The notes under the pieces are model-generated. The model did no database searches, was not told where the DNA came from, and worked only from the letters and a program-made list of their open reading frames with translations. DNA of 64,000 nt from Alphaproteobacteria bacterium. Lineage in GTDB: Bacteria; Pseudomonadota; Alphaproteobacteria; JAJTHO01; CANGXP01. Shown here one piece after another: positions 1 to 64,000 of this stretch; the stretch's first letter is position 1, and the number at the start of each line of letters is the position of its first letter. The position numbers and the translations under genes were made by a program. The DNA is taken from contig CANGXP010000004.1 in assembly GCA_947457935.1 (NCBI GenBank), positions 5,617 through 69,616 of the forward strand. Direction: 5' to 3'.

Positions 1-1013
1 AGCGGGCTTTCGACAACGCCTGACACGCCGCCTTCGGGCAGTTGAAACGCGGCATCGGTAAGTTCACTTAATAAATCGGTTTTGCCCACTTCGCCTAAAT
101 CGTTTAATTTTGCGCTGGGCACTTGCTTAACAATCTCCGCAAATGTAGTGCCTTTAGCGGCTAAATCTGCTGCTGTTTTTGCATCCATTTCGTCATCAAA
201 CAACAGTTGTGTAACGGTGCGTTTTTCAGGCGTTGAAAACAGGGCGGTATTTTCATCGTAGTATTTTTGCGCCTGTTCATCCGTGATGCTGATGTCTTTT
301 GCAAGGACAGCGGGGTCAACAATTACATAAGAAATGTTACGTTGTTCTTCGGTGACAAAACGGTTTTTGTTGGCTTCATAATAGGTATTGAGGTCGGTTT
401 CAGAGATTGTTTTTTCATCCACCACAGGGAACGGCACAAGGCTATAGCTTAATTTGCGTTGTTCGCCTGCAAAAGTTTGCAGTGCCTCTTGCAACACGGT
501 GGGGACAATGGTTGTGGTGCGGAATACTGTGCTGAAATATTGCGTGTTCAAGCCACTGCGGAGTTGGTTTAACAGTTGCTCTTCGGTTAGTTGCAGATTT
601 TGCAGCGTCAACATATAGCGCGTGCGCTCAAACTGCCCTTTTTCGTTTTGAAAGGCAGGAGTTTTCGCAATTTCTTGTTGCAGCGTGCTTTTTGCCAGCA
701 CAAGCCCTTGGGTGCGGGCAAATTCTGCATACAATTTTTCATTGATGAGGGTCTGCAAGCTGTTTTGGGCAATTTGTGGTAGGAATTGGCGGAGGGCGGA
801 TTTATCGCCAATCATCCGCTCAACCCGCTGAATTGCTGTGCCAAATTCTTGAGGGGTGATTTCTGCATCACCAACCGTTGCAACCGCTTGTTGTTTGCTG
901 CTTGTTGTTTGGCTGCCTGTGTCCATGCTGCCTATCACAAAGGCGATGGCGATGAGTGCCAACAGGGCTTTGACGACAAGTCCAGAAATTTTATCGCGGA
1001 AGAATTGAATCAT
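1..1013 (-). CDS. ppiD: PpiD/SurA-N-terminal-domain periplasmic chaperone (runs off the window start)
   Basis: Not in the ORF track. Read manually from ATG at 1013: MIQFFRDKISGLVVKALLALIAIAFVIG, an N-terminal anchor typical of PpiD. Divergent from tpiA, as in other alphaproteobacteria. Confidence 0.75.
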   Translation of the reverse strand, partial: MIQFFRDKISGLVVKALLALIAIAFVIGSMDTGSQTTSSKQQAVATVGDAEITPQEFGTAIQRVERMIGDKSALRQFLPQIAQNSLQTLINEKLYAEFARTQGLVLAKSTLQQEIAKTPAFQNEKGQFERTRYMLTLQNLQLTEEQLLNQLRSGLNTQYFSTVFRTTTIVPTVLQEALQTFAGEQRKLSYSLVPFPVVDEKTISETDLNTYYEANKNRFVTEEQRNISYVIVDPAVLAKDISITDEQAQKYYDENTALFSTPEKRTVTQLLFDDEMDAKTAADLAAKGTTFAEIVKQVPSAKLNDLGEVGKTDLLSELTDAAFQLPEGGVSGVVESP

Positions 1014-1023
1014 GGTGAAATCT

Positions 1024-1061
1024 CATTTGTGGGGGCATTTGTGGAGGGTATTTGTGGGGGG
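1024..1061. repeat. Three direct copies of ATTTGTGG(G/A)GG in the ppiD/tpiA divergent promoter region
   Basis: catttgtggggg catttgtggagg gtatttgtggggg. Confidence 0.7.
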
Positions 1062-1129
1062 CTTGCATTCCCTCTTCATTGTGTCTAGGAACATAGCCTG
1101 ATAAAATCAAGTTTTTTGAAGGATACACC

Positions 1130-1879
1130 ATGACGAAAAAATTTCTGATTGCGGGAAACTGGAAAATGCACGGCACGCTCGCGTTTACAGAAACGCTGTG
1201 CTCTGAGGTTGCCGCTTTGCTTAAAAAAGAGCCGTTGAAACAGGTTGACTTGCTGGTGTGTCCTCCGTTTACCGCGTTAAGTGGTGCATTAAAAACCTTG
1301 CAAAAAAGTGGCGTGTTGGTGGGCGGGCAGGATTGCCACCATGAGCCACACGGCGCGTATACAGGCAACATCAGCCCTGTTATGTTAAAAGATTTAGGCT
1401 GCACACACGTTATTGTGGGGCATTCAGAGCGGCGGCAATATGAGCGGGAATCAAATGCCCTTGTGAAAGAAAAGGCAGAGGCAGCGTTAGCAGCGGGGCT
1501 TATCCCGATTATTTGCATTGGCGAGACATTAGAAGAGCGGGAAACATCGCAAACTTTGGCGGTGATTGAACGGCAACTTGAAGGGTCTGTCCCCCGTGAT
1601 GCAACAGTTGTTATTGCATATGAGCCTGTGTGGGCAATTGGCACAGGGCGCGTGCCGACTATTGACCAAGTGACAGAAGTACATGCGGCTATTGCGAAAA
1701 AACAAAAAAGTTTTGGCAGTGTTTCAGGCACTGCGAAAATTCTCTATGGCGGGTCTGTTAAGCCGAGTAATGCAGCGGCATTGCTGAACGTGCCACACGT
1801 TGATGGCGCGTTAGTGGGCGGCGCAAGTTTAGAGGCGGCAAGCTTTTTCGCTATTGCCAAGGCAGCGGCAGGTCTGTAG
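1130..1879 (+). CDS. tpiA: Triosephosphate isomerase
   Basis: AGNWKM, VGHSERR, AYEPVWAIGTG, LYGGSV, LVGGASL motifs. Confidence 0.98.
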   Translation: MTKKFLIAGNWKMHGTLAFTETLCSEVAALLKKEPLKQVDLLVCPPFTALSGALKTLQKSGVLVGGQDCHHEPHGAYTGNISPVMLKDLGCTHVIVGHSERRQYERESNALVKEKAEAALAAGLIPIICIGETLEERETSQTLAVIERQLEGSVPRDATVVIAYEPVWAIGTGRVPTIDQVTEVHAAIAKKQKSFGSVSGTAKILYGGSVKPSNAAALLNVPHVDGALVGGASLEAASFFAIAKAAAGL

Positions 1880-2007
1880 AAGATATAGCCATCCTCATTT
1901 AGATTGATACATTGTCAGCCTTCGGCTCATGTATGTTTAGATACACATCGCCTTGCCTTCCTTGTGTCAATCTAAAGCAGGATGGCTATAATATTTGGAG
2001 AAGTTTT

Positions 2008-2331
2008 ATGGTACACGCGCTACTTGTTATTCATCTTATTGTTACCCTGTTGTTGATTGGGGTTATTCTGGTGCAAAAAAGCTCCAGCGGTGCATGGGGC
2101 AGCGGCGCGAGTGTTTCTAGCGGCGTGATGACAGCGCGGGGCACGCAAAATTTCTTCACCAAAACCACCTCTATTCTCGCAGGGATATTTTTATTTTTAA
2201 GTTTGGGACTGGCTGTTCTCTCAAAAACAGATGGCGGTGCGCGTAATTCTATTGTGGATGACATTGCTGTACAACCCGCAAAAACTGAGCCGCTTGTACC
2301 TGCAGTTCCTAGCGTTCCTGTGGCAAAGTAA
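2008..2331 (+). CDS. secG: Preprotein translocase subunit SecG
   Basis: Two TM segments around a Gly-rich loop; tpiA-secG-pyrG order; start moved to ATG 2008 after GGAG. Confidence 0.9.
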   Translation: MVHALLVIHLIVTLLLIGVILVQKSSSGAWGSGASVSSGVMTARGTQNFFTKTTSILAGIFLFLSLGLAVLSKTDGGARNSIVDDIAVQPAKTEPLVPAVPSVPVAK

Positions 2332-3969
<1,638 letters not shown>

Positions 3970-3985
3970 GCTTTTTTGCGGTTGG

Positions 3986-4016
3986 GGTTTACATTTTTTG
4001 TAAAGAATGATACGAT
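3986..4016 (+). promoter_or_regulatory. Sigma70-like promoter with palindromic operator (copy 1)
   Basis: TTTACA-17 nt-TACGAT; palindrome TTTACA-N5-TGTAAA overlapping the -35. Confidence 0.6.
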
Positions 4017-4043
4017 ACACTCTTGAATAAACAAGGAGTTGTT

Positions 4044-4244
4044 ATGCAAGTTGTGGAAGTTGCCCCTGTTATTGCACCGTCTACCATCAAGAGTTTTGGT
4101 GCTTTTGGCCCGAAGTATGAAGTTCTGAACCCATTGCATTGTTTAGAAAATGGTGACTGGTTATTTGCCGTTAAACTAATAGAAACAGGCGAAGAAGTGA
4201 CCTATAATTATGCTGATATTCAAAATGATCCAGAGGCAGTTTAA
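4044..4244 (+). CDS. DUF5397-like small protein, probable VapD partner/antitoxin
   Basis: KSFGAFGPKYEV...GDW...ETGEE...DPEA pattern; AAGGAG RBS; abuts vapD. Confidence 0.7.
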   Translation: MQVVEVAPVIAPSTIKSFGAFGPKYEVLNPLHCLENGDWLFAVKLIETGEEVTYNYADIQNDPEAV

Positions 4245-4523
4245 ATGTATGCTGTAGCGTTTGATTTGAGTGTTGACCAAACAAAATTGCACCATCCTAA
4301 GGGGGTATCCCAAGCCTACGCAGATATTGGTGCCGTGCTGCAAAAGCATGGTTTTCGACGCGAGCAGGGAAGCCTTTATGTTACAGATAAAGAGGATATG
4401 GGCTTGCTATTCTTAGCGATACAAGCGTTAAAAGTGTTGCCGTGGTTTCCAAAATCAGTGCGAGATATTCGTGCATTCCGCGTGGAGCAATGGTCTGATT
4501 TTACAACCGTAATAAAGTCGTGA
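4245..4523 (+). CDS. vapD: VapD family (Cas2-like fold) nuclease/toxin
   Basis: MYAVAFDL, QGSLY, WF..SVRDIRAFRVEQWSDFT signature. Confidence 0.88.
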   Translation: MYAVAFDLSVDQTKLHHPKGVSQAYADIGAVLQKHGFRREQGSLYVTDKEDMGLLFLAIQALKVLPWFPKSVRDIRAFRVEQWSDFTTVIKS

Positions 4524-4542
4524 TGTTTTTTAAGGGTGGCGA

Positions 4543-4573
4543 GGTTTACATTCTTTGTAAAAAATGATAGTCT
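4543..4573 (+). promoter_or_regulatory. Sigma70-like promoter with palindromic operator (copy 2)
   Basis: TTTACA-17 nt-TAGTCT; 25 of 27 nt identical to 3986-4012; -10 lies 7 nt before ATG 4581, so possibly leaderless. Confidence 0.6.
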
Positions 4574-4580
4574 CCTAATT

Positions 4581-4823
4581 ATGTTAGAAGTTTCCTATTC
4601 AGAATTTGCCGCAAGTTTGCCAGAGTTTTTTGCTCGTGCCAAAGCAGGGGAAGATGTTGTTGTGGTACAGGCAGGAGAGCGATTGACATTGAGTTCCTTG
4701 CCTCAACAAAAAGCCGATCGTAAACGCGCCTTGGATGAATTTGTTACATTTTGTAAAGAACATAAATTTGGATTATCTCCCGAAGAAGTGAAAGAATCGA
4801 TTGCAGAAGGACGGAAGTATTGA
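4581..4823 (+). CDS. Phd/YefM-type antitoxin
   Basis: EVSYSEFAASLPEFFARAKAGEDVVV N-terminus, C-terminal IAEGRK; overlaps the PIN gene. Confidence 0.75.
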   Translation: MLEVSYSEFAASLPEFFARAKAGEDVVVVQAGERLTLSSLPQQKADRKRALDEFVTFCKEHKFGLSPEEVKESIAEGRKY

Positions 4824-5239
4824 AATCGCTCGTTCTTGACTGTTCCGTTGTGTTTGGCTTCCATTTTTCAGACGAAAAAAATCAGTACTGCGATGCTGTA
4901 AAGTCTGCTTTACAAGACGGTTGTACTGCGCTTGTACCAGCGTTGTTTGTGCAAGAAATATCTAATGTTTTACTTGTAAATGAACGGAAGGGGCGTTGGT
5001 CTTTTTTAGCGATACGAGATTTTCTCGGGCATCTTGACGGTTGGTCAATACATGTTGCGTCTCATCTTCCCCTTATTGCCGTAACGTCGCTATTCCAACT
5101 CGCCCAACAACACACTCTCACCACCTACGATGCAACATACCTTGAACTTGCCCTGCGAGAAGGTGTGCCCCTAGCCACACAGGATAAAGCATTACAGAAT
5201 GCTGCTATCAACACAGGTTGTTTTTTCACAGGAATTTAA
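4820..5239 (+). CDS. vapC: VapC/PIN-domain toxin
   Basis: VLDCSV, EISN, TYDATYLELA, LATQDKAL PIN motifs. Confidence 0.9.
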   Translation: MKSLVLDCSVVFGFHFSDEKNQYCDAVKSALQDGCTALVPALFVQEISNVLLVNERKGRWSFLAIRDFLGHLDGWSIHVASHLPLIAVTSLFQLAQQHTLTTYDATYLELALREGVPLATQDKALQNAAINTGCFFTGI

Positions 5240-5593
5240 ATGCCCCACATCATTCTTGACCATGCAGCCCCCGTTGCCGAACGGGTGGATTTACCAAAAT
5301 TATTAAAAGACCTAACACACGCTTTAGCGGGAATTGAGACATTCGATATTGCCGCGATTAAAGCGCGTGCGGTGGCGTTGCAAACCTATAGTGTAGCAGG
5401 GCAAGAACCTGCTGCCCTGTTCGCGCATCTCTCCATCAATATTATGGAAGGGCGCACACCTGGCGTTTTAGAGCAAGTGCGGGAAAAACTGTTTGCCATC
5501 TTGCAAAACGGGATTGCGGCGGGTTATAGTGCTGCTGAATGCGCGATTAGCCAAGAAGTGCGCGAGATGAACAAAAACCTTTATAAAAAGTGA
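5240..5593 (+). CDS. 5-carboxymethyl-2-hydroxymuconate isomerase-like tautomerase
   Basis: N-terminal Pro (MPHIILD), IKARA, FAHL.I.IMEGRT. Confidence 0.75.
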   Translation: MPHIILDHAAPVAERVDLPKLLKDLTHALAGIETFDIAAIKARAVALQTYSVAGQEPAALFAHLSINIMEGRTPGVLEQVREKLFAILQNGIAAGYSAAECAISQEVREMNKNLYKK

Positions 5594-5600
5594 ATAGGCG

Positions 5601-7785
<2,185 letters not shown>

Positions 7786-7790
7786 TATAA

Positions 7791-7824
7791 AGGGAATAGA
7801 GTTTTGGCATTAGGGAATAGGAAG
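7791..7824. repeat. Degenerate heptamer tandem (AGGGAAT-type), single arm, directly before ATG 7825
   Basis: agggaat agagttt tggcatt agggaat aggaag. Confidence 0.4.
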
Positions 7825-8517
7825 ATGCCCCAACTCACCTTCAACGGTCTGTCTATCGACGTTACCCTCAAGAAGATAAAGGGGATGCGCCTTGTGGTTT
7901 CAGCCCCTGAGGGGCGGGTGCGGCTGTCTGTTCCCTTGCGGACGACAGAAAGTGCCATGCGCACCATGCTGCAACAGCATTGGGCGTGGATTCAGCAAAA
8001 ACAGGCTGCCTATCAAGCCCTGCCGCGCCCTTCAACACACACTTTTACCGAGGGTGAGTTGCATCCGTTTTTGGGGCGATTATACCCCTTAAAGATAGTG
8101 CCTACTTCCAAGCGCTCAAAAATTTTATTCCATAACAATGGATTAGAGATGCATACGGCAAAGACAAGCTCCGTGTTTCAACGATCGGCGGTGTTGACAC
8201 GGTGGTATCAAACAGAATTGCAAAAACTATTACCACCGATGATTGCCGAATGGGAGCAGGTGATTGGTGTTAAAACGTCGGGGTTTGTGATTCGGCAGAC
8301 AAAATCCCGCTGGGGCAGTTGCAACATCCGCACGCGGCAGATTATGCTCAATCTTGAACTGATGAAAAAGCCGCTGCATTGCCTTGAATACGTGGTGGTG
8401 CATGAGCTTGTGCACCTGTTAGAAGCCAGCCACAATGCACGGTTTAAGGGCTTTATGGATCAGTTTTTGCCGCCGTGGCGGGAGTATAAGAAAGAACTGA
8501 ATGGCGGACATTGTTAA
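7825..8517 (+). CDS. YgjP/DUF45 (M48-like) metal-dependent hydrolase
   Basis: KSRWGSC, YVVVHELVHL.E..H. Confidence 0.88.
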   Translation: MPQLTFNGLSIDVTLKKIKGMRLVVSAPEGRVRLSVPLRTTESAMRTMLQQHWAWIQQKQAAYQALPRPSTHTFTEGELHPFLGRLYPLKIVPTSKRSKILFHNNGLEMHTAKTSSVFQRSAVLTRWYQTELQKLLPPMIAEWEQVIGVKTSGFVIRQTKSRWGSCNIRTRQIMLNLELMKKPLHCLEYVVVHELVHLLEASHNARFKGFMDQFLPPWREYKKELNGGHC

Positions 8518-8523
8518 CGTATT

Positions 8524-8685
8524 ATACCAAGCACATTAAATTTCTAAAGAATTTCTGGATACCAGCTTTCGCTGGTAATTCGCACCACAGGCAGTCGCTT
8601 CTGGAGTGGCGAATCACCAGCGAAAGCTGGTGTCCAGTTATTTTTCTTATGATACGTTCCTTTAAGAATTTAATTGGCTTGGTAT
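8524..8685. mobile_element. Composite palindromic element: RPE-like termini enclosing a REP-like doublet
   Basis: Outer IR ataccaagcacattaaatttctaaa / tttaagaatttaattggcttggtat; inner IR ctggataccagctttcgctggtaattcgc (8555-8583) / gcgaatcaccagcgaaagctggtgtccag (8609-8637). Confidence 0.8.
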
Positions 8686-9473
8686 TACATCGCCTGTAAC
8701 AGCCGCAACGCTTTTTGATGCAGCGTACCACTGCTGGCGGCAACAAGACTACCATCCCACTCTTGCGTTAGGGAATTTCCCATCCAGTCGCTCACCACAC
8801 CGCCTGCCCCTTCAATGATGGGGATGAGGGCAACGACATCATGGAGTTTAAGGTTGGCTTCAATAACAAGGTCAATAGTGCCCATGGCAAGCAAACCATA
8901 GTTATAGCAATCCCCGCCATAGACAGGAAAGCGCACGCGATTGGCAATAAACGTGAAAATATTGTTTTGGTCAGCGTTAAAATTATGGGGGCCTGTACTA
9001 GCAAGAATGGCTTGGGAAAGTTCTAAACAAGCAGAGGTGCGGATAGATTTCTTGTTAAGCAGGGAAATATTATCCTTCATCCCTATCCATAATTCATCCA
9101 AGATGGGCTGATACAGAACGCCCACAACGGGTATGCCTTTGTGTAGCACACCGATGAGTGTGCCAAAGCTGGGCTTGCCGCTGATAAAGGCTTTCGTGCC
9201 GTCTATGGGGTCAATAACCCAAACAAACTCGGCTTCGGTGTTCTCACTCCCGTATTCCTCGCCAATAATGCCGTGAGTGGGAAAAGTATCAATAATAATT
9301 TGGCGAATACGTTGCTCGGCTTTTTGATCGGCGATGGTAACGGGCGTTTCGTCTTCTTTGTCGTGCTGCATCAACGGCTTGCGATAGTAGCTACTGATTA
9401 CCTTGCCACCCGCTCGTGCGGCTTTTTCAGCGCACTTTGCAATTTTTGCATAAAGAGTCGCGTCAAATGACAT
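8685..9473 (-). CDS. hisN: Histidinol-phosphatase (inositol monophosphatase family)
   Basis: PVTIAD, GEE, WVIDPIDGTKAFISG, GGDCYNY. Confidence 0.85.
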   Translation of the reverse strand: MSFDATLYAKIAKCAEKAARAGGKVISSYYRKPLMQHDKEDETPVTIADQKAEQRIRQIIIDTFPTHGIIGEEYGSENTEAEFVWVIDPIDGTKAFISGKPSFGTLIGVLHKGIPVVGVLYQPILDELWIGMKDNISLLNKKSIRTSACLELSQAILASTGPHNFNADQNNIFTFIANRVRFPVYGGDCYNYGLLAMGTIDLVIEANLKLHDVVALIPIIEGAGGVVSDWMGNSLTQEWDGSLVAASSGTLHQKALRLLQAM

Positions 9474-10024
9474 TATTTTGCAGGTTCTGGCAGTGGCGCG
9501 GGGCTATCACTGAGCGTTCTCATATACGCAATAATATTTGCCCGTTCTTGTGCGGTTTTAAAGCCCGCAAAGTTCATTTTTGTACCCGCAATATAGCTTT
9601 TCGGCTGATACAAGAAATGGTTGAGTGAATCGTAAGACCAAGTGCCCCCTTTCGCACGAAGTGCATCAGAATACGCATAATCTGTTACGTGCGCTTTTTC
9701 GCGGTTTACCGTATCCCACAAATGTGGTCCTACTTTGTTGGGCCCGCCTTTTTCAAAGCTATGACAGGTAAGGCATTTTTTATGCAACACTTCGCCTGCC
9801 GCAACATCCGCCGTTGCAAGCAGTGCCTCAATGGGTTCAGGTCCTTTGGGTGTATTATCCGCAATCTCAACGGGCGCAGATTCCACCCATTTATAGGCGT
9901 GTTCTTTGTGTTCGCCATGATGTTCATCGGGGAAGAATTGGCGGCTGAGGATGCTTGTGCCCAGCGTGATGACACCTGCAAGCAAAAGTGCACCAGCGAT
10001 TTTGTTACCTTCAAAGAAATTCAT
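9473..10024 (-). CDS. Membrane-anchored cytochrome c (CycM-like)
   Basis: N-terminal TM, CLTCH heme motif, GPHL, GTKMNFAG. Confidence 0.9.
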   Translation of the reverse strand: MNFFEGNKIAGALLLAGVITLGTSILSRQFFPDEHHGEHKEHAYKWVESAPVEIADNTPKGPEPIEALLATADVAAGEVLHKKCLTCHSFEKGGPNKVGPHLWDTVNREKAHVTDYAYSDALRAKGGTWSYDSLNHFLYQPKSYIAGTKMNFAGFKTAQERANIIAYMRTLSDSPAPLPEPAK

Positions 10025-10089
10025 AATGACTGCATTTTGTTTAGTGTTAAAATTTGCAATACTCAAACTCATATAATACTAGTATCAAG

Positions 10090-10944
10090 ATGACAATAAT
10101 CAATTCACCTATCGTGGCGTTTCAAGGGGTGGCGGGTGCCTATTCCGACCTTGTGAGCCGCACACTCTTTCCCAACGCAAAAACCCTGCCCTGTGCGGCT
10201 TTCGATGATGTTTTTGCCGCTGTAATATCGGGTAAAGCGGATGTTGCCGTTATTCCTGTGGAAAATTCTGTAGCGGGACGTGTTGCCGATGTGTATCACC
10301 TGCTCCCCGATGCAGGGCTGTTTATTCACGCGCAGCACTTCCAAAAAATCACACATTGTTTGTTGGGGGTGAAGGGAGCAGGGATTGCAGACATAAAAAA
10401 TGTGTATAGCCATGTGCAGGGACTTTCCCAATGTCGCGGCTATTTGCGGGATAAGAAATTTACACCAGTTGTGCATGTTGACACGGCGGGGGCTGCAAAA
10501 GACGTTGCATTGTGGGGCGATAAAACTAAGGCGGCGATTGCCTCTAGCCTTGCTGCTGAGATTTACGGACTTGATATTCTAGCGACCGATATTGCTGATG
10601 CCGCCCACAACACCACCCGCTTTTTGGTGTTGACCCGCGATAAGGCAATCCCTGTTGATGATGGCGGCGATTTTGTCACCACGTTGGTGTTTGAAACACG
10701 CAGCGTCCCCGCCGCACTCTATAAAGCCCTTGGTGGATTTGCGACAAACGGCGTGAATCTCAGCAAAATTGAGAGCTATTTACTCGACGGCAATTTTAAT
10801 GCCGTGCAATTTTATGTGGATGTGGAAAGCCACCCCGAACGCGACGCTATGCGCCATGCACTGGAAGAACTAAGATTTTTTAGTAAGGATGTGCGGGTAT
10901 TGGGGGTTTATCGTAAAGAAAGAAGCGATACAGAAACGGGTTAA
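10090..10944 (+). CDS. pheA: Prephenate dehydratase
   Basis: AFQG..GAYS, PVENS, NTTRF, C-terminal ACT domain (NLSKIES). Confidence 0.93.
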   Translation: MTIINSPIVAFQGVAGAYSDLVSRTLFPNAKTLPCAAFDDVFAAVISGKADVAVIPVENSVAGRVADVYHLLPDAGLFIHAQHFQKITHCLLGVKGAGIADIKNVYSHVQGLSQCRGYLRDKKFTPVVHVDTAGAAKDVALWGDKTKAAIASSLAAEIYGLDILATDIADAAHNTTRFLVLTRDKAIPVDDGGDFVTTLVFETRSVPAALYKALGGFATNGVNLSKIESYLLDGNFNAVQFYVDVESHPERDAMRHALEELRFFSKDVRVLGVYRKERSDTETG

Positions 10945-11008
10945 GTATTAAGGCAAAACTCATAATACAGCACCTCATCATTTATTAACCATTCTTGCTT
11001 ATAAGTAC

Positions 11009-11749
11009 ATGATGGATAGAATTGAGCGCGAACGACTTTTTCACGACAACCGTGTTGCAAGCAACTCAGAAAATCGTGATGCACAGCAAAAATATTACTT
11101 TGCCGTTGCGCCTTGCTATGAAAACTTCGCCGCCCGCATAACCAAACAAGCACTGGGAAAAGACGTGTTGGAATATGGTTGTTTTACAGGCGATAAAAGT
11201 CTGTCGCTCGCCACATCTGCCCACACCGTAACTGGTATTGATATTTCAGAAGCAGCTATTGCAACAGCAACGCAACAAGCAACGCTACAACGTCGAGATA
11301 ATGCCTTTTTTCATGCCATGAATGCAGAGAGTCTCTCTTTTGCCGACAATAGTTTTGATTTTATATTTGGGACAGGTATTTTGCACCATCTTGATTTAAA
11401 CCGTGCATACCAAGAGCTTTCACGCGTATTGCGCCCAAATGGCGTTGCTTTATTTATAGAACCGTTGGGACATAACCCCGTTATTAATGCCTATCGTCAT
11501 TGTACTCCTGATGCGCGCACAGATGACGAGCATCCTTTGTTGCGCAAAGATATACGATTAGCGCATGAATACTTTTCAAGTGCTACTATTCAATCAGCAG
11601 GCTTGTTGACTTTAGGAGTAGTACCACTGGGACAACAGAAAGCAGGACGCATCGCACGCGATTTTTTGACTGTTGCAGACAAAATTCTGCTTAAAATGCC
11701 TATTTTAAAATGGCAGGCGTGGATTGCTGTGTTGGAACTACGCCGCTAA
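11009..11749 (+). CDS. Class I SAM-dependent methyltransferase
   Basis: VLEYGC.TG, GIDIS, FDFIFGTGILHH, RVLRPNG. Confidence 0.88.
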   Translation: MMDRIERERLFHDNRVASNSENRDAQQKYYFAVAPCYENFAARITKQALGKDVLEYGCFTGDKSLSLATSAHTVTGIDISEAAIATATQQATLQRRDNAFFHAMNAESLSFADNSFDFIFGTGILHHLDLNRAYQELSRVLRPNGVALFIEPLGHNPVINAYRHCTPDARTDDEHPLLRKDIRLAHEYFSSATIQSAGLLTLGVVPLGQQKAGRIARDFLTVADKILLKMPILKWQAWIAVLELRR

Positions 11750-12944
11750 CCAACACCACAAGCACCCACAAATAATTACTAAACGAGAACGCTTCTACCT
11801 GCCCGATAATAAGAATATACAACATAATAGCAAGATACCAGTAACGTGCTGCCCACGGCTGGCTGATGCTATAGATAATGCTTCGAATGAACGCTTGCAG
11901 AAGAACAAACAGGAGCAAAAAAACGCCTATTATCCCTCCATCCAACATCATTTCAATAAAAATATTGTGACTGTGTGCGGGAACGCGTCCTTGTAGTATT
12001 TGTTGAAACAGCATTTGCACGTCTGGTTTCGCAAAAAAAACACGATAGCCATGTCCCCGCCAAAAGTTATCTTGGATATAATATTCCACTAAACTCCAAA
12101 TTTCTGAACGGTTTGTCAGGGTTCCATCCCGCCCCATGAAGCTTAAAATAGCCTCAAAATTAGCGACTACACCTGTAATGGTAATGATGATACTAATAAT
12201 GGAGAGGGTAAGAAACAGCGGTAATCGCGTGGGAGCGACAGAACGAATCGCACTAAAAATACAGACAAACAATAGTGTTAGCACCGATGCAGCGAGTGAT
12301 GACTTTGCATTACTAAGATACAACATAGCAAAACAACAGAGTGCGAGTGCTATATCTTTTTGGGAACGGCTTGTCATCGCCTTGAATAAAAAGGTTATAC
12401 AGCCAATCCCTAACACAAGCCCTAAAGCATTTTTAGTCTGAAAAACACCATTCCAACTCCCTCCATAAAGCCCCCCACTACTGATTGCCAAAGACGGTAT
12501 CAACAATACAAACAGTAAACTTCCCAACAATAAAATCGTAACTGTAACACTAAAAAAATGCATTATTTGTTCTGCTGAGCAGCGCATACTGAGATATACT
12601 GCAAACAGTGTTGTAAGCAACGCAGACACCGCTCTAAAAAGGGTTATCTCTGGAAATTGCGACCACGCCGTAGAGACGATTAAATACCCTAACAGCACAA
12701 AAACAGTTGCCAAACGTCTAATTTTTATAAAAAATTCACGCCAGTTCCACGCAAGATATATCAGCGGAAAAATATATGTTAGCAACAGAAGTGGAGGCAA
12801 AATCACAGAATTTTCTCTGTTAGTTTGATCCACTGCTCCTAATTCCAACAACGGAATAAACGCCTTCATCATCAACAGAAAACTGAAAATGATGAGGCTT
12901 TTTTCCCACCATGGCAGGTCTATTGATGCGTGTGATTGCGCCAT
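11700..12944 (-). CDS. Wzy/O-antigen ligase family polymerase
   Basis: Multi-TM; KNALG, TLTNRSEIW, HSHN..IE...GG.IG; start MAQSH at 12944. Confidence 0.8.
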   Translation of the reverse strand: MAQSHASIDLPWWEKSLIIFSFLLMMKAFIPLLELGAVDQTNRENSVILPPLLLLTYIFPLIYLAWNWREFFIKIRRLATVFVLLGYLIVSTAWSQFPEITLFRAVSALLTTLFAVYLSMRCSAEQIMHFFSVTVTILLLGSLLFVLLIPSLAISSGGLYGGSWNGVFQTKNALGLVLGIGCITFLFKAMTSRSQKDIALALCCFAMLYLSNAKSSLAASVLTLLFVCIFSAIRSVAPTRLPLFLTLSIISIIITITGVVANFEAILSFMGRDGTLTNRSEIWSLVEYYIQDNFWRGHGYRVFFAKPDVQMLFQQILQGRVPAHSHNIFIEMMLDGGIIGVFLLLFVLLQAFIRSIIYSISQPWAARYWYLAIMLYILIIGQVEAFSFSNYLWVLVVLVSGVVPTQQSTPAILK

Positions 12945-14215
12945 AATAGCCCTAAAAAACAAAAATATATAAGTTGATAACAAAGATACGCCAGCGCTGC
13001 CCCGAATGTTTGCAATACTGGAATTAATACAGCAAGACTTATCCCATATAACGCCGTTGCAATACCAAGAGCACGCATAATGCATTGAGGATAATTGCTA
13101 CTTAAAATATAGGCGTGCGTTGGCAATAACGCCAAACTAAGCAATGTGCCTGATAAGTAAACAATCATGCTTTGATACCCCTCGCTCGGTGCATTATTTG
13201 TGATGATAGCAAGAACAGTGGGGGCGAATACAGCCAACCCTATACCTAAAATAAGAGCGATTGCCCCATGTGCGACTAACAATAATCGCATGAGAGTAGC
13301 TAGTTTTTGTGGTGCATCTTTCCGTGTTTTTGTGAGGAGGGGATATAAAAATTCTTTAAGCGGTGTTTGAACACTGTAAATAACAGAGGCCAAGTTTTTA
13401 ATGATTTTGAATGCCCCCACTTGCTGTGTTCCTAAAAATACGCTGATGACAAATACATCCCCAAATTGCACAATGTTATGCAGCATGTTTTGGCTCGCGC
13501 TGGTACGAATATACCGCCACCAACTTTCTTTTTGCGCCGCATCAGGCACCATGGCGGCAGGGGATTGCGGCAATTTTTTTTGAGCAAGATGATAATATCC
13601 CAAACAAATTAAACTCAAGAATTCTATGGCGCGGACAATACCGTAACAGAGCAGGAGTGTTTGCCAATCAACTGAAATCCAAACAAGGTAGGAGATGGCG
13701 ATTGTGAGGAAAATAGCCGTAATAGTTCTATGCCATGATAAAATATCGAATCGATTTAAGGCACGCAAAATGCCGAGGGGAGTATTTGCCAAATGCTGCA
13801 AAGGCAACAGTAGTGCATAAAGGGCGGTGGCGCTGAGTAATTCAAAAGACCAAATATCAAGTTGATGGATTGCCCCTAATCCTAATAGAACGAGTATTAT
13901 GCCTATCGCACTAGTGCGCATATCCAGTATTTTGCACCACTGAATAACCTGTCCGCTTAATTGTGGTTGTATTGCAAAATGCGTAAATTTAATAATCGCG
14001 TGCCAAGAGGCGGCGTTGGTAAGACTAATGCATAAAAAAACATAGGTCTGCACCAAAACAATATTGCCATAGCCCGCTATTCCCACAGCACGGATGATAA
14101 GCACCATGTTCAATAATGCCAAAATGGCCGTGAGTTGCGTTGCTGCAACCCATCCTCCCACCCGTTTCAGAGTAGGTTTATTCAAAGCATGTACGGCTCT
14201 TTGCAGCAGGCTCAC
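12920..14215 (-). CDS. Polysaccharide flippase (Wzx-like)
   Basis: Many TM segments, G..GYG near the N-terminus, C-terminal FGAALA; position in the wza-wzc operon. Confidence 0.7.
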   Translation of the reverse strand: MSLLQRAVHALNKPTLKRVGGWVAATQLTAILALLNMVLIIRAVGIAGYGNIVLVQTYVFLCISLTNAASWHAIIKFTHFAIQPQLSGQVIQWCKILDMRTSAIGIILVLLGLGAIHQLDIWSFELLSATALYALLLPLQHLANTPLGILRALNRFDILSWHRTITAIFLTIAISYLVWISVDWQTLLLCYGIVRAIEFLSLICLGYYHLAQKKLPQSPAAMVPDAAQKESWWRYIRTSASQNMLHNIVQFGDVFVISVFLGTQQVGAFKIIKNLASVIYSVQTPLKEFLYPLLTKTRKDAPQKLATLMRLLLVAHGAIALILGIGLAVFAPTVLAIITNNAPSEGYQSMIVYLSGTLLSLALLPTHAYILSSNYPQCIMRALGIATALYGISLAVLIPVLQTFGAALAYLCYQLIYFCFLGLLWRNHTHQ

Positions 14216-16236
14216 TTTTGTAGCACTAGATATAAGGGGGTAATTCCTGCATGGCTTAGAGAGGCGATTATTTGCTTTAAAGCATGCAGTTTGTCGCCTC
14301 GTTGCACAAATATTATCGTGCTTTGGGCAAAAGTAAGTACTTCAAAATTTGCGGCCGTTTGCGCCAACGCAGGCCACGATACAACAGTGCTGTTAAATCC
14401 TTGTGATAACGTGGCTATCAGTTTTGGAACTTTGCCACCATTACGATTTAACAAATTATAACTGGGGGTTGGCGTGCCAGAAAATAGTACCGTTAGATTA
14501 TTTTTACTCGTGTGCAACGCCTCTCGCACATCAAATGATGCTAATAACACATCCGTCAAGCCTTTTTTGGCACAAGGTTTTTTAATATTTGCATCCACAA
14601 ACAGCGTTGTAGAACTTTGTGCAATCTCTATGGCAATCGCAGAAGCGAAGCTGCAACTTTTAGGCGTTGAGGTTAAACTTGTAACAAGGAAAATTGGCGA
14701 CTTAACATTGTTTGTCATCAACATTTCACGATTGTTCGCAACCATTGCCGCAAAAGTAGGCATTTTTTGCTTAGAGCGCGGTAAAACATGTAACAGTGTT
14801 GCCTCTGTAAACTGCTCCAACTGTTTTGCGGCGGTGATACGCGCAAAAGCAGGAATTGCACCCAAAAGTAGGTATAAAAATCCCCCCATGGTTGTTGCTA
14901 TCGTAACAATAAGCATCAAACTTGCCACATTTGTGAGCCGCATTCCCCCTGCAATATTTGGGAATTGAAGCACTTCAACATGTTTTGCGATGCCTTTTAG
15001 CTGGGTTTCTGCTTTTCTTTGCTCATCTTTTGTTCGCTCTAAAAGATTCACCATTAACTCAATATCGCGCTCTAAACGCACTATTTCTTTTTGCGCTAAT
15101 GGTATGCTGTCAATCATCGTTTTATTTCTAGTAATTTCTTGGCGCACACGATTCATTTGATCACTCACAGCCTTTAATGCTGGATTATCAGGCGCAAGAG
15201 ACACTGCCATTTTGCGGCGATCCTGCTCTAGTATCATCAGATCACTTTGTAATTTCGCGCCCTGCTCAAGGCTAAGCCTTGCCTCTGTAGGAATATCAAT
15301 ACTTTGATGCAACAGCCGCTGCGCTGCTAACTCTGCACGCGCTTCTGTTATTCGTTGCTCCAGCGTATTTACCTCTGCCGTAAGATATTCTAACACCTGT
15401 TTGGGTGCGGAAAGGTTTTCGTTTGCAGTAACATTCATATAATGATCGAGCAACATCTGAACAAATTGCTGCGCAAAATAAGGGTCTTTATCTTTGAAAG
15501 TAAGTGTTAATCTGCCGCCTGATTGTAGAAAGCTATTTTCTTTTACAACAAGATTTCTCGAGAGATTCTCCGCAAAATAATTCTTTGATCGGGGAAATAA
15601 AATAAATGATTGTGAGAAAGGCGGGCTGTTTTTAGGGCGTGATAACGTCATTTCTATGCGTCCGCTGGACGTAGTGAGTACCGTCATTTTCCCTAAATGT
15701 CCCCTACCTAAGGAAACATTATTTTTATCAAATACTTCAAATGTACCTGTGTCGCTAACGTACACTATCAGTTGTGCGCCATAATATAGTTCAGAGGCTG
15801 TGAAATGATCCACCATTAAGGAAGGTGTTAGACTGAGCCATTCTGGGGCTTTTTCTTTCCGTTTCCAGTATCCTAATACCGAAAAAAAACTCGTGACGCG
15901 TTCACCAAAGTATGCGGGTTTGTAGCGAACATCAACAGGTCTATCTAGTTTTTGTAACACCTCATCAACAAGTTTTCGACTTGCCAGCAGGCTTGATTCC
16001 GCCCCCACAGTGATGGTGCTTTGCCCGAAACTTATATCAGGCTTAATACGCAACATTGTGGTTACAGTATAGGAGGACGGCATTAAAATAAATATCAATC
16101 CAGACATGCACCCCACTATCACAGCAATGATGAGAACAATCCAGCCACGCGTAATAAGTAGTCTTCTGCAGAAATAACCAACATCTAAAACATCTGTCCA
16201 TTTGGGGGGCGGAGGAGGGGTAATGGTACTAATCAT
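14212..16236 (-). CDS. Wzc/GumC-type polysaccharide co-polymerase with degenerate kinase domain
   Basis: TM-periplasmic coiled coil-TM-cytoplasmic domain; FVDAN.KKP retained, Walker A/B degenerate. Confidence 0.8.
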   Translation of the reverse strand: MISTITPPPPPKWTDVLDVGYFCRRLLITRGWIVLIIAVIVGCMSGLIFILMPSSYTVTTMLRIKPDISFGQSTITVGAESSLLASRKLVDEVLQKLDRPVDVRYKPAYFGERVTSFFSVLGYWKRKEKAPEWLSLTPSLMVDHFTASELYYGAQLIVYVSDTGTFEVFDKNNVSLGRGHLGKMTVLTTSSGRIEMTLSRPKNSPPFSQSFILFPRSKNYFAENLSRNLVVKENSFLQSGGRLTLTFKDKDPYFAQQFVQMLLDHYMNVTANENLSAPKQVLEYLTAEVNTLEQRITEARAELAAQRLLHQSIDIPTEARLSLEQGAKLQSDLMILEQDRRKMAVSLAPDNPALKAVSDQMNRVRQEITRNKTMIDSIPLAQKEIVRLERDIELMVNLLERTKDEQRKAETQLKGIAKHVEVLQFPNIAGGMRLTNVASLMLIVTIATTMGGFLYLLLGAIPAFARITAAKQLEQFTEATLLHVLPRSKQKMPTFAAMVANNREMLMTNNVKSPIFLVTSLTSTPKSCSFASAIAIEIAQSSTTLFVDANIKKPCAKKGLTDVLLASFDVREALHTSKNNLTVLFSGTPTPSYNLLNRNGGKVPKLIATLSQGFNSTVVSWPALAQTAANFEVLTFAQSTIIFVQRGDKLHALKQIIASLSHAGITPLYLVLQK

Positions 16237-16990
16237 AACGATTTGGATCTATTACGTTGCTAAATCCACTGGGGAAAAGCTGGTTTATTGTACGGCTCCA
16301 ATCTGTCACAGGGCGTGTTGTAACCCACACGGTGTCTTGCTGTTGTAATTTGAATTGGCTAGCAGCGGCATAATTGGTTGTTGTTGCAAGCGGCATTTGA
16401 TAAATTTCAGGCTCAAGATTGGGGCGTTGTGGTGGTCTTATAACATAAATGTACTCAAGATCTGCTGTTACGCGGTCTACTTTCCCCGCAACAAGCGCAT
16501 CTGCAAGAGTTGTACCGCTTTCAGAAAGAGGAATGCTTTGTGGTTGCACTATTTCCCCTTGGATATAGGCAATGTTGCGTGAATCAAGTACCGTTACGGT
16601 AACATTCGGCATATTGTAAATACGTTTATAGCGTTCGGTGAGAAGCTGCTCTATTTCTGCTCGCGTCCTCCCTTGCACCACAACAGACGATTGCAATCCA
16701 GTGACACTTATTGTCCCTTCAGGCGTGACAGAAAACGGCTGATACCCTTTATTATTCAGGCTTTTTTCTGAGGGAATGACACTTTCATATCCTCCTAAGT
16801 CTTTAAGTGACGGTACAGATAACGAAATACCGAGGGTATCTCCTGCACCAATTCTATATAATATTGGGGGCTTCAACAAAGCATCAGAGGCATTTTGAAT
16901 AGTATATTGCTTGGCTTCAAAAGCAGCATTGTGCTGCGCGCACCCCATCAACAAGGAGCAAAAAACAAAAGCGGCATAGACTTTCGCCAT
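16229..16990 (-). CDS. Polysaccharide export lipoprotein (Wza-like)
   Basis: Lipobox LMGC, YRIGAGDTL, SLBB-like region, F.LQ..D.V.V. Confidence 0.85.
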   Translation of the reverse strand: MAKVYAAFVFCSLLMGCAQHNAAFEAKQYTIQNASDALLKPPILYRIGAGDTLGISLSVPSLKDLGGYESVIPSEKSLNNKGYQPFSVTPEGTISVTGLQSSVVVQGRTRAEIEQLLTERYKRIYNMPNVTVTVLDSRNIAYIQGEIVQPQSIPLSESGTTLADALVAGKVDRVTADLEYIYVIRPPQRPNLEPEIYQMPLATTTNYAAASQFKLQQQDTVWVTTRPVTDWSRTINQLFPSGFSNVIDPNRYD

Positions 16991-17169
16991 ATTTTTTCAT
17001 TCCTTGTGAGATGTTGAAATCATTCTTGTATTTTCCCGAAAGAACATACAATTGGTTGTTCGGGTTATCCGAAGATAAATCTTTTGATTGTTTAATTTTC
17101 TTTAGCAAGGCGGCAATAAAGCAACAAATAATATCATTTTAAACCAAAAGCGCACCTTAGTCATGCCCT

Positions 17170-17186
17170 GTTAAGGATTCACTAAC
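17170..17186. promoter_or_regulatory. Possible CtrA-like site (one mismatch) in the wza/glycosyltransferase divergent promoter
   Basis: GTTAA-GGATTCA-CTAAC. Confidence 0.3.
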
Positions 17187-17209
17187 AAATACAAATGTAT
17201 GTATAGCGG

Positions 17210-18460
17210 ATGCACATCATGCTCATTACAGAAGGGTTTTTCCCTGAAACAGATGCACGCGCATCGCGCTCTTTTGATCATGCCGTTGCTTGGGCAAAAA
17301 CAGGGCACAGTGTTACTATTTTAACTAAAGCCCCTAACTTTCCAGCTGGAAAGGTCTTTGCAGGATATAATAATCGCTGGCGGCAACACGAGCAGATAGA
17401 GGGAGTAGACGTGTGGCGTGTGTGGTCATATCTTACCGCTAACAAAGGTATTATCAAACGACTATTGAGTTTTCTAAGTTTTATGTTTGTCATTCCGTGG
17501 CATGGCTGGCGGCTATGCAGGAAAACGCGTAAACCTGATGTGATTATTGGTACCTGCCCGACGTTATTTGCACCACTTGGAGCATGTCTCCTTGCAAAAA
17601 TCCTACGAGTTCCGTTTGTATTTGAAGTGCGTGATTTATGGCCAGAATCCGCTGTTGCTGTGGGAATGTTGCGTGAAAAAAGTCTTGGATACAAAATATT
17701 CAACGCTATTGCCCATTATCTCTATCATCAAGCGAAACTTATTGTCCCCGTGGGGGAGGGATATAATGCGCAAATTTTAGAAAATTACCCGCAAGCCCTA
17801 GGCAAATGTCTGATTATTCCCAATGGGTTTCGCCCTGACATCTTTGTGCCTGAACCAGAAACGACAACGGCACGAGAAACACTGCAATTACCGGTGGATA
17901 AAATTATTGTGTTGTATATCGGCACAATAGGGCGCAGTCAAAAACTAGAGACGGTTTTTGAGGCCGCAAAATTGCTAGAAAAGCAAGAAAATATATATTT
18001 TGTCATTGCAGGAGACGGGGAAGAACAAGAATACTTACAAGGGTATCTTCAAAAAAATCCGATGCGAAATGTGCAAATGATGGGGGCACAACCCAAAGAT
18101 CTTGTTCCTGTGTACTATAATGCATCTGATATTGCGCTATCTCCCCTTAGAAAGTCAGACGTGTTCAAAGGACGCTATCCTGCGAAAATGTTTGAGGTGA
18201 TGGCAATGGCAAAACCACTGGTTTTAGGCGGAGAAGGCATTAGTTGTGATCTCCTGCATACTGCACAAGCAGGGATTGCAGTAGAGCCCGAAAATGCCCC
18301 TGCATTAGCAAACGCAATTCTCCATCTAGCTAACAATGCTGCATTGCGACAAGAATTGGGAAAATCGGGCTATGATTATGTACAAACACGCTATGCTCGC
18401 CCCGCTTTAGCCGCGCTTTATGCAAAGGGCTTAAGCGATTTAATCAAAGTGAGTATTTAA
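17210..18460 (+). CDS. GT4 family glycosyltransferase (WbuB-like)
   Basis: PNFP.G, FEVRDLWPES, PAKMFE.MA. Confidence 0.9.
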   Translation: MHIMLITEGFFPETDARASRSFDHAVAWAKTGHSVTILTKAPNFPAGKVFAGYNNRWRQHEQIEGVDVWRVWSYLTANKGIIKRLLSFLSFMFVIPWHGWRLCRKTRKPDVIIGTCPTLFAPLGACLLAKILRVPFVFEVRDLWPESAVAVGMLREKSLGYKIFNAIAHYLYHQAKLIVPVGEGYNAQILENYPQALGKCLIIPNGFRPDIFVPEPETTTARETLQLPVDKIIVLYIGTIGRSQKLETVFEAAKLLEKQENIYFVIAGDGEEQEYLQGYLQKNPMRNVQMMGAQPKDLVPVYYNASDIALSPLRKSDVFKGRYPAKMFEVMAMAKPLVLGGEGISCDLLHTAQAGIAVEPENAPALANAILHLANNAALRQELGKSGYDYVQTRYARPALAALYAKGLSDLIKVSI

Positions 18461-18493
18461 ACCTAGACGATGTAAGTGCGGCGCAACAGCACG

Positions 18494-18527
18494 CATAGAT
18501 TGTAATAAAAAATATAAACAATCTATG
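18494..18527. promoter_or_regulatory. Perfect 10-bp inverted repeat in the AT-rich region upstream of the sugar transferase
   Basis: CATAGATTGT-N14-ACAATCTATG. Confidence 0.45.
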
Positions 18528-18695
18528 GTTTTATATTTAATTTTTATTATGTTTCGCAACTAATAATTAACTTTTGTTATGCATACAATAATGTGTAAAG
18601 AAAAAGTTTTATTTCCTCTATAAGTTTTAATATTTCTAAAAAGCAAGTGTTTTAAACGGATAAAACTTTTTCCTGCGAATAACAGGAGTTTTTTT

Positions 18696-19382
18696 ATGCA
18701 TATTCATCAAAACATTGTTGCAGCCAATCAAGTAACTGATTTTAAAAAATACTCCACGCACACTCTCTATTCGAACACCTGCAAAGTGCGTGCCATCGCG
18801 AAACGCTGTTTTGATCTAATGGTTGCGAGCAGCATACTTCTAGCATTTAGTCCTGTCATGCTCATCATCGCTTTGGCAATTACGCTTGAAGGTAAGGGGA
18901 GTGTTATTTTTTCTCAACAACGCACAGGAAAAAATTGCACGCCTTTTGCGTTTTACAAATTCCGTAGCATGGTGCCGCACAACACACCCAGTACAAAACT
19001 TGATTATGTGCGTGATACCGATCCAAGAATAACGAAAGTGGGGAGTTTTTTGCGTAAAACGAGCTTAGACGAACTACCGCAACTTTTTAATGTTTTGAAG
19101 GGAGATATGTCCTTGGTAGGCCCTCGCCCACAACCTGTTTGCCACTTGGAGCATTATGGTACTAAAATTGATGATTATGCTTTACGCCACAGTGTTCGCC
19201 CTGGTATTACAGGACTTGTACAAATATCTCCGCTCCGCGATGCCGATGAATACTTTGAAGATTTAGTCAAACGCGTAAAGTTAGATTTACACTATGTTAG
19301 CAACTTTTCCTTAGAACAAGACATTCGCATTCTGTTTATAACAGGATTGAAAGTTGTTAATCGCGCAAAAAAGCTATTATAA
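18696..19382 (+). CDS. Priming sugar-phosphate transferase (bacterial sugar transferase family)
   Basis: [45 protein letters not shown]. Confidence 0.93.
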
Positions 19383-19518
19383 AACTACAAAAAGTTATCT
19401 GTTAAGTCTTATTTGTGTCGTTTAGTGCTTGGCATGAGTTCGCTGTTATAACCACTTATCTTATTATTAAGCATTCATCGAATACACTAACGTGTGAATT
19501 TACAAAAACATATGAGAT

Positions 19519-22500
19519 TTACACCGCCTCTTGTAACGCATTCACCCCTAAATCCCCTGATTTCATGGCGGCAATGGCAGCGGCTGTTGCTTTTGCGCCC
19601 GCAATGGTGGTGATGCACGGAATGCTGTTATTAACACAGGTGCGGCGGATGGAGAAGCTATCCGAAATCGCTTGTTTGCCGCTGGTGGTGTTAACCACCA
19701 AGTGGACATCGCCATTTTTTAGGCTATCCACAATATGCGGGCGACCTTCTGCCACTTTATTGATGCTGGAGACGTCAGCACCGTTGTTTTGTAAAAAAGC
19801 GGCGGTGTTGTGGGTGGCACACACTTTAAAGCCAAGGCGCAGATATTCTTTCACCAACTCTACGATTTTCGGTTTGTCATCATCTTTAACAGAAATAAAC
19901 ACCGTGCCTGTGGTGGGCAACACGTTGCCTGCCCCCAACTGCGCTTTGGCGTAAGCACGGGCAAAATCACTATCAAAGCCCATCACCTCGCCAGTAGATT
20001 TCATTTCGGGCCCTAAGAGAGGATCAACGCCTGTGAAGCGGGAGAACGGAAACACCGCCTCTTTCACTGCAACATGTTTGAGGGTGAGTTCTTTCAACCC
20101 AAACGACGCGAGTTTTTCACCCGCCATAACTTTTGCGGCAATTTTTGCAACCGTAACCCCTGTGGCTTTCGCAACAAAAGGAACAGTGCGGGAAGCGCGG
20201 GGGTTAACTTCAAGAATATATATTTGAGACTCGAGGTGCGAGGCGCGAGGCGCGAGAGGGGAAGAAGTTTTGGAGGTGTTGCTAGAATTTTCTTCTTCCT
20301 CGTGCCTCGTGCCTTGCGCCTCCTCTCCGCCCTTCACCGCAAACTGCACGTTCATCAACCCCACCACCTGCAACGCTTTAGCAAGTTTCTCGGTTTGCAC
20401 TTTAATTTCTGCGACAATTTCTGGGGCAAGCGAGTAGGGGGGCAGGGCACAGGCAGAGTCGCCTGAGTGAATACCCGCTTCCTCGATATGCTCCATAATC
20501 CCTGCAATGTGGACGGTTTCGCCATCACTAATCGCATCCACATCCACCTCAATCGCATCTTTAAGGTAATAGTCTATAAGGATAGGATTATCCCCAAATT
20601 CTTTCAGGGCTTTTTGCGCGTAGGTACGCAAGCCCTGCACATCGTGGACGATTTCCATCGCCCGCCCGCCCAACACATAACTCGGGCGGATGACAACAGG
20701 ATAGCCGATGTCTGCGGCAACAGCTTCGGCTTGTTCTATCGTTAAGGCCGTTCCATTGCGCGGTTGTTTCAGGTTGATTTTTTGGAGGAGTTGCTGGAAG
20801 CGTTCCCTGTCTTCTGCCAAGTCAATCGCATCAGGAGACGTGCCGAGAATAGGAATGTTGGCGGCTTCCAAGGCTGCTGCCAGTTTCAGCGGGGTTTGTC
20901 CGCCAAACTGCACAATCACGCCTTTGAGCGTGCCTTTGGATTGCTCTTTGCGACAGAGTTCCAGCACATGCTCAGGGGTAAGCGGCTCAAAATAGAGCCT
21001 GTCTGAGGTGTCATAGTCGGTAGAAACCGTTTCAGGGTTGCAGTTCACCATGATGGATTCTAAGCCCATTTCCCGCATTGCGTAGGCTGCATGGACGCAA
21101 CAATAGTCAAACTCAATCCCTTGACCTATCCTGTTTGGTCCACCGCCCAGAATAATGACCTTTTGCTTACCAGAGACGTTCGCCTCACACACGGTTTGCC
21201 CGTTAAACGCCTGCTCGTAGGTGGAGTACATGTAAGACGTATTGGTTTTGAACTCACCCGCGCAGGTATCAACCCGTTTATACACAGGGTTTACGCCCGC
21301 TTTGTGGCGCAATGCTGTAACCTGTGTTTCAGGGATAGCGAGGAGTTTTGCAAGACGCGCATCAGAGAAACCAAGTTGCTTGATGGTGAGCCACTCATTA
21401 GGGGTAAGGGTTTCTTCGCGAGGCCCGCTTCTAAGCCACTCCTCAATATTCACAACATGCTGAATTTTCTCTAAAAACCACGTATCAATTTTGGTGATTT
21501 TATAAATCTCTTCAACGGTTAAGCCCTTGCGAAAGCCTTGTGCGACATGCAAAATGCGGTTTGGCACAGGCGTACCGAGCGCTTGGCGGAGTTCTTCTAC
21601 TGTAGAATCTTCCATGATTTCATCAAAGCCCGTTAGCCCAATTTCCATGGACACCAAGGCTTTTTGCACACTTTCTGCAAAGTTGCGCCCAATGCTCATC
21701 GCTTCCCCCACAGATTTCATGGAGGTGGTTAAGAGTGCATCCGCCCCTGGGAATTTCTCAAACGTAAAGCGCGGCATTTTGGTGACGACATAATCAATCG
21801 ACGGCTCAAATGAGGCAGGCGTGGTCACAGTAATATCATTTTTCAGTTCATCCAGCGTGAAGCCTACCGCCAGTTTTGCGGCGATTTTCGCAATGGGGAA
21901 ACCTGTTGCTTTTGACGCCAGCGCCGACGAGCGGGACACACGCGGGTTCATCTCAATCACCACCAAGCGCCCGTCTTTCGGGTTTACCGCGAACTGCACG
22001 TTACTGCCGCCCGTTTCAATGCCAATTTCCCGCAATACGGCAAGCGAGGCATTGCGCATAATCTGATATTCTTTATCAGTCAGCGTGAGGGCAGGGGCAA
22101 CGGTGATGCTATCACCTGTGTGAATGCCCATGGGGTCAATGTTTTCGATGGAGCATACAATAATGGCGTTATCCGCCTTATCGCGCACCACTTCCATCTC
22201 ATATTCTTTCCAGCCGAGCACCGATTCCTCCACCAATGCCTCATGGGTGGGGGAGAGTTTTAGACCGTTGGAGATAATATCAACGAACTCTTCACGGTTA
22301 TAGGCAATGCCGCCGCCTGTACCCGCGAGCGTAAAAGAGGGGCGAATAATGGCAGGGAGTCCCACGACATCTAGGGCTTTCAGGGCTTCTTCCAACGAGT
22401 GCACCAACACACTTTTAGGGGATTCTAAGCCGATTTTGTCCATGGCATCGCGGAATAAGAGTCTATCTTCCGCTTTGGCAATCGCGTGCTCATCCGCGCC

Positions 22501-22848
22501 GATGAGTTCAACATTATATTTCTTCAAAACACCGTTTTTGGAAAGCGTCAGTGCGGTATTCAGCGCCGTTTGTCCGCCCATGGTGGGGAGAAGAGCATCA
22601 GGGCGTTCTTTGGCGATCACCTTTTCGACAAATTCGGGGGTGATGGGTTCAATGTACGTTGCATCCGCCAAGTTGGGATCGGTCATAATCGTGGCAGGGT
22701 TAGAGTTCACCAATACCACACGATAGCCTTCTTCGCGCAAGGCTTTGCAGGCTTGTGCGCCCGAATAATCAAACTCGCATGCTTGCCCGATAATAATGGG
22801 CCCTGCGCCGATGATAAGGATGGTTTTGATGTCTGTACGTTTGGGCAT
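19519..22848 (-). CDS. carB: Carbamoyl-phosphate synthase large subunit, with a ~33-aa repeat-derived insertion
   Basis: [17 protein letters not shown], two ATP-grasp domains, MGS domain. Confidence 0.99.
20225..20328. repeat. Heptamer-tandem hairpin inserted in frame in carB
   Basis: cgaggtg cgaggcg cgaggcg cgagagg ... cctcgtg cctcgtg ccttgcg cctcctc. Confidence 0.88.
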
Positions 22849-22883
22849 GGTTCGGGTTTCAGGTATGGGGTTTCGGGGTTCGG
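22849..22883. repeat. Heptamer tandem (CCGAAAC-type), single arm, directly before the carB ATG
   Basis: Minus strand: ccgaacc ccgaaac cccatac ctgaaac ccgaacc ATG. Confidence 0.75.
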
Positions 22884-22892
22884 AAGAATTTA

Positions 22893-24092
22893 CTATACGA
22901 TATGCGCTGCACGATGCGCCACTTCTGCGCCCTGCATCATTTCTACAAACTGCTGAAATAAATATGCGCTATCTTCAGGGCCAGGGCTGGCTTCGGGGTG
23001 TCCTTGTACGGCAAACACGGGTTTATCGAGGCACTTAAAGCCTTGCAGTGTTCCATCAAATAACGAGATGTGCGTTGCTTCAACCGTTGTGGGCAGGGAA
23101 TCGCGCACCACATGAAACCCGTGGTTTTGACTGGTTATTTCTACTTTGCCTGTGTGTAAATCCTGAACGGGATGATTTGCGCCATGATGCCCCAACGGCA
23201 TTTTCGCTGTTTTTGCGCCTAATGCGAGCGCAAGCAGCTGAAATCCTAAGCAAATACCAAAAATGGGTTTGCCGCTGTTCAGCAACTCTTTGATAATGGG
23301 GAGGGCGTATTGCCCCGTGGCGAACGGGTCTCCAGGGCCATTAGAGAGGAAAATGCCATCAGGATTGTGTGCCAAAATTTCTTTGGCAGGTGTTGTGGCT
23401 GGCACAACCTCGACTTCACATTGTACATTAACTAAATTTCTTAATATATTGTATTTTATACCGTAATCAACACAGACAACTTTGTATTTTCCGCCACGTT
23501 GTTCGGGGTAGCCCGTGCCAAACTGCCATAAGCCTTGATGCCAAGGGTGTGCTTTTTCCGTGGTGACATCCTTAGCCAAATCTAGCCCCACCAGCCCTTG
23601 CCACGCCTTCAATGTCGTTTGATGCTGTGCGGTATTAAAATTGCCGTCTGCTGCATGGATAATAATGCCATTCGGGGCTACTCCGCCATCACGGATAGTT
23701 TGGGTGAGCGCACGGGTATCAACGCCACAAATTCCCACAATATTATGCGTTTTTAAATAGGCATCAAAGTGTTGCAGATTGCGATAATTCGCAGGATTAG
23801 TGATGCTCTCGCGGATAACAAGCCCGCTTGCAACAGGCTTTGCCGATTCAACATCTTCCGCGTTCGTGCCCACGTTGCCGATATGCGGAAAGGTGAATGT
23901 GATAATCTGCCCTTTGTATGAAGGATCGGTGAGAATTTCCTGATAGCCCGTCATCGCGGTGTTAAAACAAAGCTCGCCTAACGCGCTGCCAGTTGCTCCA
24001 ATGCCATATCCCTCAATAATCATACCATTTGTAAGCAGCAGTTGCGCCGTTCTTACGGCTGAAAAGGCAAGGGGATTAGGCGTGTTTGTCAT
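22893..24092 (-). CDS. carA: Carbamoyl-phosphate synthase small subunit
   Basis: [39 protein letters not shown]. Confidence 0.98.
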
Positions 24093-24298
24093 TAAAAAAT
24101 ACCAGCTATAGTTATTTCACTTTAAAATACCCCATGCCTGCAAACTGCCTTTAGCGTCTCTCATGTACAAGTTAAGGTACACTTCGAGCCGCTGCAGTTG
24201 TTTTCGACTATGGGGTATTTTAAATTGTAACAACTATGAAAATCCGCAGAGTATTAGCTGATGTATGCGATATCGTCAAGGTTTGTGTGCAATAAAAA

Positions 24299-24829
24299 CT
24301 ACACCCGTTTCGCCAAAAATATCGCTGTCTTTGAGCCAGTGCGAATAACTTGCCGCAATAGCGGATAAAACGGGGCTTTTTTCCCCTCTTGCGCCTCTGC
24401 TGTGTCTTTGTGCTCCAGTTCTTCCGCGCGAAATTTTTGTAGTGTGGGAATAAGCGGGGAGGTGGGGTCATTCTTTTCTAAATCGGCGATTTGTTCTGCA
24501 TAATGCTCTTCAATCACTTCTTCCACCGCGATGGTGCACGCCATTGCCGCTTTTTTGCCCAGTAACGCCGTGCCTGCACCCAGAGCAAACCCTGCCACGT
24601 GCCACAAGGGATGTAACGCTGTGGGGCGCACGCGATGTTCAACAATCAGTTGATTAAAGGCATCAAGATGCACTTGTTCTTGGGCTTCCATATGCTGCAA
24701 GGTGGGCGCAATGTCCGTTTTGCCCAACACGGCAAGTTGCCCCCGATAGATACGCTTTGCACCATATTCACCCGCCTGATTGACGCGAATAAGCTGCTCG
24801 AGACGCTGTTTTTCAGAGAGATTTTGCAT
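24299..24829 (-). CDS. coq7: Demethoxyubiquinone hydroxylase (COQ7 family)
   Basis: IRVNQAGEYGA.RIY.GQ, E..H, AVEEVIEEHY, EE.EH di-iron ligands. Confidence 0.92.
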   Translation of the reverse strand: MQNLSEKQRLEQLIRVNQAGEYGAKRIYRGQLAVLGKTDIAPTLQHMEAQEQVHLDAFNQLIVEHRVRPTALHPLWHVAGFALGAGTALLGKKAAMACTIAVEEVIEEHYAEQIADLEKNDPTSPLIPTLQKFRAEELEHKDTAEAQEGKKAPFYPLLRQVIRTGSKTAIFLAKRV

Positions 24830-25289
24830 CTTTTTTCCTTCTAAAAAAGAAATAGAGACAGTGCCCCGCCAAAACAAGACTCAATACACTATTATAATTT
24901 GCCATACTCAAGCCGAACAGTTCCCACTGCACGGCATCACAGCGCACAATCGGCGCGGCGGCAAGGGCGGCACGAAGTTGTTCAATAGTTGTTGCAGTAA
25001 TACTTGAAGAACAACTGCTAAATCCTTGCCATAATTGCAATTCTATTCCACTATGAAAAATGGCTAAACCTGCACTGGCAACATATATACTCGCGCACAA
25101 CACAATATAAACACGCGCTTTTTGGGGGTAACAAAACCCTAAAAGAGCACTGAGCGCGGCGGCAACATAGACATATCGCGCGTGCATACACAAATCACAC
25201 GGCGACAATTGCAACAACCGTTGCAGACTCACCGCCAACAACAACAACAGGATGCAAACAAGCAAATGCGCTAAAAAAAACAGTTTCAT
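24813..25289 (-). CDS. dsbB: Disulfide bond formation protein B
   Basis: PCDLC...R, FH.G.E, second Cys pair, CD.VQW.LFGLSMA.YN. Confidence 0.85.
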   Translation of the reverse strand: MKLFFLAHLLVCILLLLLAVSLQRLLQLSPCDLCMHARYVYVAAALSALLGFCYPQKARVYIVLCASIYVASAGLAIFHSGIELQLWQGFSSCSSSITATTIEQLRAALAAAPIVRCDAVQWELFGLSMANYNSVLSLVLAGHCLYFFFRRKKDAKSL

Positions 25290-25448
25290 AATGTTATTTC
25301 AATTTGGCATTGACGATACCACAAAGCCGCTGCAAATGTCATGTATATCTATTGCACATGAAGAATGTGCAATATTTCGCTCAAACGCCGCGCGGGCTTA
25401 ATACTGCTCGCAATATTTCAATCTCCTCCAAGTGCGAGCAGTATAACA

Positions 25449-27650
25449 ATGATAGAAAAAAAACAATCCTCCTCGCGCCGTTTTAAGCTGTGGTTTTACA
25501 AAAGCCACATTAGCCAAAAGGTAAGCGTGTGGATTATTGCGCTTTCTGTGCTTGCGGTTATCGCCACCATTGGCATTTTTGCAGGCTTTCCGCCGCTGGG
25601 GCCTAAACCCAGCACTGTCATCATTATTGTGGCGATTGATAGCATTCTACTGCTCTCGCTTTCCATCATTGTTTTTAAACAAATTATTGAGCTGTGGGTT
25701 AAGCGGAAAAAGGGAATTAACGGCACAAAACTTTACTCTAGGTTGGTGATTTTATTCTCCCTGATTGCCGTCTCTCCCTCGGTCATTCTCGTCACGCTTT
25801 CCACGGTTTTTTTCAACTTCGGGATTGAACAGTGGTTCACCAAAAGGGTGACAACGGCGTTGCAAGAATCCCTTGAGGTTGCTGATGCGTATTTGCAAGA
25901 ACATCGCAACGCCATTCGCGGGGATGCGCTTGGCATGGCGAACGATTTGGGCAATCAAGCAACGCTGCTGGTGCAAGATGCCAATGCGTTTAGCAAAATG
26001 GTGCAAGGACAAATGGGCGCACGGGGCATTTCAGAAACCCTTATTTTTGATAGCCGTTTTAATATTATTGCGCGGGGATCGTATACGTTTACCCCGTTTG
26101 TGCCAAATATTCCCGAGGCAACCATGCGACTCGCGCGGGAAGGGGCGGTGATTGTGCTCAAAGAAAATGCTGCCGACACAGACCGTGTGTATGCCCTTGT
26201 GAAAATCCCGAATTTTGTGGATTCTTTTCTTTATGTGGGCAGACCTGTTGACCCCCGTGCTGTTTACCACGTTCAAAAAACCCGCGAAACCGTGGAAGCC
26301 TATCAACAGGTGGAACGTCACCGCACAAAGCTGCAAATCGCCATTTCTTTTTTGATTATTGTGATGGCATTATTGTTGTTGCTTGCCGCTGTGTGGGTGG
26401 GCTTGCTTATTGCCCATCGCTTGTTGATGCCCATTGCGGCAATGGCGGATGCAGCAGAAAAAATTGCGCAAGGAAATTTTGAGATTAAAATTCCGCTCAG
26501 TACACATCATGATGAACTTAGAACATTAACAGTTGCGTTTAACCGCATGGCAGGACAGCTTTCTACCCAAAGACAAAAACTTGTTGATACTAATGACCAG
26601 CTCGACAGCCGCCGCCGTTTTATGGAAGCCGTGCTTGCAGGGGTAAGTGCGGGCGTGATTGGGCTGGACGAGCACGGCAACGTGCAAGCAATAAACCCGC
26701 GTGCCCTCTCGCTGTTGGGCAAAACGGGGGCAGGGGATGATTTTGGCGCACCGATAGATGCGCTTTTCCCTGAGTGCCTTGATTTATTAAAAGAACTCTA
26801 CACCACAAACTCGCGTATTCGGGAACGCCAAATCACGATTATTCGCGGAAACATCCACAAAACTTTGTTTGTGCGGGTGGCAGCAGAGTATGACGAAACG
26901 GACGTTGTGGGATATGTCATCACCTACGATGACATGACAGATTTTATTCGTGCCGAGAAAACAGCGGCATGGAGTGACGTTGCGCGTCGTCTTGCCCACG
27001 AAATTAAAAACCCGCTCACCCCCATTCAGCTCTCTGCAGAACGATTAGAACGTCGTTTTCTCAAGCAAGTCACGGCAGAAGAAGGGGAAGTTTTCAGCCA
27101 ATGCACCCGCACCATCATCAGACAAGTTGAAGACTTACAACGGCTTGTTGATGAATTTTCGTCTTTTGCGCGAATGCCAACCCCGAAAAAAATCAAAGAA
27201 GATTTCACGCAACTGTGCCGCGATATGCTTGCGTTGCAACAAAGTGCCCACCCAGAAATACACTATGTTTTTAACGCACCTGATACGCCGTTATTATGGT
27301 TTTATGATGGCGGCATGATGCGCCAAGCATTAACAAATTTACTTAAGAATGCCGCAGAAGCTATTGAAGAAAAACGAAAAACTTCGGAAATTTCTGGAGA
27401 AATTATGTTGACCTGTACACAGGACACCAACACCCTTACGCTCACCTTAGATGACAACGGCAACGGCTTAACGCAAGATGACCCCGAGAAATTATTAGAG
27501 CCATATGTTACCACAAAAACCAAAGGCACAGGCTTGGGTTTAGCGATTGTCAAAAAAATAGTTGAAGAACACGACGGAATTTTGAAAATAGAGGCTCGCC
27601 AACCACACGGCGTTAGGGTAACACTGTTGCTGAAAAACAGTACACTATAA
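25449..27650 (+). CDS. ntrY: NtrY sensor histidine kinase
   Basis: HAMP/PAS domains, AWSDVARRLAHEIKNPLTP, GTGLGL; upstream of ntrX. Confidence 0.93.
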   Translation: MIEKKQSSSRRFKLWFYKSHISQKVSVWIIALSVLAVIATIGIFAGFPPLGPKPSTVIIIVAIDSILLLSLSIIVFKQIIELWVKRKKGINGTKLYSRLVILFSLIAVSPSVILVTLSTVFFNFGIEQWFTKRVTTALQESLEVADAYLQEHRNAIRGDALGMANDLGNQATLLVQDANAFSKMVQGQMGARGISETLIFDSRFNIIARGSYTFTPFVPNIPEATMRLAREGAVIVLKENAADTDRVYALVKIPNFVDSFLYVGRPVDPRAVYHVQKTRETVEAYQQVERHRTKLQIAISFLIIVMALLLLLAAVWVGLLIAHRLLMPIAAMADAAEKIAQGNFEIKIPLSTHHDELRTLTVAFNRMAGQLSTQRQKLVDTNDQLDSRRRFMEAVLAGVSAGVIGLDEHGNVQAINPRALSLLGKTGAGDDFGAPIDALFPECLDLLKELYTTNSRIRERQITIIRGNIHKTLFVRVAAEYDETDVVGYVITYDDMTDFIRAEKTAAWSDVARRLAHEIKNPLTPIQLSAERLERRFLKQVTAEEGEVFSQCTRTIIRQVEDLQRLVDEFSSFARMPTPKKIKEDFTQLCRDMLALQQSAHPEIHYVFNAPDTPLLWFYDGGMMRQALTNLLKNAAEAIEEKRKTSEISGEIMLTCTQDTNTLTLTLDDNGNGLTQDDPEKLLEPYVTTKTKGTGLGLAIVKKIVEEHDGILKIEARQPHGVRVTLLLKNSTL

Positions 27651-27681
27651 TAAAATACGACTTACGCGAAAGGATGACGAC

Positions 27682-29085
27682 ATGCTGCATGACATTTTAG
27701 TTGTTGACGATGAGAGCGATATTCGAGAACAAATCAAGGGCATCCTTGGCGATGAAGGGCTTGAAGCACGCACCGCTGCAAACAGCGAGGACGCGCTAAA
27801 GTGCATCCATGAACGCTTACCCAGCCTTATCATTCTCGATATTTGGCTACAAAACAGCAAAATGGATGGGCTGGAGCTTCTTTCCGCGATTAAAAAAGAA
27901 TCGCCGCAAATCCCCATTATTATGATTAGCGGACACGGCACCATTGAAACCGCCATTAGTGCGCTAAAAAAGGGTGCAGTCGATTTTATTGAAAAACCTT
28001 TCAAAACCGACCGACTGTTACTTGTCATTAACCGCACTTTAGAAGCAGAAAAATTGCGCAAAGAAAATGCAGAATTGCGCCTCAGAAGCAGCAGTGATGA
28101 GGAAATGGTCGGGCAATCCCCCGCCATGCAGCAGCTTCGTCAATCTGTTGAAAGAGTTGCGCCCACCAACAGCCGCGTGATGATTACAGGCGAGGCAGGA
28201 TCGGGGAAAGAAATTGTCGCCCGTGCCATCCATGCAAAATCTAAACGTGCTCAATCGCCGTTTGTGGTGGTGAATTGTGCCCTCATGACCCCTGATAAAT
28301 TAGAAGTAGAACTCTTCGGCACCGAACCGGGGTATATCAGCGGGCAACCGCGCAAAGTGGGTGTGTTTGAAATAGCGCATAAAGGCACACTATTGCTGGA
28401 TGAAGTGGCGGACATGCCACTGGAGACGCAAGGAAAAATCCTCCGTATTCTACAAGAACAAAAATTTACACGGGTGGGCGGCAACGCACCAGTGCAAGTG
28501 GATGTGCGCGTCATGGCAGCCAGCAACAAAGATCTTGCGCGCGAAATTTCCGCAGGACGCTTGCGCCAAGATTTGTTTTATCGCCTGAGTGTCGTGCCGA
28601 TTGCCGTGCCGTCTCTTAAAGAACGCCGTGAGGATATTTCCAAACTGGCGAGTTACTTTATCAACAAAGCCTCGAAAGCAGCAGGCGTTCCAGCACGGCT
28701 ATTATCGCAAGATGCTGTTGCCGCCCTGCAATCCTATCCATGGCCGGGGAATGTGCGGCAATTAAAGAATGCGATGGAATGGTTGCTGATTATGGCATCA
28801 GGTAGCCCGAAAGACCTTGTGACCACAGAAATGTTGCCGCCTGAGCTATACGGCAGTGCGCCACCCTTGTTAAAAACAGAGCGCAACGATGAAATTATGA
28901 CACTCCCGTTGCGGGATGCCCGCGAGTTGTTTGAAAAGCAATACCTCCTTGCCCAAGTCACCCGTTTTGGCGGAAATATTTCAAAAACCGCTACGTTTGT
29001 GGGGATGGAGCGTTCTGCGCTGCACCGCAAACTGAAAAGTTTAGGCGTATATCAACCAGAAAAATCTGAAAGAGAAGCGGCGTAA
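27682..29085 (+). CDS. ntrX: NtrX response regulator (REC-AAA+-HTH)
   Basis: LDIWL receiver, GEAGSGKE, no GAFTGA, MERSALHRKLK. Confidence 0.95.
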   Translation: MLHDILVVDDESDIREQIKGILGDEGLEARTAANSEDALKCIHERLPSLIILDIWLQNSKMDGLELLSAIKKESPQIPIIMISGHGTIETAISALKKGAVDFIEKPFKTDRLLLVINRTLEAEKLRKENAELRLRSSSDEEMVGQSPAMQQLRQSVERVAPTNSRVMITGEAGSGKEIVARAIHAKSKRAQSPFVVVNCALMTPDKLEVELFGTEPGYISGQPRKVGVFEIAHKGTLLLDEVADMPLETQGKILRILQEQKFTRVGGNAPVQVDVRVMAASNKDLAREISAGRLRQDLFYRLSVVPIAVPSLKERREDISKLASYFINKASKAAGVPARLLSQDAVAALQSYPWPGNVRQLKNAMEWLLIMASGSPKDLVTTEMLPPELYGSAPPLLKTERNDEIMTLPLRDARELFEKQYLLAQVTRFGGNISKTATFVGMERSALHRKLKSLGVYQPEKSEREAA

Positions 29086-29086
29086 A

Positions 29087-29935
29087 ATGGCGCGAATTAC
29101 ATATGTGAATGGGGCATACTTGCCGCATGACAGGGCAGGGGTGCATATTGAAGATAGAGGCTTTCAATTTGCCGATGGCATTTATGAGGTGGTGCAGGTT
29201 GCGAACGGGATTATTGTTGATTTAGACTGGCATCTAGACCGTTTTGAATACTCCCTAAACGAGCTTAAAATCCCGATGCCGATGACACGCGCCGCTCTCA
29301 TGGTGGTGATGAAAAACATCATCGCCAAGAACTATCTCCCCTATGGCGTTGTGTATATGCAAGTCACACGCGGCGTTGCAAAGCGTGATTTTGCTTTTCC
29401 TAGGGACGTACAGCCTAGTCTTGTTGTGGTTGCCATGCGGATGAAACCGTGGCCAGATGCGATGATAGAGAATGGGGTGAAAGTTATAACTCTGCCCGAT
29501 ATTCGCTGGAAACGCTGTGATATTAAATCCGTCTCGTTGCTTGCGCCTGTGTTGGGCAAACAACAAGCCAAAGAAGCAGGCGCGTTTGAAGGCTGGATGG
29601 TGGATGAAAACGGGTTTATCACCGAAGGCACATCCAGCAACGCGTTTATTGTCACGAAAGATAAGGAAATTATCACCCGCGCTAAAGACCATCGGATTTT
29701 GGGCGGCATCACTCGTGCTAGATTGCTCGTCATCGCCCAAGAGCACGGCTATATACTTAAGGAACGTCTCTTCACGGTTGCGGAAGCCAAAGCCTCCTCT
29801 GAGGCGTTTATAAGCAGCAGTAGCACGTTTGTTATGCCTGTGGTGCAGATTGATGACGCTGTTGTGGGTGATGGCAAAGTGGGGGCTATTTCCAAAGCAC
29901 TCCGCAAGGCGTATCGGGAGTTTGCGGGGATATGA
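29087..29935 (+). CDS. dat: D-amino-acid aminotransferase (PLP class IV)
   Basis: EDRGFQFADGIYEV, RCDIKS, EGTSSN, LGGITR. Confidence 0.9.
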   Translation: MARITYVNGAYLPHDRAGVHIEDRGFQFADGIYEVVQVANGIIVDLDWHLDRFEYSLNELKIPMPMTRAALMVVMKNIIAKNYLPYGVVYMQVTRGVAKRDFAFPRDVQPSLVVVAMRMKPWPDAMIENGVKVITLPDIRWKRCDIKSVSLLAPVLGKQQAKEAGAFEGWMVDENGFITEGTSSNAFIVTKDKEIITRAKDHRILGGITRARLLVIAQEHGYILKERLFTVAEAKASSEAFISSSSTFVMPVVQIDDAVVGDGKVGAISKALRKAYREFAGI

Positions 29936-29945
29936 AGAGAGAGGG

Positions 29946-30047
29946 GATAGGCACGAGGCACGAGGCACGAGGGGAAAAAGGAAGTAATCTAAAAACTTTC
30001 TTCTTGCAATTCCTCATGCCTCGTGCCTCGTGCCTCGTGCCCCTATC
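29946..30047. repeat. Intergenic heptamer-tandem hairpin, same family as the carB insert
   Basis: gataggcacgaggcacgaggcacgagg ... cctcatgcctcgtgcctcgtgcctcgtgcccctatc. Confidence 0.9.
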
Positions 30048-30059
30048 AGGGTGTTGCTG

Positions 30060-30749
30060 ATGCTTTCTGTTTTGCCTCCCATTCCCACCGCCATCCTCTT
30101 CGACTGGGACAATACGCTGGTTGACACCCTCCCCGTGATTCATGCCGCCGTGAATGCAGCGTTTGCGGCGATTAACAAGCCATTATGGACGTTAGAGCAA
30201 ACGCGCATCGGTATTCACCGTTCAGGGCGCGATGCAAGAGAGCATTTGTATGGCGATCAATGGCAAATCGCCGAGCCTATTTTTTACAAAGTTTTCAAAG
30301 AGCAGCACTTGGCGCAACTCACCCCCATGGAAGCGGAAACAGCGGCGACATTACAAAAATTACAACACTATCCTTTGTTTTTAGGGGTGGTGAGTAACAA
30401 ACGGGGCGATACCTTGCGAACAGAAGCCGCACATTTAGGGTGGACAAACTATTTCCAGCGGATTTTGGGAGCAACAGATGCAGCACACGATAAGCCAGAC
30501 CCCGCGCCCGTGCATAAAATACTGGAAAATACAGGACTAACGCCTTCAAAAGGCATCTGGTTTGTGGGCGATAGCATTTCTGATATGCATTGCGCCCATA
30601 ATGCAGGGCTTACCGCTGTGTTGTATAAGACACACCCAACGGCAGAAGAAATCGTAAAACCCTATTCTCCCGATTTTTCTATCGAAAAATTGCCTGAGTT
30701 AACCAAAATTTTAGACCAGATGGGTTTACATAGCACAGACGCGCTATAA
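30060..30749 (+). CDS. HAD-family hydrolase (phosphoglycolate phosphatase-like)
   Basis: FDWDNTLVD, VSNK, KPDP, VGDS.SD. Confidence 0.88.
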   Translation: MLSVLPPIPTAILFDWDNTLVDTLPVIHAAVNAAFAAINKPLWTLEQTRIGIHRSGRDAREHLYGDQWQIAEPIFYKVFKEQHLAQLTPMEAETAATLQKLQHYPLFLGVVSNKRGDTLRTEAAHLGWTNYFQRILGATDAAHDKPDPAPVHKILENTGLTPSKGIWFVGDSISDMHCAHNAGLTAVLYKTHPTAEEIVKPYSPDFSIEKLPELTKILDQMGLHSTDAL

Positions 30750-30810
30750 TTAGTTGCGTCAGTATCGTGTTTCGCGATACTATATGTCTATAATAAGAAA
30801 AAGGTACGAT

Positions 30811-31086
30811 ATGGCTGGCGAGAAAAATAACTTACAAGATGTGTTTTTAAATCATCTTAGAAAAAACAAAGTCCCTGTGACCGTGTTCCTTGTGAATGGC
30901 GTTAAACTACAGGGCAATATTACATGGTTTGATAATTTCTCGATGTTGCTGCGCCGCGATGCCTATGTGCAGCTTGTCTATAAGCACGCAATTTCCACGA
31001 TTATGCCTGTAACCCCTATTCAGCTTTTTGAAGGCGATGGCGGCAAGGGCGAAGAAGGCTCAACAGAGGGTGAAGCCACTGCTTAA
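30811..31086 (+). CDS. hfq: RNA chaperone Hfq
   Basis: [29 protein letters not shown]. Confidence 0.98.
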
Positions 31087-32359
31087 ATCTACGGCCGCTG
31101 TTATCTGCCCCATTCTAAAAGGCGACATTACCGAAAAGCGTTTGCCTGAACATCGTCTTGAAGAGGCGGTGCGCCTTGCACAGGCGATTGACCTTACTGT
31201 TGTCTTTCAACAATGCTATAATCTCAGCCGTTATCGCCCGTCCCATTTATTGGGGGAAGGGGTGGTTGAGGAATTGCACGCGCTTGTTGAAGAGCAGAAA
31301 ATCACGGTGGTGATTGTGGATGCAACCGTATCCCCCGTGCAACAGCGCAACTTGGAACGCGCTTTGGGCTGCAAAGTCATTGACCGCACGGGGTTAATTC
31401 TAGAAATTTTCGGCAAACGCGCACAAACCTTTGAAGGAAAATTGCAGGTAGAACTTGCCGCCCTTTCTTATCAAAAAAGCCGTTTAGTTCGCTCATGGAC
31501 GCACCTTGAACGGCAACGGGGCGGATTCGGTTTCCTTGGCGGGCCGGGGGAAAGCCAAATTGAATTAGACAGACGAATTATTGGCGACCGCATCACAAAA
31601 ATCAAAAAAGACCTCGACGGCGTGAAGCGCACACGCGGCATTCAACGCGGAGCACGTCAAAAAGTCCCGTATCCTGTGGTGGCATTGGTGGGCTATACCA
31701 ATGCGGGAAAATCAACGCTTTTCAATGCGTTATCACACGCAACCGTGCTCGCAAAAGACATGCTGTTTGCAACGCTTGACCCCACCATGCGCGCAATTAC
31801 TTTGCCATCAGGGCAAAAAATTATTGCCTCCGACACGGTGGGATTCATTTCTCATCTGCCCACTACGCTGGTAACGGCGTTTCGCGCCACGTTGGAAGAA
31901 GTGTTGGCGGCAGACGTGATTTTGCACGTTCGCGACATTGCTCACCTTGAAACAGAGCAGCAAAAACAAGATGTACTCTCTATTTTGCGGGATATTGGCA
32001 TTGACGAGGAAATTTTAGAACATCGTCTGATTGAGGTGTGGAATAAAAGCGATTTACTCCCCACTAACGCTAAAAAAGCCCTGAACGTCAAAGCAAAAAA
32101 TGCTGCGTTTTGCATCGCCGTTTCAGCGCGAACAGGGGAGGGCATCGCCGCCTTAAGTGAAGCGATTGAGCAACGCTGCACCAAAAATTGGCACACCCTC
32201 ACCGTCAATATTCCGCACGATAACGGGGCAGCGTTCGCATGGCTGCATCAGCATGGTAAAATTTTAAAATCCCGCACCGCGCAAAAACACACCCGCCTCA
32301 CCGTCCAACTCTCCCCGCAGAACCTAAAGCGATGGGAAAGTGGAGCCGAAAATTCTTGA
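31028..32359 (+). CDS. hflX: GTPase HflX (true start probably slightly downstream)
   Basis: [25 protein letters not shown]; follows hfq. Confidence 0.95.
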
Positions 32360-32424
32360 ATATGGGTGTGTTCCCTTCTACCATAGTTTAGCAATAAACT
32401 GACCTGCTAGGAAACACGCATAAC

Positions 32425-33708
32425 ATGAAGAAATTTTCCTACAAAATTGATTTTCAATACTTTTTATCAGAAGATGCATTGCTGCAATGTGCATTATTGC
32501 TCATAAGTTTGCTGCTCGGCATGGCGTTACGCACCGTGGTGCAACGGTATGATAAGACACACCAAAATGCAAAAAACCCCTTAAAAATTCTTGCGATTGT
32601 GCCCTTTATTGTGCCACTCGTTAGCACGGTGCTGATTGCTGTTTTTAGTACGGTTTTAGAGCAATCGGGTATTGCACCAAAAATCCTTAGTCCCGCACAA
32701 CAGTTGGTATTTGGCTGGATTGCGGTTATCAGCATTCGGCGTATCACGGAAAGCCAAGCGGCAACATGGTTTTCAGGACTCATCATTTTGCCCGTCACCC
32801 TGATGCATGTTGTGGGTATTTGGGGCTACCTTGTTAAATACTTGAATAGTCTTTCTTTTGCGGTGGGGGATAGCACCGTCACACTCTACCGCTTTCTCTC
32901 AACGCTGGTGGCATTGGTTGCGCTACTGTGGCTTGCAAAAAGTCTTACGCATAGTTTTGAAACGCGCCTCAAAAAAACCAAAACCGTGCGTGCCAGCACC
33001 CGTGCGTTGATTATTAAAATCACGCAAATTTTTTCGTATATCGTTATTTTTCTTTTCACGCTTGATAGTGTGGGCGTGGATTTAAGCGTGCTTGCCGTCT
33101 TCGGGGGCGCATTGGGGGTAGGGCTTGGGTTTGGCTTGCAAAAAGTTGCCTCCAATTTTATCAGCGGGATTATTTTGCTGTTTGAAAAATCTATTGAACC
33201 CGAAGATTTAATTGAACTCAGCGATGGCACAACAGGCACGGTGAAGCACACAGGCGCACGCTACACCCTTCTTGAAACCATTGATGGACGCGAGATTCTT
33301 GTTCCCAATGAAGATTTTATCGTGCAACGCGTTACCAACTGGACATACAGCAACAAAATTGCCCGTGTTGAAATCGCCGTTGGCGTTGCCTATGATAGTG
33401 ATTTTAACAAGGTCAAAGAAATTTTGCTTACCGCCGCACAGCAGCACCCGCTCTGCTCTAAGAAAACGAAACCTAATGCTTTTTTGCGCACTTTCGGTGA
33501 TAGTGCCGCAAACTTCGTACTGTATTTCTGGATTGATGATGTAACCAATGGTCGCCTAGAGCCACAAAGCGATGTGATGCTGGCTATTTGGCAGCGTTTT
33601 CAGGAAGAGGGAATCAAAATACCTGTCCCACCAAGAGAATATCAACTAAGACTTGCGAATATGGACACTGTAGATATTCCACCAAATCCAAAGAAACCTC
33701 TGGGGTAA
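32425..33708 (+). CDS. MscS-family mechanosensitive channel
   Basis: GALGVGLGFGLQ.VASNFISG, VPNE, VGVAY. Confidence 0.9.
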   Translation: MKKFSYKIDFQYFLSEDALLQCALLLISLLLGMALRTVVQRYDKTHQNAKNPLKILAIVPFIVPLVSTVLIAVFSTVLEQSGIAPKILSPAQQLVFGWIAVISIRRITESQAATWFSGLIILPVTLMHVVGIWGYLVKYLNSLSFAVGDSTVTLYRFLSTLVALVALLWLAKSLTHSFETRLKKTKTVRASTRALIIKITQIFSYIVIFLFTLDSVGVDLSVLAVFGGALGVGLGFGLQKVASNFISGIILLFEKSIEPEDLIELSDGTTGTVKHTGARYTLLETIDGREILVPNEDFIVQRVTNWTYSNKIARVEIAVGVAYDSDFNKVKEILLTAAQQHPLCSKKTKPNAFLRTFGDSAANFVLYFWIDDVTNGRLEPQSDVMLAIWQRFQEEGIKIPVPPREYQLRLANMDTVDIPPNPKKPLG

Positions 33709-33798
33709 TATTTCATAAATAATTGCTCTTGATGCCGCATACTTTGTATTATAATATTAATTTATCACTATTCTCACCACTTATAATGGAACCTTTCA

Positions 33799-34545
33799 AT
33801 GTTCGTTGCTGTTTTGCGTGCTTGTTGTGTTGTTTTAATGCTCTCTGCCTGTGTAACGGTGCCACCGCCTATACCTAAACAGAACGTTTATAATTTGGAT
33901 AAAAAAACAGCACCCTTAGTATCGAAAGACTATGGTATTCTGGTTGCAAAAACAACGGGAGATCAGGGTGGGGTTTCGTATATAACTTTCAAGCCTTATG
34001 ATCGAGCCAGCAACAAATTCATACCGATTAACGAAGATCCAAACATAAAAACCGCAGACCTCCCCTTGCAAAAAGGGGATAGAAGCTTTCGCTTTGAGCC
34101 AACTGATGATGGCTATCAAGTAATTGCCCTTAAACCAGGCTATTATGTTATAGAACGTATTCTTTTGGGAGATTTTTCGGCAACAGGCGGTGTTCACCCT
34201 GTTACTCATAAGCCGTTATATGGAGGATTTGAAATACAAGCGGGTGAACTGCTTTACATAGGGGATATTCATCTTACGACGGATAGATTAGGTTACAAAA
34301 ATCCAAAGATGATCTCCGAGCAACAAAGTCCGCTGGGCATGCTAATCGGAGTCGTGGTGTATGCTGCGACACATACCTTCACAGATGATGATTTTGCGTT
34401 GGGGGTTGTCAACGACACCGCAGCTGCAAAAAATCATGTTGCGACAAATATTCCCATGATGATGCGACCTTTGGTGTATCGTCCTCTCACCCTAGGATAC
34501 TACGCACACCAAAATCATGGCAGTAATTCAAAAGAAAAGTTTTAG
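33799..34545 (+). CDS. Hypothetical lipoprotein
   Basis: Lipobox LSAC; LKPGYY and GELLYIGD beta-rich motifs. Confidence 0.65.
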   Translation: MFVAVLRACCVVLMLSACVTVPPPIPKQNVYNLDKKTAPLVSKDYGILVAKTTGDQGGVSYITFKPYDRASNKFIPINEDPNIKTADLPLQKGDRSFRFEPTDDGYQVIALKPGYYVIERILLGDFSATGGVHPVTHKPLYGGFEIQAGELLYIGDIHLTTDRLGYKNPKMISEQQSPLGMLIGVVVYAATHTFTDDDFALGVVNDTAAAKNHVATNIPMMMRPLVYRPLTLGYYAHQNHGSNSKEKF

Positions 34546-34725
34546 GTTGTGCCATTAACCAAAACAGTTGCATTATTGCAATGCCTCTCAAAATTTGATA
34601 CTAGCATTTGTGATGAAATGTTGTATAAGTTCGTGAAAGTCTAGAAAATCAAAGTATGAGGGCTATGCATCTGTGTGCAGCCTCCGTCGCAAAATTAGAA
34701 AATATCAAACATAAGGGTTATTGAG

Positions 34726-35334
34726 ATGAATTTATCTTCCTCTATCAAATCGGGCGTTTATGCCGCAGCAATCAGCGTATTCATGGCAGGCAGCGCATTT
34801 GCTCAAAACACCAACGATGCAATTTACGACAAAAACAACACGCACGTTCTCGATACCCGTGGTAATTGCGTGCGTAGTGCCAATCAATTAAATGCTACCG
34901 ATGCTTGCGGTACAGCGACAGCTGTTGCAGCAGCAGCAGAAACAACACGCGGCGTTGCAGACCTCAACAAAGAAGAACTGGTTGTTTATTTTGATTTCGA
35001 CAAGTCTTTCCTCAAAGCATCTGAAAAAGAAAAGCTAGACCGTCTTGCGCAAATCTTAAAAGAAGCAAAAGAAGTGTCTGGCGCGAAAGTTATCGGCTAT
35101 GCTGACCCCATTGGTACACCAAAATACAACGTGGCATTGTCTGAAAGACGCGCAGCAGCTGTTGAAGCATACCTCAATGGCAAAGGCTACCAAAACACCG
35201 AACTCGCTTCTGTTCAAGGTTTGGGCGAAACCAATGCATATGCACGGTGTGAAGGCGTGAAAAAACGCGCTTCTCTCATCAAGTGCTTTTGGCCAAACCG
35301 TCGCGTAGAAGTGTCTTTGGAATACAAAAAGTAA
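34726..35334 (+). CDS. OmpA-like peptidoglycan-binding protein
   Basis: Signal peptide, YFDFDK, GYAD..G...YN..LSERRA, NRRVE. Confidence 0.92.
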   Translation: MNLSSSIKSGVYAAAISVFMAGSAFAQNTNDAIYDKNNTHVLDTRGNCVRSANQLNATDACGTATAVAAAAETTRGVADLNKEELVVYFDFDKSFLKASEKEKLDRLAQILKEAKEVSGAKVIGYADPIGTPKYNVALSERRAAAVEAYLNGKGYQNTELASVQGLGETNAYARCEGVKKRASLIKCFWPNRRVEVSLEYKK

Positions 35335-35374
35335 CTTTTACAAAACGCTTGTGAAATATAGGACAAAATATAAG

Positions 35375-35403
35375 AAGGGCGGTACATCAGTATCGCCCTT
35401 TTT
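35375..35403 (+). terminator. Probable rho-independent terminator
   Basis: AAGGGCGGTAC-atca-GTATCGCCCTT followed by a T run. Confidence 0.6.
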
Positions 35404-35418
35404 CCATGGAATATCTGT

Positions 35419-36021
35419 ATGACTAGCTCCCTCATCCTCGCCACCCACAATCAAGGCAAAGTGCGTGAATTGGGCGCACTGTTGCAACCGCTGGGCTTTA
35501 GCGTCACGGCCGCTGGCAATCTCGGTGTCACAGAACCCGAAGAAACAGAAAATACCTTTGCAGGCAATGCGCTTTTAAAAGCAAAACATACCTGTAACGC
35601 AACAAATCTGCCGTCTTTAGCCGATGACTCAGGACTGTGCGTTCCTGCCCTTAACAACGCCCCTGGTATTTATTCCGCCCGTTGGGCAGGCGAACACAAG
35701 GACTTTACGCTTGCGATGCAGCGTGTAGAAAACGAGCTGAAAGCCTTGCAAAATAACGATTACAGCGCATATTTTGTTTGCGCTTTGGCATTATGCTTAC
35801 CAAATGGTGAGCAGCACGTTTTTGAGGGCAGAATTGACGGGACACTTACCTTCCCACCCCGCGGCGATAAAGGCTTTGGCTATGACCCGATTTTTATTCC
35901 AACGGGATATACGCAAACATTCGCGGAAATGAATCCTGCGGAAAAACATGCTCTAAGCCACAGAGCGCGGGCGTTTGAGAAGTTTGTGGCGTTTATTGCT
36001 GCAAATAAAACAGTCGTTTGA
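35419..36021 (+). CDS. rdgB: Non-canonical purine NTP pyrophosphatase
   Basis: ATHNQGK, ADDSGL, GFGYDPIF, SHRARA. Confidence 0.95.
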   Translation: MTSSLILATHNQGKVRELGALLQPLGFSVTAAGNLGVTEPEETENTFAGNALLKAKHTCNATNLPSLADDSGLCVPALNNAPGIYSARWAGEHKDFTLAMQRVENELKALQNNDYSAYFVCALALCLPNGEQHVFEGRIDGTLTFPPRGDKGFGYDPIFIPTGYTQTFAEMNPAEKHALSHRARAFEKFVAFIAANKTVV

Positions 36022-36910
36022 TTTCCTTGCGCGACCGCGCCAAGCTATCTAGAATCATCCCGCAAAAAAAACTTAAAAACGCCAGAATCATAATTCCTGT
36101 TGCAAGAATAGCTGTCGGAAAACGCGGAACCAGACCCGTTGCAAGATACTCGCTAATGACGGGAATGCTCAATAGAATAGATATACTCGCAAGGCATATA
36201 GCCCCCAAACTAAAAAATAAGAACGGGCGTACTTCTTTAAACAACACCATAATACGTAAGAGGATCCTAAAACCATCTCGAAAGGTGCGGAGTTTACTGG
36301 TTGATCCTTCAGGACGCGCTGCATACTCCAGCGGCACTTCCATGATAGGGAGCTTTAGCTCAAGGGCATGAATACTCAAATCTGTTTCCACCTCAAAGCC
36401 CACGCTAGACTTAGGAAATGTTTTGACAAACCTACGGGAAAACACCCGATACCCTGAAAAAATGTCTTTCAAATTACTCTGGAACAAATGACGAAACAGG
36501 CGGTTAAACACGCGATTACCAAACTGGTGATAATGCCGAAACGCGGCATCTGCCAGTGGCTTTCGTGCGCCAATAACCATGTCAAGCTGGTTATCAATCA
36601 ACAGCTTAATGAGCATGGAAGCCTTGCTGGCATCGTAGGTTAAATCCCCATCCGCCATGACGTAAATATCGGCCTCAATATCCGCAAACATACGGCGCAC
36701 CACACTGCCCTTGCCTTGCCGCAATTCTTTGCGCACAATCGCCCCTGCTTTGGTTGCCTCAGCAATGGTGTTATCTGTTGAATTGTTATCGTACACATAC
36801 ACCAACGCGCCCGCCAAGTGCTGCTGAAAACTTTTTACAACGGCGGCAATCGTCTTTTCCTCGTTATAACAAGGCAATAAGACGGCAATTTTTTGTTCTG
36901 TTAAAATCAT
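35993..36910 (-). CDS. GT2 glycosyltransferase (DPM-synthase-like)
   Basis: PCYNEE, DNNSTD, DGD, SGYR, two C-terminal TMs. Confidence 0.9.
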   Translation of the reverse strand: MILTEQKIAVLLPCYNEEKTIAAVVKSFQQHLAGALVYVYDNNSTDNTIAEATKAGAIVRKELRQGKGSVVRRMFADIEADIYVMADGDLTYDASKASMLIKLLIDNQLDMVIGARKPLADAAFRHYHQFGNRVFNRLFRHLFQSNLKDIFSGYRVFSRRFVKTFPKSSVGFEVETDLSIHALELKLPIMEVPLEYAARPEGSTSKLRTFRDGFRILLRIMVLFKEVRPFLFFSLGAICLASISILLSIPVISEYLATGLVPRFPTAILATGIMILAFLSFFCGMILDSLARSRKEIKRLFYLQQ

Positions 36911-36968
36911 AGCTAATCGTTAATTTTACCCTGCGCGAACCCATTATATTTATCCAGCATTGAAAATA

Positions 36969-36984
36969 TGTTTCACGTGAAACA
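36969..36984. promoter_or_regulatory. parS centromere-like site
   Basis: Perfect consensus TGTTTCACGTGAAACA. Confidence 0.85.
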
Positions 36985-37086
36985 TTGTTTTCACGGCAGA
37001 ATAGAGCCAAATTTTTGGAAATTCATGCTTTTTTAACAAACACGATTTTCCCGTATCTTGACATAAAAAGGTTAATCTAACGTAAT

Positions 37087-37209
37087 GCAGGTGAAGTATT
37101 TTTGAGGAATTTTTAGGCAGACAAACACGAAAAAGCGGAGTGTATTAAATATACATGAGCATTTTGAGTGGTTGTCTAACAACAAAATTACCAAAAAGAC
37201 GAGCACTGC
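37087..37209. mobile_element. RPE-like palindromic element, subfamily B2
   Basis: Shares gcaggtgaag...acgaaaaa...tctaac...aaaaagacgagcactgc with 43708-43847. Confidence 0.8.
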
Positions 37210-37255
37210 CAAGGAGAGCTTGCACAATTTGCGTAAATCCGTCAAATATTCTACC

Positions 37256-38596
37256 ATGGAATCACTCAACTTTTCTGTTCTTGTGCTGGCGGCGGGCAAG
37301 GGGACGCGGATGCGCTCAACGCTGCCAAAAGTGATGCACCCGTTAGCGGGCTTGCCGCTTATTCGCCATGTTCTGAACGCCGCAGAAACGCTTACTCCCA
37401 AGCAAATTTCTGTGTTGATTGGTGAAGAAATGGCGGATGTTGCCGCAGTGTCAAAACCGCATAAAACACTTCTACAAAAAGATCGCCTCGGCACAGGGCA
37501 CGCGGTGCAGCAAGGCGTTGCAGGCGGCGCATTGGCGGAGGCAGAGGCGTTGGTGGTGCTCTATGGCGATACGCCGCTCATCACGCCCGATACCATTCAA
37601 GCAATGCTTGCAAAATTATCACAAAATCCTGAAGCAGCGCTTGTTGTATTGGGATTTCACACGGCAACACCAACGGGCTATGGGCGATTAGTGGTGGAGC
37701 ATGGCGCATTACAACGGATTGTTGAAGAAAAAGAAGCCTCTGAAGTTGAGAAAAAAATCACCTTCTGCAACGCAGGGATTATGCTGTTTAGAAGCAACGT
37801 GTTGCCCGAACTCCTCGCAAAACTAGATAATAATAACCAGAAACAAGAATATTACCTTACCGATACTATCCACCATGCGCGCAACGCGGGGTATACCTGC
37901 CTCACGGTAGAGGCAACAGCAGAAGAAGTGTTGGGCATTAATTCCAAGGCGGAATTGGCGCAAGCAGAAAACATTCTGCAGCAACAGCTTCGCGCACAAG
38001 CCCTTGAACAGGGCGTTACATTGATTGTCCCTGAAACGGTGTTCCTCTCAAAAGACACCACCTTTGGGGGTGACGTGGTAATTGAACCGAATGTGTTTAT
38101 TGGCGCAAACGTGCATTTAGCAGATGGCGTGCATATCAAGGCATTTTCCCACCTTGAGGGGGCAACTATCGGTGCACATTCAACAGTAGGGCCTTTTGCG
38201 AGACTCCGTGCAGGGACTGTATTAGGCAAAAACGTCAAAATCGGTAATTTTGTTGAAACCAAAAAAGCCACTTTTGGCGATGAAGCGAAAGCCAGCCATT
38301 TAAGCTACATTGGCGATGCAACGGTAGGTAACCATGCCAACATTGGTGCGGGCACGATAACCTGTAATTACAATGGCTTTACCAAGGCGGAAACGGTGAT
38401 TGGGGAGGGCGTTTTTGTGGGGTCAAACACCGCGCTTGTTGCGCCCATCACCCTTGAAAAAGGAGCGATTATTGGCGCAGGCAGCACCATTACCCAAAAT
38501 GTACCAGCGGATAGTCTGAGCCTTACCCGCCCCCCGCAAACAATCATAACAGGCTGGGCAACAGCATTTCGAGCACGATTTAAAAAAGAGATATAA
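37256..38596 (+). CDS. glmU: Bifunctional GlmU
   Basis: LAAGKGTRM.S.LPKV, EYYLTD, hexapeptide repeats; start ATG 37256. Confidence 0.97.
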   Translation: MESLNFSVLVLAAGKGTRMRSTLPKVMHPLAGLPLIRHVLNAAETLTPKQISVLIGEEMADVAAVSKPHKTLLQKDRLGTGHAVQQGVAGGALAEAEALVVLYGDTPLITPDTIQAMLAKLSQNPEAALVVLGFHTATPTGYGRLVVEHGALQRIVEEKEASEVEKKITFCNAGIMLFRSNVLPELLAKLDNNNQKQEYYLTDTIHHARNAGYTCLTVEATAEEVLGINSKAELAQAENILQQQLRAQALEQGVTLIVPETVFLSKDTTFGGDVVIEPNVFIGANVHLADGVHIKAFSHLEGATIGAHSTVGPFARLRAGTVLGKNVKIGNFVETKKATFGDEAKASHLSYIGDATVGNHANIGAGTITCNYNGFTKAETVIGEGVFVGSNTALVAPITLEKGAIIGAGSTITQNVPADSLSLTRPPQTIITGWATAFRARFKKEI

Positions 38597-38600
38597 ATTT

Positions 38601-40436
38601 ATGTGTGGCATCATCGGCATTATTTCCAAAGCAACCCCTGCTACCCCGATGATTGTGGAGGCATTGAAACGCCTTGAGTATCGCGGGTATGACTCCGCAG
38701 GGATTGCAACGCTTGACAACGGGCATATCACCCGTGCGCGCGCCATGGGCAAAATCACGAACCTTGAAAAAGTCCTACAAGAACAGCCTTTACACGGCAC
38801 TATCGGCATTGGGCATACCCGTTGGGCAACGCATGGCGCACCCAGTGAAAATAACGCGCACCCCCATGCAACGGAGAAAGTCGCCGTAGTGCATAATGGG
38901 ATTATTGAAAATTTCGCCGCCCTCAAGGCAGAATTGGTTGCAAAGGGGCATGTTTTTACGAGTGAGACAGACACGGAAGTTGTCGCGCATCTCCTGACTG
39001 ATTTTCTGAATAATGGGCATAGCCCCGAACAAGCGATGGCAGCGACGACTAAACATCTGCATGGTGCATTTGCGCTTGCTGTGTTGTTTAAGGGGCATGA
39101 AGAAATGCTGATGGGCGCGCGGCGGGGCAGTCCGCTGGTGGTGGGCTATGGCGATAACGCCATGTATTTAGGATCAGATGCGCTCGCCCTTGCGCCGCTC
39201 ACGCAACGCATCAGCTACCTGCAAGAAGACGATTGGGTGATTCTTCGCAGCGATGGCGTAGAGATTTTTGATAGCGCAGGAACACCCGTTCATCGGGAGA
39301 TTGTCTTGAGTGGTTTGACGGGGGCGATGATTGGCAAGGGTCGGCATCGACACTACATGCAAAAAGAAATTTATGAGCAACCCACCGTGTTGGGGGATAC
39401 GCTGCAAGCGTTTCTCAACCCTGTGGATAGCAGGTTGCGCTTGCCTCATATGCCGTTCGCGCTCAATGATTTTGACGATGTCTCTATCATCGCGTGCGGC
39501 ACGTCGTTTCATGCAGGGGTTGTCGCGAAATATTGGTTTGAACAGGTGGCGGGATTGCGTACACGGGTTGATATTGCCTCCGAATATCGCTATCGTCCGT
39601 TTGTGGAAAGCCACCGCACCCTTTGTATCTTTATTTCTCAATCAGGGGAAACAGCGGATACACTGGCAGCGCTTCGGTATGCCAAAGAAAACGGGCAGAA
39701 AACCCTTGCGATTGTGAACGTGCCCAGCAGCACCATGGCGCGAGAGGCAGATAGCGTTCTCGTGACACTGGCAGGCCCCGAGATTGGCGTTGCTTCCACC
39801 AAAGCCTTCACAACGCAGCTAATGATTCTCGCCATTCTTGCCATGCGCTTTGCGGTGGAACGGCAGAAAATAACCGCGCAAGAGGCAGTTCTCCTTACTG
39901 ATGCTTTATTGAAACTCCCTGAGCAATGCAGCTGCATTTTAAAACTCAATACGGATTTCCTAAGAATTGCCGAAGAAATACTGCACGCTCGCGATGTGTT
40001 GTTTATTGGGCGCGGCGGGCAATATCCCATTGCCTTAGAGGGTGCGTTAAAACTGAAAGAATTATCGTATATTCATGCAGAGGGGTTGGCGGCGGGGGAA
40101 TTAAAACACGGCTCTATCGCGCTGATTGATGAAGCGGTGCCGATTATCGCTCTTGCGCCCAAAGACGCGCTGTTTGAAAAGTCCGCCAGTAACATTCAAG
40201 AAATTATCGCTCGCAAAGGCAAAGTGATTTTGCTGAGTGATAAAGAGGGACTTGCCGCGTTTGCAGCGGAAGGCAGCACACTCCTTGCTACTGTTGCGTT
40301 GCCAACCGTTCACAGCTTTACCGCACCGATTATCTACACCCTGCCTGTGCAATTCCTTGCTTATCACATTGCCGTGCTAAAAGGCACGGATGTTGACCAA
40401 CCACGGAATTTAGCAAAAAGCGTCACGGTGGAGTAG
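38601..40436 (+). CDS. glmS: Glucosamine-fructose-6-phosphate aminotransferase
   Basis: MCGIIG, LEYRGYDSAG, PRNLAKSVTVE. Confidence 0.99.
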   Translation: MCGIIGIISKATPATPMIVEALKRLEYRGYDSAGIATLDNGHITRARAMGKITNLEKVLQEQPLHGTIGIGHTRWATHGAPSENNAHPHATEKVAVVHNGIIENFAALKAELVAKGHVFTSETDTEVVAHLLTDFLNNGHSPEQAMAATTKHLHGAFALAVLFKGHEEMLMGARRGSPLVVGYGDNAMYLGSDALALAPLTQRISYLQEDDWVILRSDGVEIFDSAGTPVHREIVLSGLTGAMIGKGRHRHYMQKEIYEQPTVLGDTLQAFLNPVDSRLRLPHMPFALNDFDDVSIIACGTSFHAGVVAKYWFEQVAGLRTRVDIASEYRYRPFVESHRTLCIFISQSGETADTLAALRYAKENGQKTLAIVNVPSSTMAREADSVLVTLAGPEIGVASTKAFTTQLMILAILAMRFAVERQKITAQEAVLLTDALLKLPEQCSCILKLNTDFLRIAEEILHARDVLFIGRGGQYPIALEGALKLKELSYIHAEGLAAGELKHGSIALIDEAVPIIALAPKDALFEKSASNIQEIIARKGKVILLSDKEGLAAFAAEGSTLLATVALPTVHSFTAPIIYTLPVQFLAYHIAVLKGTDVDQPRNLAKSVTVE

Positions 40437-40448
40437 GGGGGGGGGCTG

Positions 40449-40958
40449 TTAGTACGCTTTCTGTTGTTGCCAAATGACAGGGGCAGGAGAAGATGGTTGA
40501 GTCCCTGCGTCAAAGAAAGTCGTATGGGGATAAAATTGCCTCAGAACAGCATTAGTAGCGGTTACTTTCCCCACAAGAAGATCCGTTTTACCGTCATCAA
40601 GCATCACGTTTGGTACTTGATTTGTCACTGCATTTAATACGCAGCGTTCGGCAATCCTGCTGCCGTTGAATAATTTAGTTATTTTTGATCTAGGAATCCC
40701 TTTTTCTCCTTCTTCAGTCTTCTCAAAGTCATCCGCATCATAAGTTACTAGAAATTCATTTACTGCTTTTTGTATTGCGGCAGGCTCACCTTTTAGACTA
40801 ATAGCTTGACGACACACTTGATTCGTTCTTTCGCCTTCTTGATGTGCATTCCAAAGATAATACCCTGTTCCTGCTATTATTGTTATTCCTATTCCTAGGA
40901 TAGACGACGTTACTTTTAAGGGGAATCTTTGAAAGGGGGTTGAAGGTTGATTTTTCAT
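40449..40958 (-). CDS. Hypothetical single-TM protein
   Basis: Long AT-rich ORF with an N-terminal hydrophobic segment; no recognised family. Confidence 0.55.
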   Translation of the reverse strand: MKNQPSTPFQRFPLKVTSSILGIGITIIAGTGYYLWNAHQEGERTNQVCRQAISLKGEPAAIQKAVNEFLVTYDADDFEKTEEGEKGIPRSKITKLFNGSRIAERCVLNAVTNQVPNVMLDDGKTDLLVGKVTATNAVLRQFYPHTTFFDAGTQPSSPAPVIWQQQKAY

Positions 40959-41083
40959 GATATGCGAATTTTTATAAAAAACTAAATATGCTTGATATAT
41001 AACACATAAAAAATAATTTGCAATACTTTTTATATACAAATTTTCTTATTGCTCTAAAAAAACAGTCTCGCTAGGAAAGAAGC

Positions 41084-42106
41084 ATGGTGTTTACAGTCTC
41101 TCCCCTCACACAGCGTCGGCTGCAGCGTTTTAAAGCCAATAAACGCGGGATGATCAGCTTGTGGATTTTTCTCACACTCTTTTTTGTTAGCTTACTATCT
41201 GAAATCATTGCAAATAACAAGCCGCTTTTAATTGCGCATCAGGGAAGTTTGTATTTTCCGTTTCTACAAGCCTATCCTGAAACCACGTTCGGCGGAGATT
41301 TTACCACGGAGGCAGACTATCACGATCCGTTCCTGCAAGAAAAAATCGCTAAAGATGGCTGGATGGTGTGGGCACCCATACGGTTTTCTTATAACACGAT
41401 CGATTATGAACTTGACCAACCTGCGCCCGCGCCGCCCTCTGCCAAACATTGGCTGGGCACGGATGATCAGGGGCGCGATGTGGTGGCGCGATTGCTGTAT
41501 GGGTTTCGACTGTCTGTATTGTTTGGGCTTGCGCTCACGCTGATTAGCTCTGTGATTGGTATTATGGCGGGCGCAATTCAAGGCTTTTTTGGCGGTATCA
41601 CAGATTTGATTTTTCAGCGTTTTATTGAGATTTGGAGCGGCTTGCCCACGCTCTATATCCTGATTATTCTTGCGAGTTTCATCACGCCCACATTCGGCTG
41701 GCTGTTGTTAATTATGATTTTGTTTAGCTGGATGAGTTTAGTGGGGGTTGTTCGTGCAGAATTCTTGAAAGCGCGAAACTATGACTTTGTCCGCGCCGCA
41801 AAAGCCCTCGGCGTGCCGAGTTTCACCCTGATGCATCGGCATATCCTCCCCAATGCCATGGTGGCGGCTCTTACATTCTTACCCTTCATTCTTAATGGGG
41901 CAATTATCACCCTCACTGCCTTGGATTTCCTAGGGTTTGGGCTGCCTGCAAGCTCTCCCTCGCTCGGCGATATTGTGGCGCAAGGCAAAGCGAATCTGCA
42001 AGCACCATGGCTCGGCATATCTGCTTTTCTAACGCTCGCTATACTACTCAGCACCTTGATTTTTATTGGCGAAGCGGTGCGCGATGCGTTTGATACGCGG
42101 CGGTAG
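41084..42106 (+). CDS. yejE: ABC peptide transporter permease (YejE-like)
   Basis: YPETTFGG.F, LGTDDQGRDV, EFLKARN, GEAVRDAFD. Confidence 0.88.
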   Translation: MVFTVSPLTQRRLQRFKANKRGMISLWIFLTLFFVSLLSEIIANNKPLLIAHQGSLYFPFLQAYPETTFGGDFTTEADYHDPFLQEKIAKDGWMVWAPIRFSYNTIDYELDQPAPAPPSAKHWLGTDDQGRDVVARLLYGFRLSVLFGLALTLISSVIGIMAGAIQGFFGGITDLIFQRFIEIWSGLPTLYILIILASFITPTFGWLLLIMILFSWMSLVGVVRAEFLKARNYDFVRAAKALGVPSFTLMHRHILPNAMVAALTFLPFILNGAIITLTALDFLGFGLPASSPSLGDIVAQGKANLQAPWLGISAFLTLAILLSTLIFIGEAVRDAFDTRR

Positions 42107-42114
42107 AAAACCTT

Positions 42115-42240
42115 ATACCAACCCAAGAAAATTTCTGATATTTAGGCGAGCGGATCTAAGCTAAATGGAGTTGGCTAAAGCCAATGACTGCAGCCGAAAA
42201 TGTGGCGCAGCCAAATAGCAGGAATTTAATGGGTTTGGTT
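42115..42240. mobile_element. RPE-like palindromic element, subfamily B1 (intergenic copy)
   Basis: Colinear with the pyrC insert, including the exact 29-mer GCCGAAAATGTGGCGCAGCCAAATAGCAG. Confidence 0.88.
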
Positions 42241-42241
42241 T

Positions 42242-43696
42242 TTACTTCTCCCGCGCTGCTTCACTCAACGTGCCCACAATCGGTGATAACAAGAAATTGA
42301 TAATACGGCGTTTCTCAATTTTTATCTCAATCGTTATTGCCATCCCCGGTTGCAGCAACACGGTTTCACCTTTTCCAAAGAGCGTATTTTTCTCCATCGA
42401 GGCATTGATTTTGAATAAATACCCTAGCTTATCATCTTTAATCGCATCATTGGAAACATGCAGTACTTTTGCGGGGATGGTGCCATAGGACGTAAACGGA
42501 AACGCCTCAACCTTCACGGTTGCTTCATTGCCAGCGCGAATACCGCCCCTATCACGGTTTAAAAGCTGCGCTTCTACTTCTAATTTTGCATCAATCGGCA
42601 CAATAAACAGCAAGTCTTGGGCGGGATTCACAACGGAACCAACGGTGGTTACAACGAGCTGCTGTACATAACCATCTATCGGCGCGGTAAGGCGTGTTTG
42701 GAACGATCTGTCTTCTGCTTTCAAGAGTTCTTGCTTGAACGCAATAGATTTATCTTGTGCCTCGCGCAACTCTTGCAGGCGTGTACGCTTAAATTCACTT
42801 TCGGCTTGCGCTAGTTTTTGCCGTTGCTGTTCAACTTGTTCTATCACAGACGCAAGTTTGCTCTTGCTCACTTCCAAATCTTGCTGGGCTTCCACGAGTT
42901 GCTGTTGAATTTCAAGCGCATTGGCACGACTCGAAAGGCGTTTGTTGGATAAAGACATGCTACTTTCCGCCCGTTCTCGTATCAGCGGAATGGTCGCTTG
43001 CAAGCGTTTAATATCTGCGCCTAATCCTTTTTTCTCTGCCTCGCCTTGGCGCACGGCAGCCGCTAAATCTGCCGCTCTTGCTTTGAATTCTTGAGATTGC
43101 GAAAGCATCAACGATTCTTGCGTGGTAATTTGCGCCGCATTTGCTTCAACAGGCGGTTTAAAATGCTTTTGTGGATTGAGCGGGTTTTCTGCTAACGCTG
43201 CCAACCGCGCTACATCTAAAGTAGACAGAATATAGCTTTCCTTGAGGCGCGCTTTATCCGCATTACTATCTGTGGGGTTAAGCTCAATCAGCACATCGCC
43301 TTTTTTAACACGATCCCCCTCTTTCACATTAATGGCGTTCACAATGCCGCGCTCAAGCGGTTGAATCACCTTTGTGTAGCCTGAAGGAATAATTTTGCCT
43401 TGCGCTGTTACCACCACATCCGTTGTGCCAAAAATTGACCACACCAATGCAAAGGTGAACATACTGATAATAATCCAAATCGTCCACCGTGCGGTAGGCG
43501 AGGGGGGTGTTTCGATAATCTCCACCGCCGCTGGCAAAAATTCCAGTTCATGCTTGGTGCGTTGCAAAATAACGCGCTGATTATCATCTATACGCGCTTG
43601 CTTCCACACGTCTACATAGCCTGCCAATTTGCTGTAAGCATACCATTCCTGCAGTCGTTCTTTATAGTTTTTATAAATCGTTTTGATTTTTTTCAT
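42242..43696 (-). CDS. HlyD-family type I secretion adaptor
   Basis: EFLPAA.EI.ETP, V.EGD.V..GDVL, APIDG.V, VEAFP...YG, PGM. Confidence 0.93.
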   Translation of the reverse strand: MKKIKTIYKNYKERLQEWYAYSKLAGYVDVWKQARIDDNQRVILQRTKHELEFLPAAVEIIETPPSPTARWTIWIIISMFTFALVWSIFGTTDVVVTAQGKIIPSGYTKVIQPLERGIVNAINVKEGDRVKKGDVLIELNPTDSNADKARLKESYILSTLDVARLAALAENPLNPQKHFKPPVEANAAQITTQESLMLSQSQEFKARAADLAAAVRQGEAEKKGLGADIKRLQATIPLIRERAESSMSLSNKRLSSRANALEIQQQLVEAQQDLEVSKSKLASVIEQVEQQRQKLAQAESEFKRTRLQELREAQDKSIAFKQELLKAEDRSFQTRLTAPIDGYVQQLVVTTVGSVVNPAQDLLFIVPIDAKLEVEAQLLNRDRGGIRAGNEATVKVEAFPFTSYGTIPAKVLHVSNDAIKDDKLGYLFKINASMEKNTLFGKGETVLLQPGMAITIEIKIEKRRIINFLLSPIVGTLSEAAREK

Positions 43697-43707
43697 AATT
43701 CATGACG

Positions 43708-43847
43708 GGAGTTACGCAGGTGAAGAATTTTTTGATGATTTCAAGGAAGAAAACTACGAAAAAACGTAAGTTTACACAAGGTAAATGCGGCTTTTGAGAA
43801 GTTTTCTAACGATGAAAGGGCAAAAAAGACGAGCACTGCGTAACTCC
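43708..43847. mobile_element. RPE-like palindromic element, subfamily B2, inside the T1SS operon
   Basis: Perfect 12-bp terminal IR GGAGTTACGCAG/CTGCGTAACTCC; 140 bp. Confidence 0.88.
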
Positions 43848-43855
43848 TTGCATTT

Positions 43856-53483: not shown

Positions 53484-56012
53484 CTACTTTTTAACCACCT
53501 TTTTCTTTGCAGCAGGTTTCTTCGCAGCGGTTTTTCTCGCCCCCGCCTTTTTCTTAGGCGGCTTCGCAAACACTAGCATCTCTAACGCTTGCTCCAGCGT
53601 GGCGTTGGCGGGGTCGAAATTTTTCGGGGCAGCGATTTTGGTTTTGTTATGAATAATCATATAGCCAAAGCGGCTTTTGAAGGCTTTGACTTCCGCGCCA
53701 TCCTTGGGGTGTAGCCCTAAAACGGTGGTGCGTTCTTTGTTTTTTATAATTGAGGTGGCAATGAGATCGGTAGCGCGATTGAGTCCTACTGTGTAGACAT
53801 CATCCTCTTTGCCAAGGTTAGCAAAGGTTTCACCCATTTTTAGATATGCACCAAACATGCCGATGTTCGCAATAATCATTTGCCCTGTATCGGCGTAAAT
53901 CCCGACGTCTCGGGGCAAAATCAGTAATTTTTCCGCTTGTTCAAACGTGATAGTTTCGGGCTTCAAACCCTTAGTAAGTGAGGCTCTGCGCGGTTTTTCT
54001 CCTTCAGGCGGTTCGCCTGCCTGCACGTAAAACCCGTAAGGCCCTTTCTTTACAACGATTTCACGCCCTTCTTTATCAACACCGAGCAATCTATCCCCGT
54101 TCGCGGTCATCTCGCCACTCGGCACAGTGCCTGCGCCAAGGGGGCGGGTGAACTTGCACTCAGGATAATTATTGCAACCGATGAAAGCCCCGAATTTGCT
54201 GAGTTTCAGCCCTAATTTTCCTGTTGAACAGGCCCTACATTGATTGCTTCCATCAGGGAATAATAGCCGTTCGAGTTTTTTGTTTAACTCATCAATAACA
54301 TCAGTAATTTTCAGATCATTGGTGCCTTGAATAGCGGCATTAAAATCTTGCCAAAAGGCACGGAGAACCGCTTGCCAGTTTATTTTCCCGTCGGCAATAT
54401 CATCCAGTTTTTCTTCTAAATCTGCCGTAAAGCCATACTGCACATAGCGTTCAAAGAAACTTTCTAAGAAGCTGGTAACGATGCGTCCTCTGTCTTCAGG
54501 GATAAATCTTTTTGCCTCCAAACGCACGTATTCCCTGTCTTTCAGCACTTGAAGAATGGATGCGTAGGTAGACGGGCGACCAATGCCCAACTCTTCCATT
54601 TTTTTCACCAAACTCGCCTCCGAATAACGGGGTGGCGGCTGTGTAAAGTGTTGTTCTGGCAGGATTTTTTTTAGGTCTAACGCTTCCCCCACCACAACTT
54701 CAGGGAGTTTCTTGCTGTTCTCGTCTTCTGTGTCCTCGTCATCGTCGGTATCTTCAATATACAGCTTCAAAAAGCCGTCAAACTTAATCACAGAGCCATT
54801 TGCGCCGAAAACATGCTTATCATCTGCGGAGGCAATATCAACCGCCACCGTGTCCATGATCGCGCTTTCCATCTGACACGCAAGGGTACGCTTCCAAATC
54901 AAGTCATACAGCCCGAGATGTTGTTTATCGAGGTCGCCTGAAAGTTGCACAGGCGCGCGGAATAAATCGGTTGGACGGATGGCTTCGTGCGCCTCTTGGG
55001 CGTTTTTTGCCTTGCTTTTATAGACACGCGGGGAATTTGGTACATATTTTTCGCCGAACTCTTGCCCGATATAGCGACGTGCCGCAGCAATCGCTTCCCC
55101 TGCCAGCGTCACCCCATCCGTTCGCATATAGGTAATAAGCCCGCGCTCATAGAGCGTTTGCGCTACTTTCATGGTGTTTGAGGCAGAAAGCCCGAGTTTG
55201 CGCGAGGCTTCTTGCTGCAAGGTGGAGGTGATAAACGGCGGGAACGGATGCCGCTTGACCTCTTTTTTATCCACTTTTTTGACGCTGTACGCCAAGCCCT
55301 GCAAAGCTTTCACGGCATTTTCTGTGAGGTCTTTATTGGGCAGACTGAATTTTTCTAGTTTTTTGCCGTCTAATACCTTGAGGCGGGCAGGCAACATTTT
55401 GCTATTGGCTTTGAAAAAATGCCCGTCAATCGTCCAGTATTCCTCAACAATAAACTGCTCGATTTCCTGCTCCCGCTCACAAATGAGGCGCAAGGCAACC
55501 GATTGCACGCGCCCCGCCGATTTACTGCCCGGTAATTTCCGCCACAACACAGGGGACAGGGTGAAGCCCACGAGATAATCGAGCGCACGGCGCGCAAGGT
55601 AGGCTTCCACCAACTCTTGATTCACATCACGGGGATGCTTCATCGCCTCGACAATCGCGCCTTTGGTGATTTCATTAAACACAATGCGTTTGACGGGCTT
55701 GCCGCTGCTCGCTTTATTTTTCGCCAGAATTTCTTGGAGATGCCATGAAATGGCTTCGCCCTCACGATCAGGGTCAGTCGCCAAGAATAATCTATCGGCT
55801 TTTTTCACCATCTGGGTGATTTCCGCGATGCGCTTTTTGGCGCGGTCGTCCACCTCCCACAGCATCGCAAAATTATTATCAGGATCTACCGAGCCGTTTT
55901 TCGATGGCAAATCGCGAACGTGCCCGAAACTTGCTGTCACCTCATAATCACCCCCTAAATACTTCTGGATGGTTTTTGCTTTGGCGGGCGATTCAACGAT
56001 GACAAGTTGCAT
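53484..56012 (-). CDS. topA: DNA topoisomerase I
   Basis: IVESPAKAK, ATDPDREGE, SAGRVQS, ITYMRTD, Zn ribbon, C-terminal repeats. Confidence 0.99.
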   Translation of the reverse strand: MQLVIVESPAKAKTIQKYLGGDYEVTASFGHVRDLPSKNGSVDPDNNFAMLWEVDDRAKKRIAEITQMVKKADRLFLATDPDREGEAISWHLQEILAKNKASSGKPVKRIVFNEITKGAIVEAMKHPRDVNQELVEAYLARRALDYLVGFTLSPVLWRKLPGSKSAGRVQSVALRLICEREQEIEQFIVEEYWTIDGHFFKANSKMLPARLKVLDGKKLEKFSLPNKDLTENAVKALQGLAYSVKKVDKKEVKRHPFPPFITSTLQQEASRKLGLSASNTMKVAQTLYERGLITYMRTDGVTLAGEAIAAARRYIGQEFGEKYVPNSPRVYKSKAKNAQEAHEAIRPTDLFRAPVQLSGDLDKQHLGLYDLIWKRTLACQMESAIMDTVAVDIASADDKHVFGANGSVIKFDGFLKLYIEDTDDDEDTEDENSKKLPEVVVGEALDLKKILPEQHFTQPPPRYSEASLVKKMEELGIGRPSTYASILQVLKDREYVRLEAKRFIPEDRGRIVTSFLESFFERYVQYGFTADLEEKLDDIADGKINWQAVLRAFWQDFNAAIQGTNDLKITDVIDELNKKLERLLFPDGSNQCRACSTGKLGLKLSKFGAFIGCNNYPECKFTRPLGAGTVPSGEMTANGDRLLGVDKEGREIVVKKGPYGFYVQAGEPPEGEKPRRASLTKGLKPETITFEQAEKLLILPRDVGIYADTGQMIIANIGMFGAYLKMGETFANLGKEDDVYTVGLNRATDLIATSIIKNKERTTVLGLHPKDGAEVKAFKSRFGYMIIHNKTKIAAPKNFDPANATLEQALEMLVFAKPPKKKAGARKTAAKKPAAKKKVVKK

Positions 56013-56050
56013 GGGAAGGAGGGGTAAGGGTTAGGGGGTAAGGGCTAAGG
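56013..56050. repeat. Heptamer tandem (CTTACCC-type), single arm, directly before the topA ATG
   Basis: Minus strand: cttagcc cttaccc cctaacc cttaccc ctccttc cc ATG. Confidence 0.7.
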
Positions 56051-56109
56051 TTGAGTATCCTTAACGGAGGGTTGCTGTTCGTGCAAGGATTAAAGGGGGC
56101 GTATCAAGC

Positions 56110-56424
56110 TCAGTTTCCATTGCCATTATCATATTGCACCATACGATGCACACTCGGAAATCCGATAATCTCAATCGTTTTGATCTCTTTGTAAACACGA
56201 TATGCAACCATATTTCCCTTGTAACGGCGCATACGCACACCCTGACCGCAATCTTCCCGCAAAGGAGACGCAAACGGCGCAACGGCTATTTCCTTCACAA
56301 CGGCACGCAAGGCACGCGCATAGTGTGCAGCGTGGCGTTTTCCCCAGAAAGAAGCAGAATACTCAATTTCTCGTTTAAACTCTGCCTCCGCATTTTCAAG
56401 AATAATGAGGCGATACGGGGTCAT
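56110..56424 (-). CDS. ParE/RelE-family toxin
   Basis: YRL....AE.E...I.YS...WG..HA..Y, GVR, VAYRV; coupled to an upstream antitoxin. Confidence 0.8.
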   Translation of the reverse strand: MTPYRLIILENAEAEFKREIEYSASFWGKRHAAHYARALRAVVKEIAVAPFASPLREDCGQGVRMRRYKGNMVAYRVYKEIKTIEIIGFPSVHRMVQYDNGNGN

Positions 56425-56678
56425 TCGGGCATTGCCTCAATCTGCTTATCCATTTCATCAAAAAATGCGTCTGCATCCCGAAACTTAGCTTTGCCGCTCT
56501 CTATCAACGCCACACGGCGGCGCATTTCCGCTGCAATCCATGCGGGTTCTTCTTGAGGCGCAAAAAAACGACGCAACGCTTCACGCACCACTTCGCTTGC
56601 TGTGCCATACATGCCTTTAGCAACCTCTTCTTGCACCAGTTTTTCCAAACCATCGGGCAATGAAACATGCAACGCCAT
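56421..56678 (-). CDS. ParD-like RHH antitoxin
   Basis: HVSLPDGLE..V...V..G.YGTASEVVREALR. Confidence 0.85.
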   Translation of the reverse strand: MALHVSLPDGLEKLVQEEVAKGMYGTASEVVREALRRFFAPQEEPAWIAAEMRRRVALIESGKAKFRDADAFFDEMDKQIEAMPE

Positions 56679-56699
56679 CTGAATACTCTCTCAATATGC

Positions 56700-56722
56700 C
56701 TCAGAATATCTCATAATCTGAG
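56700..56722. promoter_or_regulatory. Probable TA operator palindrome
   Basis: CTCAGAaTAT-ctc-ATAaTCTGAG just upstream of the antitoxin. Confidence 0.5.
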
Positions 56723-56746
56723 CAAAAATGCAAGGATTTGTAGAGT

Positions 56747-57856
56747 TTAATAAACCCGTACCACGGTATTCCCCGTCACCCGCTCCACGCGCCCTGCTAA
56801 TTCCAGTTCCAACAGCACAGCATGACACAAAGAGGGGGGCAAGTTCGCCATGCGAATCAGAAAATCGATGGCAAACGGGGTGGTGGTGAGGAGATTAATA
56901 ATTGCCTCCCGCGCCGCATTAAGCTCAGCCGCCTCAAACTGCGGAATATTGCCTGTTAGCGGGGGCGTGGTGGATTCTTTGAGCAAGCTGGGGTGTTGCT
57001 GTAACACAGCCAATACATCGGCGGCGGATTCCAGCAACGTTGCCCCCTCTTTTAGCAATTTGTTGGTGCCTGTGCAGCGTGGATCAAGGGGCGATCCGGG
57101 GACGGAGAATACCTCGCGTCCCTGTTCTGCCGCAAGCCGTGCAGTAATCAGCGAGCCAGATTTGAGGGTTGCTTCCACCACCACCAACGCTTCAGCAATG
57201 CCGCTGATAATACGGTTACGGCGGGGGAAATGCCGTGCTTGCGGCACGCTGCCTAACGGATTTTCAGAAACAACACAGCCATGGCTGATAATTTTCTCAT
57301 ATAACGCTTTGTTTTCAGGCGGATAGATGTGATCAACACCGCCTGCTACCACGGCAATAGTGCCTGTGGTGAGGCTCCCCTCATGGGCTGCGGTATCAAT
57401 CCCCCGTGCCAGTCCTGAGACAACCGCAAAGCCCTTTTTACCCAGATCTATCGCGATCGTTTTGGCAAAGCGTTGTCCGTTGCCTGAGGCATTCCGCGAC
57501 CCCACCAACGCTACACTACGCTGTTGCAACGTTTTCACATTCCCCAACGCAAATAATAGCGGCGGGGTGTCATCAATATGTCGCAATAACGGGGGATAGT
57601 CTGGTTCAACTGATGCGATCAACGCAACACCCGCTGCCACGCACGCGTCAAGCTCTTTTTCCGCACTCGCTTTAGAGGGCACGTTGAGGGGCTTTGTGCG
57701 CCCACCCCGTGCCGCCAGCATGGGTATTGCTTCTAATGCCGCAACAGCACTGCCGAATTGCCGCAATAACGCGGCAAAGGTTATGTTGCCCACATTCTCG
57801 GTGCGAATGAGCCGCAACCATGCCAGTTTTTCATGCGATGAGAGGGAAGATGACAT
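56747..57856 (-). CDS. dprA: DNA-processing protein DprA
   Basis: VGSRNAS, VSGLARGID.AAH, FPRRNRIISG, SGSLITA. Confidence 0.96.
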   Translation of the reverse strand: MSSSLSSHEKLAWLRLIRTENVGNITFAALLRQFGSAVAALEAIPMLAARGGRTKPLNVPSKASAEKELDACVAAGVALIASVEPDYPPLLRHIDDTPPLLFALGNVKTLQQRSVALVGSRNASGNGQRFAKTIAIDLGKKGFAVVSGLARGIDTAAHEGSLTTGTIAVVAGGVDHIYPPENKALYEKIISHGCVVSENPLGSVPQARHFPRRNRIISGIAEALVVVEATLKSGSLITARLAAEQGREVFSVPGSPLDPRCTGTNKLLKEGATLLESAADVLAVLQQHPSLLKESTTPPLTGNIPQFEAAELNAAREAIINLLTTTPFAIDFLIRMANLPPSLCHAVLLELELAGRVERVTGNTVVRVY

Positions 57857-57892
57857 TGTTCTAAGCGCTCTCAAAAGGGAGAAAAAAAGAAA

Positions 57893-57979
57893 CTGGACCC
57901 CTGCCTACGCAGGGGATTCGATGCGTTTCTGCATACTCACAGCGAATCTCTTGCGTAGGCAGGAGTCCAGAAATTCTTT
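57893..57979. repeat. REP-like doublet (class C)
   Basis: ctggacccctgcctacgcaggggattcg ... cgaatctcttgcgtaggcaggagtccagaaattcttt. Confidence 0.85.
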
Positions 57980-58018
57980 GGATTGCTAACCAGAATATTA
58001 AACAACGAAATTTTATCA

Positions 58019-58594
58019 TCATTTCTTTCCAAACTTAGGCTCGGTGCGGGTGAGTAGCCGCTTGATATTGTCCTTGTGTCGCCAAACAATCAAGCCGCTG
58101 ATAGCACTGCTGAGGAAGCCTTGCAGCACACCTGCCATCACGAACGCTAACAACGGCAGCACCGCAAACGCTGTGAGCGCAGACAGCGAGGAATAGCGCG
58201 TTTTATAAAACACGCCCGCCCATATCGCACAAGCGATAATACCCAACGGGGGGTTGAGTGCAAGCCAAATTCCTAAACCCGTTGCAACGCCTTTTCCCCC
58301 TTTAAATTTCAACCAAACAGGGAACGTGTGCCCCAACAACGCGCAGAATCCTGCAAGAGCGGGCAAAAGAGCATTTTCAGGATAGAGATTTTGGGCAATC
58401 AGTACGGCGGCTGCCCCTTTCGCACCATCTAATAACAACGTCAATAGCGCGAGCTTTTTATTGCCCGTTCGTAACACATTCGTTGCGCCAATGTTCCCAG
58501 AGCCAACGTTGCGAATATCGCCATAGCCTGCTAGTTTGCTGAGCAGTAAGCCAAAGGGGATGGTGCCGAGGAGGTAGGAGAGGAGGAGGATCAT
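58019..58594 (-). CDS. plsY: Glycerol-3-phosphate acyltransferase
   Basis: GSGNIGATNVLR, GH.FP...F.GGKGVAT, RH..NI.RL. Confidence 0.96.
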   Translation of the reverse strand: MILLLSYLLGTIPFGLLLSKLAGYGDIRNVGSGNIGATNVLRTGNKKLALLTLLLDGAKGAAAVLIAQNLYPENALLPALAGFCALLGHTFPVWLKFKGGKGVATGLGIWLALNPPLGIIACAIWAGVFYKTRYSSLSALTAFAVLPLLAFVMAGVLQGFLSSAISGLIVWRHKDNIKRLLTRTEPKFGKK

Positions 58595-58604
58595 AAAGTT
58601 TATT

Positions 58605-58669
58605 AGGCAAGCGTTGGGAGGCGAGAGTTTAGAGCTTTTCTATTGCCTCCCGCCTCCCAACTCTTGCCT
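58605..58669. repeat. Heptamer-tandem hairpin between hemJ and plsY
   Basis: aggcaag cgttggg aggcgag ag ... cctcccg cctccca actcttg cct. Confidence 0.8.
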
Positions 58670-58673
58670 TTTC

Positions 58674-59114
58674 TTAAAAGGGTTTAACAACCGCCAACAA
58701 CACAATCGCAATCATCAACACCGTGGGGACTTCATTGATAATTTTATAAAATTTGGGGGAACGGGTATTTTTATCGTTTTCAAAATCCTTGCGACACACA
58801 GCAAGGAATCCATGCAGCCCTGCCATACCCAACACCAGCAGTAACTTAACATGTATCCAGCCTTGCTTCATTAACTCTGGCATGAATAACAACAACCCGC
58901 CCAGCAAAAAGGTGAGAATCATCGCAGGGTTCATGATGATACGGAGGAGGCGGCGTTCCATTATTTTGAAAAGTTCCGACGTTTCAGAGCCTTTTGCTAC
59001 ACCTGCATGATACGCATAAAGACGCGGCAAGTAGAACAATCCCGCCATCCATGAAATCACGGCAATGAGATGCAATGCCTTAATAAGAGCATAATTATTG
59101 ATAACGAATTTCAT
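58674..59114 (-). CDS. hemJ: Protoporphyrinogen oxidase HemJ
   Basis: KALH.IAVISWMAGLFYLPRL..YH, MERRLLRIIMNPA, NEVPT. Confidence 0.95.
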   Translation of the reverse strand: MKFVINNYALIKALHLIAVISWMAGLFYLPRLYAYHAGVAKGSETSELFKIMERRLLRIIMNPAMILTFLLGGLLLFMPELMKQGWIHVKLLLVLGMAGLHGFLAVCRKDFENDKNTRSPKFYKIINEVPTVLMIAIVLLAVVKPF

Positions 59115-59115
59115 T

Positions 59116-59262
59116 AGACCTCTTGCAAAAGTCGCTAGGACGCTAGCGAAAATGGTTGTTTTCTGAGCATCGTAGCGCAGTTGACTTTTTTGTCAATGAG
59201 CAACGAAGCGGAAGGAAATCAGACATTTGCAGCAAGTCATAGTAGACTTTGGCAACAGGTCT
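59116..59262. mobile_element. RPE-like palindromic element, subfamily B3
   Basis: 147 bp; 16/18 terminal IR AGACCTCTTGCAAAAGTC/GACTTTGGCAACAGGTCT; fills the pgsA-hemJ gap. Confidence 0.85.
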
Positions 59263-59263
59263 G

Positions 59264-59815
59264 TTAGAACGCCCCTTGATGCTTAGCCGCACGCCAATAA
59301 TCAACAGCGGTTATCACCGTTAAGACAGAAGCCACAATCAGGGAAATTTGCGCGAGAATATAGAGATAGCTGGTTTGCCCCTGTTCGGCATAACTGAGCA
59401 ACAGTAACAACAATGCCGCAAACTGCGCCGTTGTTTTTCCTTTTGCCAGCATGGTTACGGGGAGTGAAATTTGCTGCCCTGCTGTAAATTCTCGCAAACC
59501 TGACATAAAAATTTCGCGGCAAATAATAACCACCGCTGCAATCACCGCGAAAACATTAAGAAACCCTGCATTAATGAGCAACATAAGGGTAACTGCCACA
59601 AGCAATTTATCGGCAATGGGGTCTAACATCCGCCCAAACGCTGTTTCTTGATTAAATTGACGCGCAACGTAGCCATCAAAAAAATCGGTAACCGAGGCTA
59701 TCAGAAAAATAGTGAGAATCGCCCAGCGTGCATCGTCAAACGGCACAAAAAAGAGCACCGCCACAATCGGCACCATCACGATACGAGAGAGGGTAAGGAT
59801 ATTTGCGAAATTCAT
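59264..59815 (-). CDS. pgsA: CDP-diacylglycerol-glycerol-3-phosphate phosphatidyltransferase
   Basis: N.LT.SRI, TDFFDGYVAR, FG..LDPIADK. Confidence 0.95.
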   Translation of the reverse strand: MNFANILTLSRIVMVPIVAVLFFVPFDDARWAILTIFLIASVTDFFDGYVARQFNQETAFGRMLDPIADKLLVAVTLMLLINAGFLNVFAVIAAVVIICREIFMSGLREFTAGQQISLPVTMLAKGKTTAQFAALLLLLLSYAEQGQTSYLYILAQISLIVASVLTVITAVDYWRAAKHQGAF

Positions 59816-59842
59816 TGGGCAAGAATAGCCTTGCCGTTTTAA

Positions 59843-60364
59843 CTATGCAATAGCACTCTTCAAAAACCCGAACAGATCTTCAAGGAAACTTTTGGTTTCT
59901 TCCGCTCGCTCTTTTGAGCCAAGCTGCATGTCTGCCAGTTTCTTGCCACGGTCGAGAATAGGCTGCACTTTTTCGCCGCCAATATCATCCGCCACCATTT
60001 GTGCTGCTGTAATAACCGCGCCCACGCTGTGGAATTTTGGATCTTTTTCGAAATCCAACGTGCCTCTGTCTGCCATATTTTCTGCTATCAGCATGAGATA
60101 CTCCGTGTCACCCTCAAGTTGATAGTCCAGCGCACCATTATCAATCTGCTCATCGTTAATGCTGAGGGTAATTTGCTTGGCTTTGATGCCTTCTGCCGCA
60201 ATGCGCGTTGCAAGCTCAATCAACTGCCCCATTTCCATCACGTCCATGGCGGCGGCGGCCACTTGGATTTGATTCATTTGGGTTGATACGTCTTCCAACT
60301 GCTCTAGGGTGAGAACTTTCAACGCATGCGCTGTAACTTTTGAAACTGAAAGAGATGTCGTCAT
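59843..60364 (-). CDS. Hypothetical acidic helical protein
   Basis: 173-aa ORF; no recognised family. Confidence 0.65.
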   Translation of the reverse strand: MTTSLSVSKVTAHALKVLTLEQLEDVSTQMNQIQVAAAAMDVMEMGQLIELATRIAAEGIKAKQITLSINDEQIDNGALDYQLEGDTEYLMLIAENMADRGTLDFEKDPKFHSVGAVITAAQMVADDIGGEKVQPILDRGKKLADMQLGSKERAEETKSFLEDLFGFLKSAIA

Positions 60365-60410
60365 TTTTTGTCATCCATTGTGATAAAAACAATATTATGC
60401 CAGCAAAGCA

Positions 60411-60426
60411 TTAACAAACTATTAAC
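60411..60426. promoter_or_regulatory. CtrA-binding consensus
   Basis: TTAA-CAAACTA-TTAAC, exact TTAA-N7-TTAAC, in a divergent intergenic region. Confidence 0.6.
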
Positions 60427-60448
60427 TACTTTTGATTAATAGTACAAT

Positions 60449-61300
60449 ATGTTTAATGCGGAACGCTATCGCCGTGACAGCTATTTTAATGCAGATAAAA
60501 ACACTGCAGATGCCGTTGTGCCTGAAAAGCAACGAACAACTCCTCTTCAAAGGCTTCATCTTGCCGTGAAGTTTTTTTTAGGCTGCGTCATCCTGCTGCT
60601 GCTCATCATCGGCGGTAAAATTACTGTCACAACAATCGACTATTATGCGTTTGGTAATCAAGAAAAAATCTATCTGCTACGAAAAGTATCAGCGTTGTTT
60701 TCACAAGACTATGAAAAAATCGAAGCCAAATCCACTTCTGTTGAAATAGGCGTAACCCGCCTTAATATTCCTGCCGCCTATATTATTTTCAACAAACCAC
60801 ACATTTTACCCCACTATCGCACTACCACGATGGAACTGTTATGGCGCACAGGAGATTCAGTTGCACCCCGTCACAGCCTACTTAATCTTGTGAAATGGCA
60901 AAATGATATCGCGTGGGTGCAGGTAAGCGCGATACCTGACGGGGACGAGTTTAACCAGCAAAAACGAATCCTTATCGACGACATTGCAATATCCCCGCAA
61001 TCACCCCTTAAAGAGGGAAAAAACTTGTTTGCGTCAAAAAGCAACAGCGCGTTCGATTACACAATTTTTTATAAAAAAGGGGAAATACCCACCTTATTCA
61101 AATGTGAAAAATCCCTTACTTTCCTCAAAAACTCGACATGCTCGGCGCACCTTATTTACAAAGACACGCTGTTATTAACATACACTGTTGCGCGCGATAC
61201 CCTTGACGAGTCGGAAACAATTACAAAAACTCTCAATAGCTTTTTCGCAAAGCATGAAGAAATTGAAAAACCAGCAGAAACTGTTGCGGTAGAGAAGTAA
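60449..61300 (+). CDS. Hypothetical single-TM protein with a periplasmic Cys pair
   Basis: 283-aa ORF; TM near aa 40-58; no recognised family. Confidence 0.65.
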   Translation: MFNAERYRRDSYFNADKNTADAVVPEKQRTTPLQRLHLAVKFFLGCVILLLLIIGGKITVTTIDYYAFGNQEKIYLLRKVSALFSQDYEKIEAKSTSVEIGVTRLNIPAAYIIFNKPHILPHYRTTTMELLWRTGDSVAPRHSLLNLVKWQNDIAWVQVSAIPDGDEFNQQKRILIDDIAISPQSPLKEGKNLFASKSNSAFDYTIFYKKGEIPTLFKCEKSLTFLKNSTCSAHLIYKDTLLLTYTVARDTLDESETITKTLNSFFAKHEEIEKPAETVAVEK

Positions 61301-61302
61301 AA

Positions 61303-63285
61303 CTATCCCCGAAAATGCTCGTAAATCTTCCGCGCGATCGCTTTGCTAATCCCGCGCACATTTTCTAAATCCTGTAGTGCTGCGCCCTTCACTGCCTTTG
61401 CTGAACCAAAATGCTGCAGTAACGCCTTTTTACGCGCTGCCCCAATTCCTGTCACTTCATCCAACGTATTCTGCGTAATCGCTTTGCTCCGTTTTGCTCG
61501 ATGGGTGGTAATGGCAAACCTGTGTACTTCATCGCGGAGGCGTTGCAGATAAAACAATACAGGGTCATTCGGCGGCAATGTATAGGGTTGCTTATTGGGC
61601 AGGAAAAACCGCTCGCGTCCTGCATTTCTATCAACGCCTTTCGCAATCCCCACCAGAGGAATATGCGCTAATCCCAATTCCGCCATTACTGCCATCACGG
61701 TGGAGAGCTGCCCCGCGCCGCCATCAATCAGCACCAGATCAGGTAAGGCGGGAGGCGGCAGGTGGGGGGCAAAAGTGGCAGCACCGTCCTCTCGCCCATC
61801 GCCTCCTACCTCTCGTCTATTCTGAACCGTATTTTCTTTCAGTGCCCGCGAAAAACGACGGGTGAAGACTTCCCGCATCATGCCATAGTCATCGCCGCCT
61901 TTGAAGGCGGGAGGCGGGAGTAGGGGGGCGGGAGTAGTAAGATTTTCCTCTCGCCTCTCGCCCATCGCCTCCTGCCTATTTTGAATGGTAAACTTACGAT
62001 AGGCGTTCTTGATGAATCCCTCTCTGCCCGCCACAATCATCGCGCCAACGGCAAATTGCCCCTGAATGTGGCTGTTATCATACACCTCAATCCGTTCGGG
62101 GATTTTGTCTAACCCGAATAATTTTTGCACTGCCGCAAGATTTTTTTCTGTTGAGGCAGATTCCACCAACTTCCGCGTCAATGCCTCTTGCGCATTTTTG
62201 AAGGCATGGTCTACCACCGCTTTTTTCGCGCCCCGTTGTGGCGTTTCTAGCACCACTGTATGCCCTGTTTTTTGCGAGAATGCCTCTTCTAACAGTTCCT
62301 TCGCTGCTATCTCCACATTGAGCAAAATAGCGGTAGGGCAGGGGGCTTCTGTATAGAATTGCGACAGAAAACTCTCCACAATTTCATTGAGCGGCGTTTC
62401 ACTGTCATGGTCAAGATAATAGGCTTTATTCCCATAATTCCGCCCACCGCGAAAGAAAAACACCTGCACACAGGTTTTGCTGGCTTGCGAGTGCGCTGCC
62501 ACCACATCCACCTCCTCCAACATGGCGATGTTCACATCTTGCTTGGCTTGAATGTGGCTTAATGCCTTGATTCTATCGCGATACAGCGCGGCGCGTTCAT
62601 ATTCTTGCGCCTCGCTTGCCTCGTTCATTTTGGTGGCAAGTTCCTCTTGCAACTGCCCACCCTTGCCCTCAAGGAAGCTCTTGGCTTGTTTGACGAGAGT
62701 TGCATAATCGGCTTGGGTAATTTTCTCCACACACGGCGCAGAACAGCGTTTAATTTGATATTGCAGGCAGGGGCGAGTACGGGCGTTGAAGTAACTGTCC
62801 GAGCACGGGCGCAACAAAAAGGTTTTTTGCAGGGCATCGAGGGTTGCATACACCGCTTGCACCGCCGCAAACGGTCCAAAATAATGCCCTTCTCGTGTTT
62901 TTTTGCCCCGATGTTTCAGAATTTGCGGAAATTTGTGGTCGGTCGCAATCAGAATATAGGGGAAGGCTTTGTCGTCCTTCAGCAACACGTTATAGCGCGG
63001 CTTGAGGTCTTTAATCAGGTTGCTTTCCAAGAGCAACGCCTCGTGTTCCGTGTGGGTGGTGATAAACTCCATCGCCACCGTTTCGGCAATCATCCGCTGA
63101 ATGCGATTGGTGAGGGCTTCAGGGCGTGTATAACTTACAACCCGTTTTTTGAGAGCCTTTGCCTTGCCCACATACAACACCTCGCCCGCTGCATTGAGCA
63201 TGCGATAGACCCCCGCTTGGTCACCCAGCGTTTTCAGGTAGTTTTGAATGGTGGCAACGCCACGATGAAGGGAGGAGGGGGGCAT
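61303..63285 (-). CDS. uvrC: Excinuclease ABC subunit C, with two repeat-derived insertions
   Basis: GVYRM, YVGKAK, C..Y.IKRC.APC, DNSH, IDGG.GQ, RDE.HRFA, HhH. Confidence 0.98.
   Translation of the reverse strand: MPPSSLHRGVATIQNYLKTLGDQAGVYRMLNAAGEVLYVGKAKALKKRVVSYTRPEALTNRIQRMIAETVAMEFITTHTEHEALLLESNLIKDLKPRYNVLLKDDKAFPYILIATDHKFPQILKHRGKKTREGHYFGPFAAVQAVYATLDALQKTFLLRPCSDSYFNARTRPCLQYQIKRCSAPCVEKITQADYATLVKQAKSFLEGKGGQLQEELATKMNEASEAQEYERAALYRDRIKALSHIQAKQDVNIAMLEEVDVVAAHSQASKTCVQVFFFRGGRNYGNKAYYLDHDSETPLNEIVESFLSQFYTEAPCPTAILLNVEIAAKELLEEAFSQKTGHTVVLETPQRGAKKAVVDHAFKNAQEALTRKLVESASTEKNLAAVQKLFGLDKIPERIEVYDNSHIQGQFAVGAMIVAGREGFIKNAYRKFTIQNRQEAMGERREENLTTPAPLLPPPAFKGGDDYGMMREVFTRRFSRALKENTVQNRREVGGDGREDGAATFAPHLPPPALPDLVLIDGGAGQLSTVMAVMAELGLAHIPLVGIAKGVDRNAGRERFFLPNKQPYTLPPNDPVLFYLQRLRDEVHRFAITTHRAKRSKAITQNTLDEVTGIGAARKKALLQHFGSAKAVKGAALQDLENVRGISKAIARKIYEHFRG
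61746..61818. repeat. Heptamer-tandem hairpin in frame in uvrC (copy 2)
   Basis: aggcggg aggcggc aggtggg ... cctctcg cccatcg cctccta cctctcg. Confidence 0.8.
61905..61977. repeat. Heptamer-tandem hairpin in frame in uvrC (copy 1)
   Basis: aggcggg aggcggg agtaggg gggcggg ... cctctcg cctctcg cccatcg cctcctg. Confidence 0.82.
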
Positions 63286-63294
63286 GAAGCGTGG

Positions 63295-63564
63295 TTAATC
63301 AAAGAGATCTGTATGCGTGCCCGTACCAACCAATACCAAATCATTTTCCTCTAAACGATACACTAACAGCCAATCTGGTTCAATATGGCATTCTCTACAT
63401 CCAATCCAATATCCTTTTAAGGCATGATCTTTTTGCGCTAAAGACAGGATTTTGCCTTGTTGGAGGCTTTCGATAATCTCCGTGAGTTTTTCTATTTTCT
63501 TCCCCCGTTTGACTGATTTTTTTAGATCTTTACGAAATTGCCCTGTGGTTCTAACGCGACGCAT
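63295..63564 (-). CDS. yafQ: YafQ-family mRNA interferase toxin
   Basis: FRKDLKK, DHALKG.W...RECHIEPDWLLVY, TGTH.DLF. Confidence 0.93.
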   Translation of the reverse strand: MRRVRTTGQFRKDLKKSVKRGKKIEKLTEIIESLQQGKILSLAQKDHALKGYWIGCRECHIEPDWLLVYRLEENDLVLVGTGTHTDLFD

Positions 63565-63827
63565 TATCCTTTTATCCCTAATTCTGCATATACCTCTTGA
63601 ATGGTATTGTATGTTGGCAAATCGGTATAATTATCCGCTTCTTGTAAGGCAGCACGCCTCTTTTTGCTCGGCAATTTCACTTCAAACGGTACGCCCTGAT
63701 GATACAACGATTGCCGCAACAACATGGTGATAACATCACTCATTTTTAGACCCAACTGCTTGTATAATAATTCTGCTTGCGCTTTAAGATCTGCATCAAC
63801 ACGCACATTGATTTGAGTTTTTGACAT
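63564..63827 (-). CDS. dinJ: DinJ/RelB antitoxin
   Basis: INVRVD..LK.QAE.....LGL.MS, GVPFEV; start ATG 63827. Confidence 0.88.
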   Translation of the reverse strand: MSKTQINVRVDADLKAQAELLYKQLGLKMSDVITMLLRQSLYHQGVPFEVKLPSKKRRAALQEADNYTDLPTYNTIQEVYAELGIKG

Positions 63828-63902
63828 TTCCCTATTCCTTTGCACTTTACCGTACAATGTATAGCATTTTTCTATAAAAGTCAAGATTTACCAAGCAGCG
63901 GA

Positions 63903-63970
63903 TTTTCGGTTTTAGGTTCTCGGTTTTGGCAAGTTCGTCCTTAAAACCTAACACCGAAAACCCGAAACCT
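63903..63970. repeat. Heptamer-tandem hairpin (CGGTTTT/AAAACCG type)
   Basis: ttttcgg ttttagg ttctcgg ttttgg ... aaaacct aacaccg aaaaccc gaaacct. Confidence 0.75.
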
Positions 63971-64000
63971 ATCTCCCCCCTTACTGATGCAACTGCACCA

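What the first reader, a model, noticed from the sequence alone, without database searches (positions are those of the whole stretch)
7791..63970. Multi-family system of tiny palindromic elements that colonise intergenic gaps and write new peptide loops into housekeeping proteins
Seen: about 18 short self-complementary elements in 64 kb, in three classes: heptamer-tandem arms or hairpins (about 10), 125-150 bp units with terminal IRs (5, plus 1 hybrid) and REP-like doublets (3, one inside the hybrid). Four are in frame and stop-free inside carB, pyrC and uvrC (twice), each with an intergenic relative in the same window. No transposase is present. Known: in-frame palindromic insertions are described for Rickettsia palindromic elements (RPE). 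Inference: this lineage hosts several co-existing mini-element families mobilised in trans, and two unrelated classes act as a source of de novo protein sequence. This is my best candidate for an undescribed system.
Basis: partly seen in the sequence, partly recalled or inferred. Interest (0 to 1): 0.85.

Follow-up and report, generated by a model that had tools for sequence, protein, structure and literature searches.

The report
Mini palindromic elements writing protein loops
A small uncultured freshwater alphaproteobacterium is riddled with several families of tiny palindromic DNA elements, some of them cut-down insertion sequences, and a good number sit in frame inside essential enzymes as extra loops, much as is known from Rickettsia.

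Summary
The window has 17 profile-defined copies, one hybrid and one heptamer run. Of the 17, 14 fold far better than shuffles. Genome-wide there are 234 hits, 1.2% of 1.83 Mb.

The carB, pyrC and two uvrC inserts are in frame and missing from orthologues. I count 19 such inserts in 15 housekeeping genes.

This is not one new system:
- Family C shares its terminus with an IS630-family IS. Family B shares a 14-nt terminus with an IS701-family IS. Both IS break the assembly at contig ends. "No transposase" is therefore true only of the window.
- Families A and D have TA-rich termini but no parent IS was found.
- R is a REP-like doublet, and no RAYT gene was found.
- The heptamer hairpins resemble the published convergent heptamer repeats of Xanthomonas (PMC4692102). 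Their mechanism is open.

Congeneric genomes differ at mutL, glyS, uvrC and pyrC, so the turnover is recent.

Verdict: an RPE-like phenomenon in a new lineage, and a new variant of a known kind.

The parts
1884..1990 (+).
   Evidence: I3, 28-nt arms 89%; 11 genome copies; DNA fold z -5.6
8524..8685 (+). Hybrid: A-like outer inverted arms (8524-8549 / 8660-8685) enclosing an R doublet core (8547-8645)
   Evidence: I1, I7; the same composite recurs at several genome sites; R core fold z -9.6
20231..20322 (.). Heptamer hairpin (family H) in frame in carB; about 31 extra residues
   Evidence: absent from 12 of 12 relatives aligned at that site, present but 10 aa shorter and diverged in same-genus G001; fold z -7.6
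22852..22917 (-). Family H3 half element (one heptamer arm) between carB and carA
   Evidence: E 1.3e-10; does not fold (z +1.3)
24108..24237 (+). Family C MITE, 130 nt, related to the IS630-family IS
   Evidence: I4; 66 genome hits, 37 near full length; other copies of the family end like the IS seen at contig ends; fold z -6.2
29943..30041 (.). Heptamer hairpin (family H), intergenic; unit AGGCACG x3.4 and its complement x4.3
   Evidence: (I5, I6); fold z -10.5
37076..37215 (+). Family B MITE, diverged copy upstream of glmU
   Evidence: (D3); fold z -4.0
42115..42239 (+). Family A element, intergenic, has a stop in the frame that is translated in genic copies
   Evidence: (D4, 87% to the pyrC copy); fold z -4.6
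43708..43847 (+). Family B MITE, 140 nt, termini related to the IS701-family IS
   Evidence: (I9); fold z -7.1
48366..48490 (+). Family A element in frame in pyrC (about residues 45-86)
   Evidence: same-genus genome has the long form at the same site; modelled as a low-confidence loop; fold z -3.2
50478..50543 (+). Family H3 heptamer hairpin, intergenic upstream of rho
   Evidence: replaced by 29 other letters in related strains of runs X2 and X6; fold z -3.0
51969..52051 (+). Family R doublet, intergenic
   Evidence: E 1.1e-11; fold z -5.9
56020..56050 (+). Single run of 4.4 G-rich heptamers upstream of topA; no complementary arm found
   Evidence: only; no genome relatives by nhmmer
57892..57972 (-). 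Family R doublet, intergenic between dprA and plsY
   Evidence: (I2); present in identical contigs of X1 and X3, replaced by 11 letters in X6; fold z -9.5
58604..58671 (.). Heptamer hairpin (family H), intergenic
   Evidence: (I8); fold z -7.7
61747..61824 (.). Heptamer-hairpin insert in uvrC, second in gene order: 78 nt (26 codons) absent from same-genus G001, no target duplication
   Evidence: 70% like the other uvrC insert over 87 nt (D2); hairpin degraded (z 0.0)
61905..61990 (.). Heptamer-hairpin insert in uvrC, first in gene order; shared with G001 in diverged form
   Evidence: 66 nt replaced by 18 in related strains of X2 and X6; fold z -2.6
63896..63969 (+). Family H4 heptamer hairpin, intergenic
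   Evidence: 2 genome copies; fold z -2.5

Best explanation
The window shows a genome-wide load of unrelated small palindromic elements in an uncultured alphaproteobacterium that carries many insertion sequences.

**What the families are**
- Families C and B are MITEs, internally deleted relatives of an IS630-family IS and an IS701-family IS that are present in many copies. The transposases of those IS most likely move them in trans. The shared termini are shown. Mobilisation is inferred.
- Families A and D have TA-rich termini like family C. They are probably also moved by an IS630-type enzyme (inferred).
- Family R is a REP-like inverted doublet. It sometimes rides inside A-like arms.
- The heptamer hairpins (H, H3, H4) are a separate kind. 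They have two convergent arrays of a degenerate heptamer around an unrelated loop. In the one insertion whose empty site I could read, there was no target duplication. How they arise is unknown.

**How they come to sit inside genes**
- Insertion happens anywhere, and purifying selection removes most genic insertions.
- The survivors keep the frame, carry no stop, and fall in tolerant surface loops.
- For H this filter is easy to pass. One arm is poor in T and the other poor in A, so stop codons are rare in the arms.
- The inserted peptides then drift quickly, by in-frame indels, as largely unconstrained loops.
For: **Parent IS**
- The IS630-family IS has 9 DDE_3 matches, 8 of them at contig ends. 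The ninth, on C41, also has HTH_Tnp_IS630.
- All eight contig-end copies stop at ...GGGTAATTTTGTTTTGGAATGACTATA. Family C copies end the same way.
- The C41 copy carries the terminus of the other C subfamily.
- The 14-nt word CAGGACTTACGCAG occurs 49 times. 43 are within 260 nt of contig ends and 6 are in internal B elements.
- The reading frame running into that end is 100% identical, over its 51 residues, to the C-terminus of a 340-aa database protein. That protein scores 313.6 bits (cut-off 250) on NCBIfam 'IS701 family transposase'.
- Among 12 candidate pairs with B-like termini, 3 have exact 5-nt direct repeats at their flanks and 3 more have 4 of 5.

**In-frame inserts**
- The family A peptide recurs in UbiE, ThiD, UbiA, PurD, MutL, SfsA and PyrC, always on the gene's strand.
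- That frame is open in 6 of 6 genic full-length copies but in only 1 of 4 intergenic ones.
- Orthologue gaps confirm the inserts in carB, pyrC, uvrC (two), ileS (two H inserts, plus R absent in G004), glyS and mutL.

**Depletion in genes**
- Share of hits deep inside my ORF calls, which cover 91% of the genome: A 11 of 27, H 9 of 41, R 5 of 40, B 3 of 31, C 4 of 66, D 0 of 11.

**Recent turnover (G000 compared with same-genus G001)**
- mutL carries the long A form only in G000.
- glyS has a 48-aa C-derived insert only in G000.
- The second uvrC H insert, 78 nt, is only in G000.
- pyrC has the short A form in G000 and the long form in G001.
- The carB insert differs by a 10-aa indel, while the whole G001 carB matches are 92-96% identical.
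- Related strains in runs X2 and X6 lack or shorten elements at 50478-50543 and 61911-61978. X6 also lacks the one at 57892-57972.

**Loop position**
- In the PyrC model the insert is the only long low-confidence stretch (pLDDT 33-69 over residues about 45-85). It lies between two confidently modelled strands.

**Arm composition**
- Left arms: 75 T of 962 letters. Right arms: 62 A of 962.
Against: - No transposition was observed. Trans-mobilisation rests on shared termini only.
- The IS interiors are missing from the assembly. The IS701 assignment therefore goes through a database protein matched over 51 residues.
- No parent IS was found for A, D, R or H.
- For A, C and D, the TA at the ends could not be told apart from the inverted repeat itself. 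The only DNA-level empty site I had for A (mutL) aligned ambiguously.
- The conserved family A peptide, always read in the same frame, could also mean selection on the peptide rather than mere tolerance.
- My gene calls are longest-ORF calls, not a trained gene finder. The genic and intergenic counts are approximate.
- Five putative hosts (UbiA, DnaX, UbiH-like, an NTP-transferase, AddB-like) have the element upstream of or far from the first Pfam match. These may lie outside the real coding region.
- Own-arm complementarity of H elements is only slightly above cross-element complementarity (0.745 against 0.683). The own arm is the best partner in 6 of 37. This fits poorly with a simple copy-and-paste of intact hairpins.
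Confidence: 0.75

Rival explanations
1. The heptamer hairpins are not mobile copies of one another. They arise in place, by slippage, fold-back or template switching at sites that tolerate extra sequence. A lineage-specific repair or replication quirk favours one heptamer type.
For: - The one insertion with a readable empty site has no target duplication.
- Loops are unrelated in sequence, and in length range from roughly 10 to 70 nt. One loop is itself a TTAC repeat.
- Arms pair only a little better with their own partner than with foreign arms.
- The same-family genome G002 has a pure tandem array of the same heptamer.
- The two uvrC inserts are 70% alike over 87 nt, flanks included, which suggests a local duplication (D2).
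- In uvrC the inserts fall in a linker whose length also varies in distant relatives.
- The convergent GGGAATC arrays of Xanthomonas were likewise reported as not associated with mobile elements (PMC4692102, passages).
Against: - The same degenerate heptamer occurs at about 41 sites. These include conserved cores such as carB, where 12 of 12 relatives have no extra residues.
- The 78-nt uvrC insert appears as one block between two congeners.
- The family is confined to the window's own family among the 31 genomes searched. That fits a spreading sequence as well as it fits a lineage-specific process.
Confidence: 0.25
2. The in-frame peptides, above all the family A peptide, are selected functional modules. 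They would be domesticated surface loops or interaction motifs, not tolerated junk.
For: - The same roughly 43-residue peptide, read in the same frame and orientation, occurs in at least seven genes.
- Genic copies keep the frame open while 3 of 4 intergenic ones do not.
- The pyrC insert is kept in both congeners.
- A MutL in the public protein collection carries the peptide at 90% identity.
Against: - An open frame in genic copies is what survivorship alone predicts.
- The PyrC insert is modelled with pLDDT 33-69.
- Presence varies between congeners in mutL, and the form varies in pyrC.
- H inserts change by indels of 3-10 residues between congeners.
- The host genes have no function in common.
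Confidence: 0.1
3. The inserts are artefacts of metagenome assembly or binning, with repeats wrongly threaded into genes.
For: The genome is a fragmented MAG. 108 of 144 contig ends share 40 nt or more with another contig end.
Against: - All inserts keep the frame.
- An independent same-genus assembly carries inserts at the same sites in carB, pyrC, uvrC (first insert) and ileS.
- Contigs of X1 and X3 with 0 differences cover the intergenic R copy at 57892-57972. One X3 contig (48474-48646) reaches the right end of the pyrC insert.
Confidence: 0.02

Closest known systems
Rickettsia palindromic elements (RPE)
   Same: Both are families of roughly 100-150 bp palindromic repeats. Many copies lie in frame inside unrelated housekeeping genes and add a conserved peptide without destroying the host protein. 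This description of RPE comes from passages of the review PMC10969869. Family A here behaves the same way.
   Different: - This is a different lineage, an uncultured alphaproteobacterial MAG that is not Rickettsia by the record titles of its nearest relatives.
- I did not compare sequences with RPEs.
- Here five unrelated families contribute inserts, two of them with an identified parent IS.
- One contributor is a heptamer hairpin, not a unique-sequence palindrome.
- I have not read the primary RPE papers.
MITEs derived from IS630-family and IS701-family insertion sequences
   Same: They are short and non-coding. Their terminal inverted repeats match an autonomous IS in the same genome, and they occur in many dispersed copies. 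For family B, 3 of 12 candidate pairs have exact 5-nt flanking direct repeats.
   Different: - Some copies survive inside essential genes as translated loops (glyS for C, a GT4 glycosyltransferase for B).
- The TA duplication expected for IS630 (from my own knowledge of the family) could not be separated from the element ends.
QMITE1/QMITE2 of Coxiella burnetii
   Same: These are MITE families in a genome rich in IS. Some copies overlap genes and add residues in frame (PMC5896051, passages).
   Different: In the passages I read, the effects on functional genes are 3'-end overlaps or extensions, and the mid-ORF in-frame cases cited are in hypothetical proteins. Here the inserts are internal to well-conserved enzymes, with domain matches on both sides.
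REP / REPIN elements with their RAYT transposase
   Same: Family R is an inverted doublet of short G+C-rich hairpins. Its subfamilies keep the pairing through changes on both arms.
   Different: - No Y1/RAYT gene was found in a genome that is 99.6% complete.
- Some R cores are carried inside A-like terminal repeats.
- Three copies are translated, in IleRS, LeuRS and MnmE.
Convergent heptamer repeats (GGGAATC) of Xanthomonas and heptamer repeats (STRR-type) of Nostoc
   Same: Both are tandem heptamers dispersed over the genome. In Xanthomonas 70-75 cases form two convergent arrays on opposite strands. They are mostly intergenic and are not linked to known mobile elements (PMC4692102, abstract and passages).
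   Different: - The units differ.
- The commonest unit here (AGGCACG) has no run of three G, so the G-quadruplex reading does not carry over to it.
- Here 8 copies are translated inside six conserved enzymes.

Membership tests
MITE of an IS630-family IS (family C) | Terminal inverted repeats matching an autonomous IS of the same genome | tested here: met
   Eight IS ends at contig ends stop at ...GGGTAATTTTGTTTTGGAATGACTATA, like family C copies. The transposase remnant on C41 matches DDE_3 and HTH_Tnp_IS630.
MITE of an IS630-family IS (family C) | TA target-site duplication | tested here: inconclusive
   Elements and IS ends read TATAG...CTATA. Without a clean empty site, the TA cannot be told apart from the repeat itself.
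MITE of an IS630-family IS (family C) | Short, no transposase gene, many copies | tested here: met
   Elements are about 126 nt. There are 66 hits, 37 of them covering at least 80% of the model.
MITE of an IS701-family IS (family B) | Termini shared with the IS; transposase of that family in the genome | tested here: met
   The 14-nt terminus occurs 43 times at contig ends and 6 times in B elements. The C-terminal 51 residues read from a contig end are 100% identical to a 340-aa protein called IS701 family at 313.6 bits. The full gene is not in the assembly.
MITE of an IS701-family IS (family B) | Short direct repeats of the target at both flanks | tested here: inconclusive
   Of 12 candidate pairs, 3 have exact 5-nt repeats, 3 have 4 of 5, and 6 have none.
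Rickettsia palindromic elements | Palindromic repeat inserted in frame in many unrelated genes, giving a conserved peptide | tested here: met
   The family A peptide occurs in seven genes in the same frame.
Rickettsia palindromic elements | Sequence relationship to the RPE families of Rickettsia | not tested
   No RPE sequence was on hand. Families A, R and H were not found outside the window's own family among the 31 genomes searched.
REP/REPIN-RAYT | A RAYT (Y1 transposase) gene in the genome | tested here: not met
   PF01797 gave 0 matches in G000, while the control genomes rang in 6 of 14. Caveat: the assembly lacks repeat interiors.
REP/REPIN-RAYT | Inverted doublet of short palindromes | tested here: met
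   Alignment of 35 near-full R copies. Fold z is -5.9 to -9.6.
Convergent heptamer repeats (Xanthomonas type) | Two tandem heptamer arrays in convergent orientation close together | tested here: met
   For example, 29949-29972 and 30012-30041.
Convergent heptamer repeats (Xanthomonas type) | G-tracts able to form a quadruplex (four runs of GGG) | tested here: inconclusive
   By inspection, H3 arms and the AGGCGGG-type arms have GGG about every 7 nt. The AGGCACG type does not.

The most novel reading that the evidence does not exclude
The heptamer hairpins are a kind of insertion that needs no transposase. A lineage-specific activity lays down convergent arrays of a degenerate heptamer around arbitrary loop DNA, without target duplication. 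Because the arms hold few stop codons, it acts as a steady source of 25-40 residue disordered loops in essential enzymes (CarB, UvrC, IleRS, UvrA, KdsB, GlyQ). If so, the unexplained heptamer repeats of Xanthomonas and cyanobacteria would be products of the same kind of process.
Probability: 0.2. Interest if true: 0.8.

Novelty: new variant of a known kind. Interest (0 to 1): 0.55.

Why it matters
In-frame colonisation of housekeeping genes by palindromic elements has so far been known at scale mainly from Rickettsia. A 2024 review only says it is conceivable that the same happens elsewhere (PMC10969869).

This genome offers a second, independent case with several advantages:
- Five unrelated element families contribute inserts.
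- Two of them have an identified parent IS.
- Filled and empty sites differ between congeneric genomes and between strains in public freshwater metagenomes.

That makes two questions testable with natural alleles. How often do mobile palindromes become protein loops? Are such loops neutral or useful?

It also ties translated inserts to heptamer repeat hairpins, a repeat class whose origin is still unexplained.

Tried and rejected
- **carB inverted repeat at 21532-21663.** Rejected as an element: single copy, weak fold, native carB sequence.
- **Strict pairing of period-7 runs.** It found only 3 hairpins because it was too stringent. I replaced it with profile searches.
- **Other mobilisers in G000.** Y1/RAYT (PF01797), reverse transcriptase (PF00078), TnpB (PF07282) and rve (PF00665) gave no match. 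Repeat interiors are missing from the assembly, so this is 'not found', not 'absent'.
- **A full IS701-type copy in relatives.** Only a truncated relic turned up, in G008, with no Pfam hit.
- **A parent IS for A, D, R or H.** None found. No copy of A or D lies at a contig end apart from one A hit on C66.
- **DNA-level empty site for the mutL A insert.** The alignment was ambiguous, so no target duplication could be read.
- **Family A peptide against the protein collection, longer proteins.** Only 2 hits, the window's own PyrC and one MutL. The word filter is weak for 42 residues.
- **Rfam scan of the window.** No family at gathering score.
- **Sequencing runs.** No RNA holder was listed, so nothing can be said on expression.
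- **Read laying.** The pyrC A site in the relatives of X2 and X6 was not seen letter by letter. All I have is that one X6 contig has 153 nt where the window has 264. Parts without cover are not used.
- **Literature search for peptide words of REP-like elements.** Nothing found.
- **Papers not read.** The primary RPE papers and the cyanobacterial STRR paper (Vioque 1997) were seen only as a reference entry or through review passages. What I say on STRR beyond that is recalled.

Full report
**Setting**

The window is G000:C4:5617-69616 of a 1.83-Mb, 72-contig, 47% G+C assembly rated 99.6% complete. The nearest public records found with its PyrC carry titles such as 'MAG: Alphaproteobacteria bacterium', the best at 86% identity. 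Its order-level relatives have genomes of 1.3-1.9 Mb.

The window holds ordinary housekeeping genes:
- carA and carB, pyrB and pyrC, uvrC, topA, glmU and glmS
- rho, dprA, plsY
- a HlyB/HlyD-type exporter

Yes. I built profiles by three rounds of nhmmer from window seeds. I merged the seeds that converged:
- B with B2
- R with R2
- H1 nearly all within H2

That gave eight families. Genome-wide counts are A 27, B 31, C 66, D 11, R 40, H 41, H3 16 and H4 2. Together that is 234 hits and 22,241 bp, or 1.2% of the genome.

Seventeen hits lie in the window.

Of the 17 copies folded as DNA, 14 have z <= -2.5 against dinucleotide shuffles. The R and H copies reach z -7.6 to -10.5.

Period 7 stands out among tandem arrays:
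- 215 of 950 TRF arrays
- 32 strict runs, against 0-9 for each of six other periods

One candidate fails. The carB inverted repeat at 21532-21663 is single-copy native sequence.

**The four in-frame inserts**

| Gene | Length against profile | Insert | Status in relatives |
|---|---|---|---|
| CarB | 1109 aa against 1058 positions | residues about 843-873, the heptamer hairpin | missing in 12 of 12 relatives aligned there |
| PyrC | 470 aa | residues about 45-86, a family A element | missing in 12 of 14 aligned sequences; the two that have it are the same-genus genome and a record that reads identically over the region shown |
| UvrC | 660 aa | two heptamer-hairpin inserts | most relatives lack both |

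At the second uvrC site, three distant relatives have loops of their own. Against the same-genus genome G001, this second insert is one block of 78 nt, or 26 codons. It has no duplicated target.

**Genome-wide, genic inserts are common**

I made crude longest-ORF gene calls: 1861 ORFs covering 91% of the genome. Against these, the following hits lie at least 90 nt from either ORF end.

| Family | Hits deep inside ORFs | Total hits |
|---|---|---|
| A | 11 | 27 |
| H | 9 | 41 |
| R | 5 | 40 |
| B | 3 | 31 |
| C | 4 | 66 |
| H3 | 1 | 16 |
| D | 0 | 11 |

Pfam scans of 18 host frames, together with the orthologue comparisons, support 19 inserts in 15 genes:
- **A:** UbiE, ThiD, PyrC, PurD, MutL, SfsA
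- **H:** CarB, UvrC (two), GlyQ, IleRS (two), KdsB, UvrA
- **R:** IleRS, LeuRS, MnmE
- **B:** a GT4 glycosyltransferase
- **C-derived:** GlyS

GlyQ, KdsB, UbiE and some others rest only on Pfam spans that are longer than the profile. Five further hosts are ambiguous because the element lies before or far from the first domain match. These are UbiA, DnaX, a UbiH-like protein, an NTP-transferase and an AddB-like protein.

Family A gives one recognisable peptide, for example [43 protein letters not shown] in UbiE. It is always on the gene's strand. That frame is open in 6 of 6 genic full-length copies and in 1 of 4 intergenic ones.

H inserts read like ...EARGTR...LAPRAS.... Both strands of such a hairpin have the same layout.

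**Where the elements come from**

A DDE_3 search of the genome gave 9 matches. Eight are 42-46-residue stubs at contig ends, and one is a decayed copy on C41. The C41 copy also matches HTH_Tnp_IS630.

All eight contig-end stubs run into the same terminus. That terminus, and the matching left end with the start of the transposase frame, equal the ends of family C elements. The C41 copy carries the terminus of the second C subfamily. Family C is therefore a set of MITEs of IS630-family IS.

Most contig ends stop in repeats. 108 of 144 share at least 40 nt with another end.

The largest groups begin with CAGGACTTACGCAG. This 14-mer occurs 49 times, 43 at contig ends and 6 in internal family B elements.

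The frame running into that end gives 51 residues. They are 100% identical to the C-terminus of a 340-aa database protein with PF01609. That protein scores 313.6 bits (cut-off 250) on NCBIfam 'IS701 family transposase'.

Of 12 candidate pairs with B-like termini, 3 have exact 5-nt flanking repeats and 3 have 4 of 5.

A third terminus, GGCTTTGTTGCACAAATAA, sits at 19 contig ends. By recall it resembles IS903-group ends.

Four searches found nothing in G000: Y1/RAYT, reverse transcriptase, TnpB and rve. One assembled PF01609 match lies on C32.

**Families without a parent**

- A and D end in TA-rich inverted repeats, ATACCAAC...GTTTGGTAT and TATAGC...GCTATA. These resemble family C's TATAGTC ends, so an IS630-type enzyme is the obvious candidate. 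That is inference.
- A exists in a short form of about 125 nt and a long form of about 218 nt. The long form has an extra central segment of about 93 nt that keeps the frame.
- R is bounded by CTGGA...TCCAG. Its subfamilies keep the hairpins through changes on both arms. Several copies sit inside A-like arms, as in the window's hybrid.

**The heptamer hairpins**

These have 3-4 degenerate heptamers (AGGCACG, AGGCGCG, AGGCGGG and the like) and the complementary array. The two arrays are separated by loops that share no sequence and range from roughly 10 to 70 nt.

H3 and H4 use other units. Their arms contain both A and T, which allows stop codons. They have only one genic hit, and that one is doubtful.

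Left arms of H hold 75 T among 962 letters. Right arms hold 62 A among 962. Stops are therefore rare in the arms on either strand.

Own-arm pairing is only modestly better than cross-element pairing: mean 0.745 against 0.683, Mann-Whitney p 0.0017. The own arm is the best partner in 6 of 37. I cannot decide between spread by copying and origin in place, and I list the latter as a rival.

**Turnover**

Families A, R and H were found only in the window's own family among 31 genomes. G001 has 8, 16 and 67 matches respectively. G002 has 0, 16 and 13, the R matches being half-arms only. One weak A match occurs in G009.

Differences between G000 and same-genus G001:

| Site | G000 | G001 |
|---|---|---|
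| mutL | long A insert | none |
| glyS | 48-residue C-derived insert | none |
| uvrC, second H insert | present (78 nt) | none |
| pyrC | short A form | long A form, same site |
| carB H insert | present | present, 10 residues shorter |
| ileS H inserts (two) | present | present, 10 and 11 residues shorter |

Contigs from public freshwater metagenome runs add to this:
- X1 and X3 hold sequence identical to the window.
- X2 and X6 hold a relative at roughly 92% identity.
  - The H3 hairpin at 50478-50543 is replaced by 29 other letters.
  - 66 nt of the first uvrC hairpin are replaced by 18.
  - In X6 only, the R copy at 57892-57972 is replaced by 11.
  - One X6 contig has 153 nt where the window has 264 nt across the pyrC A site. 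The difference is 37 codons. I did not see this letter by letter.

**Structure**

I modelled PyrC with AlphaFold2 on a 20-sequence alignment (mean pLDDT 88, pTM 0.88). The insert, residues about 45-85, is the only long low-confidence stretch. It lies between two confidently modelled strands of the N-terminal part. This fits a tolerated loop. A low-confidence loop says nothing on function.

**Comparison with what is known**

- From passages of the 2024 MITE review: RPEs of about 150 bp, in ten families, integrated 44 times in R. conorii genes. [quoted passage not shown] The review says a similar mechanism in other prokaryotes is conceivable (PMC10969869).
- Coxiella QMITEs mostly overlap gene ends (PMC5896051, passages).
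- For heptamers, Rehm et al. report dispersed GGGAATC repeats in Xanthomonas, with 70-75 convergent pairs. They are mostly intergenic and not associated with mobile elements. The paper also reports GGGGA(C/T)T repeats in Nostoc (PMC4692102, abstract and passages).
- My searches turned up no report of heptamer hairpins translated inside conserved enzymes. These were word searches of an open-access library, and the supplements were closed. I claim only that I did not find one.

**Verdict**

But it is a mixture of known kinds:
- IS-derived MITEs
- an RPE-like in-frame family
- REP-like doublets without a RAYT
- convergent heptamer repeats

All of these occur in a new lineage. The open part is how the heptamer hairpins arise.

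Noticed in passing
window 52357-53483: A 1125-nt segment is absent from contigs of related strains in runs X2 and X6. It is bounded by 114-nt direct repeats (52362-52475 and 53488-53601, 78% alike). It holds an ORF at 52498-53355 (-) of 285 aa with no Pfam match.
   Followed up: partly
window 59115 and 61829: Contigs of X2 and X6 join these two places on opposite strands. That is an inversion-type difference, and one end lies at the edge of the uvrC heptamer hairpin.
   Followed up: no
G000:C5:18605-21916 (L122): glyQ and glyS read as one open 1103-aa frame here. In same-genus G001 the match has a TAA between them, and in G002, G004, G009 and G022 they match as separate pieces. This is either a fusion or a lost stop.
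   Followed up: no
G000 contig ends: 108 of 144 contig ends share at least 40 nt with another end. At least three IS types are involved (IS630 family, IS701 family, IS903-like terminus), plus an end whose frame looks like an IS30-type start by recall. The IS interiors are not in the assembly.
   Followed up: partly
G000:C41:10524-12934 (L134): A decayed IS630-family copy, with its frame split into 114-aa and 77-aa pieces, is itself interrupted at its 5' part by the IS701-type terminus that ends the contig.
   Followed up: partly
G000:C1:109573-109688: One heptamer hairpin has a loop made of about 14 tandem TTAC units.
   Followed up: no
G002:C173:3208-3301: The same-family genome has a long pure tandem array of the AGGCACG-type heptamer rather than a hairpin.
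   Followed up: no
window 1-64000: No Rfam family reaches gathering score in 64 kb, not even a tRNA.
   Followed up: no

What the first reader, a model, noticed from the sequence alone, without database searches (positions are those of the whole stretch)
20225..20328. Heptamer hairpin inserted in frame beside the CarB ATP-grasp active site
CarB normally reads roughly [19 protein letters not shown]. Here 33 extra residues ([33 protein letters not shown]) lie in that turn. The DNA is (CGAGGCG)n-spacer-(CCTCGTG)n and matches the intergenic element at 29946-30047. Arm differences give G-U pairs on the + strand but A-C mismatches on the mRNA strand, so the hairpin is weaker in the message.
Basis: partly seen in the sequence, partly recalled or inferred. 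Interest (0 to 1): 0.75.

Follow-up and report, generated by a model that had tools for sequence, protein, structure and literature searches.

The report
Heptamer-repeat hairpin translated inside carB
A 99-base hairpin-forming piece of selfish repeat DNA sits in frame inside an essential enzyme gene and is most likely read through as a floppy surface loop, one of many such inserts in this small freshwater bacterium.

Summary
carB (window 19519-22848, minus strand) carries a 99-nt, 33-codon in-frame insert (20227-20325). Its arms are tandem heptamers (GGCRCGA / TCGYGCC). It lies in the beta-turn that aligns to E. coli CarB E836/V837.

- All 25 CarB-bearing relatives outside the genus lack the insert.
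- The sister species has a different 23-codon hairpin at the same point, and a closer relative has a 10-codon remnant.
- Two distant CarBs carry inserts of the same type in the same turn.

The genome holds at least 17 such hairpins. Eight are in frame in housekeeping genes, seven of seven checked lie between separate genes, and none breaks a frame. The same stems enclose both S23p (PF05635, "rRNA intervening-sequence protein") genes. The heptamer unit of the dispersed hairpins changes between lineages together with that of the syntenic S23p cassette.

Best reading: a tolerated, translated, fast-decaying selfish insert of the IVS-like heptamer-hairpin class. No RNA data were available.

This scan had already found the class on other DNA, including GlyQ of this genome.

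The parts
19519..22848 (-). carB, carbamoyl-phosphate synthase large subunit, 1109 aa including the insert
   Evidence: ORF list and translation; Pfam domains; phmmer to E. coli CarB 1bxr_A, E 1.1e-127
20227..20325 (-). The 99-nt (33-codon) in-frame insert, between GGA (Gly) and CAA (Gln, which aligns with Glu of relatives)
   Evidence: Codon alignment with G001, G002 and ten further relatives. Absent from 25 of 25 CarB-bearing relatives outside the genus.
20226..20329 (.). Full extent of the predicted hairpin
   Evidence: Predicted folds of both strands
20232..20256 (+). Arm of tandem heptamers (CGAGGCG x3.6 on +). This is the 3' arm of the message, where it reads TCGCGCC.
   Evidence: TRF; sequence
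20260..20299 (.). Inner purine/pyrimidine stem GGAAGAAG (20260-20267) / CTTCTTCC (20292-20299) with a 24-nt apex. Encodes [14 protein letters not shown].
   Evidence: Sequence; fold. Similar purine/pyrimidine inner stems occur in other copies.
20298..20322 (+). Arm of tandem heptamers (CCTCGTG x3.6 on +). This is the 5' arm of the message, where it reads GGCACGA.
   Evidence: TRF; pattern search
29946..30047 (.). Intergenic sister copy with near-perfect arms. It fills the gap between a class IV aminotransferase gene and a HAD hydrolase gene.
   Evidence: Folds at -66.8 / -66.2 with no strand bias. Flanking genes from Pfam.
61903..61983 (-). In-frame hairpin insert 1 in uvrC (unit GGCGAGA / TCCCGCC). 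G001 has an insert at the same place.
   Evidence: Pfam UvrC; sense -34.9 / antisense -44.3
61747..61824 (-). In-frame hairpin insert 2 in uvrC, 78 nt, a paralogue of insert 1. The site is empty in G001 and shows no target-site duplication.
   Evidence: alignment to insert 1 z 7.9; sense -40.9 / antisense -42.9

Best explanation
The 99-nt segment is a copy of a dispersed family of hairpin-forming DNA elements. Their stems are tandem 7-nt repeats, the same stem design that brackets S23p ('rRNA intervening-sequence protein', PF05635) genes.

**Shown**
- It lies in frame in the beta-turn between the two strands that carry the invariant Q835 and E880/N882.
- Relatives outside the genus lack it.
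- Its counterparts in sister species differ in length, always by whole codons.

**Inferred**
- It is transcribed and translated through as a disordered, unconstrained 33-residue surface loop. CarB tolerates it because the turn is a permissive site.
- It is not removed from the mRNA.
- It arrived by DNA-level copying from another family member. That copying leaves no target-site duplication, uses no reverse transcriptase or Y1 transposase that I could find, and is in some way tied to the S23p cassette of the lineage.
- Once in a gene it decays quickly through heptamer slippage, loss or replacement of the loop, and deletion.
- T-to-C changes in the message's 3' arm turn A-U pairs into A-C mismatches. 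This weakens the mRNA hairpin while the opposite strand keeps G-U pairs. I read that as selection against a long perfect stem in a translated message, which would be an RNase III target or a block to ribosomes. This last step is the least secure.
For: **Insert and site**
- In 25 of 25 relatives outside the genus that hold a CarB, the alignment stops at query residue 839-843 and resumes at 873-876.
- Codon-level DNA gives 33 codons in G000, 23 in G001 and none in G002.
- Contigs of two runs (X2, X13; about 92% identical to the window in the X2 contig) bridge the site with 32 or 35 other letters. That equals a 10-codon insert, VKGG-DGQDSSSPKP-E, and matches proteins P0003-P0005.

**Family**
- A script found 15 paired heptamer hairpins in the 1.83-Mb genome, 11 of them with unit GGCRCGA. 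A looser seed search found more.
- Eight copies are in frame in CarB, UvrC (two), GlyQS, a cytidylyltransferase, UvrA and an IleS-like synthetase (two).
- Seven of seven 'intergenic' copies tested separate two different genes.

**S23p link**
- Both PF05635 genes of the genome are bracketed by such arms.
- Most of the 16 S23p genes I inspected in relatives are bracketed likewise, including copies inside 16S and 23S rRNA genes.
- Counts of the two-unit GGCRCGA word: G000 34, G001 153, G002 17, and 0 in G003, G008 and G004.
- Counts of the two-unit GTGAGTR word: 0, 0, 0, then 5, 20 and 37 in the same order. This matches the arm unit of each lineage's iscS-iscU S23p cassette.

**Turnover**
- Inserts in IleS (two) and UvrA are shared by G000 and G001, with the same arms but different or shortened loops. 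G002 lacks them.
- uvrC insert 2 has an empty site in G001.

**Strand bias**
- The mRNA-strand fold is the weaker one in 8 of 8 internal G000 inserts and in 6 of 6 G001 inserts.
- Intergenic copies show no consistent direction.
- At the variable arm base, in-gene 3' arms have C 16, T 5, A 4. That includes C 5: T 1 at silent third positions. The 5' arms have A 22: G 5.

**Structure**
- In the AF2 model, strands 829-839 and 875-882 are kept and residues 842-872 have pLDDT below 50 with no secondary structure.

**Reality of the insert**
- The exact 1109-aa protein stands on 3 contigs of the protein collection.

**RNase III**
- The genome encodes RNase III.
Against: - No RNA or proteomic data were available: no RNA run was listed. 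Translation through the insert is therefore inferred from kept frames only.
- No Logan contig covers 20242-20309, and the contigs of the best holder stop at 20228. The loop sequence rests on the assembly alone.
- The strand-bias sample is small and partly non-independent, because the G001 inserts share ancestry with those of G000.
- After seeing their position (20 and 65 codons into a stop-to-stop frame), I set aside two copies near ORF 5' ends. Both go the other way, so with them the count is 8 of 10.
- Protein-level selection (T-to-C removes Val, and sometimes Cys) and homogenisation within an arm could give the same bias. Cys codons survive in 3 of 4 first-position cases in G000, so neither reading is clean.
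- The copying mechanism is unknown. Loops of different copies are unrelated, unlike ordinary MITEs.
- The S23p link is a correlation across five relatives plus G000.
- S23p-bearing stems themselves show no strand bias (7 against 9).
Confidence: 0.75

Rival explanations
1. The hairpin is removed from the carB transcript and the ends are rejoined, as IVS stems are cut out of rRNA by RNase III. The protein would then lack the 33 residues: an intron-like element.
For: - The stem design is that of rRNA intervening sequences. RNase III cuts the Coxiella IVS within its stem in vitro (PMC4990558, passages read).
- The genome has RNase III.
- S23p cassettes with such stems sit inside 16S and 23S rRNA genes of relatives.
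Against: - RNase III cutting leaves two fragments and no known rejoining. That would destroy a message.
- Every in-gene copy keeps the frame and lacks stops: 8 of 8 in G000.
- Every length change between G000, G001 and the X2-type relative is a whole number of codons: CarB 33/23/10, IleS twice, UvrA, and uvrC insert 2 at 78 nt. Excision would not require this.
- None of the 7 intergenic copies tested splits a gene.
- The sense-strand stem is the degraded one.
- Rfam gives only sub-threshold matches to generic miRNA-precursor hairpins, with no intron or ribozyme.
Confidence: 0.05
2. The hairpin arose on the spot. A heptamer-like host word in the turn (codons such as GGC GAG) expanded by replication slippage, and a template switch made the inverted arm. 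On this view it is a locally generated repeat, not a copy of a mobile element.
For: - Uninserted relatives read AAG GGC GAG GAC or AAG GGC GAC GAG ATC in the turn, one base from the unit GGCGCGA.
- The same turn carries inserts of this type in two distant CarBs (P0006, P0008).
- Loops of different copies are unrelated.
- There is no target-site duplication at the one clean filled/empty site.
- No RT and no Y1 transposase were found.
- Plain direct (GGCRCGA)n arrays occur in many phyla.
Against: - All copies in a genome share one lineage-specific unit, which is also the unit of that lineage's S23p cassette. Lineages with unit GTGAGTR have no GGCRCGA arrays, and the reverse holds too.
- Most other insertion sites do not resemble the unit.
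- uvrC insert 2 is a recognisable copy of insert 1, flank-like end included (z 7.9).
Confidence: 0.12
3. The insert is an adaptive addition to CarB, a functional loop selected for what the peptide does (for example regulation or an interaction).
For: - It is kept in frame in an essential enzyme.
- Some insert is present at this turn in all three sampled members of the genus-level group.
Against: - The peptide is unconstrained. The flanks are 92-97% identical between G000, G001 and P0003/4, yet the inserts are 33, 23 and 10 residues with little alignable sequence.
- Its sequence is simply the translation of the repeat (ARGTRHE... / ...LAPRAS), as in seven other unrelated proteins.
- It is predicted to be disordered.
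Confidence: 0.04
4. The insert, or its loop, is an assembly artefact caused by the repeated arms.
For: - The Logan contigs of the best-holding run stop at the edge of the hairpin (20228), and nothing covers 20242-20309.
- Many G001 contigs end at such arrays.
Against: - Both arms abut carB sequence in frame.
- The identical 1109-aa protein is on 3 contigs.
- Independent assemblies of relatives carry different inserts at the very same codon.
- The arms here contain copy-specific variants.
Confidence: 0.03

Closest known systems
rRNA intervening sequences (IVS) that carry an S23p / PF05635 ORF, e.g. the helix-45 IVS of Coxiella burnetii 23S rRNA (PMC4990558; passages read)
   Same: - The stem is built of inverted tandem heptamers. 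The Coxiella paper reports GACAGAT repeats whose copy number varies between strains.
- The same stems bracket both S23p genes of this genome, and the S23p genes inside 16S/23S rRNA genes of relatives.
   Different: - This copy has no ORF of its own.
- It sits in a protein-coding gene and is most likely translated, not cut out.
- Its sense-strand stem is degraded.
Rickettsia palindromic elements (RPE), as summarised in the MITE review PMC10969869 (passages read)
   Same: - Small palindromic repeats inserted in frame into unrelated housekeeping genes of an alphaproteobacterium with a small genome.
- They are read through as extra peptide at sites the protein fold tolerates.
   Different: - RPEs are about 150-bp families with a conserved sequence and a conserved peptide.
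- Here only the 7-nt-repeat arms are shared, loops are unrelated, lengths run from 55 to 121 nt, and the unit changes between lineages.
- I made no sequence comparison to RPEs.
Inverted pairs of GGGAATC-type heptamer repeats in Xanthomonas and Nostoc (PMC4692102; passages read)
   Same: Tandem heptamers, typically about four units. There are 70-75 convergent pairs per genome that could form stem-loops.
   Different: - That paper describes them as under-represented in coding regions and reads them as G-quadruplex formers.
- The passages I read make no link to in-frame inserts or to S23p.
Geobacter metallireducens elements of four heptanucleotide repeats (PMC2700814; passages read; supplementary alignments not seen)
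   Same: [quoted passage not shown]
   Different: - They are described there as putative regulatory RNA elements.
- Hairpin pairing, reading frame and orthologue comparison are not covered in the passages I read. The supplements that might show them were closed.
MITEs such as Correia/NEMIS and REP/REPIN elements
   Same: Short, non-coding, hairpin-forming, dispersed, and sometimes found in genes.
   Different: - No target-site duplication at the one clean site.
- No conserved internal sequence.
- No Y1/RAYT transposase found.

Membership tests
Heptamer-armed (IVS-like) hairpin elements | Two inverted arms, each a tandem array of a 7-nt unit | tested here: met
   TRF period 7, 3.6 copies on each side; folds
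Heptamer-armed (IVS-like) hairpin elements | Several dispersed copies with the same unit in one genome | tested here: met
   15 paired hairpins, 11 with GGCRCGA; 34 two-unit words in G000 against 0 for the reversed control word
Heptamer-armed (IVS-like) hairpin elements | The same stem type brackets an S23p (PF05635) gene in the same genome or lineage | tested here: met
   C10:33176-33481 has GGCRCGA arms and C12:9463-9774 has AGGCGGG arms. Unit covariation across G000-G004 and G008.
rRNA intervening sequence (IVS) | Inserted in a helix of 16S or 23S rRNA | tested here: not met
   It lies inside the carB reading frame
rRNA intervening sequence (IVS) | Excised from the transcript by RNase III | not testable with these tools
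   No RNA run listed. The rnc gene is present. Kept frames argue against excision.
Rickettsia palindromic elements | In-frame insertion of a palindromic repeat into unrelated protein genes | tested here: met
   8 in-frame copies in 6 genes
Rickettsia palindromic elements | Membership of one of the RPE sequence families, with a conserved consensus and peptide | tested here: inconclusive
   Copies here share only the arms, and the loops are unrelated. I made no direct comparison with RPE sequences.
MITE | Terminal inverted repeats with a target-site duplication | tested here: not met
   At uvrC insert 2, filled (G000) versus empty (G001), there are four T at the junction in both states and no duplication. 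This is one site only.
MITE | A cognate transposase in the genome or lineage | tested here: inconclusive
   PF01797 (Y1) and PF00078 (RT) were not found in a 99.6%-complete genome. Other transposase families were not searched.
Self-splicing intron or other described RNA family | Match to a curated RNA family | tested here: not met
   Only sub-gathering matches to miRNA-precursor hairpin models (best 34.5 bits against a cut-off of 73)

The most novel reading that the evidence does not exclude
The ORF-less heptamer hairpins may be non-autonomous satellites of the S23p cassette.
- S23p is a small helical-bundle protein that forms a homopentamer in Xanthomonas (as stated in PMC4990558, passages read). 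From memory, it is related to the Avd accessory proteins of diversity-generating retroelements.
- On this reading S23p would recognise runs of its own lineage-specific 7-nt unit and promote copying of such stems into new sites. That would make S23p/IVS elements a class of mobile DNA without a canonical transposase.
- The strand-specific decay of in-gene copies would then record selection against RNase III processing of messages.
Probability: 0.15. Interest if true: 0.85.

Novelty: new variant of a known kind. Interest (0 to 1): 0.6.

Why it matters
- It shows that an essential, highly conserved enzyme can carry 33 junk residues between two strands that hold invariant catalytic-site residues.
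- The same turn has been hit in at least three separate lineages, so it marks a permissive site for loop insertion in ATP-grasp enzymes.
- It ties three loose observations together: bacterial heptamer repeats, rRNA intervening sequences with their unexplained S23p gene, and Rickettsia-style selfish DNA in genes. It adds two testable regularities. One is that hairpin unit and S23p cassette unit vary together across lineages. The other is that the hairpin is weakened specifically on the mRNA strand.
- On the practical side, such inserts break short-read assemblies. They also inflate apparent protein divergence (IleS is 82% identical between sister species against 93-96% for the other genes compared).

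Tried and rejected
- **Read-level check.** No RNA holder was listed. Logan contigs leave 20242-20309 uncovered in all four runs laid, so the loop has no independent read support.
- **DNA of the two distant CarBs with inserts (P0006, P0008).** It was not among the 119 loci of the genome-contig scan (tblastn). The sources give them no names. Their hairpins are therefore inferred from the peptides only.
Only 27 of 124 arrays have a complementary partner within 700 nt. The seven longer-loop cases I translated hold no S23p-like ORF. The cross-phylum spread therefore says little about this element.
- **A larger in-gene sample from G001** (35 regions fetched). Most copies there are intergenic or sit at contig ends. 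Only GlyQS and a Pol I-like ORF were added. I did not find the Pol I site in G000 with two motif searches.
- **Strand bias in S23p-bearing stems:** none (7 sense-stronger against 9).
- **Loop homology between copies:** none beyond purine/pyrimidine tracts.
- **Literature on the roles of E. coli CarB Q829/E841/N843:** nothing relevant found. Those roles are recalled, not checked.
- **Literature on heptamer hairpins in frame in genes or linked to S23p**. I found only the four papers cited, so 'not described' rests on these searches of open-access text alone.
Full report
**Observation**

The minus-strand ORF 19519-22848 encodes a 1109-residue CarB. Where other CarBs read [20 protein letters not shown] (P0010 and P0108), this one reads [53 protein letters not shown].

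The DNA is a long imperfect palindrome.
- On the + strand, 3.6 copies of CGAGGCG (20232-20256) face 3.6 copies of CCTCGTG (20298-20322).
- They flank an inner GGAAGAAG/CTTCTTCC stem and a 24-nt apex.
- The two-unit word occurs 7 times in the window against 0.22 expected.
- The + strand folds at -71.8 kcal/mol (z -9.0) and the mRNA strand at -47.4 (z -3.96).
- The + strand fold has nine G-U pairs. The mRNA strand fold has none, where the arm differences give A-C mismatches instead.

The one correction concerns the intergenic element at 29946-30047, which shares the arms but not the loop (z 1.9).

**Where it lies in the protein**

- phmmer against E. coli CarB (1bxr_A) aligns the residues before the insert to 711-836 and those after it to 835-1056. 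The insert therefore falls between E836 and V837.
- In an alignment of 48 CarBs, Q835, E880 and N882 of this protein are invariant. They correspond to E. coli Q829, E841 and N843. I recall these as nucleotide/metal ligands but could not confirm that in the papers searched.
- The AlphaFold2 model (mean pLDDT 81.9) keeps strands 829-839 and 875-882. It gives residues 842-872 pLDDT below 50 and no secondary structure.
- I did not measure 3D distances.

**Orthologues**

- Of 30 relatives searched, 25 outside the genus hold a CarB. In all 25 the match stops at residue 839-843 and resumes at 873-876.
- Four relatives gave only weak hits to other ATP-grasp enzymes.
- G002 (same family) reads IKDDVIYLLE.
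- G001 (same genus) has a different 23-codon insert at the same point. Its arms are (GGCAGCA)n and (TGATGCC)n.
- Contigs of runs X2 and X13 bridge the site with 32 or 35 other letters, giving VKGG-DGQDSSSPKP-E-IY. The X2 contig is about 92% identical to the window. The same 10-residue form is in proteins P0003-P0005, of which P0003 and P0004 are 97% identical to this CarB overall.
- Of the 120 CarBs listed by the protein search, 104 have the standard spacing. For two the script picked the N-terminal half instead. Fourteen are longer.
- Two of those fourteen are distant (58-59% identical overall). They carry [35 protein letters not shown] and WGKGWEARGARREEKENQLAPRASRLPT. These are what (GGCGCGA)n and (TCGCGCC)n translate to, judging by the same peptides in this genome. 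I could not obtain their DNA.
- So the same turn has taken hairpins of this type in at least three lineages.

**The family in this genome**

- A script found 15 paired heptamer hairpins, 11 with unit GGCRCGA. Loops are 11-77 nt. A looser seed search adds more.
- Eight copies lie in frame inside CarB, UvrC (two), the fused GlyQS, a cytidylyltransferase, UvrA and an IleS-like class I synthetase (two). Pfam confirms the host genes.
- Seven copies that I took as intergenic each separate two different complete genes, for example aminotransferase | HAD hydrolase, RNase PH | PGK, and terminase | portal.
- I found no copy that breaks a frame.
- Loops of different copies are unrelated apart from purine/pyrimidine tracts.

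**Link to S23p**

- The genome has two PF05635 genes.
- The one between iscS and iscU is bracketed by GGCRCGA arms.
- The other is bracketed by AGGCGGG arms. That unit is the + strand reading of the arms of the uvrC inserts.
- The family search found 17 S23p genes in 10 of 31 genomes, counting G000 and its two genes. I inspected 16 of them.
- Most of the 16 inspected show inverted heptamer arms. They include copies inside 16S rRNA (L028, L029) and next to 23S rRNA sequence (L030, L024).
- The iscS-iscU cassette is syntenic across the order, but its arm unit differs: GGCRCGA in G000/G001/G002, GGTGAGT in G003/G006/G008/G013, and a GTGAGTG-type unit in G004.
- The dispersed arrays follow the cassette. 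Counts of the two-unit words:

| Word | G000 | G001 | G002 | G003 | G008 | G004 |
|---|---|---|---|---|---|---|
| GGCRCGA x2 | 34 | 153 | 17 | 0 | 0 | 0 |
| GTGAGTR x2 | 0 | 0 | 0 | 5 | 20 | 37 |

- This is a correlation over few lineages. It does show that the copies of a genome and its S23p cassette share one evolving unit.

**Turnover**

- The IleS (two) and UvrA inserts are shared by G000 and G001 and absent from G002 and beyond.
- Their arms are alike, but the loops are shortened or different. In G001 one 3' arm has been homogenised to TCGAGCC.
- The cytidylyltransferase insert is absent from G002. The gene was not found in G001.
- uvrC insert 2 (78 nt, window 61747-61824) has an empty site in G001. 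It shows no target-site duplication and is a recognisable copy of insert 1, which lies about 80 nt upstream in the gene (z 7.9).
- All these changes are whole codons.

**Strand bias**

- In all 8 internal in-gene copies of G000, the mRNA-strand hairpin is weaker than the antisense one. The margins range from 2.0 to 24.4 kcal/mol.
- Two copies near the 5' ends of open frames, probably upstream of the real starts, go the other way. I set these aside after seeing their positions.
- Six of six G001 in-gene copies agree, but four or five of them share ancestry with G000 copies.
- Intergenic copies show no consistent direction, and neither do S23p-bearing stems.
- The cause is visible in the units. 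In genes the message's 5' arm keeps A (22 A: 5 G), while the 3' arm has mostly C (16 C: 5 T: 4 A). At silent third positions the 3' arm has 5 C: 1 T.
- By eye, intergenic copies mostly keep T (not counted formally).
- The change removes Val and some Cys codons as well as weakening the stem, and repeats homogenise. Selection on the RNA is therefore my preferred cause, but it is not the only possible one.

**Machinery**

RNase III is present. No reverse transcriptase (PF00078) and no Y1 transposase (PF01797) were found in this 99.6%-complete genome. Rfam gives nothing above threshold.

**What is known**

I read passages only of four papers.
- The Coxiella IVS has tandem GACAGAT repeats of variable number in its stem, and RNase III cuts it there (PMC4990558).
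- Xanthomonas and Nostoc have many heptamer arrays, some as convergent pairs (PMC4692102).
- Geobacter metallireducens has 49 four-heptamer elements within and between genes (PMC2700814; supplements closed).
- Rickettsia palindromic elements are the classic in-frame selfish repeats (PMC10969869).

My searches found no paper that joins these threads or reports the strand bias.

Earlier notes of this scan describe the same class in at least ten genomes, including a GlyQ insert in this genome. I re-found the GlyQ insert and the S23p link myself.

**Limits**

- There are no RNA or protein data.
- There is no read-level support for the loop.
- The copying mechanism is unknown.
- The samples for the bias and the covariation are small.

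Noticed in passing
window 61747-61824 (minus): A second, 78-nt in-frame hairpin in uvrC. It is a copy of the first insert about 80 nt upstream in the gene, and its site is empty in sister species G001. This gives a clean filled/empty pair without a target-site duplication.
   Followed up: partly
window 50484-50544; 56020-56050; 63903-63970: Further heptamer arrays with other units (CGGGTAG / AAACCCG, AGGGGTA, TTTTCGG / CCGAAAA). Two of them are hairpin pairs. The genome therefore holds several unit families, more than its two S23p genes.
   Followed up: no
L028 (G003:C16) and L029 (G008:C26): S23p genes with heptamer arms ((CAGGTAA)n, (CAGGAAT)n) sit inside the 5' part of 16S rRNA genes. L030 and L024 lie next to 23S rRNA sequence.
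   Followed up: partly
L025 / L026 / L022 / L015-L018 / L021: An S23p cassette is kept between iscS and iscU across a whole order, while its heptamer arms change unit in both arms together.
   Followed up: partly
G001: The sister species has 153 two-unit GGCRCGA words against 34 here, and many of its contigs end at such arrays. That suggests a recent expansion which fragments the assembly.
   Followed up: partly
L210 3955-4060 (G001:C84): An in-frame hairpin in a Pol I-like ORF upstream of the FAIDTETTSL motif (name from my reading of the motif). Sense folds at -53.4 and antisense at -71.8 kcal/mol.
   Followed up: partly
L230 (G000:C7:18057-18132): One hairpin fills the gap between a phage terminase large-subunit gene and a portal gene, so prophage-like or GTA-like DNA carries the element too.
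   Followed up: no
L127, L120, L111, L138 (genome-contig scan): Plain direct (GGCRCGA)n arrays of 120-160 nt occur in unrelated phyla (for example Acuticoccus kalidii, an Acidobacteriota MAG and Lentzea cavernae). The same unit recurs far outside this lineage.
   Followed up: partly

Follow-up and report, generated by a model that had tools for sequence, protein, structure and literature searches.

In the genome studied here the uvrC gene carries two in-frame inserts with inverted heptamer arms, and on sequence grounds the second of these (insert B) was most likely copied locally from the first (insert A), along with two codons of the host gene. The window, that is the whole 64,000-nt stretch of DNA that was analysed, holds uvrC at 61303..63285 on the minus strand, with a product of 660 aa that has the full domain set (GIY-YIG, UVR, RNase H and HhH). 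A profile search gave this product 547 bits on TIGR00194 for a cut-off of 285, and the RNase H DDH triad, as defined for UvrC in the accessible part of PMC10085695, is present as D403/D521/H588. The UvrC matches that carry names, at 47-56% identity, are alphaproteobacterial, and the sequencing runs with close uvrC alleles (X3, X5 and X6, see below) are freshwater metagenomes. Our account as a whole, which we hold with moderate confidence, is that A was copied locally into B in an enzyme-free manner and that both inserts are neutral passengers.

The two inserts and their neighbourhood

Insert A together with two upstream host codons spans 61906..61983 on the minus strand (78 nt, residues 435-460) and lies nearer the start codon; it reads as Gln-Asn, a left arm of 4 heptamers, a loop and a right arm. 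Insert B, at 61747..61824 on the minus strand (78 nt, residues 488-513), contains A's two host codons. The 81-nt spacer between the inserts (61825..61905, minus strand, 27 codons) encodes FKGGDDY and a conserved helix, and has TT at its start and TT at its end. The initial annotation had described two 73-bp elements. Their cores are found at 61746-61818 and 61905-61977, 159 nt apart, but the unit that is present or absent at B is 78 nt, because the two host codons are included in it. The peptides encoded before GDDY and before PDLVLIDGG, in the loops flanking one conserved helix, are as it had described them. Also, the two sequence motifs it had listed as shared were recovered as a 20-mer starting at 61788 and 61954 and a 14-mer starting at 61745 and 61904, each occurring exactly twice in the 1,825,837-base genome. 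The 20/20 match (plus strand, 61788..61807 in B and 61954..61973 in A) is present as claimed, except that it is offset by one heptamer relative to the ends of the elements; with the ends aligned, the two inserts agree at 54/78 positions.

The naming of the pair as sibling hairpins holds for the inverted heptamer arms, but these are degenerate, the unit gained at B reaches 6 nt past the left arm, and the folds are decayed, especially that of B as single-stranded DNA. Folded as single-stranded DNA with flanks, B has z values of -0.76 and -0.82, no better than shuffles, and A is moderate with -2.63 and -1.36; on the mRNA strand A has z -2.87 (0/200 shuffles as good) and B z -2.45 (4/200). The hairpin at 58605..58669, between a protoporphyrinogen-oxidase-like gene (PF03653) and plsY, has a heptamer unit of the uvrC type. 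Earlier called a related hairpin, it is real (RNA z -8.2) but a relative at family level, with local alignment scores of 26 to A and 24 to B as against 48 between A and B. An Rfam search over 57500-64000 returned 10 weak matches to miRNA models, all far under the cut-off.

Several other features were seen in this neighbourhood. A palindromic element of ~150 nt at 59114-59265, similar in size to the Rickettsia palindromic elements (RPE), matched 33 BLAST rows across the genome, with 7 more from the part of the congener examined, and a REP-like hairpin with 31-bp arms at 57893-57970 has 19 genomic BLAST rows at E<1e-3. A RelB/DinJ-YafQ toxin-antitoxin pair (63295-63884) immediately precedes uvrC on its own strand, and a heptamer hairpin of another unit type (63899-63964) stands just upstream of the antitoxin gene. 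The ORFs at 60449-61300 (283 aa) and 59843-60364 (173 aa) have no Pfam match.

Filled and empty alleles

Alleles are labelled G000 for the own genome, G001 for its congener, P for those from protein searches and X for those from sequencing runs. A uvrC match was found in 40 of the 41 genomes searched. An orthologue alignment had been proposed earlier as a check and was run; orthologues with loops of the same length and no repeat DNA, named then as the finding that would overturn the insert reading, did not turn up. The G001 gene, with 88% nucleotide identity over its length, is the most distant allele and is empty at B. It lacks exactly the 78 nt of the insert, and the two TT pairs found on either side of B in the window are both present at this empty site, so that B sits in its site without a target duplication. 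The insert at site A of the same gene is 12 nt shorter than that of the window; its left arm keeps the register but is of a different unit type, and its right arm is shared at the outer end alone.

Among the protein-search alleles, P0001, P0122 and P0123 have both inserts, and P0002 and P0003 have A alone, with exactly 26 residues missing. In run X6 one contig passes from 61743 to 61826 over only 4 letters, which leaves a net 78 nt absent; it is probably the same allele as P0003 and is counted once. The allele with both inserts was found, with no indels, on contigs of X3 and X5, and the substitutions of X3 (40 of 48 listed) reproduce the P0001 peptides exactly. At 8.5% divergence X3 retains the frame and the length of the window allele. 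Runs X1 and X2 gave partial cover only. An insert at site A is present in all 5 of the aligned close alleles. The window query did not find a uvrC gene in the 87% complete genome of G002, and no allele of the family with an empty site A was seen; it is from the loop length in distant homologues that A is read as an insertion. At 61829 a single X12 contig shows 30 loose letters similar to the 150-nt palindromic family of 59114-59265, a hint that loop B may have been invaded independently by a second, unrelated palindromic element.

Of the informative protein sites, 4 group the window with P0002/P0003 and 3 group it with P0001, and by this distribution the uvrC gene is a mosaic. With a mosaic gene, a single gain followed by lateral spread and a gain followed by precise loss are indistinguishable. 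A reading in which B goes far back in the genus, with precise losses in G001, P0002 and P0003, is in our estimate highly improbable. Hairpins can promote deletion, and this tendency would favour such a loss, as does the mosaic phylogeny, which allows it in the P0002/P0003 line. But after slippage between the TT pairs only one TT would be left and the reading frame would be lost, while G001 keeps both, and it is this most distant allele that is empty. Moreover, the origin of B as a copy of A is unchanged if the loss is granted.

The loops that hold the inserts

An AlphaFold model of UvrC built on an 82-sequence alignment (mean pLDDT 77.6) replaced an earlier one from a 5-sequence alignment (pLDDT 33). 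In agreement with the earlier description, the inserts lie in it on either side of one helix (466-493), A after the strand 430-434 and B after the helix starting at 466, and both are of low confidence, with pLDDT <50 at residues 439-453 and 489-511, a low value that partly reflects how few sequences are aligned there. Solved UvrC structures have neither insert, and the aligned blocks pass over them.

Loop lengths were taken from 98 of 110 loci that could be parsed, a set biased to close matches and including near-duplicates; the loci from a metagenome scan for close uvrC relatives were all only 48-57% identical and were used just for this purpose. Loop A ranges from 8 to 60 aa (median 10) and loop B from 7 to 58 aa (median 16) in these 98 homologues, loop A being at least 17 aa in 25 of 96 other homologues and loop B at least 24 aa in 23 of 97. 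This wide variation bears out the earlier suggestion of strong filtering for permissive loops. The long loops of other UvrC proteins at these places are unrelated to the inserts, and among the long-loop matches listed no other homologue came up to the period-7 score of the window or of G001, the scores being 16 and 18 against at most 14 for loop A, and 13 against at most 11 for loop B.

Insert B as a probable copy of insert A

The two codons before the left arm are Gln-Asn at both A and B in the window and Lys-Asn at both in P0001, P0122 and P0123. We take them to be host sequence because loop A without them would be 6 aa, under the minimum of 8 in the 98 homologues, and because a similar 6-nt flank is seen in just 1 of 84 census arms (1 mismatch, 3 registers), about the chance level. 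Also, each of A and B finds its best match in the other, both within a set of 66 elements (48 against 40 and 37 for the next) and when every 78-nt window of the genome is compared (54 against 50 and 45 for the next other locus). In the X3 allele, as far as the 40 of 48 substitutions listed allow, A and B agree in register at 64/78 positions, which divide into 6/6 in the flank, 25/32 in the left arm, 4/10 in the loop and 29/30 in the right arm. Genome-wide, however, the score of A with B comes no higher than place 62 among 2145 pairs, since another unit type is more homogeneous. Of the 4 pairs of separate elements less than 1 kb apart, 2 are unalike, and a general trend of similarity with proximity, sought genome-wide, was not found beyond the uvrC and ileS pairs. 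The host codons of A carried along, the equal length and frame, the mutual best match and the clean empty site at B together make a local copy of A the most likely source of B.

The initial annotation had offered local hopping as an explanation. Its local part stands, but hopping in the sense of transposition does not fit as well as copying. B has no target-site duplication and includes host flank. The HUH/RAYT transposase family PF01797 gave 0 matches in this 99.58% complete genome, and GxxExxY (PF13366) was not found in it either. The opposite explanation, that a donor elsewhere gave rise to A and B in separate insertions which permissive-loop filtering alone has brought together, draws on the long loops of other lineages at both sites (25/96 and 23/97 homologues) and on the loose X12 letters at 61829 that resemble the 150-nt palindromic family. 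It leaves the shared in-register host codons, the equal length of 78 nt and the mutual best match unexplained, and we consider it improbable and largely refuted by the flank capture.

For the local copy we propose the following course. A heptamer-class hairpin would have entered loop A before the split from G001, a timing that is observed, by an agent that we can only presume. Then 78 nt, comprising A and its two upstream host codons, would have been copied 159 nt downstream between two TT pairs; the outcome, with no net duplication, is observed, and the likely route is replication template switching at the TT microhomologies, either as a double switch or as an in-frame tandem duplication of 159 nt followed by an in-frame deletion of 81 nt. 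Both the donor and the target site have TT on each side of the 78 nt, and the present layout would result exactly if a polymerase jumped 159 nt backwards on reaching the first TT and 81 nt ahead on reaching the second. The 159-nt and 81-nt steps are both whole numbers of codons. A tandem-duplication intermediate was not seen in the 5 close alleles aligned. As TT is a microhomology of just 2 nt, it would suit other routes equally, for example a trans-acting copy-paste that carries a 6-nt flank.

Probable exchange between the two copies

The 20/20 block is most likely younger than the duplication, A having probably taken a short tract from B. At letters 61963 and 61964 of A the window differs from the state shared by X3 and X6, which by our reading of the alignment G001 also has, and exactly these two letters match B; they are the window-specific letters of A that create the 20/20 match, which is why we place the donor at B. 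When A is reverted at 61963/61964 to the X3/X6 state, the longest A-B match goes down to 12 nt. Only 1 in 27,027 substitution pairs restores the 20-nt match (1 in 693 adjacent pairs), a figure that overstates the case because the test was designed after the pattern had been seen. The diagnostic 12-mer occurs in A and B only in the genome, and was absent from the part of G001 examined. In the course proposed above, neighbouring copies would thus trade short tracts by gene conversion, here one heptamer off register. The agreement of the flank codons within each allele (Gln/Gln against Lys/Lys) is by itself a weak sign of conversion, as by a rough estimate it has about a 1 in 5 chance of arising anyway.

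Effect on UvrC

Of the 52 insert residues, 11 differ from P0001, as against 20 of 608 elsewhere in the protein (Fisher p 6e-6), so the inserted peptides change ~6x faster than the remainder of UvrC in this comparison. Insert A compared with P0002/P0003 differs at 1 of 26 residues, not distinguishable from the remainder. Because these loops vary widely in other UvrC proteins and the peptides change ~6x faster, both inserts are likely to be neutral passengers, that is harmless extra loops. As the last step of the proposed course, selection would hold only the frame and the loop position, and UvrC would still cut DNA with two floppy loops of 26 residues. The length and frame kept between the window and X3 would also fit weak selection on loop length.

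That the inserts are functional, either as adaptive protein loops or as mRNA hairpins that are cut by RNase III and tune uvrC expression, is very unlikely in our judgement. Two diverged alleles do keep frame and length with no indels, the mRNA strands of both inserts fold better than most shuffles, and in the available part of PMC4990558 the stem of the related Coxiella intervening sequence is cleaved by RNase III at its first heptamer. Set against this are the faster peptide change, the G001 insert A with its different left arm and shortened right arm, and the absence of B from three alleles. Also, A and B are more decayed than the intergenic hairpin (z -2.9 and -2.5 against -8.2).

The heptamer hairpins in the genome

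Arms of the uvrC type were found 30 times at 24 loci, and 0 times in a codon-block shuffle. A scan blind to sequence found 55 arrays of period 7 as against 2, 3, 4 and 4 for periods 5, 8, 10 and 11; periods 6, 9 and 12 gave 23, 19 and 24 arrays, since coding repeats are expected there. A wider census with several unit types counted 65 loci here, 104 in 1.0 Mb of G001 and 0 in the shuffle. In-frame hairpins were also found in ORFs that by their Pfam names are glyQ (GlyQ-GlyS), uvrA, a cytidylyltransferase that from its motifs we take to be KdsB, and glutamate synthase (gltB). With uvrA (L261, C50:3965-4049 of G000) two subunits of the excision nuclease are affected, and at L260 (C5:19196-19261) glyQ and glyS lie in one open frame of 1130 aa. 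The ileS gene (G000 C51:8542-9179; L257, L258) has two in-frame hairpins of the same type, present in G001 and absent in G002. Over ~100 residues the first half of the G001 IleS is nearer to G002 than to G000, suggestive of recombination.

Both of the PF05635 four-helix-bundle genes of the genome (2/2) are bracketed by inverted heptamer arms, one cassette at C12:9416-9855 (L031) with arms of the uvrC type and the other at C10:33106-33534 with arms of another unit type. The C12 protein has a weak match to Avd (E 0.0012, 19 bits for a cut-off of 80). From our reading of the ORFs, this cassette presumably sits between the genes for the acetolactate synthase subunits; the right arm of the cassette reads in frame into the beginning of the ORF downstream, and an orthologue was not found in the 1.0 of 1.7 Mb of G001 examined. 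An orthologous cassette stands between iscS and iscU in G000, G001, G002 and G004, and the G004 copy has a different unit. A PF05635 match was absent in 2 of the 5 relatives searched.

Other forms of the repeat were seen beside these. In G001 a four-helix-bundle cassette with a nested palindrome lies between two pyruvate dehydrogenase-like genes (L053:1260-1880), and its G000 counterpart (C10:40894-41440) is of unrelated sequence with a different ORF. A larger element with its own terminal repeats has recently expanded in G001 (L168, L152, L156, L203, L211 and others); it contains a heptamer hairpin of variable unit number and is absent at the orthologous G000 sites. At L161:642-1118 of G001 half of a heptamer hairpin is amplified in tandem with a period of ~57-64 nt, 412 nt longer than in G000. 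A uvrC-type hairpin at C1:109573-109692 of G000, after a T run, has a long 4-nt microsatellite as its loop and is absent there in G001.

Change of unit at fixed sites

Orthologous flanks in G001 were found for 17 of the 65 loci, which represent 16 sites as two rows belong to one cassette; 46 of the 65 had no orthologous flanks in the part of G001 used, and 2 lay at contig ends. In the reverse comparison of the 104 loci, 53 had no orthologous flanks and 5 were at ends, and the intergenic empty and filled junctions were too diverged for target duplications to be read. By eye, 15 of the 16 sites are filled in both genomes and 1 in G000 only. The unit type, judged also by eye and with no control, differs at 9 of the 15 doubly filled sites and is the same or nearly the same at 6. 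At C4:35565 the loop is still alignable although the unit has changed on both arms, and site A in G001 is a one-arm switch. The congener comparison thus has the hairpins keeping their place while the unit changes. Slippage, hairpin-templated correction and ectopic conversion could switch units; a dedicated activity is the bolder reading.

Such an activity enters the origin of B as well, if B was placed by the machinery that spreads this class, a four-helix-bundle protein with a polymerase or recombinase which would act locally, carry the flank and also rewrite arms. We regard this as possible but unlikely. Both PF05635 genes are bracketed by arms, one set of the uvrC unit type; the orthologous iscS-iscU cassette has a different unit in G004; units differ at 9 of 15 sites, several on both arms; the C12 protein matches Avd weakly; and ileS also has two same-type hairpins, both absent in G002. 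But PF05635 proteins have no known activity according to the accessible part of PMC4990558, arm slippage together with hairpin-templated correction and ectopic conversion could rewrite arms equally, and the captured flank is host sequence that does not recur at other copies. More doubtful still is the general form of this idea, in which the hairpins would be footprints of an undescribed selfish system whose Avd-like four-helix-bundle protein, with a host or element polymerase, copies hairpins to nearby sites together with some bases of flank and rewrites the units on both arms of existing hairpins; if so, a local copying and a subsequent rewriting would each have left one trace in the uvrC pair. 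We retain the enzyme-free local copy as the preferred origin of B.

Comparison with known repeat systems

The effect of the inserts on UvrC is probably nil, and their interest lies in the mechanism. As far as the available parts of PMC4679880 and PMC4692102 go, counts of heptamer repeats exist for many bacteria without a known route of spreading, and the uvrC pair constrains any model to insertion without target duplication, short microhomology and local templates. In the mostly open-access literature searched we found nothing on heptamer hairpins copied within a gene with host flank, or on unit switching at sites that stay fixed. Work on the short dispersed repeats of cyanobacteria may bear on heptamer copying. 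REP/REPIN elements with RAYT are short non-coding hairpins that insert without obvious target duplication; the uvrC inserts differ from them in having arms of tandem heptamers rather than a conserved REP, and the genome has no PF01797. A classical MITE would bring a target-site duplication, which is not seen here, the net gain at B being exactly 78 nt.

The heptamer repeats of Xanthomonas and Nostoc (PMC4692102) and of Beggiatoaceae (PMC4679880), as described in the accessible text, have ~4 units per array, often in convergent inverted pairs, and are mostly intergenic with a minority in genes. The present class resembles the Xanthomonas/Nostoc type in its about four tandem 7-nt units, inverted pairs and dispersal in the genome, and differs in having several interchangeable types where those genomes have one dominant unit. 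The same text, as far as it is available, has no description of empty and filled sites, of flank capture or of a link to four-helix-bundle proteins. The 23S rRNA intervening sequence of Coxiella burnetii (S23p, PF05635), in the available part of PMC4990558, has heptamers by a four-helix-bundle ORF; the likeness, tandem heptamers and a PF05635 ORF within inverted repeats, holds for the two cassettes of this genome at C12 and C10. A and B differ from it in that they have no ORF of their own, lie in mRNA and not in rRNA, and keep the frame.

The Rickettsia palindromic elements, according to the part of PMC10969869 that is accessible, are in-frame palindromic repeats of ~150 bp in housekeeping genes. 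The likeness is that the present hairpins are also in frame in unrelated alphaproteobacterial housekeeping genes (uvrC, ileS, glyQ, uvrA, kdsB, gltB) and are read through as extra peptide. The uvrC inserts differ in their length of 73-78 nt as against ~150, in their tandem 7-nt arms that change type, in having no conserved peptide (11/52 residues differ) and in the probable origin of one copy from the other next to it, host flank included. The 20 NCBIfam families listed for UvrC at E 0.01 do not include an RPE model. The inserts thus behave as an RPE-type coding insertion yet are, by sequence features, neither RPE nor classical MITE nor REPIN. In-frame palindromic repeats are already known from Rickettsia, and what is new here are the exact junctions, the capture of flank and the likely exchange of sequence between sibling copies.
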